Origin: Candidatus Omnitrophota bacterium | Lineage (GTDB): Bacteria; Omnitrophota; Gorgyraeia; JAZDFF01 | Assembly (NCBI GenBank): GCA_043808095.1 | Contig: JAZDFF010000042.1 | Coordinates: 38,667 to 102,666, forward strand | Reading direction: 5' to 3' | DNA length: 64,000 nt | Shown: piece by piece, positions 1-64,000 of the stretch | How positions within the stretch are numbered: position 1 is the first letter of the stretch | Layout of the letters: the number at the start of each line of letters is the position of its first letter | Program-made: the position numbers and the translations under genes | Notes under the pieces: model-generated | Database searches by the model: none | What the model was told of the DNA's origin: nothing | The model's input: only the letters and a program-made list of their open reading frames with translations

Positions 1-871
1 TCCTCAGGGCAACTTTCTCGCCGGAGTTAGAGGGCAATATTGAAACCCTGAAATCCACCTCCCGGTCTTCGAACTTTATCTTAAAACGTCCGTCCTGAGG
101 AAGCCGGTGCTCGGCGATATCCAGGCAGGAGATAACCTTTACACGCGATACAATTGGAGCATGCAAACTTTTAGGCGGGGCCTCTATTTCCTGTAAAACA
201 CCGTCGATCCTTATCCTGACCCGCAGGCTATTCTCCAGCGGCTCAATTAAAATATCCGAGGCCTTGGCTTCAATTCCCTGCCTTAGGAATACATCAGTAA
301 TCTTTATAACTGGCGCTTCCTGGGTCAACTGAGCTAATTCTTGGACATCTAAGGAATCCGGCTTTTCTTGCCTGATGATTTCTAGTTTTTCAGCGTCGGA
401 CATATTCGCAATAATCTCTTCGATGGCCTCATAAGGCGACTCTCCGTAATATTGATTGATGGTTTCTAAGACTTCGTCGGCCTTGCCGATAATCGGGTTT
501 ATCTCATATCCGGTAAGGGTCTTTACCGTGTCAATAGCGAATATATTTAAGGGGTCGGCCATAGCCAAAGTAAGGGTGTTGCCCATCTTCGAAACAGGTA
601 TGATCTGATACATCTTGGCGGTCTCGCGAGGAACCATCTTAATGACATCGGGGTCAATCTTAAACCGTGAAAGGTTTATAGGGGGCATGCCTAAGCCTTC
701 GCTTAAGGCGATAAGAAGATCTTTTTGGTTTATATAGCCTAACTTTACTAAGATATCACTAAGCCGGCCGCCTTGTTTTTTCTGAACCTCAATGGCTTGG
801 TTTAGTTTATCCTCGGTTATAAGATTATTCTTGATTAATATCTCTTTTAAACGGTCTCTTAGAGAAATCAT
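1..871 (-). CDS. PilB/GspE-family type IV pilus / type II secretion assembly ATPase, N-terminal ~290 aa (3' end runs off window start)
   Basis: Manual minus-strand translation from ATG at 871..869 gives MISLRDRLKEILIKNNLITEDKLNQAIEVQKKQGGRLSDILVKLGYINQKD..., which carries two tandem MshEN/T2SSE_N-like 24-residue motifs. Near position 1 the same frame gives ...VDFRVSILPSNSGEKVALR, which matches the start of the GspE ATPase core. It is absent from the ORF track only because it is truncated by the window edge. Confidence 0.75.
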   Translation of the reverse strand, partial: MISLRDRLKEILIKNNLITEDKLNQAIEVQKKQGGRLSDILVKLGYINQKDLLIALSEGLGMPPINLSRFKIDPDVIKMVPRETAKMYQIIPVSKMGNTLTLAMADPLNIFAIDTVKTLTGYEINPIIGKADEVLETINQYYGESPYEAIEEIIANMSDAEKLEIIRQEKPDSLDVQELAQLTQEAPVIKITDVFLRQGIEAKASDILIEPLENSLRVRIRIDGVLQEIEAPPKSLHAPIVSRVKVISCLDIAEHRLPQDGRFKIKFEDREVDFRVSILPSNSGEKVALR

Positions 872-876
872 ATTTT

Positions 877-1323
877 CTATGCCTTATAACACCTGTCTAT
901 GGCCTTTTTTATATCCGAGGCGGTAGAGACGAATATCTGTACTTTTGAACCAGTAATCATCTCGATATCTTCAATCGCATCACTATTTAGAGGATTGGAC
1001 ATGGCAAGAGTAATATTATTTCCCAGTTTATCAATACAGATTAAACAGTATTGACGCGCAATATTTTCATTGATGATACGAGCAGTATCATAGTCGATCT
1101 CATAATTTCCCAGAGGTAGATAGGGAAAACCGTATTGGGCGGTTAATGCATGAGCAATATCTTCTTCTTTGGCAAAACCAAGTTCAACTAATATCTCACC
1201 AATAAGGCCGCCCTTTTCCTTTTGCATCTCGAGGGCTTTCTCAAGCTGCTTCTGATTGATGATAGCTCTTTCAATCAACAGCTCCCCTAACTGTTTAGCC
1301 AGTATCTTTTTTAAAGGAGACAT
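877..1323 (-). CDS. stand-alone MshEN / T2SSE_N (GspE N-terminal) domain protein, 148 aa
   Basis: QLGELLIERAIINQKQLEKALEMQ-KEKGG-LIGEILVELGFAKEEDIAHALTAQ fits the tandem 24-residue xLGxxLLxxGxLxxxxLxxxLxxQ motif, with the 5-residue spacer, described for c-di-GMP-binding MshEN domains. Position 1 of each motif is Q/L rather than R. The stop (879..877) lies 5 nt upstream of the pilB-like ATG. Confidence 0.7.
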   Translation of the reverse strand: MSPLKKILAKQLGELLIERAIINQKQLEKALEMQKEKGGLIGEILVELGFAKEEDIAHALTAQYGFPYLPLGNYEIDYDTARIINENIARQYCLICIDKLGNNITLAMSNPLNSDAIEDIEMITGSKVQIFVSTASDIKKAIDRCYKA

Positions 1324-1359
1324 ATTTTAGAACATCTTTTGCACTAAAAACAGAGTTTT

Positions 1360-1480
1360 AATTACTAATTCCTAAATCCTAATGCCTAATTAATTCTTTA
1401 ATGTCCAATTTTAAATTAGTCATTTGAGAATTTATAAATTCATTAGTCATTTGTCATTAGGTATTAAGAATTTTACTTCT
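1360..1480. repeat. family K AT-rich repeat (TAATGCCTAATT / ATTAGTCATTT units)
   Basis: Shares units with 14770..14870 (TCTTAATGCCTAATTT...AATTAGGAATTAGGGCTTAGGCATTAGTCATTTAAT). Confidence 0.6.
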
Positions 1481-1489
1481 TATTTTATC

Positions 1490-2908
1490 TTAGGCCTTGA
1501 CCTGATTTTTACCGTGGGCCTTGGCCTCAGAAAGTAATTGTCTGGCCTTAACCATCAGATCTTGGACCGTTACCCCGTCTATAGGATTCTCGCTTACGCC
1601 GGAGCTGACTGTCAAGTGTTTGCGTACATCAGTATCTTCACCAAAAGCAAATTCAATCTTTTTTCTCACATCCTCAGCCATATCCTTGGCCTGACGCTTG
1701 TTCTTCTCGGGCAAAACAAAGGCAAATTCATTATCGCCAATTCTGCCCACCCGGTCTATCTCACTGGCTGATTCCTCAAATATGACTGCTATCTTTTTCA
1801 GGGCAGATTCGGAGGATAATTCTCCGAAAAGCGTATGGTATCTCCTGAAATCATCGGCATTGAATATCACAAATGCGCAAGGCCTCTGATAAACAATTGC
1901 CCTCTTGATCTCTTCGTCTAATCTCGCCAGGATGTAACGATCGTTGTATAAGCCTGTCAGGGGGTCTTTTATCTCAAGTTTTTCCACTTTGTGATGCAGG
2001 AATCCATCTTCAACGGCAATGGAAACTTGCTTAACAAAGATGTCAACCATCTCAATCTCTTCGGGCTTATAAACAAAATCCTCCAGGTCATTACCGATAC
2101 CCAAAATTCCGCAGACCTCTCCATGCCTTAATATGGGAGTAACGACGGTATTGACCATAGCAAAAGATTTGCGCCAGGCATCAACCTCCGCAGAAGGCTT
2201 CATTTGACTATCTACAATCATTCTTTCGTTCTTTATAGCCAATTTTCCCAAGACGCCTTCGCCAAAATTTATTTTAATGGACATCAATTCTTTCGAGGCA
2301 TCTCCGTATATTGAGCGCATGGTTAATACGTCACTACCCTCATCCCTTAAGAGTAAAAAACATAATTTGGATTGACCAACCTGGATAATTTTTTCCGCAG
2401 TCATTTTGAGAATCTCTATTAACTCTGTGCCCTGGGTAATCAGCGAACTGATCTGAAGTAAACTCGACATGACGACAACGCGCTTATGAATCTCCGTATT
2501 TATTTCTTTGGTGCGCTCGGAATAGGACTTTAATTCATCCATATTACCCCGGATGCGCTGGGTAAGTTGATCCAAGGAGCGGCCCAAATCACCAATCTCA
2601 TCATCTCTAACCAGCCTAATCTTGTGGTTAATATCACCTTTAGCAATCATCTGGGCGTCTGCGCTTATCCTTACGATGTGGTCCACGATTTGCTTGAGGA
2701 TAAAGAATCCTATTAAACCAATGATGATAGTTATAGCGCTTACCCAGAAGATATTTTTCTTAAGGCCAAAGCTCAGCCACTCTACAGTAGGGAATATTAA
2801 ATTTAGTAAAATGAGAATGGGAATTATAGATAAAAGCGAAATAGAGACTAAAAGCTTTACACGTAGTCCTCGCGAGGCAAAAGAGGAACCCCTGGCTTTC
2901 TTTAACAT
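1490..2908 (-). CDS. membrane-anchored HAMP-GAF-GGDEF protein with degenerate active-site motif (RIGDNEF instead of R[YF]GG[DE]EF)
   Basis: It has two N-terminal TM helices, a HAMP-like segment (IAKGDINHKIRLVRDDEIGDLGRSLDQL), a GAF-like middle region and a C-terminal GGDEF fold (DPLTGLYNDRY...RIGDNEFAFVLP). The catalytic GG[DE]EF is replaced by GDNEF, and I could not find an RxxD I-site. Confidence 0.8.
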   Translation of the reverse strand: MLKKARGSSFASRGLRVKLLVSISLLSIIPILILLNLIFPTVEWLSFGLKKNIFWVSAITIIIGLIGFFILKQIVDHIVRISADAQMIAKGDINHKIRLVRDDEIGDLGRSLDQLTQRIRGNMDELKSYSERTKEINTEIHKRVVVMSSLLQISSLITQGTELIEILKMTAEKIIQVGQSKLCFLLLRDEGSDVLTMRSIYGDASKELMSIKINFGEGVLGKLAIKNERMIVDSQMKPSAEVDAWRKSFAMVNTVVTPILRHGEVCGILGIGNDLEDFVYKPEEIEMVDIFVKQVSIAVEDGFLHHKVEKLEIKDPLTGLYNDRYILARLDEEIKRAIVYQRPCAFVIFNADDFRRYHTLFGELSSESALKKIAVIFEESASEIDRVGRIGDNEFAFVLPEKNKRQAKDMAEDVRKKIEFAFGEDTDVRKHLTVSSGVSENPIDGVTVQDLMVKARQLLSEAKAHGKNQVKA

Positions 2909-2982
2909 AGCTACCTCTCCTTTTTAATGAGTACATCACTTACGGAGATTTAGCGACGTAAGTGATAGGTACGAATTAAATC

Positions 2983-3005
2983 CTTGACATCAAAGATGTC
3001 AAGGA
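2983..3005. repeat. family J palindrome CCTTGACATC-nnn-GATGTCAAGG
   Basis: Perfect 10-bp stem, 3-nt loop. Second copy at 45228..45252. Confidence 0.85.
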
Positions 3006-3044
3006 TAACTTGTCGTATTTATAACTTATTATGATTAATATAAT

Positions 3045-4832
3045 CTATAATTCGTTTATTGTCAATGCTTTTTGCAGATCGCGTTGTAATTTATGCCTGT
3101 CTTGGCCAAGATCAATATGCTCCCAGGGCAAGATTTCATCAAAAGACCTCCTGCGAAGAGCATAAAAGAAAGGGTCTATTCCTTGCTTATTGAAAGCCTC
3201 CATCCACAACGGGAAATTGAAGTATTCCCTCCAGCTATCAAATTTAGCCCCTTCCTGGAAGGCATTTAATATTACCTTGGCAATCCTACGGTCCCCCCGA
3301 CAAAGAACCGCTTCTAGAAAACCCATTTGAAAATCATGGAATTTTAAATTCACTAGATGCGGCCTACTAGACCTTAGTCGGGATATAAGATATTTTTTTT
3401 TATTCTCGAGGCTGGTTAAACTATCCATCTCTTGCCACTGAAAAGGCGTATGGCTCTTTGGGATAAAACAAGATATGCTTACGTTTATTACGGCAAGATG
3501 GCCGTCAATTTCTTTTCTTAATCTGGATAGGGCTACGGCAAGGTCAATAATCCCGTCTAGATCTTTTTCATTTTCCGTAGGTAGCCCGAGCATAAAATAG
3601 AGTTTCAGGTGTCGGTATCCACAGACGAATGCCTGATGGCTTACCTTGACCAATTCATCTAGATCTACATTTTTATTAATGACCTTTCTTAAACGCTCGG
3701 TTCCTGCCTCAGGCGCAAAAGTCAGGCCGCTTTTTCTTACTTTTGCTAAAAGTGCGGTTATATCACTCAATGAGCTCCTTGGTTTCAAAGAAGGCAGTGA
3801 TATCCCCACATATTTATCCTGGAAAAACTCCATCAATTCCTTAATTATCTCTTTTAATTTGGGATGGTCGCTTGAAGAAAGCGAAAGTAAAGACATCTCT
3901 TCATATCCGGTACTATTGTAACAGTCTTTGGCAAGCCTTAAGACAGAGTTAACAGACCTAGGCCGAGCTGGCCGATAAAAACAAAAAGCCTGACAAAATC
4001 TACAGCCACCAGGACATCCCCGCATGATCTCAAGCGTGATACGGTCATGAACTATCTGGATAAAAGGAACCAGCCACCGGGTCGGAAAAAATGCCTTGTC
4101 TAGATCATGGACTATCCGACGGATTATCTTAGTGGGAACGCTTCTTTGTCTTGGTGAAAATTTTTTAATCCTGCCATCCTCATTATATTCTACCTCATAT
4201 AAAGACGGAACGTACACGCCCTTTATCTTGGCTGACTCAAGTAAAAGCTTATCTTTTCGAAGGACGAGAGATGAAAGACGTTGGACGGTAAACTCCTTAT
4301 ATTTCTCGACCACCTCTAAGATCAATTCCTCTGCCTCGCCAATACAAAAGAGGTCAATAAAATCCGCCAGCGGCTCAGGATTAAGACAACAACAACCTCC
4401 GGCAATAATCAAAGGATGCCTGCTATCCCTATCTTTAGAAAGAAGCGGTATGCCGGATAAATCCAGGATATTTAATAGATTTGTATAATTAAGTTCATAT
4501 TGTAGGGAAAAACCGATTATATCAAATTCAGATAACGGCGTGTGCGTCTCGAGGGAAAAAAGCGGGATTTTATCTTTTCGTAAGATCTCTTCTAAATCCG
4601 TGTCCGGGGAAAATACCCTTTCGCAGGCAATATCGGATTGCGCATTTAAAAGCCCGTAGAGGATGCGCAGCCCCAGATGGCTCATGCCTACCTCATACAA
4701 ATCCGGGTAGCATAGGGCTATTTTGACTTTAGCATTATGGTGGTCTTTTCTGCTTACATTGTATTCATTACCGAGGTATCTGGCGGGTCTTTTTACTTTA
4801 GAGATAATCTCTTCGAAGTTAGTTAAGTTCAT
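3045..4832 (-). CDS. B12-binding-domain radical SAM protein (TIGR03960-like)
   Basis: The radical SAM CxxxCxxC motif RGCPGGCRFCQA is present, and the N-terminal region resembles a B12-binding Rossmann-like domain. Length is 595 aa. Confidence 0.75.
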   Translation of the reverse strand: MNLTNFEEIISKVKRPARYLGNEYNVSRKDHHNAKVKIALCYPDLYEVGMSHLGLRILYGLLNAQSDIACERVFSPDTDLEEILRKDKIPLFSLETHTPLSEFDIIGFSLQYELNYTNLLNILDLSGIPLLSKDRDSRHPLIIAGGCCCLNPEPLADFIDLFCIGEAEELILEVVEKYKEFTVQRLSSLVLRKDKLLLESAKIKGVYVPSLYEVEYNEDGRIKKFSPRQRSVPTKIIRRIVHDLDKAFFPTRWLVPFIQIVHDRITLEIMRGCPGGCRFCQAFCFYRPARPRSVNSVLRLAKDCYNSTGYEEMSLLSLSSSDHPKLKEIIKELMEFFQDKYVGISLPSLKPRSSLSDITALLAKVRKSGLTFAPEAGTERLRKVINKNVDLDELVKVSHQAFVCGYRHLKLYFMLGLPTENEKDLDGIIDLAVALSRLRKEIDGHLAVINVSISCFIPKSHTPFQWQEMDSLTSLENKKKYLISRLRSSRPHLVNLKFHDFQMGFLEAVLCRGDRRIAKVILNAFQEGAKFDSWREYFNFPLWMEAFNKQGIDPFFYALRRRSFDEILPWEHIDLGQDRHKLQRDLQKALTINEL

Positions 4833-5014
4833 GAATTATTTTACAACAAAAATGACTAAATTTATGTTAAATGAGGTTAAATAAAGTTAATTGAGGTTGT
4901 ATAAGGTTGCTTTTAAAAAAGCAACATCAGGAAACTTCATACAACATCAGATAACCTCATATAACCTTAAGGTAACAGAGTAAAATTCGCCTTGCTTATG
5001 TCTTGTGGCATTGC

Positions 5015-6133
5015 TCAGAAGACTATCTTCCTTCTGCCGATATTTAAGATTATCCCCAGATATAAAAAAGTAATAAATATGGATGAGCCGCCATAGCTCA
5101 TTAAAGGCAAGGCCAAACCTACAACCGGCATCATCCCCATGGTCATAGCGATATTGACCACTATCTGAAAAGTCAAAAGGCTGATAATGCCCGCGAGGAT
5201 TAATTGAGCGAAAGCATCATTTGTAGACTTATAAACTTCTACTACACGGTAAATAATAAAGAAATATAACAAGATAATAAGGCTGGCACCTAAAAATCCG
5301 AACTCCTCCCCTATTACCGAAAAAATAAAATCAGTATGACGTTCAGGTAAAAAATTAAGTTGATTCTGAGTCCCAGCCAGCCACCCTTTTCCCAGAAAAC
5401 CTCCCGAACCTATGGCAATCTTAGACTGGATAATAGTATAACCTGCACCAAGGGGGTCAAGATTAGGATTTAAAAAAACGAGCAACCTGGCTTTTTGATA
5501 CCCCTTTAATAGATGTAATAAAATCGGTGCTCCCCCTATTCCTATCACAAACATTGAAAAAATATATCTTAAATTTATGCCAGCAATTAAGAGCATCGCA
5601 AAGAATACTGGTATTAAACTTAAGGCGGCTCCGAGATGCGGTTCCTTAAATATCAAAAACATTGGTAAAATCAAAATCATCGATGGAAAAATCAGGTCTC
5701 TGAAAATTGGGACGCTAAATAAACTGTTTGAGTAGAAATGCATATCGAGCCTCTTTTTAGAAAAATGCTTTGCCAGGACTAAGATTACGGACAGCCTTGC
5801 CAGTTCAGAAGGCTGAAAATTTAATCCTAAAATATCCAGCCAGCGCTGTGCGCCTTGCCGGGGTCGAGCTACCACCAAGACCAAGATGAGAAGAATGCAA
5901 CTCAATATATAAAACCACCAGGCTAAGTCATTGAATCTGCGATAATTAAAATTCATCATTAATACGAGAAAAATTATGCCGATACTTAACCAAATGACTT
6001 GTCTGGTGAGAAAATCATTCTGAAACGAATGACCCACCTCGTTGGTGCTGCTGTAAATAGCCAATAGGCTAATGACCGAGATAAGTAAAACCGAAATTAA
6101 TATTCCGAAATCTAGATTGCCTCTTGCGCGCAT
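5015..6133 (-). CDS. rodA: peptidoglycan glycosyltransferase RodA (FtsW/RodA/SpoVE family)
   Basis: Polytopic membrane protein with SEDS signatures (GSGGFLGKGW, PERHTDFIFSVIGEEFGF). It lies downstream of mrdA in the mre cluster. Confidence 0.9.
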   Translation of the reverse strand: MRARGNLDFGILISVLLISVISLLAIYSSTNEVGHSFQNDFLTRQVIWLSIGIIFLVLMMNFNYRRFNDLAWWFYILSCILLILVLVVARPRQGAQRWLDILGLNFQPSELARLSVILVLAKHFSKKRLDMHFYSNSLFSVPIFRDLIFPSMILILPMFLIFKEPHLGAALSLIPVFFAMLLIAGINLRYIFSMFVIGIGGAPILLHLLKGYQKARLLVFLNPNLDPLGAGYTIIQSKIAIGSGGFLGKGWLAGTQNQLNFLPERHTDFIFSVIGEEFGFLGASLIILLYFFIIYRVVEVYKSTNDAFAQLILAGIISLLTFQIVVNIAMTMGMMPVVGLALPLMSYGGSSIFITFLYLGIILNIGRRKIVF

Positions 6134-6207
6134 AATTTTACTTAGAACCCTTTGTTTACAGTTTAAACTCTAAGCACTAAACTCTTCCCGCACAACTTGT
6201 AAAATAT

Positions 6208-6235
6208 GGCGGGATCCCGCAAAGCGGGAAAATCC
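6208..6235. repeat. REP-like palindrome family A (GCGGGATCCCGCAAAGCGGGAAAAT)
   Basis: Also at 21654..21678 (inverted), 22509..22538 and 38087..38115 (variant). A degenerate copy is at 36665..36715. Confidence 0.85.
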
Positions 6236-6423
6236 TAAACAATTTGTACTATTCAAAAGTCGAGTTAACAGTTTGAAGCTCGGTTTTTCGGTATGGATGC
6301 TCGTATCGATGCTCGTCTTGGAAACTCGTCTTATGTTTTATCTAGCTTCGAGCATCTAGCTTCGATATCCTTAGATTGTACTCAAGATACCGTCCTGAGC
6401 CTGTCGAAGGACGATACCAGCAT

Positions 6424-6514
6424 CCCTGCCTCACCGGCCCTTAGGAATTTTACATTGTAAAATTCCAAGGACTAAGTCCCGGAAATTCTCCGAATTTCTC
6501 GGGGCAGGCAGGGA
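6424..6514. repeat. ~90-nt palindromic repeat element (family C), copy 1, inverted relative to copies 2 and 3
   Basis: Near-identical to 30260..30355 and 49429..49517. Core CCGAGAAATTCGGAGAATTTCCGGGACTTAGTCCTTGGAATTTTACAATGTAAAATTCCTAAGGGCC, bracketed by CCTGCCTG.../...CAGGCAGG arms. Confidence 0.9.
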
Positions 6515-6671
6515 CAACCTAAGACGAATATCGACACCTTGGCTGTTGTGATATAGATTGTAAACACATCTCTTGAATTATACACGTAGTCGAACCATTA
6601 GGATTTCGGCACTTCGACTTTGCTCAGTGCCGATGGTGAGCGAAGTCGAACCATCGGATTTAGGATTTTAA

Positions 6672-8393
6672 CTAATTCGCTATAAACCCGCCTTTAATCA
6701 TCTCTTCAATTAACTGTCGGGATAAGGTGACTGCCGCTTGGCTGCCTCCGCCGTGCTCTAATAAAACTACAAAGACATACCGAGGATTCTCAAAAGGGAA
6801 AAAACCCGAAAACCAGGCATGAGGTTTTCCGGAACCTACCTGGGCAGTTGCGGTTTTTCCGGCGATCTTTAGATTATCAAACTTCAGGCAATTTGCTGTC
6901 CCCCGGGAATCCTCGACCACCCTTAATAAGCCGCTTTTTACCGTCGCCAATATACTCTTATCGAGGCCAAGGTTTATTGGTAGTGGCCGGACTAAGGCCT
7001 TGTTATCTACAGTCCTTATTATATGAGGCGTGATTAAATACCCGCCGTTAGCCACAACTGCTATCATCCTCACCATCTGGAGGGGACTAACTAAGACCTC
7101 ACCCTGACCAATGGAAAGATTGGCAGTATCACCATCATACCAATGCTCACCTCGGCTTGATAGCCTCCATCTTCGGGAAGGTATAAATCCGCTGGATTCA
7201 TTTGGTAGCTCAATTCCCGTAGGCCGACCAAATCCTAGTTTTGTGGCCCAATTATAAATAGCGTCCGGGCCGGCCAAAATACCCAACCGGTAAAAAAAGG
7301 CATTGCAGGAGTGGCACAAGGCATCTTCTATATTCTCATCGCCATGCACCGACCAACAGGAAAATTTCCTCTGACCAACAATCAAACCGCCTGTACATAA
7401 AAAATTCGTATTTTTTGAAATCTTCTTTGTGCTTAATCCTGCGAGGGATGTAACTATTTTAAATAAAGAACCTGCACTGTAGCGGCCGCTTATGGCCCGG
7501 TTTAATAAAGGCGCATCAGAATTATTCAAAATCAGTCGGCGCCTGGCTAACGAATCCCGATTTTTCTGGCTAAAGATGTTGGGGTCAAAACCCGGAGAAC
7601 TAACCAGGCTCAATATCTCTGCGCTTGTCGGGTCCATAACAATAATTGCACCGGTTTTACCCTCAAGGAGATTGTAGCAGATACGCTCTAGGTCAAGATC
7701 AATAGTCAACTGCACATCTTTTCCTCTTTGAGGCAGTTTCGTACCCAAGACCCTGACTTGCCTTCCTAAATTGTCTACCTCAATCTGAGTACCTCCGCCT
7801 TCTGCGCGCAGATACGCATCTAATTTTTCCTCTATGCCATCGCAGCCCACCGTATCCTTAACTGAATAACCATAATTTTTTAATCTCGTAAGTTTAAAGG
7901 GGTCGATTTTACCAAGATATCCCAAGATATGGCTGGCTATCTTAAAATTAGGATAGGCACGCTGCGGATCTTGCTGGATGATAACGCCGTCCAACTCAAG
8001 ACTATTATTCTCTATGGCCACCGCCTCATCCCGGGAGATGTCTTGTTTTATCACTACTGGAGCAAAGGCAAGGCCGTACCCTTTTTGATATGCCTTGCTT
8101 AAATCAGACGGATCTTCAGCTAATATCTGGGCCAACCTTAAAAAAATATGATTTTTTTTGCTCAAACCCTGGGGGATCAAACTAAGATCAAAAGACATGC
8201 GGCTGGTTGCCAAAATCCTGCCTTTTCGGTCAAAGATATTGCCGCGCATTGCGCTCTGGGGAATAACGCGGATGGAGTTCTTGCGGCTAAGTTCTAAATA
8301 ATAGTGACTACGGATTACTTGGGTGTAAGATAGGCCCAGGAGCAGACTTAAAAAACAAATCAGGATGATTATCTCTAAAATTCTAAGACGCAT
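6672..8393 (-). CDS. mrdA: penicillin-binding protein 2 (elongasome transpeptidase)
   Basis: N-terminal TM helix, SxxK (SAGSLFK), SxN (SCN) and KTG (KTGTA) motifs. Sits between mreD and rodA. Confidence 0.9.
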   Translation of the reverse strand: MRLRILEIIILICFLSLLLGLSYTQVIRSHYYLELSRKNSIRVIPQSAMRGNIFDRKGRILATSRMSFDLSLIPQGLSKKNHIFLRLAQILAEDPSDLSKAYQKGYGLAFAPVVIKQDISRDEAVAIENNSLELDGVIIQQDPQRAYPNFKIASHILGYLGKIDPFKLTRLKNYGYSVKDTVGCDGIEEKLDAYLRAEGGGTQIEVDNLGRQVRVLGTKLPQRGKDVQLTIDLDLERICYNLLEGKTGAIIVMDPTSAEILSLVSSPGFDPNIFSQKNRDSLARRRLILNNSDAPLLNRAISGRYSAGSLFKIVTSLAGLSTKKISKNTNFLCTGGLIVGQRKFSCWSVHGDENIEDALCHSCNAFFYRLGILAGPDAIYNWATKLGFGRPTGIELPNESSGFIPSRRWRLSSRGEHWYDGDTANLSIGQGEVLVSPLQMVRMIAVVANGGYLITPHIIRTVDNKALVRPLPINLGLDKSILATVKSGLLRVVEDSRGTANCLKFDNLKIAGKTATAQVGSGKPHAWFSGFFPFENPRYVFVVLLEHGGGSQAAVTLSRQLIEEMIKGGFIAN

Positions 8394-8395
8394 GA

Positions 8396-8902
8396 TTATT
8401 TGAAAGAGATAAAAAGCGGCTGCCTGGCTACTGGCTTAAGCACCTTCTTCAAGACGACGAATATTAAAGGTAGGATAACAACAGTATAAATAGCCGAAGG
8501 CAATATGGTATAAACCAATGCCCTTAAAAAGATTAAATCTGTGTAGAATATCTTGAGAATGAAATAATGGGCGATTTCATAGATTAAAACCGATAATGAT
8601 CCAATAAGAATTTTGGAAGTCGTGGTTTCTTTATAGAGGTATTTATTAAGATAACCCAGGACTAAACCGAGCAGCCCGAGACTCAAGGTATTTATTCCGA
8701 ATAAATCGACACTTAAGAGATCCTCTAAAACCCCCGCCAGGCATCCGTAGAGACCCGCCTCCTGAGGGGGACAGTTAAGCCCAAGATAAATTATAAGTAT
8801 TATCGAAAGATTCGGCTTTATATTATTAAAAAACACACCCAAACCTAAGGCCTCAAGAAAGACGAAGACCACCAACAGGATAAATACTTTTAATCTATTC
8901 AT
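8396..8902 (-). CDS. mreD: rod shape-determining protein MreD
   Basis: Small polytopic membrane protein immediately downstream of mreC, overlapping its end by 8 nt. Confidence 0.75.
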   Translation of the reverse strand: MNRLKVFILLVVFVFLEALGLGVFFNNIKPNLSIILIIYLGLNCPPQEAGLYGCLAGVLEDLLSVDLFGINTLSLGLLGLVLGYLNKYLYKETTTSKILIGSLSVLIYEIAHYFILKIFYTDLIFLRALVYTILPSAIYTVVILPLIFVVLKKVLKPVARQPLFISFK

Positions 8903-9677
8903 TAAGAACGACTATGACCTCTTCGAGTTTGGAAAAATCGACTGCAGGTTTAATGAGGGCGATTTTATTTAGGCCGCTTGCATCAAGCTCTACAGACTTA
9001 ACCTCTCCGATCAGTATCCCCCTGGGGAATGAACCATTTAACCCGGAACTGATAACCAAATCTCCTGATACTACATCGCTATCTTTATCCAGATAATACA
9101 TCTGGCAAAAACCTGAGAGCCTGCCTGAGATTATGCCTTGCTCGCGGCTACGCTGGATAAGGGCAGCGATCTTCAAATTCGGGTCGTTGATTAAAATAAC
9201 CTTACTGCTTGAGTCTCCGGTTTCAAAAATCTTCCCTACCGCGCCACCGGGCGATATGACTGCACAGTCTTTGCGGATATTATCGTTATTGCCTCTATCA
9301 ATAATCAGACTGAAAAACCAGTTGATAGGGTCTCTGCCAATTACCCTTGCAACCGTACTGCGAAAAGATTGAGCCCTGCGAAAAGAAAGAATTTTACTTA
9401 GGCGTTCGTCCTCTTTCAGGATTTCCAGATTGATAATCTTTTTTTGTCTTGTCCAGCCTAATTGCCTTTTTAAGGCGAGGTTTTCTTTTAGGATTGCTCG
9501 ATAGGAAAAAATGGACTTTATCTCGTTTATAAAAAAATTGATAGGCCTTAATGGCAGGCTTAAAAAATCCAGAGATTTTGCTCTCACTATTTGGAATTGC
9601 TTTTGCAGGAAGGTAAAGACTAAGGCAAGAACTACTACGACAAGAAATACCGCAATTAATTTTTTATATTTAGCCAC
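8895..9677 (-). CDS. mreC: rod shape-determining protein MreC
   Basis: N-terminal TM helix, a coiled-coil segment and a C-terminal beta domain (GDLVISSGLNGSFPRGILIGEV). Located between mreB and mreD. Confidence 0.85.
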   Translation of the reverse strand: MAKYKKLIAVFLVVVVLALVFTFLQKQFQIVRAKSLDFLSLPLRPINFFINEIKSIFSYRAILKENLALKRQLGWTRQKKIINLEILKEDERLSKILSFRRAQSFRSTVARVIGRDPINWFFSLIIDRGNNDNIRKDCAVISPGGAVGKIFETGDSSSKVILINDPNLKIAALIQRSREQGIISGRLSGFCQMYYLDKDSDVVSGDLVISSGLNGSFPRGILIGEVKSVELDASGLNKIALIKPAVDFSKLEEVIVVLNE

Positions 9678-9695
9678 TCAATAATATAAAACAAA

Positions 9696-10781
9696 TTATA
9701 ATTCAGACCTAAGAGGAACAACTACTCGTTTTAAGTATTTTATCTCATCTAATACTTTGCCAGTACCCAAGGCAACAGCAGTAACCGGATCGTCAGACAA
9801 GTGTACAGTCAAACCCGTCTCTTCAGAAACGAGTTTGTCGATATTGCGAAGCAATGAAGTACCGCCGGCAAAGACAATGCCTTTATCAATTAAGTCTGCT
9901 GCCAATTCTGGGGGGATTCTTTCCAAGGTAATCTTGATCGTCTCTAAGATTGCCCGAATAGGCTCTTTAAGCGCATCCCTCACTTCTTCTGAGGTGATAG
10001 TCACTTTCTTGGGTAAACCGGCAACCAGGTCTCTTCCTTTAACCTCAAGACTCATCTCTTCATCTAAAGGATAGGCCGAACCAATCTTTATCTTGATATC
10101 TTCGGCAGTACGTTCGCCAATCATGAGATTATAATTCTTCTTCATATACTCAGTGATGGCTAAATCCATTTCATCGCCGCCAATACGAATGGATTTAGAG
10201 AATACTATCCCGGCTAAAGAGATGACGGCAATCTCAGTTGTGCCTCCGCCAATATCAATAATCATATTCCCTGATGGCTCTTCGATGGGTAGGCCTACGC
10301 CAATGGCCGCAGCAATCGGCTCTTCAATTAAATAGACTTTTCGGGCTCCGGCACGCTCTGCCGAATCTATAACCGCCCGTTTTTCTACCTCGGTAATTCC
10401 TGAAGGGATAGCAATTACTAGCCTAGGAGGAACCATTACCCGGCGTTTATGCAGATTCCTGACCTTTTTGATAAAATAACGCAGCATCGCCTCAGTGACT
10501 TCGAAATCCGCAATCACGCCGTCTTTCATCGGCCTGATAGCAACGATATTTCCGGGAGTACGTCCCAACATACGCTTTGCCTCTTCACCAACTGCCAGGA
10601 CATTGGAAGTCCCTTTTTCTATGGCTACTACCGAAGGCTCGCACAAGACAATGCCATCGCCTTTTACATAAACCAAGGTAGTAGCAGTGCCCAAATCAAT
10701 GCCCATATCGTTAGAGAACGCCTCGCTAAAAAACTCAAGGGCTTTTTTGCCCACATTAAGTATTTTTTGAAATTTAACCAT
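9696..10781 (-). CDS. mreB: rod shape-determining actin homologue MreB
   Basis: Actin/Hsp70 fold signatures: [28 protein letters not shown] and [17 protein letters not shown]. Confidence 0.95.
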
Positions 10782-10836
10782 ACTTACTCCTGTTCTGGTA
10801 ATATATCAGACTCCAAACTTACTGTCAATTAAAATC

Positions 10837-12207
10837 TTAGGTAGTATTAGGGCCTGCTTTGATTTTATTGAGGGCGCCCGCAAAATCCGGAAAGGATTTA
10901 GTGATGCAGCTGATATCATCCAACTCTGTTTTACCTTTGGCAGCCAGTCCCGCAATAATCATGCTCATCGCAGTGCGATGGTCTTCGTAACTAAGTACTT
11001 TTGCTCCTTCTAAAATACCACGGCCTGAAATTACAATTTCTTCTTGCTCTTGAATCTTTACTTTGGATCCGTGCTGTTTTACTTTGCGTACCTTTATATG
11101 GGCTCCCATAAGACTTAAGTTTGTAACCATAGAATTAATCCTGTCAGTTTCTTTAACCCTTAACTCCTCCACTCCCCGAATAACTGTATCACCCTTGGCA
11201 AAACATGCCGCAACCATAACAATAGGCAACTCATCAATTATGGCCGGGATCTCAAGACTTTCTATGGTTGTCGGCTTTAGGCGGCTGGACTTTACCAGGA
11301 TATCAGCAATCGGCTCAGAGCCAATGATTACACAGGGATGATTAAACAAGCGGATATCCGCGCCCATCCTCTTTAAGACATTTAAAATGCCTGTGCGGGT
11401 TGGGTTTACGCCTACAGATCTAAGCAAAATTTCTGAGCCGTCAATGATGGCAGCTGCAACCATAAAAAATACCGCTGAGGAGATATCCGAAGGAACCTTA
11501 ATCAGGCGGGGTGAAAATAATTCCTTACCGCCTCTTATGTTCACCTTAAGCGTATCAATATGGATATCCACGCCAAAAATCTTGAGCATCCTCTCGGTGT
11601 GGTCTCGGGACTGGATTACTTCACTAACTACTGTTGTCCCTTTAGGATATAAACCAGCTAATAAAATCGCAGATTTGACCTGGGCGCTGGGAACGGACAA
11701 TTTATATTGGATGGGCTTTAGACTCCTTCCCTTTATCTCCAAGGGCGCAAATTCCTCGGTTTTATTTTTGGCTTTTTTAACTTTGGATTTTATCTTGGCA
11801 CCCATAAGTCGCAAGGGTTCAATTACCCTTTTCATTGGTCGACTCGATAAGGATTTGCCGCCTTTTAAAACACTCTTAAAATCTTGAGCAGACAACAAAC
11901 CAGAAAGTAAGCGCATGGAGGTTGCGGATTCTCCCATATCCAGCTGTCTTTTTGGCGCATTGAGACCGCCTAAACCCACCCCATTAACTAAAACAAAGGA
12001 GGATTCCGTCTTTATCTTTACTCCCATCGAAGAAAATGCATTAATAGTACAAATGCAATCATCGCTAAACAAAAAGTTTTCAATGCGAGTATCTCCTTTA
12101 GAAATGGAACTGAGGATTATGGCACGGTGGGATATTGACTTATCGCCCGGTAGTGAAAGTTTTCCCCTCAGGCTCGTTATGGGATGAACGAGATATTTTT
12201 GCGGCAT
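10837..12207 (-). CDS. aroA: 3-phosphoshikimate 1-carboxyvinyltransferase (EPSP synthase)
   Basis: LSLPGDKSISHRAIILSSIS N-terminal signature and EPSP synthase length. Contains a lysine-rich internal insertion. Confidence 0.9.
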   Translation of the reverse strand: MPQKYLVHPITSLRGKLSLPGDKSISHRAIILSSISKGDTRIENFLFSDDCICTINAFSSMGVKIKTESSFVLVNGVGLGGLNAPKRQLDMGESATSMRLLSGLLSAQDFKSVLKGGKSLSSRPMKRVIEPLRLMGAKIKSKVKKAKNKTEEFAPLEIKGRSLKPIQYKLSVPSAQVKSAILLAGLYPKGTTVVSEVIQSRDHTERMLKIFGVDIHIDTLKVNIRGGKELFSPRLIKVPSDISSAVFFMVAAAIIDGSEILLRSVGVNPTRTGILNVLKRMGADIRLFNHPCVIIGSEPIADILVKSSRLKPTTIESLEIPAIIDELPIVMVAACFAKGDTVIRGVEELRVKETDRINSMVTNLSLMGAHIKVRKVKQHGSKVKIQEQEEIVISGRGILEGAKVLSYEDHRTAMSMIIAGLAAKGKTELDDISCITKSFPDFAGALNKIKAGPNTT

Positions 12208-12212
12208 GAAGA

Positions 12213-12983
12213 TTACGGTTTGGTTACTCGACAGCCTTCTTTAATCTGATCTTTTTGGATTGGGGGTAAGAAATTGGCAGCAGAGAGTGCTTCGTAAACC
12301 TTTTCAACTTTTAATTTACCGATGGATTTATCTTTATTATTGTAGACAGTAAACATATCGCCAACACTTATACCTGCTTTTCTTCCGAAATTGACGATGG
12401 CAAAATCATATTCCCGGTTTACGCTCAAAATCTTTCCTTCTAAAATTCCAGCCCGCGATGCCTCGCTAGAAGAACTCTGTTTGACTACAATCTTCTCAAG
12501 CTGCACTCCCTCCGAGGACTTGACTTCTAAATCCTTAATCTTGGCCTCTAAATCTTTCTTGATATTATTCAGGTTCTCGAGTTCTTTTGATTTAGCCTCT
12601 AAATCGCCCTTGGCCTTTTCTAATTGTTTAAAGACATCTTCGCGGGTTGACTTTTCCTGTTTCAATTGCGCCTCGAGACCATTTATTTCAATGCTTAATT
12701 TATCTTTATTGGTCTTTTCAGTCTGAAGTTCGCCTGAAGCAGCGGCAAGCTGGGTATTGGCATCGGTTAATTGCACCTGCAGTCTATCCACCTCTTCCTT
12801 AGTCGACTGTAAGTTCTTGTCTAAATTACTTCTCATCGCCTCAAGACTCTGCGACTTTGCCTCCAGCGATTTTCTCTTATCGATCTCCTGTTTTAGGAGA
12901 TAACCTGCGCCTACGGCAAGGCCCAGAGAAATAAAGGTTACTAATACCAAAAGACCAACTAAAACCTTTGCGCTAGAACCCAT
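12213..12983 (-). CDS. hypothetical membrane-anchored coiled-coil protein with small C-terminal beta-rich domain
   Basis: N-terminal TM helix (VLVGLLVLVTFISLGLAVGAGYLL), ~150 aa of heptad-like Q/E/K/L-rich sequence, and a C-terminal ~70 aa segment (ILSVNREYDFAIVNFGRKAGISVGDMFTVY...). I do not recognise any family. Confidence 0.5.
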   Translation of the reverse strand: MGSSAKVLVGLLVLVTFISLGLAVGAGYLLKQEIDKRKSLEAKSQSLEAMRSNLDKNLQSTKEEVDRLQVQLTDANTQLAAASGELQTEKTNKDKLSIEINGLEAQLKQEKSTREDVFKQLEKAKGDLEAKSKELENLNNIKKDLEAKIKDLEVKSSEGVQLEKIVVKQSSSSEASRAGILEGKILSVNREYDFAIVNFGRKAGISVGDMFTVYNNKDKSIGKLKVEKVYEALSAANFLPPIQKDQIKEGCRVTKP

Positions 12984-13085
12984 CTTTGAACCTCCTTCGA
13001 CTGACTCCGCTCTCCCACTATATCAAGTGAAACGAATCACTCTTTTTTAGTGATTTTAATTATTATAACATAATAAGAATGGATT

Positions 13086-14012
13086 TCAAGTATTTTTATA
13101 CAATTTCATGACTTCGGTTAACTCCTCAGGCAAATGAGAATCAAATTCCATAAATTCCCTTTTTGCTGGATGAAAAAACCCTAAACTCTTGGCATGCAGG
13201 GCAAGCCTAGAAATTGCAATCTTTGTATTCCTGCCATATTTCTTATCACCGAGTATAGGATGGCCGATAAATTTAAGATGCACCCTCAGCTGATGAGTAC
13301 GACCTGTTTGGGGAGTCAATTCTAAAAAGGTAAAATCCTTGAATCTCTTTAAGACCTTGTAGCGGGTTTGGGCGGGTCTGGATTTGAAGAATCTCACTGC
13401 CATATTTTTGCGATTGTAACTATCTCTTGCAATGGGAAGATTAATAAGACCTTCGTCCTGCGCCACCACCCCTGATGCCAGGGCGATGTATTTTCGCTTG
13501 ATAGAGTGATTAGCAAACTGTTTTGCCAACTCAAGATGTGTAGTGTTATTTTTAGCCACTACCATCACGCCAGAGGTATCTTTATCCAGACGATGCACTA
13601 TGCCCGGACGAAGTTCGTTTATACTGGATAATTCCTTACCAAGGCCAAGGAGCGCATTTACCAGCGTCCCGGACATATTGCCGGCACCCGGATGAGTGAC
13701 CAATCCAGAAGGCTTGTTGACAACTAAAAGGTCATCGTCTTCATAGATAATATCTAGCGCAATGTCCTGGGGTTCCAACATTAATTGCCCCTTTTGCGGG
13801 ATCTTTATAACAATGACGTCATTCTCTTTTACCTTGTGGTGGGGTTTTACAGGCTTGTTATTAAGTTCGACGAGGTTTTTGATAATAACTGATTTTAGGA
13901 AGGTACGCGAGAACTTACCGGAAAGATGCTCCACTAGAAATATATCAACGCGCTTTCCAGAGTCTTCTTTTGGGATATTAAACTTAAGCTCTTCTAAGAA
14001 TGGCTTTTGCAT
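13086..14012 (-). CDS. rluD: 23S rRNA pseudouridine synthase, RluA/RluD family
   Basis: N-terminal S4-like segment and the catalytic HRLDKDTSGVMVVAKN motif. Confidence 0.9.
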   Translation of the reverse strand: MQKPFLEELKFNIPKEDSGKRVDIFLVEHLSGKFSRTFLKSVIIKNLVELNNKPVKPHHKVKENDVIVIKIPQKGQLMLEPQDIALDIIYEDDDLLVVNKPSGLVTHPGAGNMSGTLVNALLGLGKELSSINELRPGIVHRLDKDTSGVMVVAKNNTTHLELAKQFANHSIKRKYIALASGVVAQDEGLINLPIARDSYNRKNMAVRFFKSRPAQTRYKVLKRFKDFTFLELTPQTGRTHQLRVHLKFIGHPILGDKKYGRNTKIAISRLALHAKSLGFFHPAKREFMEFDSHLPEELTEVMKLYKNT

Positions 14013-14728
14013 CTTGATGAGAGTAGGCCAACGAATCCAGCCAGGAAAACAAAGATGCTCATATATTGAAAAATGGTGAGATTTAGAAAAAGCGGTTTTG
14101 AATCAGCGCGCAGAAACTCTATAAAAAAGCGGCCTATAGAATGCATTATTAAATAAGAAAAAAATACTATGAGCTGTTTATTGGTTTTTATCTGAATTTT
14201 TCTTAAAATTAAAAATATAATCAAAAGAATTATTGAAGAATAAAGCTGCGTGGGAATAAGAACGGCCTTATGCACGGGAAAATATAAACCCCAGGAAGCG
14301 GCCTTGCCGTAGCAACAGCCGTTAAGTAAGCATCCGATCCGGCCCATAGCCTCGCCTAAGGCAACATATGGTATTATCAGGTCTAAAATAAGCGCAAAAT
14401 TCTGTTTGTGTATCTTTAAATAAAATATCCCTGTCCCTATCGCAAAAACCAGCCCCCCATACCAGGCGAGTCCTCCGTGGGATAACATTATTATCTCAAG
14501 AGGATTATCAAAATAATAATCTAAATTTAAAAGCACATAAAATAATCTTGCCCCAACTATACCGCTAATGAGAACCCAAAAGCAAAAGTCAGTAATTAAA
14601 TCCGGGCTAATACCTTTAATTCTCGCGGCTCGCGAGGCAAGATATGTGGCGGCAAAAAATGCCAAGGCAAGCATTAGACCGTATGAATAAATAGTAAGCG
14701 GACCGATTTTAAGAAGGACTGGGCACAT
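13994..14728 (-). CDS. lgt: prolipoprotein diacylglyceryl transferase
   Basis: Polytopic membrane protein with the Lgt signature GRIGCLLNGCCYGK. Confidence 0.9.
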   Translation of the reverse strand: MCPVLLKIGPLTIYSYGLMLALAFFAATYLASRAARIKGISPDLITDFCFWVLISGIVGARLFYVLLNLDYYFDNPLEIIMLSHGGLAWYGGLVFAIGTGIFYLKIHKQNFALILDLIIPYVALGEAMGRIGCLLNGCCYGKAASWGLYFPVHKAVLIPTQLYSSIILLIIFLILRKIQIKTNKQLIVFFSYLIMHSIGRFFIEFLRADSKPLFLNLTIFQYMSIFVFLAGFVGLLSSRCKSHS

Positions 14729-14769
14729 TTTATTTAAACTCTAGCCTCAAAATAACACAACTACTGAGA

Positions 14770-14870
14770 ATATCTAATTCTTAATGCCTAATTTAAAATT
14801 GACATTTAATCATTAAAAAATTAATTAGGAATTAGGGCTTAGGCATTAGTCATTTAATCTTGATATAAAA
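14770..14870. repeat. family K AT-rich repeat, copy 2 (lgt-lspA gap)
   Basis: See 1360..1480. Confidence 0.6.
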
Positions 14871-14883
14871 TATAATCTCGGAT

Positions 14884-15333
14884 TTAGGCTTTTTGTTTTG
14901 TTTCCTTTAGAATCGCGATAACAAGCAGAACTGCACCGATGCTAATTGAACTGTCCGCGGCATTAAACACCGGCCAGATACGTAGGTCGATAAAATCAAC
15001 TACGTAACCAAAGATAATGCGATCAATGAGATTTCCCACTGCCCCGGACAAAACCAAAACCAGGCTTAATCTTTCAAGGTCAAAATTTTTATCAGGGAGT
15101 TTTCTTGATCTTAAATTTATGATTATGGCGATAATCGTTATGCAGGCGGCCAGAATAAAAAATACAGTCTGGTTCCTAAACATCCCGAAGGCCGCACCTG
15201 TATTATGGACAAGGCTTAGATGAAAGATGTTCTTAATTATGGGCAGAGATTCACCCAAGGCAAGATTGTGTCTTATAAGGTATTTGCTGACTTGGTCAAT
15301 TAAAATAATTAAAGAAAGGGCAATGATGTACAT
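14884..15333 (-). CDS. lspA: lipoprotein signal peptidase II
   Basis: SLVHNTGAAFGMF and FNAADSSISIGAVLL motifs. Lies downstream of ileS, which is the conserved ileS-lspA linkage. Confidence 0.9.
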   Translation of the reverse strand: MYIIALSLIILIDQVSKYLIRHNLALGESLPIIKNIFHLSLVHNTGAAFGMFRNQTVFFILAACITIIAIIINLRSRKLPDKNFDLERLSLVLVLSGAVGNLIDRIIFGYVVDFIDLRIWPVFNAADSSISIGAVLLVIAILKETKQKA

Positions 15334-15374
15334 TGATTAATAAGGTTAGCCCAAAAAAACTGAAGCTAAAGAAA

Positions 15375-15761
15375 TCAGCCTTTTTCGCGGATAGACTGGC
15401 ATTTTAAACACAGGCGGGTATATGGCACTGCCTTAAGCCGGCTTTTTGAGATTGCTTTCTGACAACCCTCGCAGATACCGAAGGTACTGTCATCAATACG
15501 CTTTAAGGCATCTTCAATTTCATAAAGTAGCTTTCTTTCGTTAGAGGCCAGGCCCATGGAAAACTCACGGTCATAGGTGTCAGTGGCCACATCAGCCATA
15601 TGATAGGTATAGGTAGAGATATCGCCGGCAGCTTCTCTCTGCGATTGTTTTAAGGAATCTTCGGAGATCTGTTGTACTTCTTCCAGGGCCTTTGCCCTTA
15701 ATTCAGCGATTATCTTTTTAAAATACTTCAAATCTTTTTTGAGCATTTTCTTTTTAACCAT
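15375..15761 (-). CDS. DksA/TraR-family C4 zinc-finger protein
   Basis: C-terminal CEGCQKAI...CLKCQ four-cysteine finger preceded by a coiled-coil region. Confidence 0.75.
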   Translation of the reverse strand: MVKKKMLKKDLKYFKKIIAELRAKALEEVQQISEDSLKQSQREAAGDISTYTYHMADVATDTYDREFSMGLASNERKLLYEIEDALKRIDDSTFGICEGCQKAISKSRLKAVPYTRLCLKCQSIREKG

Positions 15762-15782
15762 GCTTGCCCCTTTCAGGTTGTG

Positions 15783-18572
15783 TCAAATTTTTAGATTACC
15801 TAAACACCGTTCGCATAACTCGGGATGTTCAGGGTCTTCGCCCACTCTCTTGGTATAATTCCAACAACGACTGCACTTCTTACCCTCTGCCTTAAGGATG
15901 GTAATCTTTATCTGGCCGAGATTTTCTATTTGTGCTGCCTCTTTTAGTGAATCTACTTTTTTTAATTGGGTTTCTGAGGCAATGAAAATACTCTTGAGCT
16001 CATGGGAAAATTTATTCAATAAATTATAAAGGTTTTGCGAACTAGTTTCCAGTAAAATCTGCGCCTCAAGCGAGCTGCCGATTTTTCCTTTGGCGCGCTC
16101 TTCCTCCATGGCCTTTAATACTAAATCCCTTACTTTAAATAATTGTTGGTATCTTGCCTCTAAATCCTTATCAAAATATTTATTGAATAATTCAGGCCGC
16201 GGCCATTGGGCAAGTTGTACATGAGTAAGGTTTCTTTCTTCGCCCCTTTTTGGCATAGCCTCAAATACCTCCGAAGAGGTAAACACCAAAATCGGCGCCA
16301 GGACCTTGCCTAAGATATCTAAGATCTCATACATAACGGTCTGGGCACTGCGCCTTTCTAAGGAATTGTTTCTATAGGTATAAAGCCTATCCTTTAAGAT
16401 GTCAAGATAAATCGAAGACATATCAATGGTGCAAAATTGATATATCTTCTGGACAACCCTGTAAAATTCAAATTTTTCATACGCCTGGGTTGCCTCTTTT
16501 AAAAGGCAAGAAACTCTCGACAGCGCCCACCTGTCTTGCTCCTTCAAATTTTTGAAATCAACAGCATCTTTTTGTGGATTAAAATCATAGAGATTCCCAA
16601 GGATAAATCTAAAGGTATTACGGATCTTGCGGTAGGCCTCGATGAGCCGGTCTAAGATTTCTTTAGAAATACGCACATCCTCATTATAATCACTTGAGGC
16701 AACCCACAGCCTTAAGATATCCGCGCCGTAATCCTTAATAACATCCTGCGGCGAAATGACATTGCCTTCTGATTTGGACATCTTCTTGCCAATTCCATCG
16801 ACGACAAATCCATGGGTCAGCACGCATTTATACGGCGGAGCACCTAGAATTGCAAGACTAGGAATAAGTGAACTCTGAAACCAACCGCGGTGCTGATCTG
16901 ATCCCTCAAGATAAAGATCGGCGGGGAAGAAACCATCTCTCGCCTTTAATACGGCGGCGTAACTGACGCCAGAATCAAACCAGACATCTAAGATATCCGC
17001 ACCCTTAGTAAAACCATCCCCATTATGGCCACAATGCGGACATTCTAAATCTTTGGCGATAAAATCACCAACTGGCCGAGTAAACCAGCAATCCGAACCT
17101 TCTTTGGATACAAAGTCGGCGAATTTATCAATCACTGCCTGATCAAGAAATTCCTTGCCGCATTTATTGCACGAGATTGCCGGGATAGGCACTCCCCAAT
17201 AACGCTGCCTGGAAAGGCACCAATCCGGCCTTAACTCAATCATCGCCGAGATCCTCTCTTTTCCTGCCGCAGGCACCCAGTTCACTCCTCTGGCCACTGC
17301 CGCCAATAATTTCTTTCGTAAATCATGTTTGTTTAAATCCATAAACCACTGTTCGGTTGCGCGAAAAATTACGGGATTCTTACAACGCCAACAATGTGGA
17401 TAGGAATGGCTGATATTATCTTCGTGCAGCAATAAATTGTTAGTTTTAAGCTTTTCTATAATAATTTTATTTGCATCATAGACATTTAGGCCTGAAAACC
17501 CGGATGCCGATGAATCAAAATTGCCTTTTGCATCAACTGGCATAATTACTTCTAATTTATATTTTAAACCAGTCAAATAGTCTTCGTTGCCGTGGCCAGG
17601 CGCAATATGCACAAGGCCAGAGCCTTCTTCTTTTGAAACGTAGTCAGCTAATACAACTTTGCCTTTTCTAAAACCAAAGGGATGCTCATAAACTAATCCA
17701 TCTAAATCTCTACCCTTAAAAGTACCCACTACCTTATATTTATCAATACCCATTTGCGACAGCACATCCCGACGAACATCCGCAATAATCAAATCTCCAC
17801 GTTCGGTTTTAATATGAGAATAGAAAAAATCAGGGTGAACAGCCACCGCAACATTAGCAATCAAGGTCCAAGGTGTTGTAGTCCAAATCACAAGATAAGT
17901 ATCTTTTAGAAAATTCTTGCTTTCATTTATTTTAAATTTAACAAATATCGAAGGAGAAACATGGTCTTCGTATTCCACCTCTGCCTCGGCAAGGGCAGTT
18001 TCGCATTTAAAGCACCAGTTTACTGGTTTCAACCCTCTATAGATATAACCTTTCTTACATAACTCACCAAAAGACTTAACTATTGCCTCTTCATATTGTT
18101 TGTCTAGAGTCAAGTACGGACTTTCCCAATCGCCTAATACTCCGAGTCTCTTAAATTGCTCTCTTTGAATATTGACGAATTTAATAGCATAGTCGTAGGC
18201 TTTCTTTCTAAAATCTAACTGCTTAATCTGGGATTTTTGAATTCCCAGCTCCTTAAACAACTGATGCTCAACTGGAAGGCCATGACAATCCCAACCTGGA
18301 ATGTATGGGCTGTCCTTACCCTGCAGGATTTTATATCTTACCACAATGTCTTTCAGGATTTTATTCAGGGCATGCCCGATGTGGATATCGCCGTTAGCAT
18401 AAGGCGGGCCGTCGTGTAAGATGTATTTGGGATTTTTCTTGGATTTCTCTCCGACCAATTTATAAAGATCAGCCTTCTGCCAGTTAGCCAGCATGCTCGG
18501 CTCTCTCTGGGAGAGATTGGCCTTCATGGAAAAATCGGTCTTGGGTAGATTTAAGGTATTTTTGTAATCCAT
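15783..18572 (-). CDS. ileS: isoleucine--tRNA ligase
   Basis: HIGH motif (PYANGDIHIGHA), KMSKS motif, C-terminal zinc-finger cysteines. Length 929 aa. Confidence 0.95.
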   Translation of the reverse strand: MDYKNTLNLPKTDFSMKANLSQREPSMLANWQKADLYKLVGEKSKKNPKYILHDGPPYANGDIHIGHALNKILKDIVVRYKILQGKDSPYIPGWDCHGLPVEHQLFKELGIQKSQIKQLDFRKKAYDYAIKFVNIQREQFKRLGVLGDWESPYLTLDKQYEEAIVKSFGELCKKGYIYRGLKPVNWCFKCETALAEAEVEYEDHVSPSIFVKFKINESKNFLKDTYLVIWTTTPWTLIANVAVAVHPDFFYSHIKTERGDLIIADVRRDVLSQMGIDKYKVVGTFKGRDLDGLVYEHPFGFRKGKVVLADYVSKEEGSGLVHIAPGHGNEDYLTGLKYKLEVIMPVDAKGNFDSSASGFSGLNVYDANKIIIEKLKTNNLLLHEDNISHSYPHCWRCKNPVIFRATEQWFMDLNKHDLRKKLLAAVARGVNWVPAAGKERISAMIELRPDWCLSRQRYWGVPIPAISCNKCGKEFLDQAVIDKFADFVSKEGSDCWFTRPVGDFIAKDLECPHCGHNGDGFTKGADILDVWFDSGVSYAAVLKARDGFFPADLYLEGSDQHRGWFQSSLIPSLAILGAPPYKCVLTHGFVVDGIGKKMSKSEGNVISPQDVIKDYGADILRLWVASSDYNEDVRISKEILDRLIEAYRKIRNTFRFILGNLYDFNPQKDAVDFKNLKEQDRWALSRVSCLLKEATQAYEKFEFYRVVQKIYQFCTIDMSSIYLDILKDRLYTYRNNSLERRSAQTVMYEILDILGKVLAPILVFTSSEVFEAMPKRGEERNLTHVQLAQWPRPELFNKYFDKDLEARYQQLFKVRDLVLKAMEEERAKGKIGSSLEAQILLETSSQNLYNLLNKFSHELKSIFIASETQLKKVDSLKEAAQIENLGQIKITILKAEGKKCSRCWNYTKRVGEDPEHPELCERCLGNLKI

Positions 18573-18826
18573 CTTTTTAAAGTAGAGAGTAGCGGAATGA
18601 AGAAATCACAAATTCCAAATTACAAATCACAAACAAATCCCAATAACAAAATCCAAATGACCAAAACCATTGTTTGTAATTTCGGTATTTGATATTGTAT
18701 ATTGTTTGTTATTTGTGGTTTGTTTATTGTAATTTAACAATTCTCTTTACTCTCTACTCGCTACTTAAACAAATCTGTGTTTATCTGTGTAATCTATGCT
18801 TTTTAATCTGTGTAATCAATTTTATT

Positions 18827-19732
18827 TTAAATAGGGATTATCTCTTTAAATTTTTTTAATCTTTGATTAATCTCTCTCTTATTCAGCCTGGCAGTGCGCT
18901 TCATGCCAAAACTCTCGACATTAAAAGAGGCAATCACTGTACCCAAGACAAGCGCCTTTTTTAAATTATCCAGGGAAATCCTGCCTGCATTTGCCAGATA
19001 CCCCAAAAAGCCGCCGGCAAAACTATCTCCGGCTCCGGTTGGATCAATTAATTCTTTAACCGGATAGGCCGGTAGAACCATAACTGAGTTATTACAAGAC
19101 AATAAAACTCCGTGTTCTCCCTTTTTGATAATGACAATCTTGGGGCCGAGTTTCCTCAAGGCCCGGCTTGCCTTAAAGAGATTGTGTTCTTGGGATAAGC
19201 TTTTTGCCTCGGCATCATTACAGAAATAGATGTCTACCTTCTTCATCAGCCTCTTCAAAGGTTGTGGTTTATGCGTAATCCAATAATTCATACTGTCTAG
19301 ACCCACAAGCCTCGGGCTATATAACTGCCTTAGAAGACTAGCCTGAATATCCGGGTCAAGATTTGCCAGAAACACTGTTTTTGTATTTTTTTGATGGGCG
19401 GATAATCTGGGTTTAAAGCCGGGTAAAACCCCTAATTCCGTGTGATGCGTTATCGCAACGTTAAAATCTTTTTTATATTCACCTTCCCAACGAAAGCTAT
19501 TTCCTCCAAGCCTTGCCACCGCATCCAGGTTAATGCCTTTTTTCTTCAGAAAATCCAGATGTTCTCGTGGGAAATCCTCACCGATTGCCGAAACCAGGGT
19601 CACCTTCATAAAATGCCTGGCTGCCATGGCAAAATGAACTGCTGAGCCGCCCAGGATATTTTCGCGCCTTTCGGATGGCGTCTTAACCGTATCTAAGGCA
19701 ATCGTGCCTAAGGCGAGGATATTCATTATCAT
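18827..19732 (-). CDS. PfkB-family carbohydrate/nucleoside kinase (ribokinase fold)
   Basis: N-terminal GG dipeptide (ILGGSAVHFA) and C-terminal DPTGAGDSFAGGFL anion-hole motif. Adjacent to mtnP, which suggests a salvage role. The substrate cannot be assigned. Confidence 0.75.
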   Translation of the reverse strand: MIMNILALGTIALDTVKTPSERRENILGGSAVHFAMAARHFMKVTLVSAIGEDFPREHLDFLKKKGINLDAVARLGGNSFRWEGEYKKDFNVAITHHTELGVLPGFKPRLSAHQKNTKTVFLANLDPDIQASLLRQLYSPRLVGLDSMNYWITHKPQPLKRLMKKVDIYFCNDAEAKSLSQEHNLFKASRALRKLGPKIVIIKKGEHGVLLSCNNSVMVLPAYPVKELIDPTGAGDSFAGGFLGYLANAGRISLDNLKKALVLGTVIASFNVESFGMKRTARLNKREINQRLKKFKEIIPI

Positions 19733-19818
19733 TAATAAAATATTAGCTAGATAATAGATGCTAGATACAAGATACTAGTTAAAATTGTTATGTTAGCACG
19801 TAATTTTGTATTTTTAGA

Positions 19819-20679
19819 CTACTTAATGTATTTACTTATAAGTAGAGATAAATTCTTCTTGGTCTTTTTTGGTATGAAAGATTCGCCCGTTATAATCGCA
19901 TTCTTTAAGGCTCCCTTACACTCACAGGTTCTTTCTTCGGAAATCTCTGGGATAACCTTAGTCAGAATTTTCTTGGCATTATCGATATTTTTGTTGAGGT
20001 TTGCGATGATCATCTCGACGGTAACTGGCGTCTCTGACTCGTGCCAGCAATCATAATCAGTCACGGCAGCTAAAGTGACAAAACAGATCTCTGCCTCCCG
20101 GGCAAGCCTTGCCTCAGCCATATTAGTCATACCAATAATATCCATGTCCCAGGACCTGTAGAGTTCTGACTCGGCCTTGGTGGAAAATGCCGGTCCTTCC
20201 ATATTTAGATAAGTTCCGCCGTTATGGACATTAAGGCCTAAACTGTTTATGGCCCTAAAAATAAGTGCCCGGAACTGGTCGCAAACCGGATGCGCAAAAC
20301 TGATATGCGCCACTATCCCGTCAGAGAAGAAGGTCATTTTCCTGGCCTGGTTAGTCCGGTCTACAAACTGATCGGGAAGCACAAAATCAAGCGGCCTTAA
20401 ATCTTCTTTAAGGCTGCCGCAGGCAGTTATTGAGATAATCCTGTCTACGCCGAGTTTTTTCATCGCCCAGATATTGGCGCGGTAGTTTATTTCAGTAGGA
20501 GAAATACGATGGCCTATGGCATGCCGCGGCAGGAACACCGCTTCTTTGCCGGCTAAATTTCCCAGAGTAAATTTATCCGAAGGCTCGCCAAACGGCGTAT
20601 TCACACTTTGTTGTTTAATATTTTTAAAGCCTTCAATTTTGTATAGACCACTACCGCCGATAATTCCGATTCGAGACAT
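19819..20679 (-). CDS. mtnP: S-methyl-5'-thioadenosine phosphorylase
   Basis: MSRIGIIGGSGLY start and the MTAP/PNP-family fold. The ORF-track start at 20733 overlaps proC. The internal ATG at 20679 (MSRIG) abuts the proC stop and is the more likely start. Confidence 0.85.
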   Translation of the reverse strand: MSRIGIIGGSGLYKIEGFKNIKQQSVNTPFGEPSDKFTLGNLAGKEAVFLPRHAIGHRISPTEINYRANIWAMKKLGVDRIISITACGSLKEDLRPLDFVLPDQFVDRTNQARKMTFFSDGIVAHISFAHPVCDQFRALIFRAINSLGLNVHNGGTYLNMEGPAFSTKAESELYRSWDMDIIGMTNMAEARLAREAEICFVTLAAVTDYDCWHESETPVTVEMIIANLNKNIDNAKKILTKVIPEISEERTCECKGALKNAIITGESFIPKKTKKNLSLLISKYIK

Positions 20680-20680
20680 T

Positions 20681-21511
20681 CTACCTCCCTTTGGATAACT
20701 GCTCTGCCCGGTTTTCAGCTGCTTTAATAGCATCTTCTATAGTTCCGCCGTGTTCTAAAACATTTAATCCGGTCTCTGTAGTCCCTCCTGGTGAAGCAAC
20801 CTGCATTTTTAATTCACGTGGAGACAACCCTGATGCCTTGATTAAAGCAATAGTGCCTGAGGTTGTCGCTTGAGCCAATATAATTGCTTGTTTTGGATTA
20901 ATCCCAAAATCATTGACCGCTGTTTGCTCTAAATAAGCTGTAAAATTTATTTTTAATCCTTCTGGAATATTATTATAATCAACATTATCTCTTTCTAACA
21001 CATAACAAAATAATCCTGGTCCACTTCCAGAAATGGCAGTAACTGCGTTCATATGATTTTCTTCTACTATCATAGTCTCTCCCAAAGAAGAAAAAACTTC
21101 TTGTGTAAGAGCTAAATCATTTCCGAGTACGTATCTGCCTTTGCATAAACAGATCATCCCTTTCCCAATCTTTGCCGGAAGATTCGGCATTGTTCTAATT
21201 ACCCTTGCCTTACCTAAAAGTTTCTCAATATAAGCTGTGCTTATGCCTGCGGCAATTGAGATAATTAATTTATCCTTGACTCTGTCTTTAATCTCACCTA
21301 AAACAGAATCAAAATCCCGGGGCTTTATTGCTAATATTAGGATTTCAGATTTCTCTGCCAGGTTTAAGGTATCGGGACAAACCGAAATTCTTAAGAGGCC
21401 TGCGGTTTTATTCTTATCCTTATCAAAAACAAAGGTATCATAATTGTATTTCAGGCGCTCTGCGATTGCCGAACCCATATTGCCATACCCAATAATTCCA
21501 ATCTTTTTCAT
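20681..21511 (-). CDS. proC: pyrroline-5-carboxylate reductase
   Basis: Rossmann-type N-terminus MKKIGIIGYGNMGSAI and the P5CR C-terminal dimerisation region. Confidence 0.9.
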   Translation of the reverse strand: MKKIGIIGYGNMGSAIAERLKYNYDTFVFDKDKNKTAGLLRISVCPDTLNLAEKSEILILAIKPRDFDSVLGEIKDRVKDKLIISIAAGISTAYIEKLLGKARVIRTMPNLPAKIGKGMICLCKGRYVLGNDLALTQEVFSSLGETMIVEENHMNAVTAISGSGPGLFCYVLERDNVDYNNIPEGLKINFTAYLEQTAVNDFGINPKQAIILAQATTSGTIALIKASGLSPRELKMQVASPGGTTETGLNVLEHGGTIEDAIKAAENRAEQLSKGR

Positions 21512-21631
21512 TTTTGATTCTTTTACAAATTTAATCTAATAATTTAAGGATTTTATTAACTCTATTTAAATTCTAAATTCCAATGACCAAAACAAAAATG
21601 GTTTTAAATATTTGAATTTAGAATTTGTTTC

Positions 21632-21678
21632 GTCTGCCTGCCGGCAGGCAGGAATTTTCCCGCTTTGCGGGATCCCGC
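21632..21678. repeat. composite: family B palindrome TCTGCCTGCCGGCAGGCAGG plus family A REP (inverted)
   Basis: The family B palindrome recurs at 58950..58968 and 62318..62342. Its arms also bracket each 90-nt family C element. Confidence 0.85.
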
Positions 21679-21757
21679 TAGATTTGTTTTATATTTTGGT
21701 GCGGGACGTATTTCGTGCTTCGAATTTATGTGCTGTCCTTTTCTAAGTCAGCTTAAG

Positions 21758-22438
21758 TTAATCTGTGTTTCCGAAGATCGCTCTTCCTAATCTAACCATG
21801 GTCGCCCCTTCTTCTATGGCAATTTGATAATCATCAGTCATGCCCATTGATAAAACCTGCAACTCGTCTCTCGTAACTCGAAACTCGTTAATTTTATCTT
21901 TTAGCCCTCTTAGTGCCCTAAAATAGGGCCGGGCATTATCCGGTTTATCGACGATTGGGGCGATGGTCATCAGGCCCTTTAAATTCAAATTCTTAAGGCT
22001 GGCTATTTCTTTTACAGTTTCGATTGCCTCCTCAGGCTTAAGGCCGAATTTTGTGGCTTCATCCGAGGTATTTACCTCGATTAAAATCTCCTGAACCTTA
22101 TTTATCTTTCTCGCCTCTTCGTCAATAACCATGGCAAGACGCAGGCTATCTACGGAATGAATCAGGGAAAATAACTTAACCGCATCTCTTGCCTTGTTGG
22201 TCTGTAAGTGGCCGACCATATGCCATTTAAGAGCTGGCAATCGGCTAAATTTTACCGTTGCTTCCTGAACTCGGTTTTCTCCGATATCTTGTATCCCTAA
22301 ACCGATAACTTCTTTAATATCCTCGATAGTAGCGGTTTTCGTAACTACCACTATTGTAATCTCGTCTTTGCTTTGTTTAGCCCTTTGACAAACTGCCGCA
22401 ATATTATCTCTGATTATTTTAAGATTTTCGCTAATCAT
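21758..22438 (-). CDS. yggS: YggS-family pyridoxal-phosphate homeostasis protein
   Basis: Alanine-racemase N-terminal-like fold, VTKTATIEDIKEVIGLGIQDIGENRVQE. The yggS-proC adjacency is conserved. The likely start is the internal MISENLK; the upstream 20 codons of the ORF-track call overlap a REP element. Confidence 0.85.
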   Translation of the reverse strand: MISENLKIIRDNIAAVCQRAKQSKDEITIVVVTKTATIEDIKEVIGLGIQDIGENRVQEATVKFSRLPALKWHMVGHLQTNKARDAVKLFSLIHSVDSLRLAMVIDEEARKINKVQEILIEVNTSDEATKFGLKPEEAIETVKEIASLKNLNLKGLMTIAPIVDKPDNARPYFRALRGLKDKINEFRVTRDELQVLSMGMTDDYQIAIEEGATMVRLGRAIFGNTD

Positions 22439-22508
22439 CTTGTTAAAGGGATTCACAAAAAACGTTTCGCCCTTGATTACAGAGATTATCCCGCACAATA
22501 GAAAATAT

Positions 22509-22610
22509 CAGCGGGATCCCGCAAAGCGGGAAAATCAGATTACAGAGATTCATGTTAGTCAATAAATCACTGTAATCTTTTCTAAAATCGCCGTAATCAA
22601 CAGCCCAAGA
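22509..22610. repeat. family A REP followed by family D (GATTACAGnGATT / AATCACTGTAATC inverted pair)
   Basis: Family D also occurs at 23404..23495, 30222..30234, 42742..42827 and 48256..48339. Confidence 0.85.
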
Positions 22611-22659
22611 TCAAATATTATAAGGGGCTGTTTGTTAAGTTAACACAAAAGCCAATGTC

Positions 22660-22700
22660 TGTCAACATCTTCAAAAGAAAAAGCAGTCACTAAAAACGCG
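22660..22700. terminator. putative bidirectional hairpin/T-run just downstream of hisH
   Basis: AAAAAGCAG-TCACTAAAAACGCG-CTGCTTTTTCT. A 5-bp stem with A/T runs on both sides. Weak. Confidence 0.3.
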
Positions 22701-22724
22701 CTGCTTTTCTAGAAAATTCAGAAA

Positions 22725-23375
22725 TTATATGTTAATAAAATTTGTTAATACTTTTAGTCCGAGCGCCTGGCTTTTTTCAGGGTGAAACTGTACGCCGAAG
22801 ATGTTGCCCTGCTGAATTACTGCAGTAAAATCCTTACCATAGTTAGAAGTTGCGGCAATAATATTCTTATCTTGCGGCGCGACATAATACGAATGACAGA
22901 AATAAAAGTGTGAGCCGCTTGGTATGCCCTTCAACAGTGGACACCTTTCGTCCCTCGTCCCTCGCCTGCCCTGAGCGTAGTCGAAGGGTCCCTCGTCCAT
23001 CGTCTTCACACTATTCCATCCGATTTGAGGTATTTTCACGCGCTTGGGGAAAATCTTACAGGTCCCCTTAAATACCCCCAGTCCTTTTACCCCTTTTGAC
23101 TCCTCGCTTCTTTCAAATAAAAGCTGTAAGCCCAGGCAGATACCCAAAAAATAGATATCTTCATTTTCAAGTTTTTCTCTTAAGCAAGTATATAAACCCC
23201 GCCGCTTAAGCTCTCTTACTGCATCGCCAAACGCACCTACGCCGGGAAGCACTATTTTAGAGGCGTTTTCTAAATCCTTGGGGCTTGAACAAAGTTTTAC
23301 CCTCGCCCCCAGAAATTCCAAGGCCTTGGCAACGCTTTGTAAGTTGCCCATTCCGTAATCAATAACAGCAATCAT
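22725..23375 (-). CDS. hisH: imidazole glycerol phosphate synthase, glutaminase subunit
   Basis: Class I glutamine amidotransferase with catalytic Cys in GICLGLQLL and the HPEKS His/Glu region. Confidence 0.9.
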   Translation of the reverse strand: MIAVIDYGMGNLQSVAKALEFLGARVKLCSSPKDLENASKIVLPGVGAFGDAVRELKRRGLYTCLREKLENEDIYFLGICLGLQLLFERSEESKGVKGLGVFKGTCKIFPKRVKIPQIGWNSVKTMDEGPFDYAQGRRGTRDERCPLLKGIPSGSHFYFCHSYYVAPQDKNIIAATSNYGKDFTAVIQQGNIFGVQFHPEKSQALGLKVLTNFINI

Positions 23376-23403
23376 TTTCTTATCTACTAAATAAAAATTA
23401 CAT

Positions 23404-23495
23404 TGATTACAGTGATTTTTCCCGCCACAAAGATTGGCGGGTCCGCCAAAGCATTATGGCGGAAAAACCGATTACAGCGATTAATCACCGGAATC
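23404..23495. repeat. family D REP pair flanking GC hairpins (CCGCCAAAGCATTATGGCGG)
   Basis: GATTACAGTGATT ... GATTACAGCGATTAATCACCGG. The inner hairpin also appears at 49399..49419. Confidence 0.8.
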
Positions 23496-23527
23496 TATTT
23501 TGATAATCTCTGGAATCATGCTTTTCT

Positions 23528-24148
23528 TTAATCGATTACCCCTTTGGTGGAGGGAACATCTTTGCGCCGGGGATCAATCTGGCAAGCAGCATCTAAGGCG
23601 ATGCCCATGGCTTTAAAGATAGGTTCAAAGGTGGTGTGAAGATCGGTATTAAGGGGCCCTACTTTTATGTTTAAATTTGCGCCCAATCTTTTGGCAAACG
23701 ACTCTAATAAATGTTCAACATAATTAAATTGATAACCGTCTACTGTTTTGGGCGCGTCGCTAACAGTATCTGCCTTATCTAATTTAAAATAACCTCTGCC
23801 GCTTATATCAATTACAACATCGGCCACAACTGCTTCCATCGGACAAGAGGCAGAACCAAACCTCTTTATCCCTTTTTTATCGCCTAAGGCTTCTTTAAAG
23901 GCATCGCCTAAAACAATACCAACATCCTCATTGGTGTGGTGCAAATCCACCTTTAGGTCTCCCTTGGCATTAATCTCTAAATCAAATAGGCCATGGAAGG
24001 AAAATAATTCCAGCATGTGGTCTAAAATTCCGATACCGGTCTTTATCTTGGCCTTGCCGCTTCCGTCAATATTCAGCTTAACGGTTATTTCGGTTTCTTT
24101 GGTTTTTCTTTTGACAGTTGCAATTCTTTTTTTCATAAATTTGCTCAC
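23528..24148 (-). CDS. hisB: imidazoleglycerol-phosphate dehydratase
   Basis: DLHHTNEDVGIVLGDAF and the other histidine-rich metal motifs. Confidence 0.9.
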   Translation of the reverse strand: MSKFMKKRIATVKRKTKETEITVKLNIDGSGKAKIKTGIGILDHMLELFSFHGLFDLEINAKGDLKVDLHHTNEDVGIVLGDAFKEALGDKKGIKRFGSASCPMEAVVADVVIDISGRGYFKLDKADTVSDAPKTVDGYQFNYVEHLLESFAKRLGANLNIKVGPLNTDLHTTFEPIFKAMGIALDAACQIDPRRKDVPSTKGVID

Positions 24149-25377
24149 TTTCCTTCGGAATATCTAACTTTTACGGAATCTAAATGCTGATTCAGACCCT
24201 CAATGGTAGCCATTTTCTCTAAGGGCTCCCTAATCTTTTCTAAGGCCTTCTTGGAATAACTGATGATGTGATTAGTCTTAATAAAATCAAATACGGAAAG
24301 CCCGGAGAAGAATCTGGCCGTGCCTGCCGTAGGTAGGACGTGGCTTGGCCCGGCAACATAATCCCCCACTGCAGTCGGACTATACGGACCTAAAAATATT
24401 GCCCCGGCATTTTTTATCCCTTTTAGAAGCCGGTTAGGATTTCTGACTAAGATTTCAAGGTGTTCGGGCGCAATTCTGTTAGAAATCTCAACCGCAGAAT
24501 CCATATTCGAAACTAAGATGATATAACCCTCGATATCTGCCTGGGATTTTATTTCCTTAGCCAGAGATTTTGAATTAGTAATAAGTATGGCCAGGCCTTT
24601 GCTATGTTCTGCCTGGGCCTTGAGGTCGGCGATGATAAATTTGGGGTCGCTGAAACGATTGGCAATAATTACCAGTTCCGTCGGGCCGGCAATCATATCA
24701 ATATCCACTAGGCCAAAGACCTGGCGCTTTGCCTCCTGGACATAGATATTGCCCGGGCCGACAATTTTGTCTACCCTGGGAACAGTCTTTGTCCCGTAGG
24801 CGAGCGCGGCAATACCCTGAGCTCCGCCAACGCGATAAATTTCATCTACCTTTAATAGATCAGCCACAACTAAGATATGCGGATTGATATAGCTATTTTT
24901 ATCCGGGGGGCTGATTAATATAATCTTTTTTACGCCGGCAATCTTCGCAGGAAGCGCCGTCATATATACGGTAGAAACTAAAGGCGCAGTACCGGCCGGG
25001 ATATAGATACCAACTTTTTCGAGCGGCCCATAATTCTCGCCCAAGATAAGGCCGTCTCCTCCTTTAAGCCTCCAGGATTTTCTTAAGGTCTTACGATAAA
25101 ACTTGTTGATATTTTCAATAATCAGCTTAAGGCTTGAGACAAAATTCGGGGTGATACTTTGGTAGGCGCCGCTTATCTCATTCGGTAGGACCTTAAGCTG
25201 CCTGGATGATATTTTTACCTTATCGAATTTCTTGGTATACTTTAAAAGCGCCTCATCACCTGATGCACGCACATCTTCGATAATCTTTCGTACCCGTTCC
25301 TCAATACGCCGCGGGCGTAAGTACCTGCGGTCATAAATCTTTTCTAAGGTCTTGCTGTTTGCTCTGATTATTTTCAC
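24145..25377 (-). CDS. hisD: histidinol dehydrogenase
   Basis: HisD fold over 410 aa; overlaps the hisB start by 4 nt. Confidence 0.9.
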   Translation of the reverse strand: MKIIRANSKTLEKIYDRRYLRPRRIEERVRKIIEDVRASGDEALLKYTKKFDKVKISSRQLKVLPNEISGAYQSITPNFVSSLKLIIENINKFYRKTLRKSWRLKGGDGLILGENYGPLEKVGIYIPAGTAPLVSTVYMTALPAKIAGVKKIILISPPDKNSYINPHILVVADLLKVDEIYRVGGAQGIAALAYGTKTVPRVDKIVGPGNIYVQEAKRQVFGLVDIDMIAGPTELVIIANRFSDPKFIIADLKAQAEHSKGLAILITNSKSLAKEIKSQADIEGYIILVSNMDSAVEISNRIAPEHLEILVRNPNRLLKGIKNAGAIFLGPYSPTAVGDYVAGPSHVLPTAGTARFFSGLSVFDFIKTNHIISYSKKALEKIREPLEKMATIEGLNQHLDSVKVRYSEGK

Positions 25378-25491
25378 CCTGTTAGACCTCCAGTGAATTT
25401 AGTTAAAACGTAATTATTATAAAAAATAGCATTTATTATAAATATTTGCATATAGTTTGCATTTTTAAAAGGCCTAACAGGGTTCATGGTA

Positions 25492-28113
25492 TTATTTTTG
25501 ATTGCGGATCAGGGTCTTTAATTTTAAAAAGGCTGCCGGAAAATTCGAAGGTATACTGACGCCTGCCTGGGAAAAATCAGGCCGGCCTCCGCCGTTTCCC
25601 CCGACTAGGATAGCGATCTCTTTAATTAATTTTGAGGCATCGATGCCTTTCTCGCAAATACTTTTGGTCACGCCGATAACAAGATTGGTCTCATTGCCTA
25701 AGGCAATTACTGCAGGGTCTATTTTTTCTTTAATTAAGTCTACGGTCCTTCTTAATGAATTCACATCGATATCTTTTCTAAAGCAGGTGATAACGCTAAT
25801 GCCGTTGATTATCTCTGCATTCTTTATCAGGGGATCTATGGAGTTTTTGAGCGCATCGAATTTTTGTCCTTCCAGCTTCTTCTCGAGGTCTTTGGTATAG
25901 GCCTGTTTCTTACTTAATTCCTCGAGGATATAATCTTGTTGGGTATTTAAAAAGGAGGAAATCGAATTTAAAGCATCTTCCTCTTTTTTAATGGTTTTAT
26001 AAGCGAAGCTCCCGGTCTGGGCCTCAATCCTCCTTACGCCGCTTGCTATTGAGCCTTCGTGCACTATTTTAAACAGGCCGATTGTCCCTGTCTGATCAAG
26101 ATGCGTCCCGCCGCAGACCTCAGACGACACGCCAGGGATAGAAACCACCCTTACAGTATCCTCATATTTATCGCCAAAAAATGCCAGAGCCCCTTTTTTT
26201 CTGGCCTCGGTAAGCCTCATCTCTTTCTTTTTCACCTCATAATTGGCCATGATGTAGCTGTTAACTAATTCTTCAATGCGGCTGAGTTGGCTATCGGTTA
26301 TATCTTTAAAATGGGTAAAGTCAAAACGCAATCTATCCTCGGCCACGAGAGAACCCTGCTGCTTGACATGTTCGCCCAGGACCTTTCTTAATGCCGCCTG
26401 CAAAAGATGGGTGGCAGTATGATTCCTGGCAATGGAAAGCCGCCTCTGGCTATCGGTCTTAACCAGAACCAAATCGCCTTTTTTGAATGCCTGGGATTTA
26501 AACCTTCCCTTATGGATTATAATCTTATTGATCTTTTTGGTATCCAGGACTTCAAAGATAATCTTTCCTTTAATTAACTCACCCGTATCTGCGACCTGGC
26601 CGCCGGACTCAGGATAAAATACGGTCTTATCTAAAATGATAGAGGCCTCATCGCCTTTATTAATTTTCTTTATCTGTTGATTATCCTTTACTATCTTAAT
26701 TACCTTGGCCTTGACTTCTTTATCCTTATAGCCCAAGAATTTAGTCTCCTTTATTCCTAAGTGCAGGCCCTTGACATCAAAGACATCGCCCTTCATCCCG
26801 CTTTGTGATTTTGAACGGTTCTTCTGATTTTCTAATTCACGGTCAAAGGCTTCTTGTGAAAATCCTACACCATGGATTTTTAACCAATCTTTAGTTAACT
26901 TAAGCGGTATTCCATAGGTATCATAGAGCTTGAAGGCAAGCAAGCCGACTTGTTCTGGATCATATTTAAGAGGTCTTTCAGTAATAACAGCTAATTTAGA
27001 AAGGCCCTGTTTTATTAAAGCATCACTTGATTCCAGCGTTGAAATAAAACTATCCTCTTCGGATAAAATAATCTCGGAGATATTCTCCCGCCGAGCCTCG
27101 AGTCCGGGATAAGGATTTTTCATCATGCGGCAGACTATTGGCACCAACTTATATAAAAATGGTTTTTCTATTCCCAGCGACATTAAATGTAATACAGATT
27201 TACGGATAAGTTTCCTGATTACGTAGCCGCGTCCTTCATTTGAAGGCAGCACCCCGTCATATATCGCAAACACTATCGCCCGGATATGGTCGGCTACCGC
27301 ATACATAAATTCTTCTTTAGGCGATCTCTTAACATTGGAATATATCTCTTTTACAATCGGACTAAATATATCAATTTCAAAATTACTCGCTACGCCCTGC
27401 ATGACGGCTGCCAGCCTCTCCAGGCCCATACCCGTATCGATATTTTTCTTAGGCAAAGGTTCTAAGGCACCGGCGTCCTTACGATTAAACTGGGTAAAGA
27501 CCAGGTTCCAGACCTCTATAAATCTGCCACAGTCACAAGAAGGGTTACAATCTTTTTTCTTACAACCTATCTCCTCCCCCCGGTCAAAAAATATCTCCGA
27601 GCACGGCCCGCACGGTCCATTTGGCCCAAGTTGTCTTGCCTCAGATGGCCAGAAATTTTCCTTATCTCCTAATTTTATAATTTTTTTTAACGGAACCTTT
27701 ATTTTATCCTTCCAGATTTTATATGTCTCATCATCATCTTTATACACCGAGACAGAAAGTTTATCCTTATCGATTCCGAGCTCCTTGTTTAAGAATTCCC
27801 AAGCCCATAATATCGCCTCATCCTTAAAATAATCTCCGAATGAGAAATTACCCAGCATCTCAAAAAAGGTGTGGTGATACTCGGTCCTACCCACCTTATC
27901 GAGATCATCAGTGCGTAAGCACCTCTGAGAACTTGCCGCCCGGGAAAAATCTCCGATAAAACCCAAGAACTCTTTTTTGAACTGATTCATTCCGGCAGGG
28001 GTAAATAAGACCGTCAGGTCATCGGCGGGAACTAAAGAGTCGCTCTCAACTATCTTGTGTTTCTTAGATTTAAAAAATTCTAAGAATTTATCACGTAGAA
28101 CATCGGTCTTCAT
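25492..28113 (-). CDS. alaS: alanine--tRNA ligase
   Basis: Class II aaRS N-terminal motifs, editing-domain HxxxH...CGG zinc site, C-terminal DHHA1-like region. Length 873 aa. Confidence 0.95.
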   Translation of the reverse strand: MKTDVLRDKFLEFFKSKKHKIVESDSLVPADDLTVLFTPAGMNQFKKEFLGFIGDFSRAASSQRCLRTDDLDKVGRTEYHHTFFEMLGNFSFGDYFKDEAILWAWEFLNKELGIDKDKLSVSVYKDDDETYKIWKDKIKVPLKKIIKLGDKENFWPSEARQLGPNGPCGPCSEIFFDRGEEIGCKKKDCNPSCDCGRFIEVWNLVFTQFNRKDAGALEPLPKKNIDTGMGLERLAAVMQGVASNFEIDIFSPIVKEIYSNVKRSPKEEFMYAVADHIRAIVFAIYDGVLPSNEGRGYVIRKLIRKSVLHLMSLGIEKPFLYKLVPIVCRMMKNPYPGLEARRENISEIILSEEDSFISTLESSDALIKQGLSKLAVITERPLKYDPEQVGLLAFKLYDTYGIPLKLTKDWLKIHGVGFSQEAFDRELENQKNRSKSQSGMKGDVFDVKGLHLGIKETKFLGYKDKEVKAKVIKIVKDNQQIKKINKGDEASIILDKTVFYPESGGQVADTGELIKGKIIFEVLDTKKINKIIIHKGRFKSQAFKKGDLVLVKTDSQRRLSIARNHTATHLLQAALRKVLGEHVKQQGSLVAEDRLRFDFTHFKDITDSQLSRIEELVNSYIMANYEVKKKEMRLTEARKKGALAFFGDKYEDTVRVVSIPGVSSEVCGGTHLDQTGTIGLFKIVHEGSIASGVRRIEAQTGSFAYKTIKKEEDALNSISSFLNTQQDYILEELSKKQAYTKDLEKKLEGQKFDALKNSIDPLIKNAEIINGISVITCFRKDIDVNSLRRTVDLIKEKIDPAVIALGNETNLVIGVTKSICEKGIDASKLIKEIAILVGGNGGGRPDFSQAGVSIPSNFPAAFLKLKTLIRNQK

Positions 28114-28622
28114 TATCCTTGTGTATTTTCGGCCTCTTTTAATTTAGAAAGTCCGGCCAAAACCTCGATAATTACATCCAGAGAAAAACCGCGGCCCACG
28201 AGATAACTAAAAAGCCTTTTCTTAATCTTTAGGGGCTCAAGGCCCTTTAATCTCTTAAGCCTTTGTATGGTAAGGTGCTTCACTACGCTATATTCATCGT
28301 AGTCTTTCTTGAGCTTTTTAACTGAACTTTCAACCAGCTCTTCTTTAATTCCTTTTCGTTTTAATTCAAATTTAAGGCGCCTAAACCCCAAGGGTTTTTT
28401 TAGCCGCGAAGATAACCAAAGCCGGGTAAATTGTTTATCATCAACAAAACCCAAACCCTTGAAATATCTTAAGACTTCTTTAATTATTTTATTATTGTAG
28501 CCTCTTTGCTCTAATTTTCGGATAAGCTCGAAAGAGGCATACATCCTGACCTTGAGCACTCTAAAGATGTATTCTTTGGCCGAAGCGATATCCTTTTTCT
28601 TACTGGATTCTTTAACCTCCAA
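28113..28622 (-). CDS. recX: recombination regulator RecX
   Basis: Repeated three-helix RecX repeats. Sits immediately upstream of alaS in the conserved recA-recX-alaS neighbourhood. Confidence 0.8.
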   Translation of the reverse strand: MEVKESSKKKDIASAKEYIFRVLKVRMYASFELIRKLEQRGYNNKIIKEVLRYFKGLGFVDDKQFTRLWLSSRLKKPLGFRRLKFELKRKGIKEELVESSVKKLKKDYDEYSVVKHLTIQRLKRLKGLEPLKIKKRLFSYLVGRGFSLDVIIEVLAGLSKLKEAENTQG

Positions 28623-28647
28623 TTTACTCTCTACTTTCTACTACTTG

Positions 28648-30165
28648 CTATTTACCCTTTACGATAAGAAAACCGCGATTGGTTTGAACCAAGGCATCGC
28701 CCTGGATATCTTTGGCCACTTTATTAAAATCAGCGGTATTTTTTATTGCCTCTTTATTGATTTCGATAATCACATCTCCGACAACAATCCCTGCCTCATC
28801 AGCGGCAGAGCCGCTGTCTACATCTATAACCACTACTCCCTCTTCGTTTTCAAGTCCAAATTTTCTGGCGATCTGGTCAGTAATATCGCCAACTACCAAA
28901 CCCCTCCAAGACTTGCCGGCAGGACTTCCTTTTTCTGCGTATTTCGTAACATCTTCAGGCCTTTCTCCGACTTCGGCAGAAACCGTAATTTTATTTTTGT
29001 CTCTTAAGACCTCAAGCTGTACTTTCCTGCCTACCTCGGCCTTACCTACGACCTTTAAGAGATCGTTCACGCTAGATACGCGCTCGCCATCAAAACTAAG
29101 GATAATATCTTTGTCTTTGATGCCGGCATTATCCGCCGGACTGTCTTTAAATACCTTTACAATCAAAACACCTTTTTTATCAGGAACGCCAAAATAATCA
29201 GCGAGTTTCTCATCCATGTCCTGGACATTTATCCCTAACCAGCCGTAAAGGATCTTTTTGCCTTCGATGAGTTTACCCAGGATGCGTTTTGCCTGATTAA
29301 TGGGAATGGCAAAGCCGACGCCTTGATAACCGCCGGTTGTAGAAAAGATGGCCACGTTTATAGCAATTACCTCGCCATTAAGATTTACTAAAGGGCCGCC
29401 GGAATTTCCGGGGTTTATGGCGGCATCCGTCTGAATCAAATCAGTATAATCCTTATCCCGGCTCAAGACCCTTCCCAGTGAGCGATGCAATGCGCTGACT
29501 ACGCCAACGGTTACTGTCGGCTCTGGATTTTCCAAGGCAAAACCAAAAGGATTGCCAATGGCAACAACCCACTGGCCGATCTTTACTTTAGCGGAATCAC
29601 CTAATACCGCAACCGGAAGATTATTGGCATCAATCTTTATCACGGCCAAGTCCGAGCGCCTATCTCTGCCTTTAACCTCGCCTTTCAATTCCCTGCCGTC
29701 AGAAAGCGTGACCGTAATTTTATCCGCATCCTGAATCACATGTTCATTAGTCAGGATATATCCGGCAGGATTAATAATAACGCCTGAACCCAGCCCCATG
29801 CGCTTATATTCTCTTTCCGGCATCTCGCCTAAGAAATCATCAAAGAAGCGGCGAAATAACTCATCGCTTCCGAAAGGACTCTCATCAGAGGGCCCTCCTC
29901 GGTAATAGAACTGCCTTCCTCCAACCTTTTCAGTATGCACCGTGCTAATCGACACCACTGCCTTACCTACTTCACTAGCCACAGTCATAGTTGCCTGTTC
30001 AACATCTGGCGAGTCAGACTGTTTGAGGCCGGTCTTAGAGTCGGCATTTAATAGAGGCGAAAGATCAAGTCTTGTCGCAATCAACAAGCCCACAATAATA
30101 CCTAGGGCTAAACTTAAAAAGAAAAATGAGAATTTATGTTCCTTGATTTTTCTGATAATATTCAT
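28648..30165 (-). CDS. periplasmic serine endoprotease DegP/HtrA family with two PDZ domains
   Basis: Signal/anchor, catalytic triad context (TNEHVI, GNSGGPLVNLNGEVI), followed by two PDZ-like domains. Confidence 0.9.
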   Translation of the reverse strand: MNIIRKIKEHKFSFFFLSLALGIIVGLLIATRLDLSPLLNADSKTGLKQSDSPDVEQATMTVASEVGKAVVSISTVHTEKVGGRQFYYRGGPSDESPFGSDELFRRFFDDFLGEMPEREYKRMGLGSGVIINPAGYILTNEHVIQDADKITVTLSDGRELKGEVKGRDRRSDLAVIKIDANNLPVAVLGDSAKVKIGQWVVAIGNPFGFALENPEPTVTVGVVSALHRSLGRVLSRDKDYTDLIQTDAAINPGNSGGPLVNLNGEVIAINVAIFSTTGGYQGVGFAIPINQAKRILGKLIEGKKILYGWLGINVQDMDEKLADYFGVPDKKGVLIVKVFKDSPADNAGIKDKDIILSFDGERVSSVNDLLKVVGKAEVGRKVQLEVLRDKNKITVSAEVGERPEDVTKYAEKGSPAGKSWRGLVVGDITDQIARKFGLENEEGVVVIDVDSGSAADEAGIVVGDVIIEINKEAIKNTADFNKVAKDIQGDALVQTNRGFLIVKGK

Positions 30166-30259
30166 TTTAATCTCCCTTTCATTAAAAACAGTCCTTCACG
30201 AAATTAACCTAAAGGGCTGTTGATTACAGCGATTTAGCCTCGAGTTTTAATCCTTGAAT

Positions 30260-30355
30260 CCCTGGCTGCCCCGAGAAATTCGGAGAATTTCCGGGACTTA
30301 GTCCTTGGAATTTTACAATGTAAAATTCCTAAGGGCCGTCAGGCAGGTATTTTTT
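30260..30355. repeat. ~90-nt palindromic repeat element (family C), copy 2
   Basis: Same sequence as 49429..49517. Sits in the recA-degP gap. Confidence 0.9.
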
Positions 30356-30451
30356 GATCTCTGTAATCAAGGGCGAAACGATACTTCGATTTCACTCAGT
30401 ATTCGTCCTGAGCTTGTCGAAGGACGAATTTGTGAAGCCCTATTAAAAAGA

Positions 30452-31489
30452 TTATTTCTTGGCTAAAAGAGTATCCTTAATCACCTTAATGATCTTATCC
30501 ATCACCTTGGGATTTTCCTTTAAAAAATCCCGGGCCTTATCATGACCCAAGGCCAGTTTTTCGCCTTCAAAGATAAACCAGTTACCTTGTTTCTGGATTA
30601 GGCCGGTGTTAAGACCGGTCTCAAGGACGCTTGAGGACTTGGAGATCCCTTCTTCATGCAGGATCTCAAATTCTGCCTCTTTAAAAGGCGGAGCAACCTT
30701 GTTTTTGACTACCTTTGCCCTTACACGGCTGCCGATAACCGAGTCCCCTGCTTTTACGTGACCGATACGGCGCAGATCCAGCCTCACTGAGGAATAAAAC
30801 TTTAAGGCCCTTCCGCCCGTGGTGGTTTCAGGGTTACCAAAGAATACGCCGATTTTTTCGCGGATCTGGTTGATGAAGACCACGCAGGTCTTGGACTTAC
30901 TGATGACCGCAGTGAGTTTTCTTAAGGCCTGGGACATCAGGCGCGCCTGAAGCCCCATGTGTGCGTCGCCCATCTCGCCTTCAATCTCTGCCCTGGGGGT
31001 GAGTGCGGCTACCGAATCAATGACAATTAAATCCACGGCATTGGAGCGTACCAGGGTCTCGGTAATCTCTAAGGCCTGTTCTCCGGTATCGGGCTGGGAG
31101 ATTAAGAGGTCATCAAGTTTTACTCCTACCTTCTTGGCATAGGTGGCATCAAAGGCATGTTCTGCATCAATAAAGGCAGCTACTCCGCCTTGTCTTTGGA
31201 CCTCGGTAATCACATTTAAGGTAAGCGTGGTCTTACCGGATGCCTCCGGGCCAAAGACCTCAATCACCCGGCCGCGGGGAAAGCCGCCGACTCCTAAGGC
31301 AATATCTAAAGACAATGCCCCTGTAGGAATTACCGGTATATCAAGTCTGGCCTCTTGGCCCAATTTCATAATTGAGCCCTTGCCGAATTGCTTTTCAATT
31401 TGTGTTAGTGCCAGTTCCAGGGCCTTTTGGCGTTCGGAAATATTTTCGGTCTTTACCTCTTTTTCGGGATGGTGTTTTTCTTGGGACAT
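30452..31489 (-). CDS. recA: recombinase RecA
   Basis: Walker [11 protein letters not shown], plus L1/L2 loop regions. Confidence 0.95.
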
Positions 31490-31736
31490 ATTGGGTCCTC
31501 CTTAAAAATTAACCTTATTTAAAAATGAAGGGTTTTCTCCAGGGTTAGGGAATGTATTATACAATATCAAAATTCTAATGTCAATGGTTCGATTGTACTC
31601 ACCATTGATACTGAAACCCTCAACTTCGTTCGGGATGGTGAGCAAAAGGCGAACCAGAGGAATAATGAGCCTGTCGAACCACGAAGTTGAATGTATCAAA
31701 CAGGATTTATACCTTAAAATGGCTGCCAAACACCTC

Positions 31737-31765
31737 TTGACATAAGCAGAATTTTATGTTAAAGT
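31737..31765 (+). promoter_or_regulatory. putative sigma70-like promoter for the GAF-GGDEF gene
   Basis: TTGACA (31737..31742), 17-nt spacer, TAAAGT (31760..31765). If real, the CDS starts at the second Met (31798). Confidence 0.3.
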
Positions 31766-32988
31766 CCCTGCTTATATACCTTAATCAAAACTTGACCATG
31801 CTAAATAACAATATCAATAAAAGTGATATCGAATACGAACTGGAAAAAACTAGATTAGAGCTCTCCATCCTTTATGAGATCTCGAATGCGATGCGCCGCA
31901 CTTTAAAGCTCGATGAGATCCTCTATATCATCTTGACCGGTGTCACCTCCCATGTGGGATTAGGGTTTAACCGGGCGATGTTACTTTTAGTGGATGAAGG
32001 CAGCCAATTCTTAGAAGGCAAGATGGGTATTGGACCAGATACAGGTGATGAGGCAGGCCGCATCTGGAGGCATATTGAGGCTAAGGATATGAAACTCGAG
32101 GATTTAGTTAATGCCTACGAGGCCTCGGGAAAGATGTTTGATTCTCAGTTCAACCGACTGGTACAGAGTTTTAGAATTCCCTTAAAAGAAGACGGCGGAA
32201 TCCTTGCTATTACCGCCTTGGATGACCGACCTATGCATATAAAGAAACAATCCGATGCCTTCTACGATAATGAACCAATCCTAAAAAAATTAAATACCCA
32301 GGAATTTGTCACTGTGCCTTTAAGGGCTAAAGACAGTGTAATTGGTGTGATTCTAGCAGACAACATCTTTACTCAAAGAGAGATTACTAAAGATGATATC
32401 GAGATACTTACATTGTTTTCCAACCAGGCAGGCCTGGCAATCGAAAATTCCCGTCTGTATGAAAAGACCTTAATCAAGACAAATATTGATGCCTTGACCG
32501 GCCTGTGGAACCATGGTTATTTCCAGTTTAAACTTAACGAGGAAATAAAAAAGGTAAAAGAACAAACTCATCCCCTAAATCTAATTATGATAGATATTGA
32601 TTACTTTAAGAATTATAATGATGGCCTAGGACATCAAGAAGGAGACCGCATCTTAGTAGAGATAGCTAAGGTCTTAAAGGATTCTTCGAGAAAATCAGAT
32701 TATGTATGCAGATATGGTGGTGAGGAATTTGCTATAATCCTGCCGCAGACGACAAAACAGGAGGCGCTCTTACTTTCGGAAAGAATTAGGCAGCATGTCC
32801 AGAATCATCGTTTTAAACATGAAGAAATCCAGCCAGAAAAAGAAATCACGGTAAGTATTGGCCTGGCGACTTTTCCTGAAGACGCACAAACAAAAGATCA
32901 GCTTATTTCTTGCGCGGATACTTCGCTTTACGAGGCTAAAAAGACGGGAAAAAACAAAGTCTGTTATTACTCTGCAGTAAAAATCTAA
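31756..32988 (+). CDS. cytoplasmic GAF-domain diguanylate cyclase (GGDEF with canonical RYGGEEF and RxxD I-site)
   Basis: GAF-like N-terminal region. DALTGLWNHGYFQ...RKSDYVCRYGGEEFAIILP has both an intact active site and an I-site. The true start may be the second Met at 31798, because the first ATG overlaps the putative -10. The 3' end overlaps the smc 3' end convergently by 4 nt. Confidence 0.85.
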   Translation: MLKSLLIYLNQNLTMLNNNINKSDIEYELEKTRLELSILYEISNAMRRTLKLDEILYIILTGVTSHVGLGFNRAMLLLVDEGSQFLEGKMGIGPDTGDEAGRIWRHIEAKDMKLEDLVNAYEASGKMFDSQFNRLVQSFRIPLKEDGGILAITALDDRPMHIKKQSDAFYDNEPILKKLNTQEFVTVPLRAKDSVIGVILADNIFTQREITKDDIEILTLFSNQAGLAIENSRLYEKTLIKTNIDALTGLWNHGYFQFKLNEEIKKVKEQTHPLNLIMIDIDYFKNYNDGLGHQEGDRILVEIAKVLKDSSRKSDYVCRYGGEEFAIILPQTTKQEALLLSERIRQHVQNHRFKHEEIQPEKEITVSIGLATFPEDAQTKDQLISCADTSLYEAKKTGKNKVCYYSAVKI

Positions 32989-35900
32989 TTAACTTTTTCT
33001 ACTTCTAAATTTTGGCCATCCTTGGAAGAACCTGTAGTGATTCCCTTCTTAGGCTTATGATCGGCAAATTTTACCGAAACAATTTTTGAAACCCCGGACT
33101 CCTGCATAGTTATTCCATACATTACATCCGCATGGGCAATTGTCTTTTTATTATGGGTAATCACGATAAACTGGGAGGTCTTGGTGAATTCCTTCAAAAG
33201 CCTTCCAAAACGACTGACATTAGACTCATCCAGGGCGCTGTCAATCTCGTCCAGTACGCAGAATGGCGAGGGTTTAATCTTAAATATGGAAAATATTAAC
33301 GCAATGGCGGAAAGCGCCTTTTCTCCGCCTGATAAAAGCGAGACATTCTGGAGTTTCTTGCCCGGAGGCTGGCATATAATTTCAATTCCCGACTCTAACA
33401 CATCTTCAGGATCAATAAGGATAAGTTTGGCGTCTCCTCCGCCAAAAAGGAGTTTAAAATAATTGCGGAACTCTGCTTCAATTTTCTGGAAGGTCTCAGT
33501 AAACATCTTGCGGGTAGTCTGGTTAATCTTGGTGATGGCCTTATGAAGCGAGTCTTTGGCAGTAAGTAAATCCTCCTGTTGTTTAGTAAGAAACTCAAAC
33601 CTGGTCTTTAACTCCTCATGCTCCTCAATTGCTACCAGGTTCACAGTCCCAAAATTATCGACCTTGGTTTTTAACTCATTAATCTGATTATTTAAAACAG
33701 TAGGGTCTATACCTCTATCCAATTGAACGGTTGAGCCGTCAATATCAACTTTATAGGTATTTAAGAGCCTCTCTTTTAAACTCATCCTCCTAAAATTTAT
33801 ATCCTGGCCGTGCATCTGTAAGTTATGAAGTTCGGATTTAATTTTTTCGCTTACTTCCTTTACCTTCTGAATCTCTGCTGCACTTGCCTTGACCAACTCA
33901 ATATAATTTTCTTTGTTCTTTTCAATCTCCTTAAAATCCCGGTCTAACTCTTGAAAATTTAGGTTTGTTTTTTTAATGTCCTCTTCTAAACCAATAATCT
34001 CATCCTCCAACTCTTTTTTCTTAGTGAATATGCCTTTAATTTCTTTTTCAATTGAGGCTAATGCCATTTCGTCCTGACTGACAGTATCCGAGAGTAACTT
34101 AAAAGTATTCGATATCGAGGAACGCTTATCCACAAAAGAATTTATCTGGACTTCAATCTGGGTTATTTCAATTAAGACATTTTGGTTATTTTCTTGGTAT
34201 TGGGTGATTAAGTTTTGACTATTTTCTATTTCGAGCTTGGTCTTGTCTTCTTCTACTTCCCAAAGATTAAGTAGGGAGTTAGCCTCATTAACCTTTTTCG
34301 CCAGGGAGTCGATATTGCCGTTGGTTTCACTTAGCTCATCACCAACCAATGTGACTTCGCTTTCCAATTTATCTAACTGCTCTTTTATATTATCTTTCTG
34401 ATTTAGCGAATTTGCTACTTGTAATTCTTGAGCCCGGGATTTAGCCTGGAGGGCTTTAACTTGTGCTAAGAACTGTTCTAGGTTTAGCTCCTGTGCCTGT
34501 TTTTCGGCATTGGCCTGGCCCAATTTATTTTCCGTTTGATCAAGCCTGGATTGAATTGCCTTTACATCTAACGGGATGAGCTTTATCTCGCAATTGGCTC
34601 CAGAAAGTTCTGCAATATTAGTAAAATGAGATTTGAGCATCTGTTTATGCCCAGGGGAAATATCAAAAGAATCAATCACCTTACCGATAAATCCGGCCTC
34701 ACCCGAAGGGATTTTTCCTTCGCTAAAGATAACGGCCCTTAATTTTTGAGGCATCTCGTCATATTTTGATTTAAGCCCCGAGAGAAATTCTTTTTGCGAC
34801 TGGAGCATGGATTTTTCTTTATCCAGCAAGATGATGTCCTCTTTTAGTAAATTGAGCCTGTTTTTTTGTTCCTCGATATTATGCTCAAGATTTCTACATG
34901 CCTCCTGTAATTGTCCAAAGGCATTTTCATTATCCTCATGCTGCGAAACCGCACTATTGTATTTTTCCTGTACCTGGCTTAGCTCTTCCCTGGTCTTAGC
35001 CAATTCTAAATCGAGTCGGCGCTTACGTGCCATTAAAACTGACATTTCTGAATTGAACCGATTAATCTCATTTCTTGCCTTGGTGATTTGAGTGGCTAAA
35101 TCTAAGAGTCTGGGCTGAGATTTGGTAATTCTATTTTTGGCATCTTTGGTCTTTAGGTCAAGGTCGGCCACAAGAATTTGTCTTTCCTTTAGGGCAATCT
35201 GTTTTTGGGATTGTAATTTCTCTTGGGATTCTAATTCTTTAGAGACAGCATCTAGGTTCTTTCTCTGCTGCAAGATTCTTTCTTGTATTTGTTTCTTTTG
35301 TTGTTCTAAGTCGCCGGTCCTTGCCAGTTCATCCTGGATGCGCTCTTTATTTAAGCTTATGTGTTGTCTGTCGCGCTCAATGGTACCTTCAATCCTTAGG
35401 TGTTCGGACTGAATTTGACTGGTTTTTCTATTCAGCCCTTCCAGTTCCTCCTGGGTCTTGGTATATTTTTTCTCAAACTCACCCATAGAAAGTGCCTGGG
35501 CATTATTTTTATCTTGGAAGTCTTTTATTCTGCCCTCAAGTTCATCCTGCTGGTTCTTTAAAAGATCAATCTCAAAGGCGGCCAGTTTCACTTCCGCCTC
35601 TTTTAGGCGCTCATACAGCTCCTGATAACGCTTAGCCCGCTGGGCCTGACGTTCCACAGAGGTAATTTGGCGTTTAATCTCGGTGATGATATCACTGACC
35701 CTCAGGAGGTTATTATCTGTATCTTCTAATTTTCTTAAGGCCTCTCTTTTTTTAGATTTATAAAGGGTAATGCCGGCCGCCTCATCAAAAATGAGGCGCC
35801 GGTCCTCAGGTCTGGAGCTTAAGACAAGATCAATTTTACCCTGTTCAACCAGGGAATAGGATTCGCTGGTAATACCGGTGCCTAAAAATAATTCCGTGAT

Positions 35901-36269
35901 GTCTTTTAGCCTTACCGGATTTTTATTAATCAGGTATTCGCTCTCACCTGAGCGAAAGATACGGCGAGTAATCACCACTTCCTCATATTCAATAGGCAGG
36001 AATTTATTTTCGTTAGAAAACATCAAAGATACCTCTGCAAAACCGAGGCTCGGTTTAGTAGTGGTTCCGTTAAAGATTACGTCTTCCATCTTCGAACCGC
36101 GTAGCGACTTTATTGACTGTTCGCCCAAGACCCAGCGGATGGAATCAAAGATATTACTCTTGCCGCAGCCATTGGGTCCGACGACCGCCGTTATGCCCGG
36201 CTCAAAATTAAGGACTGTCTTGTCGGCAAAGGATTTAAAACCGATTAGTTCTAACTTTTTAAAATACAT
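32985..36269 (-). CDS. smc: chromosome partition protein SMC
   Basis: N-terminal Walker A GPNGCGKSN, long coiled coils, hinge, C-terminal LSGGEKALSAIAL signature and Walker B. Confidence 0.95.
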   Translation of the reverse strand: MYFKKLELIGFKSFADKTVLNFEPGITAVVGPNGCGKSNIFDSIRWVLGEQSIKSLRGSKMEDVIFNGTTTKPSLGFAEVSLMFSNENKFLPIEYEEVVITRRIFRSGESEYLINKNPVRLKDITELFLGTGITSESYSLVEQGKIDLVLSSRPEDRRLIFDEAAGITLYKSKKREALRKLEDTDNNLLRVSDIITEIKRQITSVERQAQRAKRYQELYERLKEAEVKLAAFEIDLLKNQQDELEGRIKDFQDKNNAQALSMGEFEKKYTKTQEELEGLNRKTSQIQSEHLRIEGTIERDRQHISLNKERIQDELARTGDLEQQKKQIQERILQQRKNLDAVSKELESQEKLQSQKQIALKERQILVADLDLKTKDAKNRITKSQPRLLDLATQITKARNEINRFNSEMSVLMARKRRLDLELAKTREELSQVQEKYNSAVSQHEDNENAFGQLQEACRNLEHNIEEQKNRLNLLKEDIILLDKEKSMLQSQKEFLSGLKSKYDEMPQKLRAVIFSEGKIPSGEAGFIGKVIDSFDISPGHKQMLKSHFTNIAELSGANCEIKLIPLDVKAIQSRLDQTENKLGQANAEKQAQELNLEQFLAQVKALQAKSRAQELQVANSLNQKDNIKEQLDKLESEVTLVGDELSETNGNIDSLAKKVNEANSLLNLWEVEEDKTKLEIENSQNLITQYQENNQNVLIEITQIEVQINSFVDKRSSISNTFKLLSDTVSQDEMALASIEKEIKGIFTKKKELEDEIIGLEEDIKKTNLNFQELDRDFKEIEKNKENYIELVKASAAEIQKVKEVSEKIKSELHNLQMHGQDINFRRMSLKERLLNTYKVDIDGSTVQLDRGIDPTVLNNQINELKTKVDNFGTVNLVAIEEHEELKTRFEFLTKQQEDLLTAKDSLHKAITKINQTTRKMFTETFQKIEAEFRNYFKLLFGGGDAKLILIDPEDVLESGIEIICQPPGKKLQNVSLLSGGEKALSAIALIFSIFKIKPSPFCVLDEIDSALDESNVSRFGRLLKEFTKTSQFIVITHNKKTIAHADVMYGITMQESGVSKIVSVKFADHKPKKGITTGSSKDGQNLEVEKVN

Positions 36270-36271
36270 AT

Positions 36272-36637
36272 TTACCTACCTTGTATTTCCGCAAGAGACC
36301 GAAAGATATATTTAGAAAGCCTCTGTCGATCGGCATCAGATATCTGGCTAAATTCAATTCCTGCCTCAAGATGCGAAGCTTTATCACCTTCCCCCATGTC
36401 AAACTTTTCTATCCAGACTACCCTTCCCCTTGCCTGAATTGGCAGGACCTCTTCCTTGATATAAATCTTTAACCCTAAAACCGTCCCTTTATCAATCATC
36501 TTATCCAGAAACAGGCAAATCCCACCCATACTTATATTTTTAGTGGTAGAGCCCAATCCATCACCGGCCTTTTCAATTATCGCATATTCAACTTTCACTA
36601 AGGTATTGAGTCGGACAAAACGTCTTCTCTCTTCCAT
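36272..36637 (-). CDS. PilZ-domain protein (c-di-GMP receptor family), 121 aa
   Basis: RRRFVR (RxxxR) and NISMGG (D/NxSxxG) motifs with PilZ spacing. Its stop lies 2 nt upstream of the smc ATG. Confidence 0.75.
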   Translation of the reverse strand: MEERRRFVRLNTLVKVEYAIIEKAGDGLGSTTKNISMGGICLFLDKMIDKGTVLGLKIYIKEEVLPIQARGRVVWIEKFDMGEGDKASHLEAGIEFSQISDADRQRLSKYIFRSLAEIQGR

Positions 36638-36819
36638 TTCAGCCTCGCTTTTTTAATCGCTTCCCGCCCATCAGCTGGATCCCGCATCTTCGGAAAACAC
36701 AGAGCGGGAAAAACGCAAAATCACTTTTGGCAATACCTATACCGCTAAGGCCGCCAAATTTTTTCTTTGCGTTCTTGGCGAAGTTTCTAATAATTACCTT
36801 TTTTTGCGTTCTTTGCGGT

Positions 36820-38019
36820 TCACTTTTTATGAAGTTGACCAAATCTCTTGGTTAATAATGGAACTATCTGAAATAAATCACCCACTACTCCAAGGGTGGC
36901 AATCTTAAATATGGGCGCAGAGGGATCTTTATTAATGGCGATTATCGTTTTAGAAGACTGCATGCCTACTAAATGCTGGATCTGACCGGAGATCCCGCAG
37001 GCGATATATATCTTGGGGGCCACAGTCCTTCCGGTCTGACCTACCTGATGCGAATAAGGCATCCAGTCGCTGTCAACTGCAGCGCGCGATGCGCCGACTG
37101 CCCCGCCTAAAACCTTAGCCAACTCCTCTAAAATTTTAAAATTTTCAGGCCCACCCATGCCGCGGCCGCCTGAAACAATAATATCTGCCTCAGATAAATT
37201 CACCGTGGCTTCTATCTCATCGATGATATCTAATAATTTTGTCCGGCTTCTAAGCATATCACCGTCAAAGTTTTCGCTGATGACCCTGCCTTTTCGCTTC
37301 ATGTCGATAGGCAAGTCGGGGAAAACCTTGTGTCTTACTGTAGCCATCTGCGGCCGATAATTAGGCGAGATAATCGTAGCCATGATGTTTCCGCCAAATG
37401 CCGGCCGGGTCTGAAGTAGTATCTTTTTTTGAGGCTCAATATCTAAACCTGTACAGTCTGCAGTCAGCCCCGCCATGATTTTAACTGCCACCCGCGAGAT
37501 CAAAGAGCGGCCGATAAAAGTTGCTCCGCATAAAACAATCTCGGGCTTATATTTTTTGATTAACTCAACCAGTACATTGGTATAAGGCTCATCCTGGAAA
37601 TTAGCCAACTCTCTGCTCTCGACCACATAGACCTTATCTGCGCCACGCCAGATTAATTCCTGGACCTCTTCTTCCAAATGATCACCCAATAATACTGCCG
37701 AGACGTCCGTGCTTAAGGAAGCGGCCAATTCCCTGGCCTTTGCCAGCAACTCATAAACTACGGATTGGACCTTACCCTTTTTCTGCTCGGCAAAGATCCA
37801 TACGCCTTTGTAATCCTTAAAATCCGTCAATTTAGCCTTGTCCTCTTTTTCTAAAAAGATGGCCTTAAATTTACAACTCGGCACGCAGGCGCCGCAGAGA
37901 GTGCATTTATTTAAGTCAATAACCGCCTTTTTATCAAGAATCCTTATGGCATCAAAAGGGCAGGCCTTAAGGCACAGGCTGCAACCGTTGCATTTTTCAA
38001 TTATGATCTGGATCGGCAT
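36820..38019 (-). CDS. etfA: electron transfer flavoprotein alpha subunit with N-terminal 2x[4Fe-4S] ferredoxin domain
   Basis: N-terminal CNGCSLCLKACP and CTLCGACVPSC cluster motifs, then the ETF-alpha FAD-binding fold (ACGISGQIQHLVGM). Confidence 0.85.
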   Translation of the reverse strand: MPIQIIIEKCNGCSLCLKACPFDAIRILDKKAVIDLNKCTLCGACVPSCKFKAIFLEKEDKAKLTDFKDYKGVWIFAEQKKGKVQSVVYELLAKARELAASLSTDVSAVLLGDHLEEEVQELIWRGADKVYVVESRELANFQDEPYTNVLVELIKKYKPEIVLCGATFIGRSLISRVAVKIMAGLTADCTGLDIEPQKKILLQTRPAFGGNIMATIISPNYRPQMATVRHKVFPDLPIDMKRKGRVISENFDGDMLRSRTKLLDIIDEIEATVNLSEADIIVSGGRGMGGPENFKILEELAKVLGGAVGASRAAVDSDWMPYSHQVGQTGRTVAPKIYIACGISGQIQHLVGMQSSKTIIAINKDPSAPIFKIATLGVVGDLFQIVPLLTKRFGQLHKK

Positions 38020-38043
38020 CTTAAAATAAGTAAATCCATTTTA

Positions 38044-38187
38044 CACAGATGGGCACAGATTATCCCGCACCAAAATAAAAAAAATCCAGCGGGATCCCGC
38101 TATGGCGGGAAAAGAAACAGATGGGCACAGATATTTCTCGTCGGAATCTGTGCTAATCTGCGAGCCTTTCATCTGTGCTAATCTGTG
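38044..38187. repeat. family F repeats (ACAGATGGGCACAGAT and ATCTGTGCTAATCTG units) with an embedded family A REP
   Basis: ACAGATGGGCACAGAT at 38044..38060 and 38117..38132. ATCTGTGCTAATCTG x2 at 38146..38187. Same units at 47030..47150. Confidence 0.85.
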
Positions 38188-38208
38188 AAACATTATTTTT
38201 AATGTTTA

Positions 38209-38991
38209 TCAACTCATTGCCTCTTTTAAAAACTCGGCTAACTTATCGGCTAAATCCTGCGGCTCGCCCTCAAGGACTTGGCCGCCGGCCCGAGGCTTGG
38301 GCGTAAAAATTTTCACCACTTGGGTAGGCGAACCATCAAGGCCGATGCTATCGGGGTCAGCCGAAATATCTTCGGCCTTCCAGGAAATTATCTTGGCCTG
38401 CTTTGCGCGCAAAAGATTTTTTAAAGAGGGCAGTCGCGGCGTGTTTATCTCTTTGACCACCGTAAGTAATGCCGGAAGAGGCGTCTCTATTATTTCATAA
38501 CCTTCCTCAGTCATCCTCTCGACTCGTGCCGAGCCATCTTTAATTCCTTCAATCTTTTTCACATAGGTGACCTGGGGGATATCTAAATGCGCCGAAATCC
38601 CCGGCCCGACTTGAGCCGTATCTCCGTCTGAGGCCTGCTTTCCGCAAAGAATAATATCAAACTGACCGATCTTTCTAATGGCGGTGGCTAAGGTATAACT
38701 GGTCGCCCAGGTATCACTTCCTGCGAATGCGCGGTCAGAAATAAGGATCGCTTCATCAATACCCATGGAGATTGCTTCTCTTAAGGCAGAATCGGCTTGC
38801 GGCGGGCCCATGGTAATTACTGTAGCCTTACCAGAAAATTTTTCTTTTAAGCGTACTGCCTCTTCAATCGCATACATATCAAAAGGATTAATGATAGATT
38901 TTACCCCTTCGCGGATTAAGGTATTTGTTTCGGGGTTAATCTTTACATCCGTGGTTTCCGGAACCTGTTTTATACAGACGATGATGTGCAT
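38209..38991 (-). CDS. etfB: electron transfer flavoprotein beta subunit
   Basis: MHIIVCIKQVPETTDVKI start typical of EtfB/FixA. The 24 upstream codons in the ORF-track call overlap a CGGATG repeat array and were trimmed. Confidence 0.85.
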   Translation of the reverse strand: MHIIVCIKQVPETTDVKINPETNTLIREGVKSIINPFDMYAIEEAVRLKEKFSGKATVITMGPPQADSALREAISMGIDEAILISDRAFAGSDTWATSYTLATAIRKIGQFDIILCGKQASDGDTAQVGPGISAHLDIPQVTYVKKIEGIKDGSARVERMTEEGYEIIETPLPALLTVVKEINTPRLPSLKNLLRAKQAKIISWKAEDISADPDSIGLDGSPTQVVKIFTPKPRAGGQVLEGEPQDLADKLAEFLKEAMS

Positions 38992-39000
38992 ATCTATAAG

Positions 39001-39079
39001 CGGATGCAGACGGATTTTAGCGGATTCAAACGGATAAATTTCATCCGCGACATCCGTAACCATCTGTTTGCATCCGTGG
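39001..39079. repeat. family G CGGATG/CATCCG array
   Basis: CGGATGCAGACGGATTTTAGCGGATTCAAACGGATAAATTTCATCCGCGACATCCGTAACC...CATCCGTGG. A related array at 62304..62396 also holds a family B palindrome. Confidence 0.75.
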
Positions 39080-39134
39080 TAAAATATCCTGAATTCTTAA
39101 ATTGGTTATTCATTTTATTTATTATATTAAATAC

Positions 39135-40313
39135 TCACCTTTTCCTGCTTTCTTTGATTAATCGCAAGGCAATGATGTTACGCTGAATCTGGTTTGTGCC
39201 TTCGTAAATCTGGGTAATCTTGGCATCGCGCATAAACTTCTCTATCGGATAGTCGCGCATATAGCCGTATCCGCCAAAGATCTGCACGGCATCAGTGGAG
39301 ACCTTCATGGCTACATCCGAGGCAAATAGTTTAGCCATTGCAGATTCCTTAGAGACATCAGTCTTTCCGCTGTCAACCATACGGGCAACAGAATAGACCA
39401 AGGCCCGGGCCGCCTCAACCTCTGTCGCCATATCCGCGAGCATAAATTGAATCCCCTGGAAGCTGGAAATAGATTTTCCGAACTGCACCCTCTCTCTGCT
39501 ATATTCAACGGCTAAGTCCAAAGCCCCCTGGGCAATGCCCACTGCCTGGGCTGCAACTCCGGGCCGGGACATGTCAAAGGTCTTCATGGTAACAATAAAA
39601 CCCATGCCCTCTTTAGACAGGAGATTTTCTTTAGGGACTTTACAGTCATTAAAAATTAATTCCCGGGTAGATGAGGCCCGAATTCCCATCTTCTCTTCCT
39701 TTTTGCCGAAGGTAAATCCTGGCGTATCTTTCTCAACGATGAATGCCGAAGCGCCTCGCGCGCCTTTTGTCTTATCGGTCATGGCAATAATCGTGTAAGT
39801 CTCGGCGTCACCGCCATTCGTAATAAAATGTTTCGTGCCGTTTAGGATATAATAGTCTCCGCTTTTTTTGGCAGTAGTCGCAACCGCCGATGCATCTGAA
39901 CCAGCTGCAGGTTCGGTCAGGCCAAAGGCAGCCAATTTTTCACCGCGGGCTAAAGCCAGCAGGTATTTTTTCTTTTGCTCGTCATTACCGAAAAGTATAA
40001 TCGGAAATGTCCCTAAGGCACTGGCTGCATAACTTACCGCCACCCCGCCGCAGGCGCGCGATAACTCCTCGGTAACCAGGCAAAGATTCAATACCCCGCC
40101 ACCGGCATGACCCGGAGGATTAACCAAGGTGCCGCCGTAGGCCTCAGGCACAAAAATAGTAAATAAATCTGACTGGGCTAAAATCTTGATGATCTCCCAG
40201 GGAAACTTCTCTGTCTTATCGAGTTCAGCTGCCGCAGGCTTAATTTTCTCCTGGGCGATCTTTCTTGCCAGGTCCCTAATCATCAGTTGCTCTTCGTTCA
40301 AAAGGTAATCCAT
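39135..40313 (-). CDS. acyl-CoA dehydrogenase (short-chain / butyryl-CoA dehydrogenase-like)
   Basis: ACAD N, middle and C domains; the catalytic-base region YEGTNQIQR lies near the C-terminus. Confidence 0.85.
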   Translation of the reverse strand: MDYLLNEEQLMIRDLARKIAQEKIKPAAAELDKTEKFPWEIIKILAQSDLFTIFVPEAYGGTLVNPPGHAGGGVLNLCLVTEELSRACGGVAVSYAASALGTFPIILFGNDEQKKKYLLALARGEKLAAFGLTEPAAGSDASAVATTAKKSGDYYILNGTKHFITNGGDAETYTIIAMTDKTKGARGASAFIVEKDTPGFTFGKKEEKMGIRASSTRELIFNDCKVPKENLLSKEGMGFIVTMKTFDMSRPGVAAQAVGIAQGALDLAVEYSRERVQFGKSISSFQGIQFMLADMATEVEAARALVYSVARMVDSGKTDVSKESAMAKLFASDVAMKVSTDAVQIFGGYGYMRDYPIEKFMRDAKITQIYEGTNQIQRNIIALRLIKESRKR

Positions 40314-40355
40314 CTTTCCTCCTCATTCACTTCGCTCATTCGTCGGTATTACTAG

Positions 40356-40382
40356 TTACAAGTTATAGGTTATAAGTTACAA
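40356..40382. repeat. left inverted repeat flanking the four-helix-bundle (IVS-protein) gene
   Basis: TTACAAGTTATAGGTTATAAGTTACAA. Its reverse complement, TTGTAACTTATAA / ATAACTTGTAA, is found at 40756..40774. Confidence 0.7.
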
Positions 40383-40391
40383 ATTAAAAAA

Positions 40392-40751
40392 TTATAGGTT
40401 ACTTTCAGAAGTTTTAACAATAGAAGTTAGTATCTTTATGATAATTTCAATTTCATCTAATAAAGACTTAATTTTGGAGTTACTAATCAATTCCGAGAAC
40501 AAAACTAATCTTAACCAATATCTTGTTTCTCTGGCCTCTTTCTTTGCTATATTCATACAATTTGTAAATTCTTTCTTTGTTCTTGCTCCCGTAGCTTCTT
40601 CTACATTCGCACCAATAGAAGTACCGGCTTTTAAAAGTTGCCTTCCTAATTCGAAACCAGCCGTATTTTCTGGTAAAAGTTTGACTAATTTGACGACTTC
40701 TATAGTAAAGTCAAATGTTCTTTCTTTAATTTTTTTCTCTTTTTCACTCAT
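40392..40751 (-). CDS. four-helix-bundle protein (TIGR02436; '23S rRNA intervening-sequence protein'-like)
   Basis: ERTFDFTIEVVKLVKLLP...GRQLLKAGTSIGANVEEA...ARETRYWLRL matches the IVS-protein family consensus. Flanked by short inverted repeats. Confidence 0.75.
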   Translation of the reverse strand: MSEKEKKIKERTFDFTIEVVKLVKLLPENTAGFELGRQLLKAGTSIGANVEEATGARTKKEFTNCMNIAKKEARETRYWLRLVLFSELISNSKIKSLLDEIEIIIKILTSIVKTSESNL

Positions 40752-40755
40752 AACT

Positions 40756-40774
40756 AATAACTTGTAACTTATAA
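40756..40774. repeat. right inverted repeat flanking the four-helix-bundle gene
   Basis: AATAACTTGTAACTTATAA. Confidence 0.7.
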
Positions 40775-41218
40775 TTTTTTTAGTAAAGCCACTTCTTTAC
40801 AATCCGGGAATTTAGGGCATCTGATACAGTCAACCCAGATCTTATGGGGGAGCTGATTGTGACTTATTTTCTTGAACTTAAAATTCTTGAAAAAATCAGG
40901 CCGGTAAGTCAGGACAAAAAGCCTTTTTGTACCTAATTGCTTGACCTCAGCAATTGCTGCCAAGACTAATTGAGTCCCTATGCCTTTGTTCTGGAATCTT
41001 CCTTCAACCGCTAGACTCTTAATCTCGGCCAAATCATCCCAGGCCACATGCAGGGCACAGCAGCCGATTACCTTATTATTCTCTTCGCACACCCAAAAAT
41101 CGCGGATATTTTCATAAAGCTCATTTAAAGAGCGACCCAACATCAGGTCTCTTGCGGCAAATCTGTTGATGAGCTTGTGGATCTGTTTTATATCTTTGAT
41201 TTGGGCTTTTCTGATCAT
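40769..41218 (-). CDS. GNAT amino-acid N-acetyltransferase (ArgA C-terminal-domain-like, stand-alone)
   Basis: IRKAQIKDIKQIHKLI...IGCCALHVAWDDLAEIKSLAV...NKGIGTQLV...KRLFVLTYRPDFF... closely parallels the GNAT domain of N-acetylglutamate synthase. Confidence 0.6.
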   Translation of the reverse strand: MIRKAQIKDIKQIHKLINRFAARDLMLGRSLNELYENIRDFWVCEENNKVIGCCALHVAWDDLAEIKSLAVEGRFQNKGIGTQLVLAAIAEVKQLGTKRLFVLTYRPDFFKNFKFKKISHNQLPHKIWVDCIRCPKFPDCKEVALLKKL

Positions 41219-41227
41219 TTTAAATGA

Positions 41228-41277
41228 GCCCCTGCTGATTCGCTTTGATGAGCAAAGCGAATCAAAGCGGCAGGGGC
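41228..41277. repeat. family H 50-nt nested perfect hairpin
   Basis: GCCCCTGC-TGATTCGCTTTG-ATGAGC-AAAGCGAATCA-AAGCG-GCAGGGGC. Outer 8-bp stem around an inner 11-bp stem. Copy 2 at 60064..60110 is inverted. Confidence 0.9.
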
Positions 41278-41447
41278 GAATTTAACCCCCACTGTTTCGT
41301 TTTGGTTCGTTTTGTACCTAGAAATCGCTTTGCGATTTCAGGGATTAAATCCCGGAAATGCTTCGTATTTCACGGGACTTCACCAAAAGCGAAACAAAAC
41401 GGTGGGGGTAAGTTCGGACTGATCCCGACGGTACCGTCGGGATGTCC

Positions 41448-42680
41448 TCACTTTATCTTTGTCCCTTTAGCCACTACTACAATTCCGGAATCAGTGATAA
41501 AAAATCGTTTTTTATCCTCATCCTTATCAAAACCAATTACCATCTTATCCGGGATGACCACGTCCTTGTCGATAATCGCATTCTTTATCCTGGAGGACTC
41601 TCCGACCCGTACGCCCTCCATAAGGATAGAGTCATAAACCTCGCTGCCGCAACCTAAGGCCACATTATAAGACAGGATGGAACGCTCAAGCACCTTGCCG
41701 CTGAATATACTGCCTCCGGCAATCAGGGAATCTAAAATCAAGCCAACATTATTCACATTATCTTTCGGGTAGAATAGGGCTTGGGCCGGAGGAAACTGTT
41801 CCTGATAAGTCCTTATCGGCCATTCCGGGTCATGGAGATTAAATATAGGATCAGGCTTGATTAAATCCATATTTGCCTCGTAATAGGCATCAATAGTCCC
41901 GATATCGCGCCAGTATACGCCTGAGCCGGCCTTGGGGCTTACAAAATTATAAGCCAGGAGCCTGCGTTTATTCTTAATCATCTGAGGTATTACATCCCTG
42001 CCAAAGTCATGGCTGCTGCCTGATTTTTTTACGTCCTCATTCAGCTCTTCTTCCAAGACCTTTCGATTAAAAACATATATCCCCATAGAGGCATAGATAT
42101 TTTTCGGATCTTGGGGTATAGTATGGGGATGAACGGGCTTTTCTTTAAAACCAAGTACGCGACTTTCCTTGTCTACCTGCACCACGCCCAGAAATCCTGC
42201 TTTATCCTTAGGCATGGTAACTACGCCGATGGTCACATCCGCTCCTGATTCCTGATGGAAGTTCACCATCCGAAGGTAATCCATCTTATAGATGTGGTCT
42301 CCGGCTAAAATCAAAATGATATCGGGATTCTCCTGTTCGATGGTATAAAAATTTTGATATATGGCATCTGCTGTGCCCCTATACCAATCGCCTCCTACTC
42401 TCTGCTGGGCAGGTATGACATCGATATATTCGCCCAATTGGGCGTCAAAGATATTCCAGCCAAGTCTTAGGTGTCTAATAAGTGAGATAGATTTATATTG
42501 GATAAGGATATGCGTACGCCTGATCCCCGAATTAATACAGTTAGAAAGGGTAAAGTCAATGATGCGGTATATCCCGCCAAAAGGCACTGCCGGCTTGGCC
42601 CGGTCCTTAGTCAGGGGCATAAGCCTCTCCCCTTTCCCGCCGGCCATAATAAAGGTTATGAGTCTGCGCATCGTCCTCAT
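41448..42680 (-). CDS. glgC: glucose-1-phosphate adenylyltransferase
   Basis: IMAGGKGERLMPLTKDRAKPAVPFGG nucleotidyltransferase motif and the C-terminal left-handed beta-helix region. Confidence 0.9.
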   Translation of the reverse strand: MRTMRRLITFIMAGGKGERLMPLTKDRAKPAVPFGGIYRIIDFTLSNCINSGIRRTHILIQYKSISLIRHLRLGWNIFDAQLGEYIDVIPAQQRVGGDWYRGTADAIYQNFYTIEQENPDIILILAGDHIYKMDYLRMVNFHQESGADVTIGVVTMPKDKAGFLGVVQVDKESRVLGFKEKPVHPHTIPQDPKNIYASMGIYVFNRKVLEEELNEDVKKSGSSHDFGRDVIPQMIKNKRRLLAYNFVSPKAGSGVYWRDIGTIDAYYEANMDLIKPDPIFNLHDPEWPIRTYQEQFPPAQALFYPKDNVNNVGLILDSLIAGGSIFSGKVLERSILSYNVALGCGSEVYDSILMEGVRVGESSRIKNAIIDKDVVIPDKMVIGFDKDEDKKRFFITDSGIVVVAKGTKIK

Positions 42681-42741
42681 CTTATTTTCTCCACATTTAA
42701 TCTATTATAATAGGCTGTCACGAAAATCGTTCCAGCCTAAT

Positions 42742-42827
42742 GATTCCAGTGATTTTGAATAAGATTCCAGTGATTATCTCAATGACAAGCTGAATCGCTG
42801 TAATCTATTTGCCTAATCACAGTAATC
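42742..42827. repeat. family D REP cluster (two direct plus two inverted units)
   Basis: GATTCCAGTGATT x2, then AATCGCTGTAATC and AATCACAGTAATC. Confidence 0.85.
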
Positions 42828-42891
42828 AAGCGCGGAACTTTTGTGACGCCCTATTTATTATAAATTCAAGTGTTTAATTTTACAAGAAAAA

Positions 42892-45138
42892 TCAACGGGA
42901 AATATTCTGAGTTTCAATCATTTTAATGCTGCCTTTCGCCTCAATGTTATCCGGCTGGAGCCTAAGAACTTCTCTGTATTCTTTTAAAGAGCCGGTATAA
43001 TCGCCATTCTTATACAATATCTCTGCCAGGTCTTTATGGTAAAGCGGGTTTTGCGAAGAAAGGCCAAGCGCCTTCTTTAGATATTTGATGGCATTGGGGT
43101 AATCTTTCGCCTTGGCATAAGCCAGGGCTAACCTATGATAAGCAAGGTGGCTTTCGGGCGCCTTTTTTACTATCTGCCTTAAGATGGATATCGCCTTATC
43201 AAGGCGGCCGAGCTCTGAATAACAAGAGGCCAAATCAATCTCTATGCCTAAATTACTGCGCGATATGATGTGCGCAAGCCTGAGATGTTCAAATGCCTGC
43301 ATAAATTGCCTTTTGCGAAACAGGATATTCCCCATTGCGCTATGATAGACGAAAGACCCTGGGCTAATTTTTCGTATCTCATTTATCTCGGAGACGGTTG
43401 CATCATCTAGCTGCAACATCTCTAAGATGTGAGCGCGCCTTGCATAGGGATACGGATCAACCCTGTTTATGCCGAGCCTTATTAAGTCAATCTTGGACGC
43501 CCTCCAATCCTTGAGATCAAAGGCGAATTTTTCAATTAAGTCCTTATTACCGGCTGAATCCTTCAAAAATATAATAGCACTCTCATCAAAATATACGGTC
43601 TTAAAATCCTTGTCTTTATAGAGAGTCTTAATTAAGTTTACCTCGTCTGAAGGAACGCCGGTTATGAAAAACCCATCGATATGGAATTTCTCAACCAGAT
43701 TCTCAATCGCTTTTTTATCTGCCCGCATGAGGGAGTCGTAATCCTTAAAAAATCTCGGGCCGTAAAGTTCTGTCCTTCCATCGATAAATACCTGCCTCCG
43801 GGGAAAACACCTTCCGATAAGATAAGACCCGGAATTAAAATCGTTAAATAACCGCTTGGGAAGATTATTTCTTAAAACAAAATCCACGGCTTTTTCAGGA
43901 TAGGCCTTTCCGGAAAGACCCCAAAGTTTTCCCTTAATTTCATATTTGTCAAAAAGGAAATAACCGCTACTAAAAACATAAGTTATCGCGGTTTTAGAAA
44001 TCCAGACAATAAATAAAATCTTAAAAGTTATGCTCAATAAATGTTTCAATTTATGGCCCGAGTCTTTTATTTTCACGAAATTTCGCTCGTAAAATATTTC
44101 ATCAATATCATTTAAGTTCTCCATCAAAATAACGCCGGAAAATACAGTAAAAAACATTACATTTCGGGCATACCTAAGCGAAAGAAACAGCAATAAAACC
44201 CAGACGAGCGTATCGAATATCTTTATTCTCCTATAATTGATTAGAATGGTAGCGAGTGTTAAAACGATAAGATAAAAATAGAAAGAAAAATCAAAGTTAT
44301 ATTTATTCTGTAGCACAATCGGAGAGATAAGCTCCACTATGTTTTCAAATGCTTGAGAAGGCCTTGTAATGGAACTAATTATTACCTTAACCGGATAGAA
44401 TAAACCTTGATAGGTATATGGATTGATGAGGCATGCCGATAATAAGACAAAGAATAGTAAGATCAATTTCGAAAAATGCGTTTTAGGATGTATTCTTAAG
44501 GCCGATTTTTTACTTAAAACCGGAATACGGGCCTGGATGAATTCGCTGATTAACAATATTAAAACCAATATTGGCCCCACGATAAAATAACCGTGCATAT
44601 TCACCCAAATTATCTGAATAGGAATTAACCAAAAGACTTTTTTCGTATCAAGAAATTTCTTTAAGATTATCAGGAAAAAGAGGAAAAATAAGACCGAAAA
44701 AACATCTGGCCTTATATTTATCCTGGTCCTGGAGGCAAAAAGGCTAAGCAATAAAGCAGTGATAATGATAATGTGGTTATCCTTTTTTGAGCCAAAGACC
44801 AGCATGACCCAAAAGATGAGGCAGATAAAAAACGACTGGACGAATATTATCCCGGAGGCATCATATTTCTGATAGATAAGATAGGTAATAACCTGAAACA
44901 GCCAGGAATGGTCTATCCATGGCCTTGAACTTAAGGCAAAGGAAAACGGGTCACACCTGGGCACGGCGTGATTTCCTACGATTAACTCTCCCGTTTTAAG
45001 GTGTAACCAGATATCGGGATCGGCTATCTCTGAATTTGTATAAATTACGATGTAGAGAAAAAGCGCAACAATGCATAAAAATCCCAGGAAATGGCTGATA
45101 GGCCCTAGCTTATTTTCTATAATTTTAATAGTGACCAT
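42892..45138 (-). CDS. large polytopic membrane protein with C-terminal TPR repeats (GT-C glycosyltransferase-like architecture, function unassigned)
   Basis: More than 10 predicted TM helices over the N-terminal ~430 aa. C-terminal ~200 aa carry TPR-like repeats (AYHRLALAYAKAKDYPNAIKYLKKAL...). Confidence 0.55.
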   Translation of the reverse strand: MVTIKIIENKLGPISHFLGFLCIVALFLYIVIYTNSEIADPDIWLHLKTGELIVGNHAVPRCDPFSFALSSRPWIDHSWLFQVITYLIYQKYDASGIIFVQSFFICLIFWVMLVFGSKKDNHIIIITALLLSLFASRTRINIRPDVFSVLFFLFFLIILKKFLDTKKVFWLIPIQIIWVNMHGYFIVGPILVLILLISEFIQARIPVLSKKSALRIHPKTHFSKLILLFFVLLSACLINPYTYQGLFYPVKVIISSITRPSQAFENIVELISPIVLQNKYNFDFSFYFYLIVLTLATILINYRRIKIFDTLVWVLLLFLSLRYARNVMFFTVFSGVILMENLNDIDEIFYERNFVKIKDSGHKLKHLLSITFKILFIVWISKTAITYVFSSGYFLFDKYEIKGKLWGLSGKAYPEKAVDFVLRNNLPKRLFNDFNSGSYLIGRCFPRRQVFIDGRTELYGPRFFKDYDSLMRADKKAIENLVEKFHIDGFFITGVPSDEVNLIKTLYKDKDFKTVYFDESAIIFLKDSAGNKDLIEKFAFDLKDWRASKIDLIRLGINRVDPYPYARRAHILEMLQLDDATVSEINEIRKISPGSFVYHSAMGNILFRKRQFMQAFEHLRLAHIISRSNLGIEIDLASCYSELGRLDKAISILRQIVKKAPESHLAYHRLALAYAKAKDYPNAIKYLKKALGLSSQNPLYHKDLAEILYKNGDYTGSLKEYREVLRLQPDNIEAKGSIKMIETQNISR

Positions 45139-45227
45139 CCTTTAATGAGCACTTGATTTAGGAAACCTGTAAAGGCGACATAAATCAATCCTTATTGTAA
45201 TACTGTTTTTTATTTATGCCAATTGGA

Positions 45228-45252
45228 CCCTTGACATCAGAGATGTCAAGGG
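45228..45252. repeat. family J palindrome, copy 2
   Basis: CCCTTGACATCAGAGATGTCAAGGG. Confidence 0.85.
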
Positions 45253-45279
45253 TTAATTCAGCCAGACGACTTAGCTTCA

Positions 45280-46230
45280 CTATCGTTCGCTAAGTCGCGG
45301 CCTCATTAAGAAATTATCCGCAAAATGACAGGCAGAAAAATGACCGGCCTCTTTCTCTTCCAGGGCCGGCTCACTATGTCTACAGATATCCTTGACGTAT
45401 AAACAGCGGCTGTTAAAACGACAGCCCTCCGGAATATTAGTGTTTGAGGCTACCTCCCCTTTTAAGACCACGTTTTTGTCAGCTGCTGCTGAAATCAGGG
45501 CCTGGGTATAGGGATTTAAGGGCACAGAAAACAGCCTTTGAGCCGATGCCAGTTCTAAAATTTTACCTAAATACATCACAGCTATTATATCACTAATTTT
45601 TCTAACTATCCTTAAATTATGTGAAATAAAAAGATAACTAATGCCGAACCTATCTTTTAGGTTGCTAAGCAATTCTATAATCCTGGCCTGTAAAGAGACA
45701 TCCAGGCTAGACACCGCCTCATCAAGGATTAACAATTTTGGCATTACTATTAAGGCGCGCGCCAGATTTATCCTCTGGCATTGGCCGCCGCTAAATTCAA
45801 AGGAGAAGCGCCTGTCGATATCTTTGGCCAGACCCACTGTCAGGAGCTGTCTTTCTATATCCTGGTTGGTCATTTTAGACTTGATTGCCCCTGCTGCTTC
45901 AAGCAAGGTCTTTCTTACCGTAAAACGCGGGTCCAGGCTACTGTAAGGGTCTTGAAAGATAATTTGTATAAGGCGCCGATACGGCCTGAATTGGGCCTGA
46001 GATAATCTGGTTAAATCCAGGCCATTAAAGGTGATTACGCCTTGATCAGGTCTTATTAACTTTAAGACCATCTTAGCCAGGGTGGTCTTTCCGCAGCCGG
46101 ACTCTCCTACGATACCTAAGGTTTGATTTTCTTCAAGAGCCAGGCTTACTCCGTCAACGGCACGAGCCAGACCGCCTTTTTTCGTGGGAAAATATTTCTT
46201 TAGGTTTTTTATTTCTAACAAGGTATTCAT
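45280..46230 (-). CDS. oppF: oligopeptide/dipeptide ABC transporter ATP-binding protein (OppF/DppF-like)
   Basis: Walker A GESGCGKTT, signature LSGGQCQR, and a C-terminal Cys-containing Opp-type extension. Confidence 0.85.
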   Translation of the reverse strand: MNTLLEIKNLKKYFPTKKGGLARAVDGVSLALEENQTLGIVGESGCGKTTLAKMVLKLIRPDQGVITFNGLDLTRLSQAQFRPYRRLIQIIFQDPYSSLDPRFTVRKTLLEAAGAIKSKMTNQDIERQLLTVGLAKDIDRRFSFEFSGGQCQRINLARALIVMPKLLILDEAVSSLDVSLQARIIELLSNLKDRFGISYLFISHNLRIVRKISDIIAVMYLGKILELASAQRLFSVPLNPYTQALISAAADKNVVLKGEVASNTNIPEGCRFNSRCLYVKDICRHSEPALEEKEAGHFSACHFADNFLMRPRLSER

Positions 46231-47012
46231 CAGATAAGTGACGCCTCAATGAGGTTTTTAGTATAGGGATCTTGGGGGTTATTAAAGATATCGTCTCGTG
46301 GTCCTGTTTCAATGATCCTGCCATCTTTAATAATGGCAATCCTGTCGGCGATAAAACTCACTATGCTTAAATCATGGGTGACTAATAAAATAGAAATGCC
46401 TAATTCTTGTCGTAGTTTCTTAAAAAGATTCAGGATCTGGACCTGGATAGTGACATCCAGGCTGCTTGTGGGCTCATCTGCAAGAAGTATTTTAGGACGG
46501 CAGGCCAGCGCCTGGGCAATCATTGCCCTTTGCCTCATCCCGCCGCTTAACTGATGAGGATAGCGAAAGATGACTTCAGCCGGCTGAGGCAGTCCAGTTT
46601 TAAAAAACAGCTCTAAGGTCATATTTCTGGCTTCCTTTTTGGAAATCCTTAAATGAAAGATAAGTGTCTCCATAATTTGATTTCCGATATTAAATACCGG
46701 ATTTAAGGCCAATAATGGCTCTTGAAAGACCATGCCGATTTCTCTGCCTCTAACATTGAGCAATTCTTTTTCTGACAATTTTAAGAGGTCTTTTCCTGCA
46801 AAATATATACTGCCTCCTGAAATCTCACCGCCTTCTGGTAAAAGTCCTAAGATAGACATACAGGTAACGGTCTTGCCGCTGCCGGATTCACCAACCAGGG
46901 CAAAAATTTCAGATTTATTTATGCAAAGACTAAGGCCGCGAAGGGCCGCAACATATCCTTCTTCAGTGCTAAAGCCGGCTTTGAGGTTTTCTATTCTTAA
47001 TAGTTCTTCCAT
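46230..47012 (-). CDS. oppD: oligopeptide/dipeptide ABC transporter ATP-binding protein (OppD/DppD-like, short form)
   Basis: Walker A GESGSGKTV and signature LSGGMRQR. It lacks the usual C-terminal extension. Confidence 0.85.
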   Translation of the reverse strand: MEELLRIENLKAGFSTEEGYVAALRGLSLCINKSEIFALVGESGSGKTVTCMSILGLLPEGGEISGGSIYFAGKDLLKLSEKELLNVRGREIGMVFQEPLLALNPVFNIGNQIMETLIFHLRISKKEARNMTLELFFKTGLPQPAEVIFRYPHQLSGGMRQRAMIAQALACRPKILLADEPTSSLDVTIQVQILNLFKKLRQELGISILLVTHDLSIVSFIADRIAIIKDGRIIETGPRDDIFNNPQDPYTKNLIEASLI

Positions 47013-47029
47013 CTATCTAGCATAGAAAT

Positions 47030-47150
47030 AAAATTGGTACACAGATGGGCACAGATTGATAGTCTAAATCATCCTGTTTTTCACAGATTAGAACAGATTA
47101 TCTGTGCTAATCTGTTCTTTCCATCTGTGATAATCTGTGCATTTTTTTAC
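47030..47150. repeat. family F repeats in the oppC-oppD gap
   Basis: ACAGATGGGCACAGAT at 47030..47045, then CACAGATTAGAACAGATTATCTGTGCTAATCTG...CATCTGTGATAATCTGTG. Confidence 0.85.
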
Positions 47151-48232
47151 GATGATTTAAAGACCATCTTCATACGCGGGTCAAACGCATCGCGCAGTCC
47201 CTCGCCTAAAAGATTAAAGGCCATCACTGTAATAAAGATAAAAACTCCCGGCAATAATATCCACGGATAGAATTTAATTGCCGAGATATTCATGGCATCG
47301 CTCAATAAATTTCCCCAACTAGCCTGGGGGTCCTGAATTCCCAGGCCGATAAAACTTAGGCCGGATTCACCCAATATATAACCTGGTATGGACAAGGTTA
47401 AGGCAACAATGGCATAAGACAGTGTATGCGGCAATATGTGCCTTAAGATTATCTTCAGGTCACTTATACCCAGGACCCGGGCCGCCAAGACAAACTCCCT
47501 CTCTTTAAGCGACAGGCTTATCCCTCTTATGACCCGCGCCATACCCGCCCAGCCAATAAAGGAAAGAATAAAGATTAAAAGTAAAAATACCTGTGTTGAG
47601 CTTAAATTTGTCGGGAATGCCGCTCTTAATGCCAGCATAAGATAAAAACCCGGTATCATCATCACCATCTCACAGAGTCTCATAATAAGGTTATCGATTC
47701 TACCGCCGTAATATCCGGAAATTCCTCCTATTAATAAACCGATTAAAAATGAAACGCTTACCCCGATTATGCCGATAGACAAAGAAACCCTGGCTCCATA
47801 AAGGATACGGCTATACAAATCCCGGCCGCGGCTGTCTGCTCCGAATAAATAAAGCCTACCTGCCGAATCTAGCCCCAAAAGATGCAAGTCAGTCTTAAAA
47901 AGCCCTAAGAATTTATAACCGTCGCCTCTAGCCAAAAGGTTTAAATGAAAAACCTGGGATTTATCTTCTTTATAGACCCTCTGGTAATACTGGTTAAAAG
48001 AAAACGAATACCCGTACACGAACGGCACCAGATGAAATTTACCCTGGCCATCTACAAAATTTATTCTTGTAGGCGGGCAGAAAGAGAAGTTGCGTTCTTC
48101 GTTATCATAATTATAGACTGATAAAAAATCCGCGAATATTGCCACCAGATACAAGGATACAACTACCCATAGGCATAATAGGGCAATCTTATTCTGTTTA
48201 AACTTATCCCATAAAAAATTAGGCCTATTCAT
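47147..48232 (-). CDS. oppC: peptide ABC transporter permease (OppC/DppC-like)
   Basis: Six-TM permease with EAA-like loop, plus the N-terminal extension typical of OppC. Confidence 0.85.
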   Translation of the reverse strand: MNRPNFLWDKFKQNKIALLCLWVVVSLYLVAIFADFLSVYNYDNEERNFSFCPPTRINFVDGQGKFHLVPFVYGYSFSFNQYYQRVYKEDKSQVFHLNLLARGDGYKFLGLFKTDLHLLGLDSAGRLYLFGADSRGRDLYSRILYGARVSLSIGIIGVSVSFLIGLLIGGISGYYGGRIDNLIMRLCEMVMMIPGFYLMLALRAAFPTNLSSTQVFLLLIFILSFIGWAGMARVIRGISLSLKEREFVLAARVLGISDLKIILRHILPHTLSYAIVALTLSIPGYILGESGLSFIGLGIQDPQASWGNLLSDAMNISAIKFYPWILLPGVFIFITVMAFNLLGEGLRDAFDPRMKMVFKSS

Positions 48233-48255
48233 ATGCTCTATAAATAATTAAGTAT

Positions 48256-48339
48256 GATTACAGAGATTATTAAATAGATTCCAGTGATTATTTTATAAAA
48301 GTTAATCACTGTAATCTTTATTTGAAATCACCGTAATCA
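48256..48339. repeat. family D REP cluster (two direct plus two inverted units) in the oppB-oppC gap
   Basis: GATTACAGAGATT, GATTCCAGTGATT, AATCACTGTAATC, AATCACCGTAATC. Confidence 0.85.
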
Positions 48340-48356
48340 ATACATTTAATTCATAA

Positions 48357-49322
48357 TTACGCATATCTTATCCTCGGGTCTGACCAGGCGAGCAAAATGT
48401 CGCTAGTTAAATTTCCGAAAAGCAACAGGACGCCGCTTATGAGCATACCTGCCATTACTAAAAATAAATCCTGGGCCCTGACCGCAGTCAACATCACCAT
48501 ACCTAAGCCAGGCCAATTACAGACAATCTCAATAAGTGCTGCGCCGCTTAAGAGATCGGATAACTGATAACCAAAGATAGTAATTAACGGATTAATGGCA
48601 TTACGCAGGGCATGTTTATAAATAACTTTGTTTTCAGGCAAACCTTTTGCCCGGGCACAGAGTATATATTGCTGGCGAAGCACCTCCAGGACATTCGCTC
48701 GCATGATCCGCTGAAGCGAACCGATTCCGGAAATGGCAATAACCGAAGCAGGCAGAATCAGGTGTCTTAGGATATCAAAGGCCTTATTTATTCCGGATAA
48801 TGAATCAAAATTTGTAGAACGCATCCCGCCTAAAGGAAGCAGGCCGCTTACATTGGCCAGATACAAGCCGATTAACCCCAGGAAAAATCCCGGCATGGAT
48901 AGACCGAATAGGGACAGGACTGAAAATAATCTATCGATAATTCGATTGTGTTTTAAGGCTGCATATATCCCAAGCGGAATAGCTAAAAGCCACGTAAGAG
49001 CAAGTGAAGCAAGGGCCAAGATTATAGTATTAAAGGCCCTGCTAAATATTACTTTAGATACCGGACAGTTATAAAAGAACGAGTAACCCAAGTCCAGCCG
49101 AAAAATCCCTTTCAACCAGTAAAGATATTGGACGATAACCGGCTTATCCAGGTGGAAAGCGGCCTGGTATTTTAAAATAGTCTCTTCGGAAATCTGGGGG
49201 TTTAACCTCAGGCTATCAAAATAATTTCCCGGTGCAAGGTGGATAAACAAAAAAGTAACAAAAGACATGACGAGAAGCAAGGGAACAGCGATAATGATTC
49301 GTCTTATTATATAGGTTTTCAT
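48357..49322 (-). CDS. oppB: peptide ABC transporter permease (OppB/DppB-like)
   Basis: BPD-transporter fold and EAA-loop region ARAKGLPENKVIYKHALRNA. Confidence 0.85.
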   Translation of the reverse strand: MKTYIIRRIIIAVPLLLVMSFVTFLFIHLAPGNYFDSLRLNPQISEETILKYQAAFHLDKPVIVQYLYWLKGIFRLDLGYSFFYNCPVSKVIFSRAFNTIILALASLALTWLLAIPLGIYAALKHNRIIDRLFSVLSLFGLSMPGFFLGLIGLYLANVSGLLPLGGMRSTNFDSLSGINKAFDILRHLILPASVIAISGIGSLQRIMRANVLEVLRQQYILCARAKGLPENKVIYKHALRNAINPLITIFGYQLSDLLSGAALIEIVCNWPGLGMVMLTAVRAQDLFLVMAGMLISGVLLLFGNLTSDILLAWSDPRIRYA

Positions 49323-49428
49323 TTTTAAAGCAGAATCAAATAAATATTAAAAATGTCTAATTACTAATGTCGTCCACCACTGAATCTTTGGTGGACGCCC
49401 GCCAAAGCATTGTGGCGGGCGAATGTCG

Positions 49429-49517
49429 CCTGCCTGCCCCGAGAAATTCGGAGAATTTCCGGGACTTAGTCCTTGGAATTTTACAATGTAAAATTCCTAA
49501 GGGCCGGTGAGGCAGGT
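49429..49517. repeat. ~90-nt palindromic repeat element (family C), copy 3
   Basis: Same sequence. Sits in the oppA-oppB gap, preceded by an extra GC hairpin CGCCCGCCAAAGCATTGTGGCGGGCG (49395..49421). Confidence 0.9.
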
Positions 49518-51254
49518 CTATTCGCTACTCTTAATAAATATCTCTTCTATATTATGGAAGGCCCCGCCATAAGAAGTGGGATATAAATTTCCGAATTTAT
49601 TTTTTACGGCAAAAATTGAAGCCGGAAGCACCGTATAAATAACCGGAAGTTCTTGACTTACTATCTCTTGCCAGCGGTCGTAGAAGACCTTTCTTTTATC
49701 TCTATCTAGCTCCTGTACGCCCTTATCAAAAATATTATCAATCTCTTCCTCCCATTTAGTTAGAGGCTTAATTTGTTTTGGATGCCACAAATGCAGCTGG
49801 CCCCGTGAATGCCAGACGTTTCTTGAAAAATGCGGCTCAATGCCTCCGGTCAGGCCCAGAAGTATAGCGTCCCAATCAAAGGTAGAATCGAGTTTGGTAA
49901 CGAGGTTATTAAATTCTAAGGACAGGAGATTTACCTTCATGCCTAAATTTTCAAGGTCCTTTCTGATTATCCCGGCGATCTGAATCCTCTCGGTATTGCC
50001 CGAATTTGTAAGGAGGTTAAATTCAACCGTCCTTCCTTTTCGATCCTCGATAAATCCGTCAAGGTTGCGGTCAATAAATCCAGCGTCGCGCAAAATCTCT
50101 TTTGCCTTTTTTAAATCATACTCATATCTTGTTAGCCCGGGATTATAAAAAAAGCCCGAGCTCGGACTCATTGGCCCATCCTGATCAAATCCTAGCCCGT
50201 TTAAGACAATCTCAATCATCTTTTTCTTATCCAGGGCATGGGCGACTACCTTTCTAAAATCCAGATTACTAAACCAACTTAACTTAATGGGGTCAAAGAA
50301 TGGTTTTTGGTTCATGATGTTTATATCGGGATTCAGGTTAAAGACGAGGAAATCACTGCCAAAAGCAGGCCCGGTATTATAAACCGTGAAATTTTTCTCT
50401 TTTTCTCGGGGTTTTAAAATGGGAAAATCAGCGCCGCGCATGCCGTAATAATCAATCTCGCCTTCTAAGAATTTTAAGACGGCTACATCCGGACTCTGCA
50501 CAATTACAAAAATGACCTTATCCAAATAAGGCAGGCGCCTTGATTTAGCATCCCTCTTCCAATAATAGGGATTTCTTTCTAAGATAACATCCTCGCCCGG
50601 CCGGTACTTGGCTAATTTAAAAGGGCCGGTCCCTGTAACGTCTGCCGGTGAGGCATCTGTGCCCCAGGTAAAATTGAATTTGCCATCTTTGGCGGCTTTC
50701 TCCAATTTGTGTTTGGGCAGAATCTCCTGTGACATACTCATTAAAAAAGGCGCAAAAACAGTCGGAAGGGTAAATTTTACCGCATAGTCATCAATCTTCT
50801 CGACCTTAAACTGCTTACCCTCTACGGTAAAGATGTCTCTGGCTGAATTGGGAATATCGGGATTATAAATAAGTTCATTAAAGGTAAAAACTATATCGTC
50901 ACCGGTAAGCGGCACACCATCCGACCATCTTAAGCCCTTTCTTAAATAGAAAGTGATTTCTTTGCCATCTTTACTGACTAGCCACGCATGGGCTAAATTG
51001 GGTTCGACCTCGAGAGTTATGCCGTTAGTGCGGGTCAGGCCTTCAAAGATAAGGCCGGTTACGGCGGTAGTTGAGGTCTCTTTGGCAAGTATGGGATTAA
51101 AAGACTTGGGGTCTGAGGTGGTAGATAATATTAAATTGCCGCCTGACCTGCCGGCTTGAGGTTTGTAATCTTCGGCAGATACAGGACTAACCAGAGATAT
51201 AAATAAAAAAACTACCAGCAAAATCGGTAGTCTTAATAATTTTGTAAAATCCAT
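49518..51254 (-). CDS. oppA: peptide ABC transporter substrate-binding protein (SBP family 5)
   Basis: Signal peptide; family 5 SBP length and motifs. Confidence 0.85.
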   Translation of the reverse strand: MDFTKLLRLPILLVVFLFISLVSPVSAEDYKPQAGRSGGNLILSTTSDPKSFNPILAKETSTTAVTGLIFEGLTRTNGITLEVEPNLAHAWLVSKDGKEITFYLRKGLRWSDGVPLTGDDIVFTFNELIYNPDIPNSARDIFTVEGKQFKVEKIDDYAVKFTLPTVFAPFLMSMSQEILPKHKLEKAAKDGKFNFTWGTDASPADVTGTGPFKLAKYRPGEDVILERNPYYWKRDAKSRRLPYLDKVIFVIVQSPDVAVLKFLEGEIDYYGMRGADFPILKPREKEKNFTVYNTGPAFGSDFLVFNLNPDINIMNQKPFFDPIKLSWFSNLDFRKVVAHALDKKKMIEIVLNGLGFDQDGPMSPSSGFFYNPGLTRYEYDLKKAKEILRDAGFIDRNLDGFIEDRKGRTVEFNLLTNSGNTERIQIAGIIRKDLENLGMKVNLLSLEFNNLVTKLDSTFDWDAILLGLTGGIEPHFSRNVWHSRGQLHLWHPKQIKPLTKWEEEIDNIFDKGVQELDRDKRKVFYDRWQEIVSQELPVIYTVLPASIFAVKNKFGNLYPTSYGGAFHNIEEIFIKSSE

Positions 51255-51261
51255 GATATTT

Positions 51262-51681
51262 TTATTTTTGAGTCGTTGAATCGGCTGTCGGAACAGATTC
51301 TTTTATATCTCCTTTTTTAGAAACCGCCTCTTGAGTTTCTGTGGTCTTGGGTTCGGTTAACTTGTCCGTTTGAGTTTCTTTTGGTGTTGTAGCAGGCGGC
51401 GGGGATGAGCCCAAAGGCAAAGCAGATTCTTCTTTAATGCTACTTTCAACTAAAGACTTGGACTTTTGAGTAGACAAAAATGCCAGGGATAAGGTAGTTA
51501 TAAAGAACAGGGTTACCAAAATTGTAGTGGCGCGCGCCATAAAAGTACTAGTCTTAGTGCCGAATATGGATTCAGCCGCGCTAAACGATTCAATCAAGCC
51601 TCCGCCTTTACCTGATTGTAAAAGCACGGCTATTATGAGCAATATAGATACAATGACATGAATGATGATTATAAAGATATA
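51262..51681 (-). CDS. secG: preprotein translocase subunit SecG with low-complexity T/P/E/K-rich C-terminal tail
   Basis: Two TM helices with the LLQSGKGGGL loop signature. Conserved tpiA-secG linkage. Start trimmed to MYIF. Confidence 0.8.
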   Translation of the reverse strand, partial: YIFIIIIHVIVSILLIIAVLLQSGKGGGLIESFSAAESIFGTKTSTFMARATTILVTLFFITTLSLAFLSTQKSKSLVESSIKEESALPLGSSPPPATTPKETQTDKLTEPKTTETQEAVSKKGDIKESVPTADSTTQK

Positions 51682-51770
51682 CATAAAAAACACCTAAATA
51701 TTTTATTTTAGCGACATCCGCAGAAGCGAAATAACGAAATTTATTCTACGAAGCCTTGGTGAAGTAGAAG

Positions 51771-52541
51771 TTATTGAGCGTAGGCGGATAATTTTATAAG
51801 CTGAACAAATGAATCTGTTTCAAGGCTTGCTCCGCCAACGAGGCCTCCATCCACATCCTCCTGGGCGATGATATCCTTAAAATTATCCGGCTTGATACTG
51901 CCGCCGTAAAGGATACGGATATTGCCGGCAACTTCTTTATTATACCACTTTAGAATCAAATTGCGAAGATATTTATGGACTTCCTGGGCCTCTTGAGGGG
52001 TTGCGTTTTTGCCTGTCCCGATTGCCCAGACCGGTTCATAGGCAATAGTTATCTTTAGCATATCCTCATTATTAATACTATCTAAGGCTGCCTTGAGCTG
52101 GACTTCGACCACCTCAAATGTCTTCTTGGCATCTCTCTCGGCCAATGTCTCTCCTATGCAGAGGATAGGCAGGATATCGGTCTTTAATGCTGCCTTTAAC
52201 TTTTTATTTACTGACTCATTGGTCTCAGAAAAATACTGCCTTCGCTCGGAATGGCCAATAATTACGTAGCTGCAGCCGACATCCTTTAACATGCCGGCAG
52301 AAACCTCGCCGGTATAAGCGCCGCTTTCTTTAAAGAACATATCCTGAGCACCTAATTTAATATCCGAATCACTGATAATCTCTGCAACTTCAGCAAGTGC
52401 CAGAAACGGCGGACAAAGCACTACCTCTACTCTATCCGTTAAGTCAAAGACTTCGCGCTTTATCCCATTGGCTAATTCAATAGCCTCAGAGATTTTCTTA
52501 TTCATCTTCCAGTTTCCGGCAATTAAAGGCTTTCTAATCAT
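51771..52541 (-). CDS. tpiA: triose-phosphate isomerase
   Basis: AYEPVWAIGTGK active-site loop. Confidence 0.95.
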   Translation of the reverse strand: MIRKPLIAGNWKMNKKISEAIELANGIKREVFDLTDRVEVVLCPPFLALAEVAEIISDSDIKLGAQDMFFKESGAYTGEVSAGMLKDVGCSYVIIGHSERRQYFSETNESVNKKLKAALKTDILPILCIGETLAERDAKKTFEVVEVQLKAALDSINNEDMLKITIAYEPVWAIGTGKNATPQEAQEVHKYLRNLILKWYNKEVAGNIRILYGGSIKPDNFKDIIAQEDVDGGLVGGASLETDSFVQLIKLSAYAQ

Positions 52542-52544
52542 GAA

Positions 52545-53726
52545 TTATTTTTCAGTTAAAGCGGCAATCCCCGGCAAGACCTTGCCCTCTAAGAATTCCA
52601 GGCTTGCGCCGCCGCCAGTTGAGACATGGGTCATTTTATTCGCTAAACCCAATTTGGCAATACAGGCTGCAGTATCTCCGCCTCCGATAACCTTGGTTGC
52701 GCGCAGTTTACTGATAAATTTAGCCACATCAGTAGTGCCCTTGGCAAATGGTGCCATCTCAAATACGCCCAATGGCCCGTTCCAGACAATAGTCTTGGCA
52801 TCCTTTAAAACTCCATTAAACAGCTTTACCGTCTTTGGGCCGATATCTAAACCGATCCAGCCAGAAGGGATATTTTCAGCCTCTAACTTCACAATGGCAG
52901 CCGGATCAACCCTATCCGCCACGATATTATCAATGGGTAGGTATATATTAACACCTTTGCCTTTGGCCTTACTCAAGATATCCCTGGCTACATTTACTCT
53001 TTCGGCCTCAAATTTGGAATTTCCGATTTCTTTTCCCTGGACCTTCAGGAATGTATAGGCCATTCCTCCGCCGATAATAAGGCTATCTACTTTATTGAGT
53101 AAATTCTCGATAACCATAATCTTATCCGAGACCTTGGCCCCTCCCAAGATTGCGACAAACGGTTTTTTAGGATTTTCCAATAACTGGCCCAGATATTTTA
53201 TCTCCTTCTCTAATAAAAACCCGGCTGCGGATGTCAGGTATTTAGTTATGCCTTCTGTAGAGGCATGGGCGCGATGGGCAGTGCCAAAGGCATCATTGAT
53301 ATAAATATCCCCAAGAACCGACAGTTCCTTGGCGAAATCAGGGTCGTTTTTCTCCTCTTCGGGATGAAATCTTAGGTTCTCTAAAAGTATTACCTTTTCA
53401 AGGCTTGAGTCTACCTGACTTTTAATTCCAGGGCCCACGCAATCATCCAATTTTTTCACGCTTATGCCAAGAAGACTCTTGAGCCTATTGGCTACGGGAT
53501 TAAGACGCAGCCTATCCACAACCTTTCCCTCGGGCCTGCCCAGGTGGCTCATCAGGATTACTTTTTTGGCAAGTTTCTCTAAGACATATTTTATAGTGGC
53601 CAAGCTCTCTCGTATACGCGTGTCATCCGTAATATTCAGGTTATCGTCTAAAGGGACATTGAAATCACAGCGGATCAATACCTTTTTATCTTTAAGATCC
53701 AGGTCTTTTAGGGTAAGTTTTGCCAT
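52545..53726 (-). CDS. pgk: phosphoglycerate kinase
   Basis: PGK N- and C-domain signatures (RCDFNVP, GGGASLE). Confidence 0.95.
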
Positions 53727-53814
53727 TTGTGAATTCCTTTTTGATAATTATAAAACCCTAAGATTGCCATATTTTACAATAGCTATATTTGATTGTCAAC
53801 CAATGATTTAAAAC

Positions 53815-55191
53815 TTATGATTCTTTTTCCAGGCTATTTTTGGATATCCCTTTAACCGGTTTTTGGGGGTAATCTCCGTTAAAACAGGCAGTACAGAATT
53901 CTTCTTTGGCCAAAGGCATGGACCCAAGCATCCCTTCAAGACTGAGATACCCAAGGCTATCAACTGCGATAAAATCCTTTATCCAGTCTATAGAATGCCC
54001 TGAGGCGATTAATTCTTTTTTGGTGGGAAAATCTATCCCGTAGAAACAGGGGAATTTTAGTGGCGGGCAGCTGATGCGCATATGAATTTCTTTTGCGCCT
54101 GCCTGCCTTAAATTCCTGATCCTGCTTTTAGAGGTCGTCCCGCGCACAATAGAATCCTCTACTACTATTATCCTTTTGTCTTTCAAGATATCTTTAATGG
54201 GATTCAGTTTTATCTTTACCCTGAAATCCCGGACAAGCTGCGAAGGTTGGATAAATGTCCTGCCGATATAGTGATTACGTATGAGGCCAACTTCAAAAGG
54301 AATTTTCGATTCCTCGGCAAAACCTAAGGCTGCATAATTGCCCGAATCCGGTATGGACATAACAAAATCGGCATCTCTAGGATATTCCTTGGCAAGTTGT
54401 CTTCCTAGTTGCTTTCTTGCATAATAGACGTTATGGCCAAAGATATTACTGTCCGGACGGGCAAAATAAATATATTCAAAGATACAAAAGGCATGGCGGC
54501 TGGCTTTAAACGGTTTGATGGAGTTTAACCCGGTCTTATCAATAAAGACAATTTCACCCGGCTCGACATCACGGATATAGCTTGCGCCGATTAAATCCAG
54601 GGCACAGGTCTCTGAGGCTATGCAATAAGCCCCGTCGATTTCCCCAAGACAAAGCGGCCGCCAGCCATAAGGATCCCGGGCGCCAACTAGCATATCCCCG
54701 ATCATCAAAACCAAAGAATATGCGCCTTCTATCTTAGATAGAGTTTCGGTTAAATTTTCTTTGTAATCTTTGTTACAAGACCTGGCCAATAGGTGAATCA
54801 CGATTTCTGAATCCATAGTTGTCTGAAAGATTGAGCCGTTTTTTTCTAGTTCATGGCGGAGATTTACGGTATTGATAAAATTACCATTATGGGCGACTGC
54901 CAAAGGTAGCTTCTTGAAATTGGCAAAACAAGGCTGGATATTTTTAGAGGTACTTGAGCCGGTTGTGGAATAACGGTTGTGGCCGAGCGATACGTGGCCG
55001 CGCAGGCCTTTGATTATCTTTTCATTGAAGACATCCGGGACAAGGCCCATGCCCTTATAAGCGGATACCTTCTTTCCGTTATAGGCCACAATTCCGCAGG
55101 ATTCTTCACCCCGATGCTGCAGGGCATATAGGCCTAAATAGGTAAGCCTGGCGCTATCTTTATGTCCGTATATCCCGAATATTCCGCACAT
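53815..55191 (-). CDS. purF: amidophosphoribosyltransferase
   Basis: N-terminal MCGIFGI Ntn-hydrolase start, PRTase domain, C-terminal Cys ligands. Confidence 0.9.
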   Translation of the reverse strand: MCGIFGIYGHKDSARLTYLGLYALQHRGEESCGIVAYNGKKVSAYKGMGLVPDVFNEKIIKGLRGHVSLGHNRYSTTGSSTSKNIQPCFANFKKLPLAVAHNGNFINTVNLRHELEKNGSIFQTTMDSEIVIHLLARSCNKDYKENLTETLSKIEGAYSLVLMIGDMLVGARDPYGWRPLCLGEIDGAYCIASETCALDLIGASYIRDVEPGEIVFIDKTGLNSIKPFKASRHAFCIFEYIYFARPDSNIFGHNVYYARKQLGRQLAKEYPRDADFVMSIPDSGNYAALGFAEESKIPFEVGLIRNHYIGRTFIQPSQLVRDFRVKIKLNPIKDILKDKRIIVVEDSIVRGTTSKSRIRNLRQAGAKEIHMRISCPPLKFPCFYGIDFPTKKELIASGHSIDWIKDFIAVDSLGYLSLEGMLGSMPLAKEEFCTACFNGDYPQKPVKGISKNSLEKES

Positions 55192-55224
55192 GTAATTTTA
55201 TTATAGGGCAAGTTACACTTGGCG

Positions 55225-55920
55225 TCAACGCCTCTTTATTTTCGGCCCGCAGACCTTAACGCATACCCCGCAGATATATTGATCAACTAATTTATTCTTT
55301 TGAAACTCCCTTAATTTTTCAAAACAGGCCAAATGTTCGAAGTCGTCGGGTTTTAGTTTAATGGCCTTGGCCGGACAAACCAAGATGCACTCCCGGCAAC
55401 TGGCACAGCTGTCTTTAGCCGGGGCATCAAATTTTAAGGGGTAGTTAGTTAAAATACTCACTAACCTGAACTGACTGCCTATCTTCTTGTTGACCAGGAG
55501 ATTATTCCTGCCAATCCAGCCTAACCCAGCCAAACGACCTATCTTTTTATGCGATAAATGTCCGGCCTGCTTCTGCCAATCTGTAATCTGCGATGCCGGT
55601 ATGGGCAGGGCGAGAAACCCTTTGCCTTGAATGAAATTGGATAGCCTAAGCGCTAGCTGATCCAGAAAATTATTAATACTGCGGTAATGATGGAAATACA
55701 GTTTTGTAGGATGGTCTGTTATCTCTTCTAAAACAGCCCCGGATAATCTTACGCCCAGCGAGATGCCATTATCAAGTTTTGGAAGGACCACTCTTGATAA
55801 AGAAAAATCTTTTTTTATTTTGGATATATCAGCGACCCCGAAAAGATCTGCCCCTGCCTCAAGACAAAGTCCTTTTAGTTTCCTATAATTTAATTCTTTA
55901 TTCGGTTTTAGTCTTGGCAT
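55225..55920 (-). CDS. QueG-like epoxyqueuosine reductase (short form) with 4Fe-4S ferredoxin motif
   Basis: RLAGLGWIGRNNLL matches the QueG GLGWIGKN signature, followed by CASCRECILVCP. At 231 aa it is shorter than E. coli QueG. Confidence 0.6.
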   Translation of the reverse strand: MPRLKPNKELNYRKLKGLCLEAGADLFGVADISKIKKDFSLSRVVLPKLDNGISLGVRLSGAVLEEITDHPTKLYFHHYRSINNFLDQLALRLSNFIQGKGFLALPIPASQITDWQKQAGHLSHKKIGRLAGLGWIGRNNLLVNKKIGSQFRLVSILTNYPLKFDAPAKDSCASCRECILVCPAKAIKLKPDDFEHLACFEKLREFQKNKLVDQYICGVCVKVCGPKIKRR

Positions 55921-57772
55921 ATTTTTTAAGCCATACCATTAGGATAGAGACGGCACAAGGGGTAACCCCGGAAATCCTGCTCGCCTGGCCCAGGCTTATA
56001 GGTCGGTGTTTCCCGAGTTTTTCTACGATCTCCCGCGACAGACCCGGCACTTTAGCATAAATAAAATCCTGGGGTAACTTTATTTTCTCTAAATTTCTGA
56101 AGCGCTCGATATTGGATAATTCCCTCTGGATAAAACCCTGGTATTTAATTGCAATCTCAACCTGCTGGATAATATTATCCGCAAGCTCAAGTTCAGAGTG
56201 ATTTAGTTCTTTTATTAGGGAATAAGAAATCTCCGGCCGTTTAAGCAGGTCTTCCAGGCTAATCGGACGCAGTATCTGGCTAGAGCGCCATTTTTTCAGT
56301 TTGTCGTTAACCTCTTTGTTCGGATGCAATTTGATTTCTTTAAGCCTTTTTAGTTCTTGACCTATCAGTGCTTTCTTCACTTCGGTCTTTCTAAAATTTT
56401 CTTCACTTACGAGGTGGGCCTTATAACCGAATTGGGCCAAACGCAGGTCTGCATTGTCTTCTCTTAAAATGAGACGATATTCTACCCGGGAGGTAAACAT
56501 CCGATAAGGTTCATTCGTTCCCTTAGTCACGAGGTCATCAATTAATACGCCGATATAACTATTTGAGCGGTCTAAAATTAAAGGCGGCTCGTTTTTTATC
56601 TTTAGGCCGGCGTTAATGCCGGCAACTATGCCCTGAGCAGCTGCCTCTTCATAACCGGTAGTCCCATTGATCTGCCCGGCAAGATACAGGCCTTCGATTA
56701 ACTTTGTCTCTAAAGTCGGATAAAGCATGGTTGAATCCACCACCGTATGTTCAATCCCATAGCCCGGCCGAAGAATTTTTGCCTGCCTTAGGCCATCAAT
56801 CGAATGTATCATCTTGATTTGAATATCAAGCGGCAGGCTCGTAGAAAGGCCGTTAGGATAGACTTCAAAAGTATTGCGGCCTTCCGGCTCTAAAAATATC
56901 TGGTGCCTTTCTTTGTCCGCAAATTTTACGATTTTATCTTCAATGGAAGGACAATACCTGACTCCGGTGGCCTTGATTTTTCCGGTATAAAGCGGCGAGT
57001 ATTTCAGGCCGGCGCGGATAATCTTATGCGTCTTTTTGTTGGTATGGGTGATGTGGCAGGGGATCTGCTCAATGGTCTTAGATGCCGTGGAAAAAGAAAA
57101 GAATACCGGGTCTTTATCCGGCTCCTGCCTGGCCAAACTCGTAAAATCTATGGACCTGGAATCCAGGCGCGCGCAGGTTCCGGTTTTAAACCTGAGGAGT
57201 CGAAAACCCAGCCTCTTTAAATCCCTGGATAGACCTATACTTGCCGATTCACTGAGACGGCCTCCGGGAAAAGACTTGAGGCCAATATGGATAAGGCCAT
57301 CTAGGAATGTGCCCGGGGCCAGGATTAAAGCGCGGCATAAAAATTTTTCGTCGGCTGAAGTAACAATCCCTTTAATCTTTTCTGCGTTGACAATGATACT
57401 CTCTACCTCTGCCTGCCTTAAAAAGAGATTTTCCTGTCTCTCAAGGACCGATTTCATGTAGAGCCGATATTGCTGGCGGTCTGACTGGCAACGCGAAGAC
57501 CTGACTGCCTGGCCTTTAGAGGCATTAAGTAAGCGGAACTGAATTGCCGTAGCATCGGCAGCGCGGGCCATTTCACCGCCTAAGGCATCCACCTCTTTTA
57601 CTAATTGGCCCTTACCCACTCCGCCTATGGCTGGATTGCAGGACATTAAACCAATGGTATCAAGGTTCATACTCAAAAGGAGCGTATAAAGCCCCATCCT
57701 GGCACAGGCCAGAGAAGCCTCGATCCCGGCATGGCCTGCCCCGACAACTATACAATCAAACCTTTCTGCCAT
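55898..57772 (-). CDS. mnmG: tRNA uridine 5-carboxymethylaminomethyl modification enzyme MnmG (GidA)
   Basis: N-terminal FAD site DCIVVGAGHAGIEA. Length 624 aa. Confidence 0.95.
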   Translation of the reverse strand: MAERFDCIVVGAGHAGIEASLACARMGLYTLLLSMNLDTIGLMSCNPAIGGVGKGQLVKEVDALGGEMARAADATAIQFRLLNASKGQAVRSSRCQSDRQQYRLYMKSVLERQENLFLRQAEVESIIVNAEKIKGIVTSADEKFLCRALILAPGTFLDGLIHIGLKSFPGGRLSESASIGLSRDLKRLGFRLLRFKTGTCARLDSRSIDFTSLARQEPDKDPVFFSFSTASKTIEQIPCHITHTNKKTHKIIRAGLKYSPLYTGKIKATGVRYCPSIEDKIVKFADKERHQIFLEPEGRNTFEVYPNGLSTSLPLDIQIKMIHSIDGLRQAKILRPGYGIEHTVVDSTMLYPTLETKLIEGLYLAGQINGTTGYEEAAAQGIVAGINAGLKIKNEPPLILDRSNSYIGVLIDDLVTKGTNEPYRMFTSRVEYRLILREDNADLRLAQFGYKAHLVSEENFRKTEVKKALIGQELKRLKEIKLHPNKEVNDKLKKWRSSQILRPISLEDLLKRPEISYSLIKELNHSELELADNIIQQVEIAIKYQGFIQRELSNIERFRNLEKIKLPQDFIYAKVPGLSREIVEKLGKHRPISLGQASRISGVTPCAVSILMVWLKKYAKTKTE

Positions 57773-57827
57773 CTAAAATTTTTACCCCTTATGGAAATTT
57801 TTTACAAGGAAAATCTAAGAGGAAAGT

Positions 57828-57877
57828 ATTGAAAAATAACAAGGCACATTGTCTTTTGCCTTATAACAACGTGCCTT
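57828..57877 (-). terminator. putative rho-independent terminator downstream of gap
   Basis: On the minus strand: AAGGCACGTTGTTATAAGGCAAAAGACAATGTGCCTT, a 12-bp imperfect stem, followed directly by GTTATTTTTC. Confidence 0.45.
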
Positions 57878-57894
57878 ATATTAATTTTGGGGGT

Positions 57895-58908
<1,014 letters not shown>

Positions 58909-59042
58909 TTAAACCTCCTCAATGACCCCGACGTTACGTCGGGGGGAATTCCTGCCTGCCGGCAGGGATCCCCGCCCATTTTTACCTTAAACCTAAGCCA
59001 TCCTTGTTAAAGGGGCGGGGTACATTAATTTAAAGTTAACTA

Positions 59043-60044
59043 TTATTTAGCTTCTCTTAAGTACTTAGCAGCCATTTCTGGCGGCGTTGACACGATATAA
59101 AAACCTGTCCCCCATTCAAAACCTGCGGTCCTGGCAAGGCGCGGCATAATCTCAAGATGCCAGTGATATCCGCCTTCTTTATCCGGATCATCTAAAATTG
59201 GTGAAGTATGGATGATGAAATTGTAAGATGGGTCGTTTAGAGTTACCCTGATTCTTCTTAGGGTCTCTTTTAGAACCTTGGCCATATCGGATATCTCTTC
59301 ATTAGTAATATGAAAGAAATATGGGTTGTGTTTTTTGGGGACAATCCAGGTCTCAAACGCAAATCTTGAGACGAACGGGCAGAAAGCCAAAAAATGTTTT
59401 GATTCCAAAACTAAGCGCCCTTTATCCTGCATCTCCTGGGACATGATATCGCAGAAAATGCAGCGCTCTCTGAATTCAAAATAATCTAAGGAACCCTTGA
59501 TTTCCTCAGCAACATTCTTGGGTATCATAGGAAGCGCAATGAGTTGCGAGTGCGGATGGGTAAGAGATGCCCCGGCAGATAATCCGTAATTTTTAAAGAC
59601 CAAGGTATATTTAAACCGTTTATCACGCAACAAATCAATAGCCCGACGACAGTACATATGTATGATATCGTCTACTTCTTGGTCAAGAAGATCAGGTATG
59701 TTCTTGTGATGATAAGGGGTTTCAATAATTACCTCGTGAGCACCAATACCGTTAGACATATCAAAGATTCCTACGCCGCGCCTGGCCAAATCGCCCTCAA
59801 CCTGTAAGGCCGGGAATTTATTCGGTACGACTCTCACCGTCCAACCAGGGGTATTCGGGCTGGTCCTTGAATCCCGCACTGCCTCTATTTCAGGAGGAGT
59901 CTGAGCTTCGTTTCCGTAACAAAAAGGACACTTATCATCCTTGACAGGATGCATTTCCGTTTCGAAATCTTGCGGCTTTTTGGGCTCATCAGTTTCTACA
60001 ATTACCCAGCGGGCGACTATAGGATCTTTTCTTAATTCTGCCAA
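59043..60044 (-). CDS. galT: galactose-1-phosphate uridylyltransferase-family (HIT branch) enzyme, canonical HPH active site
   Basis: CPFC zinc motif and THPHSQLIALP active-site motif. Confidence 0.8.
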   Translation of the reverse strand: MAELRKDPIVARWVIVETDEPKKPQDFETEMHPVKDDKCPFCYGNEAQTPPEIEAVRDSRTSPNTPGWTVRVVPNKFPALQVEGDLARRGVGIFDMSNGIGAHEVIIETPYHHKNIPDLLDQEVDDIIHMYCRRAIDLLRDKRFKYTLVFKNYGLSAGASLTHPHSQLIALPMIPKNVAEEIKGSLDYFEFRERCIFCDIMSQEMQDKGRLVLESKHFLAFCPFVSRFAFETWIVPKKHNPYFFHITNEEISDMAKVLKETLRRIRVTLNDPSYNFIIHTSPILDDPDKEGGYHWHLEIMPRLARTAGFEWGTGFYIVSTPPEMAAKYLREAK

Positions 60045-60063
60045 ATTAAGGCCTCCTTAATGA

Positions 60064-60110
60064 GCCCCTGCCGCTTTGATTCGCTTTGCTCATCAAAGCG
60101 AATCAGCAGG
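60064..60110. repeat. family H nested hairpin, inverted copy, between the two galT paralogs
   Basis: CCCCTGCCGCTTTGATTCGCTTTGCTCATCAAAGCGAATCAGCAGGGG. Confidence 0.9.
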
Positions 60111-60167
60111 GGGGATAAATCAGACATACAATTTACGTTCACTTCGTTCCGTAAATTGTGTCTTCAT

Positions 60168-61190
60168 TTAGACTTCCGTTTCCCTCATGAATTTTGCCGC
60201 GCTTTCAGGCGGCGTAGGACAGATATAAAAACCCGTACCCCACTCAAAACCCGCAACCCGAGTAAGCCTTGGGGTTATCTCTAAATGCCAGTGATAATCC
60301 TGGTCAATAGTCTTCCAATAACCTGCCTTGGGTCTTCTTAATGGAGCGGTATGTAATATAAAATTATAGGGCGGGTCATTAACACACTTCTTTAATTTAA
60401 GTAGAACTGTTTTTAATACCTGCGACAGGTCAGCTATCATCTGCGGTTTAATAGCCTGAAAATCGCAGGCATGTTCTTTGGGCAATATCCAGACCTCAAA
60501 AGGATAACGGCAGGCAAAGGGTACAACTGCTACAAAACCATCGATATCCAAGACAAGCCTTTCTTTACTTTCTAATTCCTGGCGAATTAAATCGCAGAAG
60601 ACACAGCGTTCGTGGTAATTAAAATAACGTTTAGACCCCTCAAGTTCTTCTTTTACCCGGCGGGGAGTAACAGGAGTGGCAATCAATTGAGAGCGCGCAT
60701 GTTTAATCCTTCCGGCGCCTGCGGCCCAGCCATAGTTTTTAAAAAGCAATATATATTTAAAACGCTTATCTTTCTCTAAATCAAAGACCCTGTCTTTAAA
60801 ACAATTAATAACCTTATTAATCTGCTCGGCCGACAAATCCGCAATATTACTGATATGATTAGGGGTCTCGATAATCACTTCATGCGCGCCTATGCCATTC
60901 ATCACATCAAAAAGGCCTTCTCCGCGCCTATCCAGGCCGCCTTCTATGCGAAGCAGCGGCTTGATGCTTGGTACAACTCTGACCTCCCAACCAGGTCCGT
61001 TTGCCCTGGTACGGGCAGGCCTAACCGCCATAATCTCAGGAGGGGTCTCGGATTCATGGCCTTCACAAAAAGGACACGTTCCTTCCTGAGGACCGGCCTC
61101 CATCTGGCCAAACTGATCAGGCCGTTTTGCCCTCTCAGTAGCAATAATAACCCAGCGACCGATTATAGGATCTTTTCTTAATTCCGGCAT
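60168..61190 (-). CDS. GalT-family paralog with substituted active site (KHARSQ instead of HPHxQ)
   Basis: Collinear with the upstream galT over its whole length. It keeps CPFC, but the nucleophile position of the H-P-H triad is Arg. Confidence 0.75.
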   Translation of the reverse strand: MPELRKDPIIGRWVIIATERAKRPDQFGQMEAGPQEGTCPFCEGHESETPPEIMAVRPARTRANGPGWEVRVVPSIKPLLRIEGGLDRRGEGLFDVMNGIGAHEVIIETPNHISNIADLSAEQINKVINCFKDRVFDLEKDKRFKYILLFKNYGWAAGAGRIKHARSQLIATPVTPRRVKEELEGSKRYFNYHERCVFCDLIRQELESKERLVLDIDGFVAVVPFACRYPFEVWILPKEHACDFQAIKPQMIADLSQVLKTVLLKLKKCVNDPPYNFILHTAPLRRPKAGYWKTIDQDYHWHLEITPRLTRVAGFEWGTGFYICPTPPESAAKFMRETEV

Positions 61191-61311
61191 AGCCTTCGTT
61201 TAACTGGAGGAGTTTACAATAATCTGTTTACAGTAAAAGATTTTTTTTACACAATTTACTAAAAAGTAACTCTCAAATTATATCACAGATGAAATCCGAT
61301 GCAAGAAAAAT

Positions 61312-62247
61312 CTATCCCAATGTATCGCCGGGGCTAATCTTGTGACCGGCAATAAAACTCCCTGCATCCAGAACCTTGGATGATTCTAATTGAAGCACCT
61401 TTATGGTTAAAATACCTCCTCCTGTGATAACAGAAATACCTTCCTTATTTACCTCACTAATATATCCCGGTAATTTTTTAGGCACTTCGGTAGGATTTTG
61501 GACTTCGCTCTTATAGATTTTAAGAAGCTCATCTTTATAATAGGTAAAGCTCCCCGGCCAAGGAAGCAACCCTCTTATGCGGTTATGAATTTCTAAAGAG
61601 GATTTTTGCCAATCAATCAGGCCGTCTTGTTTTTTTAGTTTGGGGGCGTAACTTGCCTCCTCTTCATTTTGTTCGGTCAGAGAAAAATCTCTATTTTCGA
61701 TTTTGTGTAATACCTTAGCAAAACTGGAGGCAGCCAACTTTGATAACTTGTCCTTAAGGCTTAGATAATCGTCGGAGGCCAAGATGCCAATTTTATCTTT
61801 TAAGATGATCTCGCCTTTATCCATAAACTCATTCATTTTTATAATGGTGATACCTGTTTCTTTATCGCCGTTAATGATTGCCCAGTTTATACAGGAAGCC
61901 CCCCGGTATTTAGGCAGGAGCGAGGCATGGATATTGATACTAAAGATTTTGGGAATCGCAAGAACCTCTCTTTTTAAAATCTGGCCAAAATGAACCACGA
62001 TAAATAGATCCGGGTTTAAAGACTCTAGATATTTTAGTGAATCAGGACTATTAATATCTTGAGGCTGAAAAACTGGGATTTCTTTTTTCAGAGCAGCCTC
62101 TTTAATCAAAGATGGTACTAATGGCAGATGCCTTCCTTTTCTGGTGTCGCCCCCGGTAACAACGGCTAAGACCTTATACCTTGATTCCATTAAAGTCTGG
62201 AGGCAGGGTAAAGCAAACTTATCAGTTCCGAAGAATACGATATCCAT
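61312..62247 (-). CDS. fmt: methionyl-tRNA formyltransferase
   Basis: N-terminal formyltransferase domain (SLLPKYRGASCINWAIINGDKETGITI) and C-terminal Fmt domain. Confidence 0.9.
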   Translation of the reverse strand: MDIVFFGTDKFALPCLQTLMESRYKVLAVVTGGDTRKGRHLPLVPSLIKEAALKKEIPVFQPQDINSPDSLKYLESLNPDLFIVVHFGQILKREVLAIPKIFSINIHASLLPKYRGASCINWAIINGDKETGITIIKMNEFMDKGEIILKDKIGILASDDYLSLKDKLSKLAASSFAKVLHKIENRDFSLTEQNEEEASYAPKLKKQDGLIDWQKSSLEIHNRIRGLLPWPGSFTYYKDELLKIYKSEVQNPTEVPKKLPGYISEVNKEGISVITGGGILTIKVLQLESSKVLDAGSFIAGHKISPGDTLG

Positions 62248-62303
62248 TTCTTTCTAAATTAATTACGATTTAAAGTTAACTATCAACGATTACTTATTTT
62301 ATA

Positions 62304-62396
62304 AACGGATGCATACGAATTATTACGCCTGCCTCACCGGCAGGCAGGGATGTCGCAGATAAAAATATCCGTATGAATCCGTGTTTTTCATCCGTT
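62304..62396. repeat. family G array plus family B palindrome in the priA-fmt gap
   Basis: AAACGGATGCATACG...CCTGCCTCACCGGCAGGCAGG...ATCCGTATGAATCCGTG...CATCCG. Confidence 0.75.
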
Positions 62397-62428
62397 TTAA
62401 TCTGCGAATAAAATATTTTTTAATCAAC

Positions 62429-64000
62429 TTAAAAATACGGGTCTACATCAATTATAACAGTAACCGAACCTTTTCTAAAGGACTTTATGTTTTTATCTAA
62501 AAGCTTGCGGATAGCCGTATGATTTTTAGATTTCAGCAGAATCTGCATCCTGAAATTCTCGCGTAATTTAAAGAGTGATGATTCATGGGGGCTTGATATA
62601 TTAACCGTGCTTTTAGTTTTAGTAAACGCATTAAATAAATCTTGCGATGCGTCTCTTGCTCTTGCCTCGTCTTTAGACTTCAGATAGACGCAAACCAAAT
62701 GTCCTACAGGAGGAAAATTAAGCTGCCTTCTGTTTTTGAGCTCCTCATTAATGAAATTCTGATAATCCGAGCTTTTAAGCGCCTTAAAACAATAATTTTC
62801 GGGATGAAAGGTCTGGATAATCATCTTTGAGTCAACCAGTAACGAAAGCCGCGCAAGAAGCGCATAGGTCCTTTCTGCAGACCTAAAGTCTACTCTATTT
62901 AATAAAGAATCTATTGCCAATACCCCCATAAGATCTATAGGGTGTTTTAATTGTTTGAGAATTATCTGGGATGAAACCAAAATATCAAAAGGCCCTTTCA
63001 GCGTTTTGTCTTTATCTAGTAGGGTTATCTTAAAGTTAGGGAAAATTCTAGCTATTTCACTTTCAATCTTTTCTGTTCCCAGGCCCTTAAAGACAATATA
63101 GGAACTGTTACATGCTGGGCAGATTTCAGGAAGAGGCATCTTGAAGTTGCAATGATGACAGCTCAACTGTTTCTTCGCATAGTAATAAGTAAGGCCGATA
63201 TTACATCTGGGGCAACGTAACAGGAGGCCGCAATTTCTACAGCGTGAAATACTGGCAAATCCTCCCCGATTGATAAAAAACGCTGCTTTTTTACCCGCAT
63301 CAAGAGTTTTCTTGGTCTCTTCTAAAAGTGCCCTGGAAAACAAAATCTTTTGTTTCTTGGCTGTTTGGTAGTGTCTACGCATATCCACAAGCTGTATCTG
63401 GGGAAGTTTTCTGTTAGAATCTTTTATCTTCAATAATTGCGCCAAACCTTTCTTAACCAGATAATATGATTCGAGACTCGGGGTGGGGCTTCTAAGAACC
63501 ACTGTGGTATGTTCCAAGCGGCCGCGCATAATGGCAACGTCTCTTGCATTATAATGCGGGACGTTTTCCTGCTTGTACACTGAACTCTCTTCATCATCAA
63601 CTATGATAAGCCCCAGTTTCTTTAAAGGGGAAAATACAGCTTTGCGGGTGCCTACGATTAGATCAAATTCATTCAATTTTGCCCTTTGCCAGATGTCTAA
63701 ATCTTGGCGGGCAGTTAAACTGCTATGAACTAAACCCACACTTAACGAAATCTTTGCTTTTATTGCCTGAATTGCCTCATGGGCTGCATTTAAATCAGGA
63801 ACCAGCAAAATTGCTCGTCTGCCTTGAGAAAAATTACTCTTGATTATTTCAATAAATGGCTGCCATCGGCCCAAACCGCAGTTATCATGAATAAGAAATA
63901 ATTTGAACTTATTGCTAACTAAGGCCTCATTTATTGTTTGTAATCTGGGGTCTTCACTCGTCTCGTAACTCCCTTCTTTTTTGTTAAGATCTTTGACCCC
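62429..64000 (-). CDS. priA: primosomal protein N' (PriA), C-terminal ~520 aa; N-terminus beyond window end
   Basis: CRNCGLLLRCPRCNIGLTYYYAKKQLSCHHCNFKMPLPEICPACNS zinc-binding region and helicase C-domain. The ORF-track 'start' at 63874 is an internal TTG; the frame stays open to position 64000. Confidence 0.85.
   Translation of the reverse strand, partial: GVKDLNKKEGSYETSEDPRLQTINEALVSNKFKLFLIHDNCGLGRWQPFIEIIKSNFSQGRRAILLVPDLNAAHEAIQAIKAKISLSVGLVHSSLTARQDLDIWQRAKLNEFDLIVGTRKAVFSPLKKLGLIIVDDEESSVYKQENVPHYNARDVAIMRGRLEHTTVVLRSPTPSLESYYLVKKGLAQLLKIKDSNRKLPQIQLVDMRRHYQTAKKQKILFSRALLEETKKTLDAGKKAAFFINRGGFASISRCRNCGLLLRCPRCNIGLTYYYAKKQLSCHHCNFKMPLPEICPACNSSYIVFKGLGTEKIESEIARIFPNFKITLLDKDKTLKGPFDILVSSQIILKQLKHPIDLMGVLAIDSLLNRVDFRSAERTYALLARLSLLVDSKMIIQTFHPENYCFKALKSSDYQNFINEELKNRRQLNFPPVGHLVCVYLKSKDEARARDASQDLFNAFTKTKSTVNISSPHESSLFKLRENFRMQILLKSKNHTAIRKLLDKNIKSFRKGSVTVIIDVDPYF

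Follow-up and report, generated by a model that had tools for sequence, protein, structure and literature searches.

What function can a MshEN domain have when it is encoded by a gene of its own, directly in front of a pilB gene? The question is raised by three minus-strand genes at the beginning of the window, the 64,000-nt stretch of DNA from a Candidatus Omnitrophota MAG that was analyzed here. They encode a HAMP-GAF-GGDEF membrane protein, a 148-aa protein consisting of MshEN only, and a PilB-type ATPase (Table 1). Our best reading is that this module forms the regulatory head of a type IVa pilus operon in Candidatus Omnitrophota. [quoted passage not shown]

Table 1. Features of the module and of related parts of the window.
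Feature	Position	Strand	Remarks
pilB1, type IVa pilus extension ATPase, 5' part	1..871	-	290 codons; gene runs off the window start
53-residue motif region of PilB1	695..853	-	residues 7-59, RLKEIL...EVQ-KKQGG-RLSDIL...LSEG
Spacer between MshEN stop and pilB1 ATG	872..876	-	5 nt; TAG 877-879, ATG 869-871
Stand-alone MshEN protein	877..1323	-	148 aa; MshEN_N four-helix c-di-GMP module and MshEN_C (T2SSE_N1)
53-residue c-di-GMP signature of the stand-alone protein	1135..1293	-	residues 11-63; two 24-residue motifs and 5-residue spacer
Spacer between GGDEF gene and MshEN gene	1324..1489	-	166 nt, AT-rich, contains 12-nt direct repeat
Membrane-anchored HAMP-GAF-GGDEF protein, degenerate GGDEF	1490..2908	-	472 aa
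GDNEF in place of GG[DE]EF	1724..1738	-	residues G391-D-N-E-F395
Perfect 12-bp hairpin	2980..3006	-	between upstream radical-SAM gene and GGDEF gene
Separate GAF-GGDEF protein, intact GGEEF	31741..32985	+	stop-to-stop frame; outside the locus

Composition of the module

Gene coordinates and HMM matches agreed with a preliminary description of this DNA, which had placed three minus-strand genes here, and its domain calls were borne out by Pfam and NCBIfam. The E-values for the proteins of the module (1e-19 to 1e-29) were far from chance expectation. A T2SSE_N match of the 148-aa ORF, on which that description had let its reading depend, was found: Pfam MshEN (PF05157) covered residues 64–147 (E 1.4e-19, 70.2 bits, cut-off 23.1). 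NF053729, the NCBIfam model of the 53-residue c-di-GMP motif, matched residues 11–63 with 61.9 bits (cut-off 38). Motif 1 (residues 11–34, QLGELLIERAIINQKQLEKALEMQ) and motif 2 (residues 40–63, LIGEILVELGFAKEEDIAHALTAQ) were joined by KEKGG, a spacer of exactly 5 residues, just as had been described. [quoted passage not shown] Its top PDB match in Foldseek was MshE with c-di-GMP (5HTL; TM 0.78–0.83, rmsd 2.3 Å), followed by GSPII-A/B of PilF and XpsE-N; the PilB N-domain of the FimX-PilZ-PilB complex was also a structural match.

The 148-aa protein was 100% identical to V1674_07140 of NCBI (Candidatus Omnitrophota MAG). Against a 90%-identity database, it gave about 3,800 matches (E ≤ 1e-5); the best 120 of these were mostly relatives of 145–154 aa with 65–85% identity, and nearly all of these 120 were in the stand-alone form.

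Only the first 290 residues of PilB1 lie in the window. This fragment contained MshEN (residues 60–145) and T2SSE (residues 183–290, T2SSE positions 3–110, 100.8 bits), and its top NCBIfam model was TIGR02538 (PilB) with 235.9 bits, the cut-off of 675 being set for the full length. It was 70% identical to the complete 571-aa PilB1 of locus L001 and 39% identical to PilB2. Inspected for Walker A, Walker B, and tetracysteine motifs, the full-length orthologue from L001 had T2SSE with 448 bits, GPTGSGKT, IIMVGEIRD, and 4 Cys. The spacing of 5 nt reported earlier between the MshEN gene and pilB1 was confirmed, and the corresponding gap in related loci ranged from -11 to 183 nt. In relatives, genes for a further PilB-type ATPase (PilB2), PilC (T2SSF), and a pilin (N_methyl) come next in the operon, and PilT (TIGR01420, 461–485 bits) is encoded within the locus in some lineages only. 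A scan of the window from 9.7 to 40 kb revealed no further pilus genes.

The 472-aa membrane protein had two hydrophobic segments (at about 14–40 and 51–72), HAMP (73–120), GAF (162–300), and GGDEF (314–469, 94 bits). As the preliminary description had it, the GGDEF motif is degenerate and the I-site is missing: SEID occupies the RxxD position, nine residues upstream of GDNEF. RxxD was absent in the subclade of the window's protein and occurred in 16 sequences, mostly of a more distant subclade, five residues before the dead motif. An alignment of the window's protein with 54 orthologues (55 sequences) contained no GG[DE]EF, which argues for an old non-enzymatic partner. The gene evolves under purifying selection (dN/dS 0.03–0.11 in near pairs), and the family carries a conserved non-catalytic patch. 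It is not an obligatory part of the system, since it was missing in 12 of the 63 loci and reduced to HAMP-GAF in L086. The separate GAF-GGDEF protein encoded elsewhere in the window had a Pfam GGDEF match of 177.5 bits; a motif scan found GGEEF, which stood opposite GDNEF in the alignment of the two proteins. It is likely an active diguanylate cyclase of the same genome.

Predicted ligand-binding residues of the stand-alone and attached MshEN domains

Both motifs of the window's 148-aa protein lack Arg and Lys at position 1. From Q and L at this position, it had earlier been concluded that nucleotide binding might be lost and that the protein could act as a decoy. Comparison of the residues suggests that this conclusion is probably backwards. 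The contacts L2, G3, L17, L21, and Q24 were kept in both motifs; in motif 2, residues 2 and 17 are I. Among 68 stand-alone sequences, the counts for motif 1/motif 2 were 65/60 for L/I2, 67/66 for G3, 57/68 for G10, 64/68 for L/I17, 63/65 for L21, and 65/67 for Q24; across 82 database sequences, contact residues showed no variation or a conservation of 90% or more. In MshE, changes of Arg9 altered the affinity less than fivefold, G11L abolished binding, and G40I made it 72-fold weaker (Wang et al. 2016).

At position 1 of the 68 sequences, motif 1 had Q (41) or P (21), and motif 2 had L (65). These residues resemble the state of two domains of Thermus thermophilus PilF, an (MshEN)3-T2SSE protein, in which GSPII-A does not bind c-di-GMP, GSPII-B (K and L at position 1) binds it at 6 nM, and GSPII-C (P at position 1) has a KD of about 460 nM. 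The PilF study widened the consensus to (R/K/L)LG and regarded a hydrophobic residue instead of Arg as predictive of very high affinity; a published relaxed search pattern allows R/K/P/N. Leu of motif 2 fits the extended consensus and Pro fits the relaxed pattern, while Gln of motif 1 fits neither. The detached MshEN is thus predicted to carry a binding-competent, probably high-affinity 53-residue c-di-GMP site.

A second pair of MshEN-like motifs had been noticed in the N-terminus of the ATPase and was read directly from the sequence; its second motif had been quoted with 23 residues, and position 24 is Gly. Both PilB1 motifs in the window still begin with Arg; K (motif 1) and S (motif 2) stand in the place of Gly3, and motif 2 has G instead of Gln24. 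Position 3 of 61 PilB1 orthologues was occupied by T/I/L/K/S in motif 1 and by S/V/R/A in motif 2, with Gly occurring only twice. In PilB2, Gly3 was replaced by I/L/V and R/K, and the NF053729 score (26.5 bits) was below the cut-off of 38. Outgroup PilBs without the stand-alone gene keep (K/R)LG. As read from these alignments, the MshEN domains still present in PilB1 and PilB2 no longer have the Gly residues required for binding. The PilB1 N-terminus may still bind, since it has 54.3 bits on NF053729, above the cut-off, and Arg at position 1; Ser at Gly3 of its motif 2 might be tolerated.

Conservation, natural fusion, and the proposed role of the stand-alone protein

The stand-alone ORF was intact, with 139–165 aa, in 67 species-level loci. 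PilB was encoded directly downstream in 59 of 63 loci and a GGDEF homologue directly upstream in 51 of 63. The gene order of the window was also found in its closest relative, in a 73%-identical MAG, and in relatives of 42–48% identity. The MshEN-then-PilB layout is standard for this locus across Omnitrophota. The arrangement had been called an oddity; it recurs across Omnitrophota loci and is not a one-off, but it was indeed described nowhere in the literature searched, including the architecture table of the original MshEN paper and the 2024 review of PilB cofactors.

In the closest pairs, dN/dS of the stand-alone gene was 0.00–0.04 at dS of 0.1–1.6, which is equal to or below the values for the ATPase genes, and 34 columns were invariant across 82 sequences, including L12, G13, L27, L40, G42, I56, L60, and Q63. 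Purifying selection on this ORF is very strong, which rules out a pseudogene. The preliminary description had allowed for a pseudogene left over from a duplicated pilB 5' end, and the 148-aa protein does share 35–40% identity with the N-terminal parts of both neighbouring ATPases, PilB1 and PilB2. The chance that the ORF is such a decaying, functionless remnant is practically nil in view of the intact ORFs, the dN/dS values, the invariant columns, and the confidently predicted fold; the conservation data had already ruled it out. Variants of 202–221 aa carry the 53-residue module in duplicate.

The stand-alone MshEN and pilB are separate ORFs in 67 loci and are fused in one protein, P0134 of locus L083 (765 aa). 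Its first MshEN shares 45% identity with the stand-alone protein; a degenerate MshEN and a T2SSE with 49% identity to PilB1 come next, and the P0134 gene is followed by PilB2-like and PilC genes. By joining a sensor-like MshEN to a PilB1-like ATPase, the fusion indicates a functional link of both genes; it speaks for association with PilB1, not for the direction or nature of regulation.

We interpret the observed domain identities, site conservation, synteny, purifying selection, and natural fusion as a split (MshEN)2-PilB system, in which the 148-aa protein would be a trans-acting predicted c-di-GMP sensor of the pilus extension motor; we put the probability of this at about 55%. In this scheme, another protein, such as the intact GAF-GGDEF protein at 31.7–33.0 kb, would supply c-di-GMP, which would load the 148-aa protein; the loaded protein would then dock on the N-terminal part of PilB1, perhaps also of PilB2, and so gate pilus extension. 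The membrane HAMP-GAF-dead-GGDEF protein may be a non-enzymatic subunit for signal input or scaffolding, with a role like that of FimX in the FimX-PilZ-PilB chain, or PelD-like in the subclade that keeps RxxD. We infer c-di-GMP binding by the 148-aa protein, its physical interaction with PilB, and the direction of regulation.

The stand-alone MshEN could instead be a ligand-blind adaptor or decoy, with the PilB1 N-terminus as the real sensor. The lack of Arg at position 1 in both motifs, a Gln in motif 1 outside the published [RKPN] and (R/K/L) sets, and the Arg or Lys at position 1 and the NF053729 score of PilB1 agree with this; yet near-invariant L2, G3, L17, L21, and Q24 in both motifs over 68 species and the duplication of the 53-residue module would be unexpected in such a protein. 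Leu at position 1 of motif 2 is the exact state of PilF GSPII-B, and it is PilB1 and PilB2 that miss Gly3, whose replacement abolishes binding, so that we regard a ligand-blind protein as improbable. We consider it similarly doubtful that the protein is a true c-di-GMP receptor whose target is not a PilB ATPase, its position next to pilB reflecting co-regulation only. The target might then be the HAMP-GAF-GGDEF neighbour, PilT, PilC, or an unrelated process, as proposed for PA3740 of P. aeruginosa. MshEN domains are coupled to many outputs (Wang et al. 2016, Supplementary Table 4), a PilT-family ATPase is encoded directly upstream of the small gene in several lineages, and a GGDEF homologue adjoins it in most loci. 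However, the linkage to PilB is the tightest and holds where the GGDEF gene or PilT is missing, and P0134 joins the domain to a PilB1-type ATPase and to no other protein. We give slightly less credence still to a shared trans subunit that would select the motor (PilB1, PilB2, or the retraction ATPase where pilT adjoins) and would be received or positioned by the dead-GGDEF protein; if true, motor choice would depend on a second messenger through a shared trans subunit, as opposed to cis gating of one ATPase.

Known systems and flanking features

The proposed split sensor can be set beside several described systems. Vibrio cholerae MshE and the PilBs of Myxococcus and Clostridium have the same domain, the 24+5+24 motif, and the predicted fold, and the logic of c-di-GMP gating extension, known for MshE and the c-di-GMP-binding PilBs, is proposed here as well; in those proteins, the sensor is part of the ATPase and acts in cis, whereas here it would act in trans. 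Multi-MshEN ATPases such as PilF and the (MshEN)2- and (MshEN)4-T2SSE proteins (Wang et al. 2016, Supplementary Table 4) likewise place several MshEN domains of unequal binding competence before one PilB-type ATPase, and the high-affinity domain of PilF also has non-Arg residues (K, L) at position 1 of the motifs, like the stand-alone protein. They are single polypeptides, whereas TAG and 5 nt separate the binding-type domain from pilB here; in addition, Gly3 is missing from the domains attached to both ATPases, and the fused form was found only in the relative encoding P0134.

The FimX-PilZ-PilB complex of Xanthomonas and Pseudomonas (7LKM, 7LKN, 7LKO) also consists of a degenerate GGDEF protein, a small adaptor, and a PilB N-domain. 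It contains EAL and PilZ domains, whereas no EAL or PilZ match to Pfam or NCBIfam was found in any of the three module proteins, and the small protein here is a MshEN paralogue of the PilB N-domain; the resemblance would be one of function and logic, with homology not implied. In the literature, PelD is named as an inactivated-enzyme c-di-GMP receptor. PelD-type receptors consist of a membrane anchor, GAF, and a degenerate GGDEF with an RxxD I-site. The upstream protein of the module shares the anchor, GAF, and catalytically dead GGDEF, and 16 relatives keep RxxD. Unlike PelD, it has SEID and a HAMP domain, its output would be a pilus and not a polysaccharide, and it gave no match to a PelD model. 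PA3740 of P. aeruginosa (MshEN-xT2SSE_N1; Wang et al. 2016) is a small, essentially MshEN-type protein reported as a c-di-GMP binder, so that stand-alone MshEN receptors are not without precedent. It differs from the 148-aa protein in its C-terminal half, a highly diverged T2SSE_N1, and the papers reporting PA3740 do not describe it upstream of a pilB.

The system is a variation within the well-understood framework of c-di-GMP control and introduces no new principle. With the predicted sensor separated from the motor and the built-in copies decayed, it is a convenient preparation for study: sensor and ATPase can each be produced, titrated, and mutated on their own, their interface can be mapped, and the tandem PilB1/PilB2 pair allows a test of one sensor serving two motors. 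A "hypothetical protein" that is very common in Omnitrophota also receives a likely function. Members of this phylum have ultra-small, possibly host-dependent cells. Pili may be central to their lifestyle, and the assignment matters for this phylum.

The spacer between the GGDEF and MshEN genes had a weak promoter-like match at 1457–1429, and matches of this kind were not enriched relative to shuffles; in most relatives, the gap is far shorter than in the window. The hairpin upstream of the GGDEF gene had an RNA fold of -21.1 kcal/mol (z -6.9) and probably marks the 5' limit of the transcription unit.

Gene content at positions 1–2908

The beginning of the window (1–2908) is occupied by three genes in a row, all encoded on the minus strand. 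The membrane protein has two N-terminal hydrophobic segments (residues ~14–40 and 51–72), followed by HAMP (73–120), GAF (162–300), and GGDEF (314–469, 94 bits) domains; its active-site pentapeptide is GDNEF, and the I-site position is occupied by SEID instead of RxxD. In the small protein, Pfam PF05157 (MshEN) matched residues 64–147 (E 1.4e-19), while NF053729, the NCBIfam model of the 53-residue c-di-GMP motif, matched residues 11–63 with 61.9 bits (cut-off 38). Its 24-residue motifs were located at 11–34 and 40–63, with a spacer of exactly five residues (KEKGG). The PilB fragment contained MshEN (60–145) and a T2SSE domain starting at residue 183, with TIGR02538 as the best NCBIfam model; what lies past the window start, namely the rest of pilB and the genes that follow, was read from relatives. 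The preliminary description (three minus-strand genes with these domains and spacings, a degenerate GGDEF without an I-site, two motifs with a 5-residue spacer) was right in all checkable details.

Coordinates of the features in the window and in related loci
Feature	Sequence	Position	Strand	Remarks
PilB-type ATPase (PilB1), first 290 codons	window	ATG at 871	-	5 nt past TAG of MshEN gene; Pfam, NCBIfam
Stand-alone MshEN protein, 148 aa	window	877..1323	-	matches MshEN only
AT-rich spacer, 166 nt	window	1324..1489		12-nt direct repeat ATTAGTCATTTG at 1415 and 1442
HAMP-GAF-GGDEF protein, 472 aa	window	1490..2908	-	Pfam
Hairpin, perfect 12 bp	window	2980..3006	-	ATCCTTGACATC-TTT-GATGTCAAGGAT, then TTTAATT; -21.1 kcal/mol, z -6.9
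mreB-mreC-mreD-PBP2-rodA and Radical_SAM_N2 radical-SAM gene	window	3045..12240		syntenic with pilus module
GAF-GGDEF protein, intact GGEEF	window	31741..32985	+	Pfam GGDEF 177.5 bits
PilT-type ATPase	L046	4937-6004		directly upstream of MshEN gene
PilT-type ATPase	L056	4918-5997		directly upstream of MshEN gene
PilT-type ATPase	L086	3817-4884		directly upstream of MshEN gene
PilT-type ATPase	L084	321-1442		directly upstream of MshEN gene
Small ORF	L068	3664-4059		upstream of MshEN gene
Small ORF	L069	5267-5707		upstream of MshEN gene
Fusion protein P0134, 765 aa	L083	6001-8298		metagenome contig

The possibility that the 148-aa ORF is a pseudogene or remnant, raised in the same description, is ruled out by conservation and selection: dN/dS was 0.00–0.04 at dS of 0.1–1.6 in close species pairs (0.015–0.06 for the ATPases and 0.03–0.11 for the GGDEF gene over the same pairs), and 34 columns were invariant among 82 sequences. 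The AF2 model of the protein was confident (pLDDT 90.5), its best solved match being c-di-GMP-bound MshE (5HTL, TM 0.78–0.83), with c-di-GMP-bound PilF GSPII-B next.

Scanning positions 700–3200 for promoter and terminator consensus sequences gave counts not above those of shuffles. The only element standing out in the search for regulatory signals was the hairpin, which lies past the stop codon of the radical-SAM gene and ahead of the GGDEF start, and which might act as terminator or operator. Most related loci have a spacer of -10 to +60 nt between the GGDEF and MshEN genes; in L089, the closest relative, it is the gap from MshEN to pilB that is long, not the one between GGDEF and MshEN.

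Distribution and gene order in Omnitrophota

An exact match to the 148-aa protein, annotated as hypothetical, exists in a Candidatus Omnitrophota MAG. A homology search gave ~3,800 matches, the best 120 of which were almost all stand-alone proteins of 145–154 aa with 65–85% identity. A one-genome-per-species scan yielded 80 loci, the neighboring genes of which were mapped by tblastn and ORF calling; a stand-alone ORF of 139–165 aa was found in 67 species-level loci. Sixty-three loci had sufficient flanking sequence; in 59 of them a PilB gene was situated directly 3' of the MshEN gene, and in 51 a HAMP-GAF-GGDEF homologue directly 5' of it. The full order in relatives is radical SAM, GGDEF, MshEN, PilB1 (~570 aa), PilB2 (~568 aa), PilC, and pilin, with the mreB-mreC-mreD-PBP2-rodA block upstream of the pilus module. 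The synteny of this block and the radical-SAM gene with the module, seen in the window and in related loci L001 and L002, extends across Omnitrophota. The ATPase of the window is the PilB1 orthologue (70% identity to PilB1 of L001 versus 39% to PilB2); Walker A, Walker B, and the four-Cys motif were kept in both tandem ATPases. A Pfam survey of the window from 9.7 to 40 kb revealed housekeeping genes only and no additional pilus genes.

Distant stand-alone relatives (42–48% identity) retained the MshEN–PilB adjacency, and a PilT-family ATPase was encoded upstream (TIGR01420, 461–485 bits). Some lineages have such an ATPase directly upstream of the MshEN gene; these scores are those of L046, L056, and L086, and the ATPase of L084 had a Pfam T2SSE match only. 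The machine is thus probably a type IVa pilus. L086 encodes a sensor protein of 292 aa that consists of HAMP-GAF alone, without a GGDEF domain. The MshEN–PilB pair thus forms the constant core of the locus; the GGDEF protein often accompanies it but is dispensable. L068 and L069 are divergent loci without the GGDEF gene; their small ORFs start with RRKFIRL or RRYPRE, resembling PilZ RxxxR motifs by eye.

Conservation of c-di-GMP motifs and the GGDEF protein

The motif GG[DE]EF was found in none of the 55 aligned GGDEF-gene sequences (that of the window and 54 orthologues), which rules out an active GGDEF in relatives forming a local DGC–receptor pair like DgcJ–NfrB. The pentapeptide drifts freely in this set (GDNEF, GDDEF, SDDEF, GPNKL, SSDTL, and others), and D315, N322, and the patch 311–344 (LE..D.LTGLYN......RL.EEI.R....QRPC) are invariant or nearly so; the patch may form a surface of the dead domain that is conserved for interaction or for binding the GTP base. 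Purifying selection acts on the gene. The HAMP-GAF-GGDEF protein is ancient and non-enzymatic. RxxD was absent from the subclade of the window (S/TExD instead) and kept five residues before the dead motif in 16 sequences, mostly of a more distant subclade; this combination corresponds to the receptor arrangement of the PelD type. The organism itself likely makes c-di-GMP, since an intact GGEEF protein is encoded in the window. This protein is encoded by the sole large plus-strand ORF of the 64-kb stretch; nearly everything else lies on the minus strand, and GC skew is negative along the whole length.

In MshE, c-di-GMP is held mainly by Leu triangles, Gly3 backbone amides, and Gln24 side chains; G11L abolished binding, G40I weakened it 72-fold, and single Leu changes caused a >10-fold loss, while Arg9 changes had a less than fivefold effect (Wang et al. 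2016). Thermus PilF GSPII-B, with K and L at position 1, has a KD of 6 nM, and GSPII-C, with P at one position 1, binds at ~460 nM; the consensus was extended to (R/K/L)LG..., and a hydrophobic residue for Arg was taken to predict very high affinity (2024 PilF study). The preliminary description considered that Q/L for Arg at position 1 might mean lost binding; the published Gly3 and Arg9 mutants and GSPII-B point the opposite way.

Residues at key motif positions (motif 1 / motif 2)
Position	Stand-alone (n=68)	PilB1 (n=61)	PilB2 (n=52)
1	Q 41, P 21 / L 65	R or K mostly kept	mixed, K/N/T/R / P/D/E/S
L/I2	65 / 60	mostly L/F/I	mostly I/L/F
G3	67 / 66	T/I/L/K/S / S/V/R/A, 2 Gly	I/L/V / R/K
G10	57 / 68	mostly K	K 35 / G 27, N 13
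L/I17	64 / 68	mostly L	mostly L
L21	63 / 65	mostly L	L 21 / L 35
Q24	65 / 67	mostly Q / G or Y	Q 30 / E 24, Q 20

PilB2 scored 26.5 bits on NF053729, under the cut-off, and (K/R)LG was kept in outgroup PilBs without the stand-alone gene. The model does not separate the stand-alone protein (62 bits) from PilB1 (54 bits), so PilB1 is called degenerate because of its Gly3 positions, not its HMM score. With this score of the PilB1 N-terminus, and with Gln at motif 1 position 1 being without tested precedent, the assignment of the small protein as the sensor and of the ATPases as carriers of worn-out copies is a strong prediction rather than a result. Five related proteins of 202–221 aa (P0007, P0011, P0012, P0041, P0065) carried the 53-residue module in tandem, (MshEN_N)2-MshEN_C, with 105 bits on NF053729 in two stretches.

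A natural fusion and the putative control of PilB

An exhaustive search of cluster representatives turned up numerous short stand-alone proteins, proteins with several MshEN domains, and P0134, which combines a sensor-type MshEN, a degenerate MshEN, and a PilB1-type ATPase. Its first domain had 45% identity to the stand-alone protein and intact Gly3 in both motifs; the second was degenerate at Gly3, and the remainder showed full-length identity of 49% to PilB1 versus 42% to PilB2. A PilB2-like gene and pilC follow; glycosyltransferase and polysaccharide-deacetylase genes precede. P0134 is a Rosetta-stone fusion that joins precisely the two neighboring genes, MshEN and PilB1, and keeps their order. 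Like the known (MshEN)2-4-T2SSE architectures (Wang et al. 2016), it supports the view that the locus in Omnitrophota is a multi-MshEN PilB split into separate genes.

The analysis shows what the genes are, that the site is conserved, that the genes are linked and under selection, and that a fusion exists; we infer c-di-GMP binding, docking on PilB, and the direction of control. Under the proposed mechanism, c-di-GMP would load the small protein, which would dock on the N-terminal region of PilB1, possibly PilB2 too, and gate extension, the membrane HAMP-GAF-dead-GGDEF protein serving as signal input or scaffold. We place this reading slightly above even odds (about 0.55). Its logic is like that of the FimX-PilZ-PilB chain of Xanthomonas, but the two chains are not homologous.

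Cis-acting MshEN sensors and multi-MshEN ATPases are already known (Wang et al. 2016; 2024 PilF study; 2024 PilB-cofactor review), as are small MshEN-type receptors (PA3740), degenerate-GGDEF partners of PilB (FimX), and paired extension ATPases (PilB/TfpB). The locus is a variant of a known control system and represents no new principle. A detached MshEN gene before pilB, which the preliminary description did not know as a described arrangement, was indeed not found described in the open-access literature, although absence there is not proof; the 2024 review of PilB cofactors contains no such stand-alone protein. Likewise not found described in the papers searched was the combination of a separate MshEN gene before pilB, conserved throughout a phylum, with built-in domains that have decayed in complementary fashion and a dead-GGDEF membrane partner. 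The locus is useful as a naturally uncoupled sensor–motor pair, and an abundant hypothetical protein gains an annotation.

Two further proteins, P0163 (723 aa) and P0154 (454 aa), contained a sensor-type MshEN with 48–50% identity to the stand-alone protein fused to non-ATPase partners, which by eye were a long C-terminal region in one and a DnaA-like AAA region in the other.

Follow-up and report, generated by a model that had tools for sequence, protein, structure and literature searches.

The window analysed here is the whole 64,000-nt stretch, taken from a Candidatus Omnitrophota MAG. Intergenic DNA amounts to 8.9% of it, and 25 of the 26 intergenic gaps of at least 100 nt hold one or more recurring palindromic elements, bearing out an earlier note that had claimed this for nearly every such gap. 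The catalogued elements (Table 1) span 3014 of the 5405 intergenic bases (56%). They sit within a few bases of where that note had placed them (family I starts at 41424, not 41419), and by Pfam assignment and synteny they do interrupt operons, namely between oppA, oppB, oppC and oppD, PBP2 and rodA, hisB and hisH, hisD and alaS, and recA and htrA. Compared with shuffled sequences, minus-strand folding gives z < -2 in 21 of 31 gaps (mean -3.8) as against none of the 30 coding control windows of 150 nt each.

Table 1. Repeat elements in the intergenic gaps of the window
Element	Position	Strand	Remarks
K1 AT-rich word-array palindrome (TAATTCC-type heptamers, then complement)	1365-1472		period 7, 4.7 copies; gap z = -2.8
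M1 hairpin TCACTTACG...CGTAAGTGA	2936-2965		related hairpins in L001
J1 CCTTGACATC-AAA-GATGTCAAGG	2982-3004		
Word-array palindrome, GAGGTTA-type words, 54-nt arms	4861-4970		
A1 long-form twin hairpin: TCCCGC-17 nt-GCGGGA, TCCCGC-AAA-GCGGGA, then AAA	6185-6232	+	
Word-array palindrome, GATGCTCG / CGAGCATC words	6290-6370		
L1 hairpin CGTCCT-GAGCCTGTCGA-AGGACG	6388-6416	+	pan-bacterial motif
B+C copy 1: 67-nt C-core (6438-6504) flanked by CCTGCCTCACCGG and CAGGCAGG	6425-6512	+	
L2-type palindrome, GTCGAACC...GGTTCGAC-type arms	6586-6664		
K2 AT-rich word-array palindrome, CCTAAT / ATTAGG words	14774-14854		
Word-array palindrome, ACAAAT words	18602-18735		left arm matches 53/56 nt of in-frame gene insertion in L300 (other Omnitrophota MAG)
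F-like array, ATCTGTG words	18771-18817	-	
Heptamer array CTAGATA x4.6	19746-19778		
K3 AT-rich palindrome	21568-21626		
B, empty: TCTGCCTGCCGGCAGGCAGG	21633-21652		
A2 long-form twin hairpin	21655-21706	-	
D+A composite: A3 (22488-22534) between two identical GATTACAGAGATT units of D hairpin	22470-22606	+	
D+A-like composite, hisB/hisH: twin hairpin 23419-23467 between D units	23403-23517	+	genes overlap in L001
Inverted repeat ACCCTGTTAGACC...GGCCTAACAGGGT around 80 AT-rich nt, hisD/alaS	25376-25483		genes overlap in L001
D hairpin GGGCTGTTGATTACAGCGATT...GATCTCTGTAATCAAGGGCG hosting B+C copy 2 (30261-30347; C-core 30269-30335, minus orientation)	30214-30375		recA-htrA gap 43 nt in L001
L pair: CTTCGATTTCACTCAG then CGTCCTGAGCTTGTCGAAGGACG	30380-30428	+	
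L2-type element GAGCCTGTCGAACCAC, recA / GGDEF divergent region	31586-31690		
Degenerate A variant	36660-36713	+	
F+A composite: A4 (38062-38113) between two ACAGATGGGCACAGAT units, then two inverted units	38043-38187	+	
Heptamer array TTACAAG x5.4	40349-40386		
H1 nested hairpin	41226-41277		
C-like MITE: long arms CCCCCACTGTTTCG...AAACGGTGGGGG around variant C-core, centre GGGATTAAATCCC	41286-41408		gap z = -14.1
I1 CCCGACGGTACCGTCGGG	41424-41441		
D-MITE, 143 nt, terminal inverted repeats TAGGCTGTCAC...GTGACGCCCTA, four D units	42711-42853		full-length alignment with L001 3205-3353
J2	45229-45251		
F element (u1 u2 u2' u1'), oppC/oppD	47039-47139		
D element (u1 u2 u2' u1'), oppB/oppC	48255-48339		
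A-like twin hairpin: GTCCACCA..TGGTGGAC, then GCCCGCCA..TGGCGGGC	49369-49422	+	
B+C copy 3 (C-core 49437-49503), oppA/oppB	49429-49516	-	
I2 CCCCGACGTTACGTCGGGG	58926-58944		
Partial B, then GC hairpin CCCCGCCC...GGGGCGGGG	58951-59020		
H2	60062-60114		
M2 hairpin	60123-60162		
G word-array palindrome (ACGGATG / CATCCGT) hosting empty 21-nt B variant 62328-62348	62304-62406		

The elements fall into three structural classes: twin-hairpin modules (A, C-core); simple GC hairpins (B, H, I, J, L, M); and AT-rich word-array palindromes (D, F, G, K). Modules of the first class are dyad-symmetric twin hairpins with sharp GC-rich ends. Family A consists of TCCCGC-loop-GCGGGA and then TCCCGC-NNN-GCGGGA and measures about 45-52 nt here and 30 nt in Patescibacteria; the C-core has the form CCCTNWG-hairpin-N'AGG ACTNAGT CCCG-hairpin-WCGGGG, over 63-67 nt. 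The word-array palindromes share the layout u1-u2-loop-u2'-u1', and their class includes the 143-nt MITE-like element with terminal inverted repeats. Family D (GATTMCAGNGATT) has 13 exact matches in the window against 0.02 expected, and with one mismatch allowed 19 of its 21 matches are intergenic; family F (CACAGATNNNMACAGAT) has 10 against 0.06, and its heptamer CACAGAT is intergenic in 16 of 19 occurrences. Every copy of A (3/3), C (3/3), L (3/3), J (2/2) and H (2/2) in the window is intergenic. The three C copies (78-88 nt) are 99% identical, and family copies are as much as 43 kb from one another. For H, I, J and M, with two copies each here, mobility is putative. Family G of the earlier note is not confirmed as a family: of 37 CGGATG occurrences just 4 are intergenic, and there is a single local word array. 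The composites that the note described are real: A with B (21633-21706), A with D (twice), B with G, and C inside B (three times). A with F occurs as well, and one B+C lies within a D hairpin.

Comparison with a syntenic relative (L001, RecA 85% identical) reveals filled and empty sites. The 286-nt recA-htrA gap has a counterpart of 43 nt in L001, and the gaps between hisB and hisH (152 nt) and between hisD and alaS (114 nt) correspond to overlapping genes in L001, which bears D, variant F, I-like and M elements at other gaps. Its F word differs on both arms within the same layout (CGCAGAT, as against CACAGAT here), and the D-MITE aligns over about 145 nt with an L001 copy in a non-orthologous gap. 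Within the window, filled B minus empty B (CCTGCCTCACCGG^CAGGCAGG at 62328) is exactly 67 nt. Among other loci, L300 presents an empty site (...GAATTT^AAAGAC...) at which L009 carries a 45-nt A without duplication, L037 and L047 have A in that gene at two further YTT^AAA positions, and a TTTTTGA array in the leader of L224 contains a 63-nt C-core that the L293 leader lacks. Such pairs of filled and empty sites identify the elements as discrete DNA insertions. The twin-hairpin modules insert without target duplication into T^A junctions, heptamer arrays, and the apex or internal loop of palindromes of the other two classes; for A the junction is TTT^AAA, where the right-hand AAA flank was partly imposed by the search pattern and independent support comes solely from the empty L300 site. 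Nesting is seen in the C-core at the centre of B and in A between D or F units. Both orientations are carried, and composites amplify as units, the 88-nt B+C being present three times at 99% identity.

The motifs also occur beyond the window, and none is part of an annotated ncRNA. Families A, B, L and the C-core are common to other genomes and phyla: the A core was found at 75 loci in 596 Gb, against a chance expectation of about 0.3, in Omnitrophota, many classes of Patescibacteria, Ignavibacteria and Margulisiibacteriota, and the C-core at 92 metagenome loci. In relatives, elements inserted in genes leave the reading frame open. Family A is translated in frame in enolase (where Enolase_N begins at residue 17), TsaD (where the A-coded stretch is a gap in a solved homologue) and CysS, with further coding copies in RluA-type, UvrD and DnaJ proteins. 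One Omnitrophota protein has a single site that acts as an insertion hotspot: there, 51 of 100 homologues carry translated, in-frame A, B, hairpins or word arrays.

With a probability of roughly three in four, we read the gaps as holding miniature mobile DNA elements that are non-autonomous, nested into a mosaic and moved in trans. Compensatory changes at six C-core base pairs count in favour, although covariation and strong folding could also reflect a selected RNA or DNA structure. The enzyme moving the elements would be encoded elsewhere. The likeliest candidate, put forward tentatively, would be a transposase of the IS200/IS605-RAYT kind, an HUH/Y1 enzyme that works on single strands and recognises extruded hairpins; for the D-MITE, a DDE enzyme targeting TA may serve instead. 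Against this reading, neither a transposase nor any other mobilising enzyme was found in the window, no recurrent transposase adjoins A or the C-core, and L conserves only a stem of 4-5 bp.

A classical REP/REPIN system, in which the hairpins are REPs spread as inverted doublets by a domesticated RAYT elsewhere in the genome, resembles this mosaic in several ways. The repeats are short, GC-rich, imperfect palindromes, mostly extragenic, of several families and often paired or clustered; duplication-free insertion fits HUH chemistry; and REPINs are defined as REP doublets that form hairpins and are linked to RAYTs (PMC3116915). RAYT-type REPs, however, bear a GTAG or CGTC tag (PMC3733652), which is lacking at the ends of A, B and the C-core. 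No RAYT or IS200/IS605 TnpA homologue was detected in the window, nor a match to two approximate queries for them in 1.7 Mb of element-bearing loci. REP-RAYT pairs are lineage-specific, whereas the present families cross phyla, lie in frame within genes, and include an AT-rich word-array class that has no REP counterpart. We therefore regard this explanation as unlikely. The earlier note's broader view of mobile REP/MITE-like families holds in general, as they are insertion-polymorphic against the relative, nested, and found in other genomes; the RAYT that it suggested is conjectural.

That note had also proposed structured intergenic RNAs, and host-selected modules in operon transcripts (RNase barriers or processing sites, attenuators, small RNAs), spread by their function and not by mobility, would account for the very strong folding z-scores, for the compensatory changes at six C-core base pairs, for the intercistronic location of elements in the opp, his and mre operons, and for the position of H, I and M directly 5' of CTCATTRA-GGAGG-ATG. 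Rfam, however, gave no match even at E<=1, and C, A and L show no bias in their orientation to co-directional genes (C 18:11, A 16:11, L 16:13); both results fit mobile DNA. L stems show G.T mismatches as often as A.C mismatches. Terminator-like sites reach no excess (22 against 19.9 +/- 4.2), the elements are also translated within genes, and orthologous gaps of the close relative lack them. Selected RNA modules thus seem decidedly unlikely.

Alternatively, an HNH-AP2 homing-type endonuclease might cut empty B or word arrays and have repair copy the filled version, dispersed host repeats supplying the homology. This would explain both the nesting in other repeats and the absent target duplications, and HNH_3+AP2 genes do occur in 7 of the 92 C-core loci but are absent from about 1.2 Mb of other loci; in L224, L276, L243 and L255 the C-core precedes their start codon by 30-280 nt and shares their strand. 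A protein-first search nevertheless found the C-core at none of five independent HNH-AP2 loci, these genes come from Sedimentisphaerales (Planctomycetota) and not from Omnitrophota, and the window has none. Since HNH-AP2 leaders are themselves word arrays, the adjacency may only mirror target preference (L293 empty, L224 filled), and we consider such gene conversion improbable. It is more improbable still that the word arrays (D, F, G, K) are iteron- or operator-like binding sites with a regulatory or architectural and not a mobile nature. Their word period of 7-10 nt, close to one turn of the helix in D and F units, and the TTGACA in both arms of J upstream of two genes would suit such a role; the layout nevertheless stays constant when the word changes on both arms, an array matching at 53 of 56 nt is translated within a gene of another MAG, and the D-MITE has terminal inverted repeats and occupies non-orthologous sites. 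Slippage can yield short tandem heptamer arrays, but local duplication, slippage or misassembly confined to the region is refuted by the presence of the families in assemblies made independently, from other samples and phyla; the distances between copies in the window also speak against it.

Returning to miniature mobile DNA, elements within the operons of opp, his, mre and rec share the operon transcript and form stable folds, and they may therefore have a secondary, putative effect on mRNA decay. Small hairpin-forming repeats nested in one another crowd the intergenic spaces of this uncultured Omnitrophota bacterium; most probably they are selfish miniature mobile DNA, in an unusually dense and partly new form, and not a set of RNA genes.

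The window holds about 52 genes, nearly all on the minus strand, with a GC content of about 41% and a GC skew that is negative throughout. Those identified from Pfam and synteny are housekeeping genes only: mshEN, GGDEF, a radical-SAM gene, rodA and PBP2-mreD-mreC-mreB; aroA, a rluD-type gene, lgt, lspA, dksA and ileS; proC, yggS, hisH, hisB-hisD, alaS-recX-htrA and recA; smc, pilZ, etfA, etfB, and genes for an acyl-CoA dehydrogenase, a GNAT protein, an NTP-transferase and a TPR protein; oppF-oppD, oppC, oppB, oppA, secG, tpiA, pgk, gidA and gap; and two galT-like genes, fmt and priA. The same sources gave no transposase, integrase or endonuclease gene within the 64 kb. The galT-like genes are tandem paralogues with DNA stretches 72-76% identical, and the gap between them carries the hairpins H2 and M2. 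For the yggS-like ORF, the TTG start assigned by mechanical calling lies over a D unit and the beginning of a D+A composite; the real start is probably further downstream, and ORF calls here can therefore be inflated by repeats.

The claim of the earlier note that the gaps are saturated with recurring palindromes proved accurate: 25 of the 26 gaps of at least 100 nt carry one or more catalogued elements, which cover 56% of the intergenic bases. Nearly all members of the repeat families lie in intergenic DNA, although this makes up only 8.9% of the window. Exact D units number 13 (0.02 expected) and F double-words 10 (0.06 expected), while three copies of C agree at 99% identity over 78-88 nt. 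Together the elements occupy about 4.8% of all bases (3045 of 64,000); REPs make up about 0.5-1% of the E. coli genome. Tandem Repeats Finder returned arrays of period 7 and period 10 in the gaps. The composites of families reported before are all present, and A+F and B+C within a D hairpin can be added to them. Only G, proposed as a family on the motif CGGATG, had to be given up, since the hexamer is intergenic in 4 of 37 occurrences, which is no enrichment; it amounts to one local word array.

The catalogued families, lettered A to M, fall into three structural classes: twin-hairpin modules (A and the C-core, the 67-nt form of C); simple GC hairpins (B, H, I, J, L, M); and AT-rich word-array palindromes (D, F, G, K and others). 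An A element reads TCCCGC-loop-GCGGGA followed directly by TCCCGC-NNN-GCGGGA, the whole flanked by T's on the left and A's on the right. Its first loop has 17-22 nt in the window and its total length is 30-52 nt, the 30-nt form in Patescibacteria being a perfect palindrome. The C-core (CCCTNWG-hairpin-N'AGG, ACTNAGT, CCCG-hairpin-WCGGGG) is a dyad centred on GGACTNAGTCC. The word arrays follow the plan unit1-unit2-loop-unit2'-unit1', each unit being a short word repeated every 7-10 nt. The nesting of these elements is regular. The C-core sits exactly between CCTGCCT(G/CA)CCGG and CAGGCAGG, that is at the apex of B, of which empty copies occur as well. A occupies the spacer between two forward units of D and of F, and its orientation relative to the units is unchanged in another Omnitrophota MAG (loci L016 and L018). 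B lies at the centre of a G array, and B+C in the loop of a D hairpin. With its two copies only, the J hairpin may act as a promoter or operator and not belong to the mobile repeats.

Positions of elements, genes and related features (window coordinates unless a locus is named)
Feature	Position	Strand	Remarks
B without C-core	21633; 62328		empty copies
A between forward D units	22488; 23419
A between forward F units	38062
J hairpin	2982-3004; 45229-45251		TTGACA in both arms; a GGDEF gene and a TPR gene lie downstream
L motif, 19 nt	6388-6416; 30404-30428
Word array	18602		left arm found in another MAG
yggS-like ORF	21758-22498		D unit at 22475-22487
Inverted repeat between hisD and alaS	25376-25483		ACCCTGTTAGACC...GGCCTAACAGGGT around 80 AT-rich nt
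TTACAAG heptamer array	40349-40386
23S_rRNA_IVP gene	40392-40751	minus	four-helix bundle
Gap of strongest folding	41219-41447		z reaches -14
C-like MITE	41286-41408		123 nt
D-MITE	42711-42853		L001 3205-3353
GC hairpin and linker	2917; 58915; 60053	minus	hairpins M1, I2, H2
Similar hairpin arrangement	41219 (H1); 45139
galT-like paralogues	59043-60044; 60168-61190
tRNA-Ser-like fragment	L014 6990-7060; L067 7060-7140		followed by A and intact tRNA-Ser(cga)

The part of the earlier reading that took the repeats for mobile miniature DNA is upheld by empty orthologous gaps and by sites found both with and without an element. In a relative (loci L001/L002, RecA 85% identical) that is syntenic with the window over 19.8-41.2 kb, the gaps are short or missing where the window has elements: the recA-htrA gap, 286 nt in the window with D, B+C and L, is 43 nt in L001, and the hisB/hisH and hisD/alaS gaps, of 152 and 114 nt, are replaced by overlapping genes. 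Other gaps of L001 have D elements of their own, I-like and M hairpins, and an F variant with CGCAGAT replacing CACAGAT on both arms. The D-MITE, a D element with terminal inverted repeats, aligns over its full length with a copy sited between different genes in L001; TA flanks it in both, a possible target duplication seen in these two copies. Within the word array at 18602, the left arm matches, at 53 of 56 nt, a sequence translated within a gene of another Omnitrophota MAG, so that local slippage does not account for every word array, some at least being conserved mobile sequences. The inverted repeat between hisD and alaS is a single-copy insertion. The 23S_rRNA_IVP gene, flanked by a heptamer array, has no counterpart at the syntenic site of L001, and homologues were found less than 8 kb from A elements in three loci, L035, L044 and L068. 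The gene seems to be a small mobile cassette.

The clearest evidence on target and boundaries is provided by an Omnitrophota-specific family of secreted or giant proteins with no Pfam domain (L009, L037, L038, L047, L059, L300; proteins P0241-P0360). Between KVMLE and RLKELNEYS lies an insertion hotspot: the segment has its basal length of 15 residues in 49 of 100 homologues, and the other 51 have 2-26 extra residues there, which are in-frame translations of repeat families: SRGGSR of A, LPCRQAG of B, GLSPKGTVP of a GC hairpin and KSQIPNHKSQTNPNIQIQN of an ACAAAT word array. The empty site of L300, ...TATGAATTT^AAAGAC... (^ marking the insertion point), is filled in L009, where a 45-nt A stands between ...TATGAATTT and AAAGAC.... 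A 30-nt A is inserted at CTT^AAA in L037 and a 48-nt A at another TTT^AAA in L047. There is no target duplication in these three independent A insertions, nor is there one for the C-core in B. The A junctions in Patescibacteria are ATG^AAA, at start codons, and TTG^AAAA or ATTG^AAAATTG, in heptamer arrays. For the C-core, the leader TTTTTGATATT^TGATTTTTGATTT of an HNH-AP2 gene (L293) is the empty counterpart of L224, in which 63 nt are inserted at that point.

In a collection of one genome per species, from which the genome of the window is absent, 75 loci contain the A sequence GCGGGATCCCGCNNNGCGGGAAAA, about 0.3 being expected by chance. Going by the record labels, five phylum-level groups or more carry A: about 20 of the loci are from Omnitrophota, and the others are from many classes of Patescibacteria, from Ignavibacteria, from Margulisiibacteriota/Saganbacteria and from some MAGs with the label Gammaproteobacteria. 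In the window, A, B, H and I are hairpins located between genes, and there is no coding copy; coding copies of A occur in relatives. Of 77 copies of A, 38 fall within open frames of 120 codons or more, and Patescibacteria MAGs have them in enolase, TsaD, CysS, RluA-type, UvrD and DnaJ proteins. In the enolase, the Pfam N-domain begins at residue 17, immediately after M-SRGAGSRSAG-K; in TsaD, the solved homologue 8iey is gapped at the A-coded stretch. B was found in exact or near-exact form in Levybacteria and other MAGs. The metagenome scan gave 92 C-core loci, of which about 83 truly belong to the family; Planctomycetota-type loci are included. These C-cores are bordered by B arms, by long inverted repeats or by direct heptamer arrays. 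A had no match in IMG/VR viral contigs, and the L motif is present in at least 120 of them, at 32-73% GC. This 19-nt motif, TCCTGAGCYTGTCGAAGGA (L078-L197), often paired with an inverted partner GCTTCGACAGGCTCAGCATGAGG, is very widespread; a literature search found no published description of it, and no paper matching the A and L sequences or the peptides that they code for. A supposed insertion of A into a tRNA T-loop (L004, L045) was discarded, since ARAGORN finds no tRNA once the element is removed and the element of L004 lies downstream of tRNA-Gln. Two loci have a fragment resembling the 5' half of tRNA-Ser before an A element and an intact tRNA gene, which may be an integration remnant.

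As to what moves the elements, the 'peel and paste' transposition of PATE and IS200/IS605 elements involves subterminal hairpins, no target duplication, a short fixed abutting target and a preference for DNA able to become single-stranded; such single-strand transposition by HUH/Y1 enzymes is established for IS608 and ISDra2. A has a comparable structure, with two hairpins and nothing between them, no duplication and an abutting TTT^AAA or CTT^AAA target. It differs from PATE in being a perfect dyad, while the left and right ends of IS608 differ; in a target, TTT^AAA, that is itself palindromic; and in the lack of a TnpA (PF01797), since no RAYT or IS200/IS605 TnpA was detected in the window, nor, by phmmer with approximate sequences of IS608 TnpA and an E. 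coli RAYT, in six-frame ORFs of 1.7 Mb of element-bearing loci. Nor did all-against-all clustering of the ORFs in these loci bring out a recurrent transposase near A or the C-core, the clusters consisting only of housekeeping synteny (AddA-like helicase, fmt), repeat-translation ORFs and HNH-AP2 genes. The paired hairpins, the absence of duplication, the short fixed target and the preference for the loops of other palindromes would make an HUH/Y1 enzyme the likeliest mobiliser, a candidate that we put forward tentatively and on the features of the elements.

Some elements resemble classical bacterial MITEs such as Correia, ERIC and RUP (PMC10969869): the D-MITE (143 nt) and the C-like MITE have AT-rich flanks and, together with the 88-nt B+C composite, terminal inverted repeats, a length below 500 nt and no ORF. 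They are unlike MITEs in that no parent IS sharing their terminal repeats was found in the loci around A and the C-core, and most families have neither terminal inverted repeats nor duplications.

A RAYT system, suggested in the earlier note, has in its favour that REP, BIME and REPIN sequences are likewise extragenic GC-rich palindromes, imperfect and 20-40 nt long in the case of REPs, forming multi-motif mosaics between co-directional genes in operons (PMC3116915; PMC3733652), and that duplication-free insertion is plausible for HUH enzymes. RAYT-type REPs have an unpaired conserved GTAG (or CGTC) tetranucleotide at one end (PMC3733652); GTAG is absent from the alignments of 77 A copies and 97 C-core loci and from the sequences on either side of B, H, I, J and M, and CGTC appears only inside the L and I stems or at one B copy. 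REPs are specific to a species or genus; the present elements are shared across phyla, have copies outside extragenic DNA and include an additional AT-rich word-array class, and these differences speak against that part of the suggestion. L does not belong to the CGTC REP families of Di Nocera: stem and loop sizes differ, and the sequence is absent from that paper.

The endonuclease genes of the HNH_3+AP2 type, as partners of the C-core, are reduced to a minor rival. They are present in 7 of 92 C-core loci as against none of the other loci, and in four of these the C-core lies 30-280 nt upstream on the same strand; the adjacency was not reproduced in independent homologues (0 of 5 with a C-core), and the family near the C-core belongs to Sedimentisphaerales. 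We treat the adjacency as insertion into leader word arrays. These Sedimentisphaerales genes (L224, L243, L255, L276, L290-L299) have more than 4000 variants and share a conserved leader, GTAGTAGCGCAGAAGCGCAAGG..., after which come word arrays and hairpins that vary; they appear to form a highly mobile gene family themselves.

The other suggestion, structured intergenic RNAs, bears on the folding of the gaps, 21 of 31 of which have z < -2 (mean -3.8) as minus-strand RNA, against 0 of 30 coding windows. RNAalifold on 41 distinct C-core sequences gave 21 pairs, six with compensatory changes (pair 12-29: CG 21, UA 16, GC 3; pair 52-73: GC 19, AU 18). Against RNA genes, Rfam 15 had no match in the window at the gathering threshold nor at E<=1, which removes known ncRNAs as the identity of the elements, and the window has no tRNA or tmRNA. 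Orientation relative to co-directional neighbour genes is unbiased (C 18:11, A 16:11, L 16:13), and the coding copies and empty orthologous gaps tell against the elements being needed as RNA; they may secondarily influence how stable the operon mRNAs are. L is not a long covarying hairpin: only 4-5 bp of its stem are conserved, and G.T and A.C mismatches are equally frequent (position 5: GC 31, AT 22, GT 21, AC 21), hence no strand signal. Several GC hairpins stand directly 5' of a conserved CTCATT(R)A..GGAGG linker and start codon; this arrangement could be a 5'-UTR stabiliser, or the hairpins could carry or target the ribosome-binding region. Intrinsic terminators can be set aside, as terminator-like sites, with a T run after a GC hairpin on the transcribed strand, are not in excess (22 versus 19.9 +/- 4.2 in shuffles) and few fall on elements. 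On whichever strand it is read, A is preceded by T and followed by A.

The closest known analogue would seem to be the SDR and STRR sequences of Nostoc and Anabaena, reportedly modules of 21-27 nt found by Elhai and colleagues in heptamer arrays and in each other, and for which we know of no enzyme. The likeness, one of general features, consists in very small hairpin modules, insertion into tandem heptamer arrays and into each other, and mobility inferred from filled and empty orthologous sites. The elements here differ in being twin hairpins of 30-67 nt with CC..GG ends, in their hosts (Omnitrophota, Patescibacteria and Planctomycetota), in exact cores across phyla and in frequent in-frame coding copies. 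In this last respect A, through its copies in relatives, is like the Rickettsia palindromic elements (RPE; Ogata et al. 2000), which are translated in-frame in unrelated housekeeping genes, measure about 150 bp and are confined to Rickettsia (PMC10969869). By description, A is set apart from RPE by its 30-52 nt, its being open in all frames and its unrelated hosts.

The boldest reading, to which we give about three chances in ten, is that A and the C-core would be undescribed ultra-small twin-hairpin insertion modules, exchanged horizontally between Omnitrophota, Patescibacteria, Planctomycetota, Ignavibacteria and other groups and moved by an enzyme other than a known RAYT or IS200 transposase. 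With the mobile word arrays they would keep reshaping the DNA between genes and, in essential proteins, the surface loops, all in lineages with small genomes. Such modules would be palindromes built of palindromes, 30-67 nt long with CC..GG ends, would insert without duplication at T^A junctions or hairpin apices, and could be read through in every frame. Mobile miniature DNA as a general kind is already known; new are the density of the elements, their regular nesting, the mobile word arrays, and the twin-hairpin modules that occur across phyla, target TTT^AAA and have in-frame coding copies.

Few components of bacterial genomes are as poorly understood as small dispersed palindromes, and to our knowledge nobody knows how most of their families move. 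The window and its relatives offer clean filled and empty sites, a defined TTT^AAA target, a nesting hierarchy and evidence that one and the same 21-nt core passes between phyla for which groundwater and sediment are common habitats. The mobilising enzyme, if found, would be a compact hairpin-specific DNA insertion system. In Omnitrophota and Patescibacteria the elements lengthen N-termini and split operons, which affects gene calls and the prediction of operons, and contigs break at the repeats, which affects assemblies. Protein families are affected as well, through inserts of 10-26 residues in enolase, TsaD, CysS and the giant secreted proteins.

Follow-up and report, generated by a model that had tools for sequence, protein, structure and literature searches.

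Here, we describe a 67-nt two-hairpin element in a MAG of Candidatus Omnitrophota that is probably an interspersed DNA repeat of the REP-doublet type (REPIN-like, MITE-like), neither coding nor autonomous. The element is not an RNA gene, and its mobile unit is the 67-nt core rather than the 88-nt block in which this core was first noticed. The analysis covers a 64-kb stretch of DNA (the window), and copy counts in the window refer to these 64 kb of the source genome.

Results

Copies of the element in the window

Three near-identical copies of about 90 nt had been described by a first-pass annotation of the window. These copies are 88, 87, and 88 nt long and share an identical 67-nt core (Table 1); a fourth, diverged copy had been missed. 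The repetition is far above chance, with three identical 67-nt cores and one diverged copy in 64 kb. Similarly, the near-perfect 23-nt palindrome reported within the core, GGAATTTTACAATGTAAAATTCC, is present in all three copies, while 0.00 occurrences are expected from shuffles of the window. Copy 1 is inverted relative to the other two, as first described, and copies 1 and 3 are 100% reverse-complementary over 88 nt. In copy 2, the arms bracketing the core have three changes, with CCTGGCTG replacing CCTGCCTG and CCGTCAGGCAGG replacing CCGGTGAGGCAGG, while the core is unchanged. Pfam searches corroborated the assignment of the copies to the mrdA-rodA, recA-degP, and oppA-oppB gaps, i.e., copy 1 is flanked by PBP2 and RodA, copy 2 by an HtrA/DegP-like protease and RecA, and copy 3 by SBP_bac_5 (OppA-like) and an ABC permease. 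In agreement with the first-pass annotation, no real ORF was found to overlap any copy when ORFs were checked against the copies. The spacers of the window are mosaics of at least eight short palindromic repeat families, including CGTC-tagged hairpins, and the recA-degP spacer is a 286-nt mosaic holding four different repeats.

Table 1. Positions in the window of the element, its parts, and associated palindromes
Feature	Position	Strand	Description
Copy 1	6425-6512	-	88 nt; PBP2-rodA spacer; core 6438-6504
Copy 2	30261-30347	+	87 nt; recA-degP spacer; core 30269-30335
Copy 3	49429-49516	+	88 nt; core 49437-49503; 95.2 bits (covariance model)
Copy 3, 5' arm	49429-49436		CCTGCCTG
Copy 3, 3' arm	49504-49516		CCGGTGAGGCAGG
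Copy 3, hairpin A	49438-49463	+	CCCG, bulged A, GAAATTC, loop GGA, GAATTTC, CGGG
Copy 3, hairpin B	49469-49504	+	GTCCTT, GGAATTTTAC, loop AAT, GTAAAATTCC, bulged T, AAGGGC
Copy 4, diverged	41312-41378	-	48.9 bits, E=3e-10 (covariance model)
23-nt palindrome, copy 1	6444-6466		GGAATTTTACAATGTAAAATTCC
23-nt palindrome, copy 2	30307-30329		GGAATTTTACAATGTAAAATTCC
23-nt palindrome, copy 3	49475-49497		GGAATTTTACAATGTAAAATTCC
OppA-like gene	49518-51254	-	Stop codon 1 nt from copy 3; permease gene beyond copy 3
Outer inverted repeat around copy 4	41284-41408		CCCCCACCGTTTTGTTTCGCTTTTGGT ... AAAACGAACCAAAACGAAACAGTGGGGG, long
Empty host palindrome	62328-62348		CCTGCCTCACCGGCAGGCAGG
Empty host palindrome	21633-21652		TCTGCCTGCCGGCAGGCAGG, i.e., TCTGCCTG-CCGGCAGGCAGG; matches arms of filled L024 copy
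Empty host palindrome	58951-58966		One arm truncated (CCTGCCTGCCGGCAGG)

The core is an inverted doublet of bulged hairpins

The core consists of two bulged hairpins in mirror-image orientation, linked by the small palindrome GGGAC-TWA-GTCC. Each unit of ∼30 nt rises from a 4-bp, GC-rich foot; a single base is left unpaired, and the upper stem begins G-R-A-A-W-T. In copy 3, hairpin A is closed by a 4-bp stem, which a 1-nt bulge on the 5' side separates from a 7-bp upper stem; hairpin B mirrors it, its 10-bp upper stem being set off from the lower stem by a 1-nt bulge on the 3' side, and the 23-nt palindrome falls within hairpin B. The GAGAAATTC/GAGAATTTC sub-repeat noted in the first pass is real and represents both arms of the first hairpin. 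Copy 4 keeps the two-hairpin layout with the junction GGGATTTAATCCC and a different hairpin B stem (GAAATCGC/GCGATTTC).

The fold is predicted to be very stable (−42.7 kcal/mol on one strand, −42.0 kcal/mol on the other; z between about −6 and −7), with a predicted three-way junction of −42.7 kcal/mol as RNA and −24.3 kcal/mol with DNA parameters. Several lines of evidence document the pseudo-symmetry and conservation of this fold. First, the core aligned with its own reverse complement scores 15 (shuffled sequences, −2.1 ± 5.1, maximum 13, n=300), and the covariance model matches both strands. Second, the bulged hairpin/linker/bulged hairpin architecture is common to all 14 distinct variants compared, which come from Omnitrophota, Scalinduaceae, and Planctomycetia, with compensatory changes at at least 10 stem positions. 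Among 10 distinct cores, pairing is found in 97.4% of cells and in at most 63% when the partners are slid by one to three columns, and double (compensatory) changes occur in five pairs and 18 cells. The hairpin B stem is even wholly replaced among variants (GGAATTTTAC, GAAATCGC, GAAATTGC, and GGAAATC). The stems hold the conserved bases, while the loops and mid-linker vary freely. The layout of the core is that of an inverted REP doublet (REPIN/REP-dimer). The initial statement that the copies do not look like a simple REP was only half right: one ∼30-nt bulged REP-like hairpin, present twice in inverted orientation, makes up the core.

The arms belong to a separate palindrome family

The CCTGCCTGCC arms had been taken as the terminal inverted repeats of the element. 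This does not hold, because the core occurs without the arms and the arms occur alone. The reverse complement of the empty palindrome at 62328-62348 is CCTGCCTG-CCGGTGAGGCAGG, i.e., it has exactly the arms seen in copies 1 and 3 but lacks the 67-nt core. All three empty palindromes listed in the first pass exist, this one 10 nt away from the position originally given (62318). Cores without CCTGCCTGCC arms or in unrelated palindromes are found in copy 4 and in L004, L007, L014, L016, L023, and L001. Specifically, the outer repeat around copy 4 has no sequence relation to the CCTGCCTG arms, the L004 core is likewise nested in an unrelated palindrome, and some other cores have no arms. Conversely, a palindrome resembling the outer repeat of copy 4 lies without a core at 576-625 of L016. 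Thus, the CCTGCCTG.../...GGCAGGCAGG arms form a palindrome family of their own that serves as the host site, and a transposase search using CCTGCCTGCC ends would be misdirected. Any target-site duplication would be either 0 bp or a 2-bp CC.

Separately, the nesting in palindromes could merely reflect how dense palindromes are in these spacers, and we counted this against the reading of the element as a mobile repeat.

Distribution, gain, and loss

Family members are present in two phyla, in MAGs of Omnitrophota, Scalinduaceae, and Planctomycetia, and on phage-like contigs, and one phage-like contig carries 4 copies within 3.4 kb. All copies checked (21/21) are intergenic and occur in both orientations. 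Six contigs end inside a copy or within a few hundred nt of one, as expected of multi-copy repeats.

Close relatives differ in the presence of the element. In a relative with an 85% identical RecA, the orthologous recA-degP spacer is 43 nt long and contains no element. L051 and L061 have 95% identical RodA proteins and near-identical sequence just upstream of rodA, and a family member lies upstream of rodA in L051 and is absent from L061. Thus, these sites are dispensable. Moreover, identical cores beside differing arms speak for recent copying and against old, conserved sites. A family member lies upstream of rodA both in the window (copy 1) and in L051, with RodA proteins that are only 68% identical; this shared site might point to a local role, although the element is absent from L061. 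The MITE-like mobile behavior suggested in the first pass is borne out by filled and empty sites, presence and absence in close relatives, intergenic location, and the occurrence of both orientations.

Discussion

We suggest that in single-stranded DNA (e.g., at the replication fork) or in an extruded cruciform, each unit would fold into a hairpin, and that a protein encoded elsewhere in the genome would recognize the conserved stem and bulge, and cut and rejoin the DNA. Our best guess is that this putative enzyme belongs to the HUH/Y1 single-strand transposases (RAYT or IS200 type). No transposase was found among the ORFs examined in the window, and tblastn searches of 380 kb with IS608 TnpA and E. 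coli RAYT gave no match, which is a weak test. New copies would favor the centers of existing palindromes, the apical loops of which would be exposed in single-stranded DNA; in this genome, two families would serve as landing palindromes, namely CCTGCCTGCC/GGCAGGCAGG and the longer CCCCCAC... No consistent target oligonucleotide was found beside the insertions, and this counts against a mobile repeat. Copies in operon spacers would be co-transcribed, and the three-way junction may incidentally act as a barrier to 3' exonucleases. Classical REPs form such a barrier between binding-protein and permease genes.

The element resembles REPINs, the REP doublets associated with RAYT transposases in, e.g., Pseudomonas fluorescens and E. 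coli (Bertels & Rainey 2011, PMC3116915; PMC3337134). Both have two short imperfect palindromes in inverted orientation with a short spacer between them, are extragenic, multi-copy, and ORF-free, fold on either strand, keep the hairpin by compensatory changes, and vary in presence among close relatives. However, the element lacks the 5' GTAG tag, and no RAYT was found in the 380 kb searched. A single-base bulge is conserved in each of its units, the upper stem of which is AT-rich (GRAAWT) rather than GC-rich. Two differences count against a mobile repeat of this kind: the hairpins have neither the GTAG nor the CGTC tag of the two large REP super-families, and REPIN-RAYT systems are usually lineage-bound and vertically inherited, whereas the element crosses phyla and is found on phage-like contigs. 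Nesting of REP dimers in palindromes, with empty targets at other genomic sites, has already been described (Di Nocera et al. 2013, PMC3733652); the nested dimers include GTAG-23 of Thermomicrobium roseum, GTAG-15 of Anabaena variabilis, and CGTC-1 of Halothiobacillus neapolitanus. The T. roseum genome is also rich in the empty form of the target palindrome, CCGSSCC n3-4 GGSSCGG (PMC3733652), and the empty CCTGCCTGCCGGCAGGCAGG takes this role here. As in those dimers, the element is centered in a second, unrelated palindrome; by contrast, its units are untagged and unrelated in sequence, and at least two host palindrome families are used in one genome. Similarly, the spacers resemble E. coli BIMEs in that they combine several families of short palindromic repeats into mosaics of varying composition, while the sequences are not the same.

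Bacterial MITEs (Correia/NEMIS, ERIC, RUP, and Nezha) and PATEs are, like the element, <200 bp, non-coding, structured, and intergenic. Bacterial MITEs and the IS200/IS605-derived PATEs are mobilized in trans. With IS200/IS605 ends and PATEs, the element shares subterminal hairpins with an extrahelical base, the lack of a long TIR, and a (near-)seamless junction. However, its terminal inverted repeat is just 3 to 4 nt (CCCC/GGGG), and it has no clear target-site duplication, fixed target tetranucleotide, or known parent insertion sequence. Moreover, its two hairpins lie on opposite strands, whereas those of IS608 lie on the same strand.

Could the element instead be a structural site domesticated by the host, whatever its origin? 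A co-transcribed RNA three-way junction would then block 3'-5' exonucleases or direct processing, thereby tuning expression ratios within operons (oppA versus the permease gene and mrdA versus rodA); alternatively, a duplex or cruciform would be bound by a nucleoid protein or gyrase, as has been proposed for E. coli REP/BIME. The very stable fold predicted on either strand, the location of every copy in a spacer between co-directional genes, and the rodA-upstream family member in the relative with a 68% identical RodA are consistent with this scenario. So are the position of copy 3 between the OppA-like stop codon and the permease gene, an arrangement shared by the classical malE-malF and hisJ-hisQ REPs, and the Scalindua element, which is located in the leader of a GIY-YIG gene, with a promoter-like site on one side and the ATG on the other, and is retained across species. 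Nevertheless, we consider this reading unlikely: the element-free rodA and recA-degP spacers of relatives, the identical cores with differing arms, and the lack of a T-run after the stem in the direction of the genes argue against it. Domestication is compatible with a mobile repeat as a secondary effect rather than an alternative origin.

The first-pass annotation had offered a small RNA gene family as an option. We regard such a family, or a cis-regulatory motif (e.g., a riboswitch) acting on one defined strand via its conserved fold, as very unlikely. Covariation is significant, the fold is conserved across phyla, a few G.U pairs occur on the canonical strand, and a TTGACA-17-TAATAT promoter-like site precedes the Scalinduaceae element, which is located in a 5' leader. 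However, Rfam returned no family at gathering score and noise alone at E up to 10. The flanks are unrelated among copies, and a promoter or terminator common to the copies was not found. Orientation relative to flanking genes is mixed (5 sense, 3 antisense). Conserved stems with variable loops and a variable mid-linker are the reverse of what ligand-binding or catalytic RNAs show. On the canonical strand, A.C mismatches (copy 4 and L014) are nearly as common as G.U pairs and, thus, there is no strand signal. Finally, presence differs between close relatives with 95% identical RodA.

A new selfish system that pairs the element, as cis-acting site or RNA partner, with a small GIY-YIG nuclease resembling Slx1/YhbQ is highly improbable; in such a system, this structure-specific nuclease would cut the folded element and drive its copying, and solo cores would be non-autonomous derivatives. 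Slx1-family GIY-YIG enzymes cleave branched or hairpin DNA. A GIY-YIG ORF of 91-122 aa (PF01541, E=4e-17) follows the Scalinduaceae element at a distance of 32 nt and shares its orientation, one MAG contains at least 3 occurrences of a 458-nt block comprising promoter, element, and ORF, and the element-bearing contigs L014 and L017 encode a GIY-YIG gene 2-5 kb away. However, the latter two genes have no element upstream, the gene is absent from the 64-kb window, and GIY-YIG homologs of five other lineages (68-77% identity) have no element within 1.5-2 kb with covariance-model filters off. Moreover, the gene adjoins a MiaB-like gene in conserved synteny and, thus, behaves as a resident, and its 60-member protein cluster is spread over many samples with 1-2 contigs each rather than many copies per genome.

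Lastly, a classical 88-nt MITE with CCTGCCTGCC/GGCAGGCAGG terminal inverted repeats, descended from an insertion sequence that shares these ends and mobilized by its transposase, is scarcely credible: the whole block recurs in the window and in L024, L025, L028, and L003, is ORF-free, and has a fitting size, but the window holds three solitary 20-nt palindromes made up of the supposed TIRs, one of them with exactly the asymmetry of the filled copies, cores are found without them or in other palindromes, arms vary while cores are identical, and no direct repeats lie beside the block.

Altogether, these findings favor a mobile REPIN-like or MITE-like repeat, and the element is chiefly relevant to those studying REP/REPIN- and MITE-type repeats.

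Results

The repeated element is a 67-nt core of two hairpins, A and B, and this core is an inverted doublet of a single REP-like unit of about 30 nt. Hairpin A (26 nt) consists of CCCG, a bulged base, GAAATTC, a 3-nt loop, GAATTTC, and CGGG; hairpin B (36 nt) consists of (GU)CCUU, GGAAUUUUAC, a 3-nt loop, GUAAAAUUCC, a bulged base, and AAGG(GC); and the linker between them is ACUUA. Three features make hairpin B the mirror image of hairpin A. First, each hairpin has a 1-nt bulge, which is in the 5' arm of hairpin A but in the 3' arm of hairpin B. Second, the upper stems of both start with G-R-A-A-W-U. Third, the junction, GGGAC-TWA-GTCC, is a palindrome in its own right. This mirror symmetry, together with a score of 15 for alignment of the core to its own reverse complement (shuffles, -2.1 +/- 5.1), identifies the core as a doublet. 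In the full 88-nt block, an outer stem, CCUGCCU/AGGCAGG, encloses the two hairpins. The block folds as RNA with -42.7 kcal/mol (z = -5.8), the other strand folds equally well, and the fold is unchanged with DNA parameters (-24.3 kcal/mol, z = -6.4).

Alignment places the 88-nt block at three sites in the window, with copy 1 the exact reverse complement of copy 3 (see table). Copy 2 has 87 nt, an unchanged 67-nt interior, and three changes in its arms. The GGAATTTTACAATGTAAAATTCC palindrome occurs three times in the window (6444, 30307, and 49475), and shuffles predict no occurrence. The first-pass annotation had counted these three copies and missed a diverged fourth, which the covariance model detects with 48.9 bits (E=3e-10), giving four copies in 64 kb. 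The neighboring genes that it had named agree with the Pfam assignments, i.e., PBP2 and RodA, an HtrA/DegP-like protease and RecA, and an OppA-like solute-binding protein and an ABC permease. Neither core nor block contains an ORF. All 21 copies checked, in the window and on other contigs, are intergenic; their orientation relative to flanking genes is mixed; and six contigs terminate inside or near a copy. When the window was scanned with a hairpin descriptor for single units outside doublets, only the four doublets and chance-level matches in genes were obtained (16 matches, nine of them inside the four elements; shuffle mean, 3.9). As for the window in general, 51 of its 52 sizeable genes are on the minus strand, the exception being a GGDEF/GAF gene (31756-32988); GC skew is below zero throughout (1-64000); and two adjacent paralogous genes (59043-61190; 333 and 340 aa) have stretches with 72-76% nucleotide identity.

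Selection acts on the structure in a REP-like manner. The same architecture is folded by 14 of 14 distinct variants. Paired cells make up 97.4% of an alignment of 10 sequences, in which five pairs (18 cells) have changes on both sides, while shifting the partners by 1-3 columns as a control lowers pairing to <=63%. Folding with covariation across copies, which had been proposed from the sequence alone, revealed compensatory changes in every stem segment, and the upper stem of hairpin B is wholly replaced among variants (GGAATTTTAC, GAAATCGC, GAAATTGC, GGAATTT, and GGAAATC). Invariant bases are found in stems and at the junction; the loop bases and the identity of the bulge vary. Such conservation of stems and junction with variable loops is the pattern expected of protein-recognized hairpins, and the opposite pattern is typical of riboswitches and ribozymes. 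On the canonical strand, G.U pairs and A.C mismatches, the latter corresponding to G.U on the opposite strand, occur at about equal frequencies; thus, a strand signal is absent. Covariance model R1, built from 10 distinct cores, picks up diverged copies when run with filters off; an example of a diverged-subtype pattern is CGGGACTNAGTCCYTGAAAT.

The CCTGCCTGCC arms belong to a separate palindrome family, which forms the host site and lies outside the element. Copies 1 and 3 have the layout CCTGCCTG, core, CCGGTGAGGCAGG, and an empty palindrome (62328-62348) joins CCTGCCTG directly to CCGGTGAGGCAGG, with the same asymmetry. Of the empty palindromes described in the first-pass annotation, all exist (21633-21652; 58951-58966, truncated; and 62328-62348), although the last had been placed 10 nt away, at 62318. 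The empty site at 21633-21652 equals the arms of a filled copy on the unbinned metagenome contig L024. Among the first three copies in the window, arms vary and cores are identical. The palindrome around copy 4 is quite unlike this one and has ~28-nt arms; a core-less relative of it is present on metagenome contig L016, and the Omnitrophota contig L004 has an outer inverted repeat of yet another sort. No convincing outer inverted repeat was found around the cores of L007, L014, L023, L001, L053, and L058 (origins in table). The empty palindromes, and the cores that lack these arms or sit in other palindromes, are the grounds for rejecting the arms as terminal inverted repeats of an 88-nt MITE; in the core itself, the ends provide only CCCC.../...GGG(G). 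Filled and empty sites are related by seamless insertion (0 bp) or by a 2-bp CC duplication, the two being indistinguishable because of a CC repeat at the junction. No fixed tetra- or pentanucleotide target was found, with CCTG, AAGT, TTCC, TTTT, GCTT, TCCT, TTTG, and GCCT as left flanks.

Insertion polymorphism was observed in two comparisons, i.e., the window versus contig L049 and contig L051 versus contig L061. In a relative with an 85% identical RecA and conserved gene order (SMC, GGDEF, recA, degP, recX, alaS), the recA-degP spacer has 43 nt and no element. By contrast, this spacer has 286 nt in the window and is a mosaic of four distinct short repeats, copy 2 among them. L051 and L061 encode RodA proteins that are 95% identical, and the 80 nt upstream of rodA are almost identical before the sequences diverge; beyond this point, a family member is present in L051 and absent in L061.

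The window belongs to a Candidatus Omnitrophota MAG, as its RecA and RodA match NCBI proteins of such a MAG, from a 218-kb contig, with 100% identity. True family members outside the window were identified by one exact-pattern scan each of genome and metagenome collections. The covariance model added second copies in L003 and L004, the copy upstream of rodA in the relative L051, and copies on three phage-like IMG/VR contigs, L053, L055, and L058, which encode DUF5131, DUF1353, ParB_N, and DNA methylases. Hairpin A is shortened to a 5-bp stem in some members on phage-like contigs. These contigs are a possible route between phyla. Many metagenome matches to the bare palindrome GAATTTTACANTGTAAAATTC are unrelated sites (L006, L008-L013, L015, L018-L021, L027, L029, and L030). 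On six contigs of metagenome Ga0209679 (L012, L018, L019, L020, L021, and L027), the bare GAATTTTACANTGTAAAATTC precedes by ~50 nt an ORF whose product begins with MVSGRKKCKSE; it looks like an operator that is unrelated to the hairpin doublet.

Hairpin doublets and other repeats in the window and on related contigs
Feature	Contig	Position	Remarks
Copy 1	Window	6425-6512 (-)	PBP2-rodA spacer
Copy 2	Window	30261-30347 (+)	recA-degP spacer
Copy 3	Window	49429-49516 (+)	OppA-like/permease spacer
Copy 4	Window	41312-41378 (-), within 41284-41408	Hairpin B stem differs, GAAATCGC/GCGATTTC; between GlmU-like gene and GNAT gene
AGCGGGATCCCGCAAAGCGGGAAAAT family	Window	6209-6234, 21654-21680, 22509-22536, 38087-38102	Two overlapping small palindromes; four spacers
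CGTCCTGAGCYTGTCGAAGGACG repeat	Window	6391-6414, 30404-30427, 31661-31684	CGTC-starting hairpin; separate from main element
GATTACAG family	Window	22538-22606, 23405-23482, 30214-30234, 30357-30369, 42742-42805, 48255-48319	GATTACAGAGATT / AATCACTGTAATC / GATTCCAGTGATT
CACAGAT family	Window	38042-38190, 47038-47140	TACACAGATGGGCACAGATT / ATCTGTGCTAATCTGTG; several direct and inverted copies per spacer
AATGAGCCCCTGCTGATTCGCTTTGATGAGCAAAGCGAATCAAAGCGGCAGGGGC palindrome	Window	41223-41277, 60059-60112	54-nt long palindrome; two copies, one right beside copy 4
Family members	L003, L004		Candidatus Omnitrophota MAGs
Family members	L001, L002, L005		Scalinduaceae MAGs
Family members	L022, L026		Metagenome contigs related to Scalinduaceae
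Family member	L007		Planctomycetia MAG
Family members	L014, L016, L017, L023, L024, L025, L028		Unbinned metagenome contigs
Copy	L053	2514-2580	Phage-like
Copies	L055	8418-8484, 2705-2761, 788-867	Phage-like
Copies	L058	16-82, 1447-1513, 1973-2026, 3353-3406	Phage-like; four within 3.4 kb
458-nt block	L001	439-896	Promoter-like site, element, and GIY-YIG ORF
458-nt block	L005	6237-6693, 7670-8000	As for L001
458-nt block	L002, L022, L026		As for L001

The spacers of the window also contain other repeat families. One AGCGGGATCCCGCAAAGCGGGAAAAT copy directly adjoins an empty CCTGCCTGCCGGCAGGCAGG palindrome. The CGTCCTGAGCYTGTCGAAGGACG repeat is similar to the REP super-family with a CGTC tag (Di Nocera et al. 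2013, PMC3733652), and for two of its three copies the main element is found in the same spacer. The GATTACAG family occupies six spacers, often as inverted pairs, and a palindrome similar to AATGAGCCCCTGCTGATTCGCTTTGATGAGCAAAGCGAATCAAAGCGGCAGGGGC is present on L016 (576-625).

Discussion

The element is best read as a non-autonomous REPIN-like or MITE-like interspersed repeat in which the 67-nt hairpin doublet is the unit of mobility and tends toward the centers of other palindromes. Its hairpins fit the 20-40-nt imperfect-palindrome unit of REPs. As in REPINs, i.e., inverted REP doublets, its units are inverted with a short spacer, and it is extragenic and multicopy (four copies in 64 kb, with contigs breaking at copies). 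Its size within the 50-500-bp range, lack of an ORF, and insertion polymorphism are features that it has in common with MITEs. There is precedent for the nesting: in T. roseum, A. variabilis, and H. neapolitanus, REP dimers are likewise surrounded by other palindromes, and unoccupied targets occur elsewhere in their genomes (PMC3733652). Modest twists are that the element is found in two phyla as well as on phage-like contigs and that, within one genome, it uses at least two families of host palindrome. We infer that an enzyme moves the doublet, that a single-stranded intermediate may be involved, and that the doublet may have an effect on mRNA.

Membership in the GTAG/RAYT family of REPs, which are linked to Y1/HUH transposases, is not established. 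REPs have an unpaired GTAG or CGTC at the hairpin end, whereas neither unit of the element carries such a tag. Moreover, a tblastn search of 380 kb detected no Y1 transposase, although this was a weak test, with the TnpA of IS608 and the RAYT of E. coli as queries. The element also differs from IS200/IS605-derived PATEs, which insert 3' of a fixed target in one strand orientation, whereas its flanks are varied and its orientation is mixed.

A more radical scenario is that the doublet is moved by an enzyme other than a RAYT, for example an Slx1/YhbQ-like GIY-YIG nuclease or a phage-encoded enzyme, is spread between phyla by phages, and homes to the apical loops of palindromes. In Scalindua, the gene for this nuclease carries the element in its leader. 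In Scalinduaceae, a promoter-like site precedes the element and a small GIY-YIG ORF follows it, the three together forming a repeated 458-nt block. However, a general tie to GIY-YIG genes was rejected since the element is missing by the GIY-YIG genes of the metagenome contigs L014 and L017 and of five other lineages. The 64-kb window has no GIY-YIG gene, the position of this gene beside a MiaB-like gene is conserved, and the GIY-YIG protein cluster comprises many samples and not many copies per genome. We consider this scenario improbable; if true, the element would stand for a class of its own among mobile elements, one that targets hairpins, and not for another REPIN. Regarding the gene itself, a ~94-aa GIY-YIG gene lies directly upstream of a MiaB-like radical-SAM gene on L005 and on contigs L031-L045, the two being a conserved pair in several unrelated lineages. 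On L005, two copies of the block flank a nucleotidyltransferase-like gene just upstream of the MiaB-like gene. A literature search on COG2827 RNA motifs yielded nothing relevant.

The first-pass annotation had offered a small structured RNA family as an alternative to a MITE. An independent sRNA gene is rejected on the basis of the mixed orientation relative to flanking genes and the lack of a promoter or terminator at a fixed place; the flanks are unrelated between copies, and no promoter-like or terminator-like site common to the copies was found. Rfam release 15 gave no match in the window at the gathering score, a permissive Rfam search with one window copy and the Scalinduaceae L001 copy gave only noise (<=21 bits, E >=0.2), and a tRNA/tmRNA scan found no genes nearby.

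For annotation, these findings mean that the 88-nt blocks, like the remaining short palindromic families of the spacers, are to be treated as interspersed repeats and not as RNA genes. These repeats also account for the breaks of related metagenome contigs at such sites. We found nothing relevant in the literature on repeats in Scalindua or Omnitrophota. The family provides a compact, well-defined substrate in uncultured phyla: its two bulged hairpins mirror each other, their junction is conserved, and the doublet is nested in palindromes. Members are present in Omnitrophota, anammox Planctomycetota, and phage-like contigs. Identification of the enzyme would be a useful yet incremental addition to the field of bacterial repeats, and would reveal whether untagged REP-like doublets depend on a RAYT-type or another enzyme and how such doublets cross between phyla.
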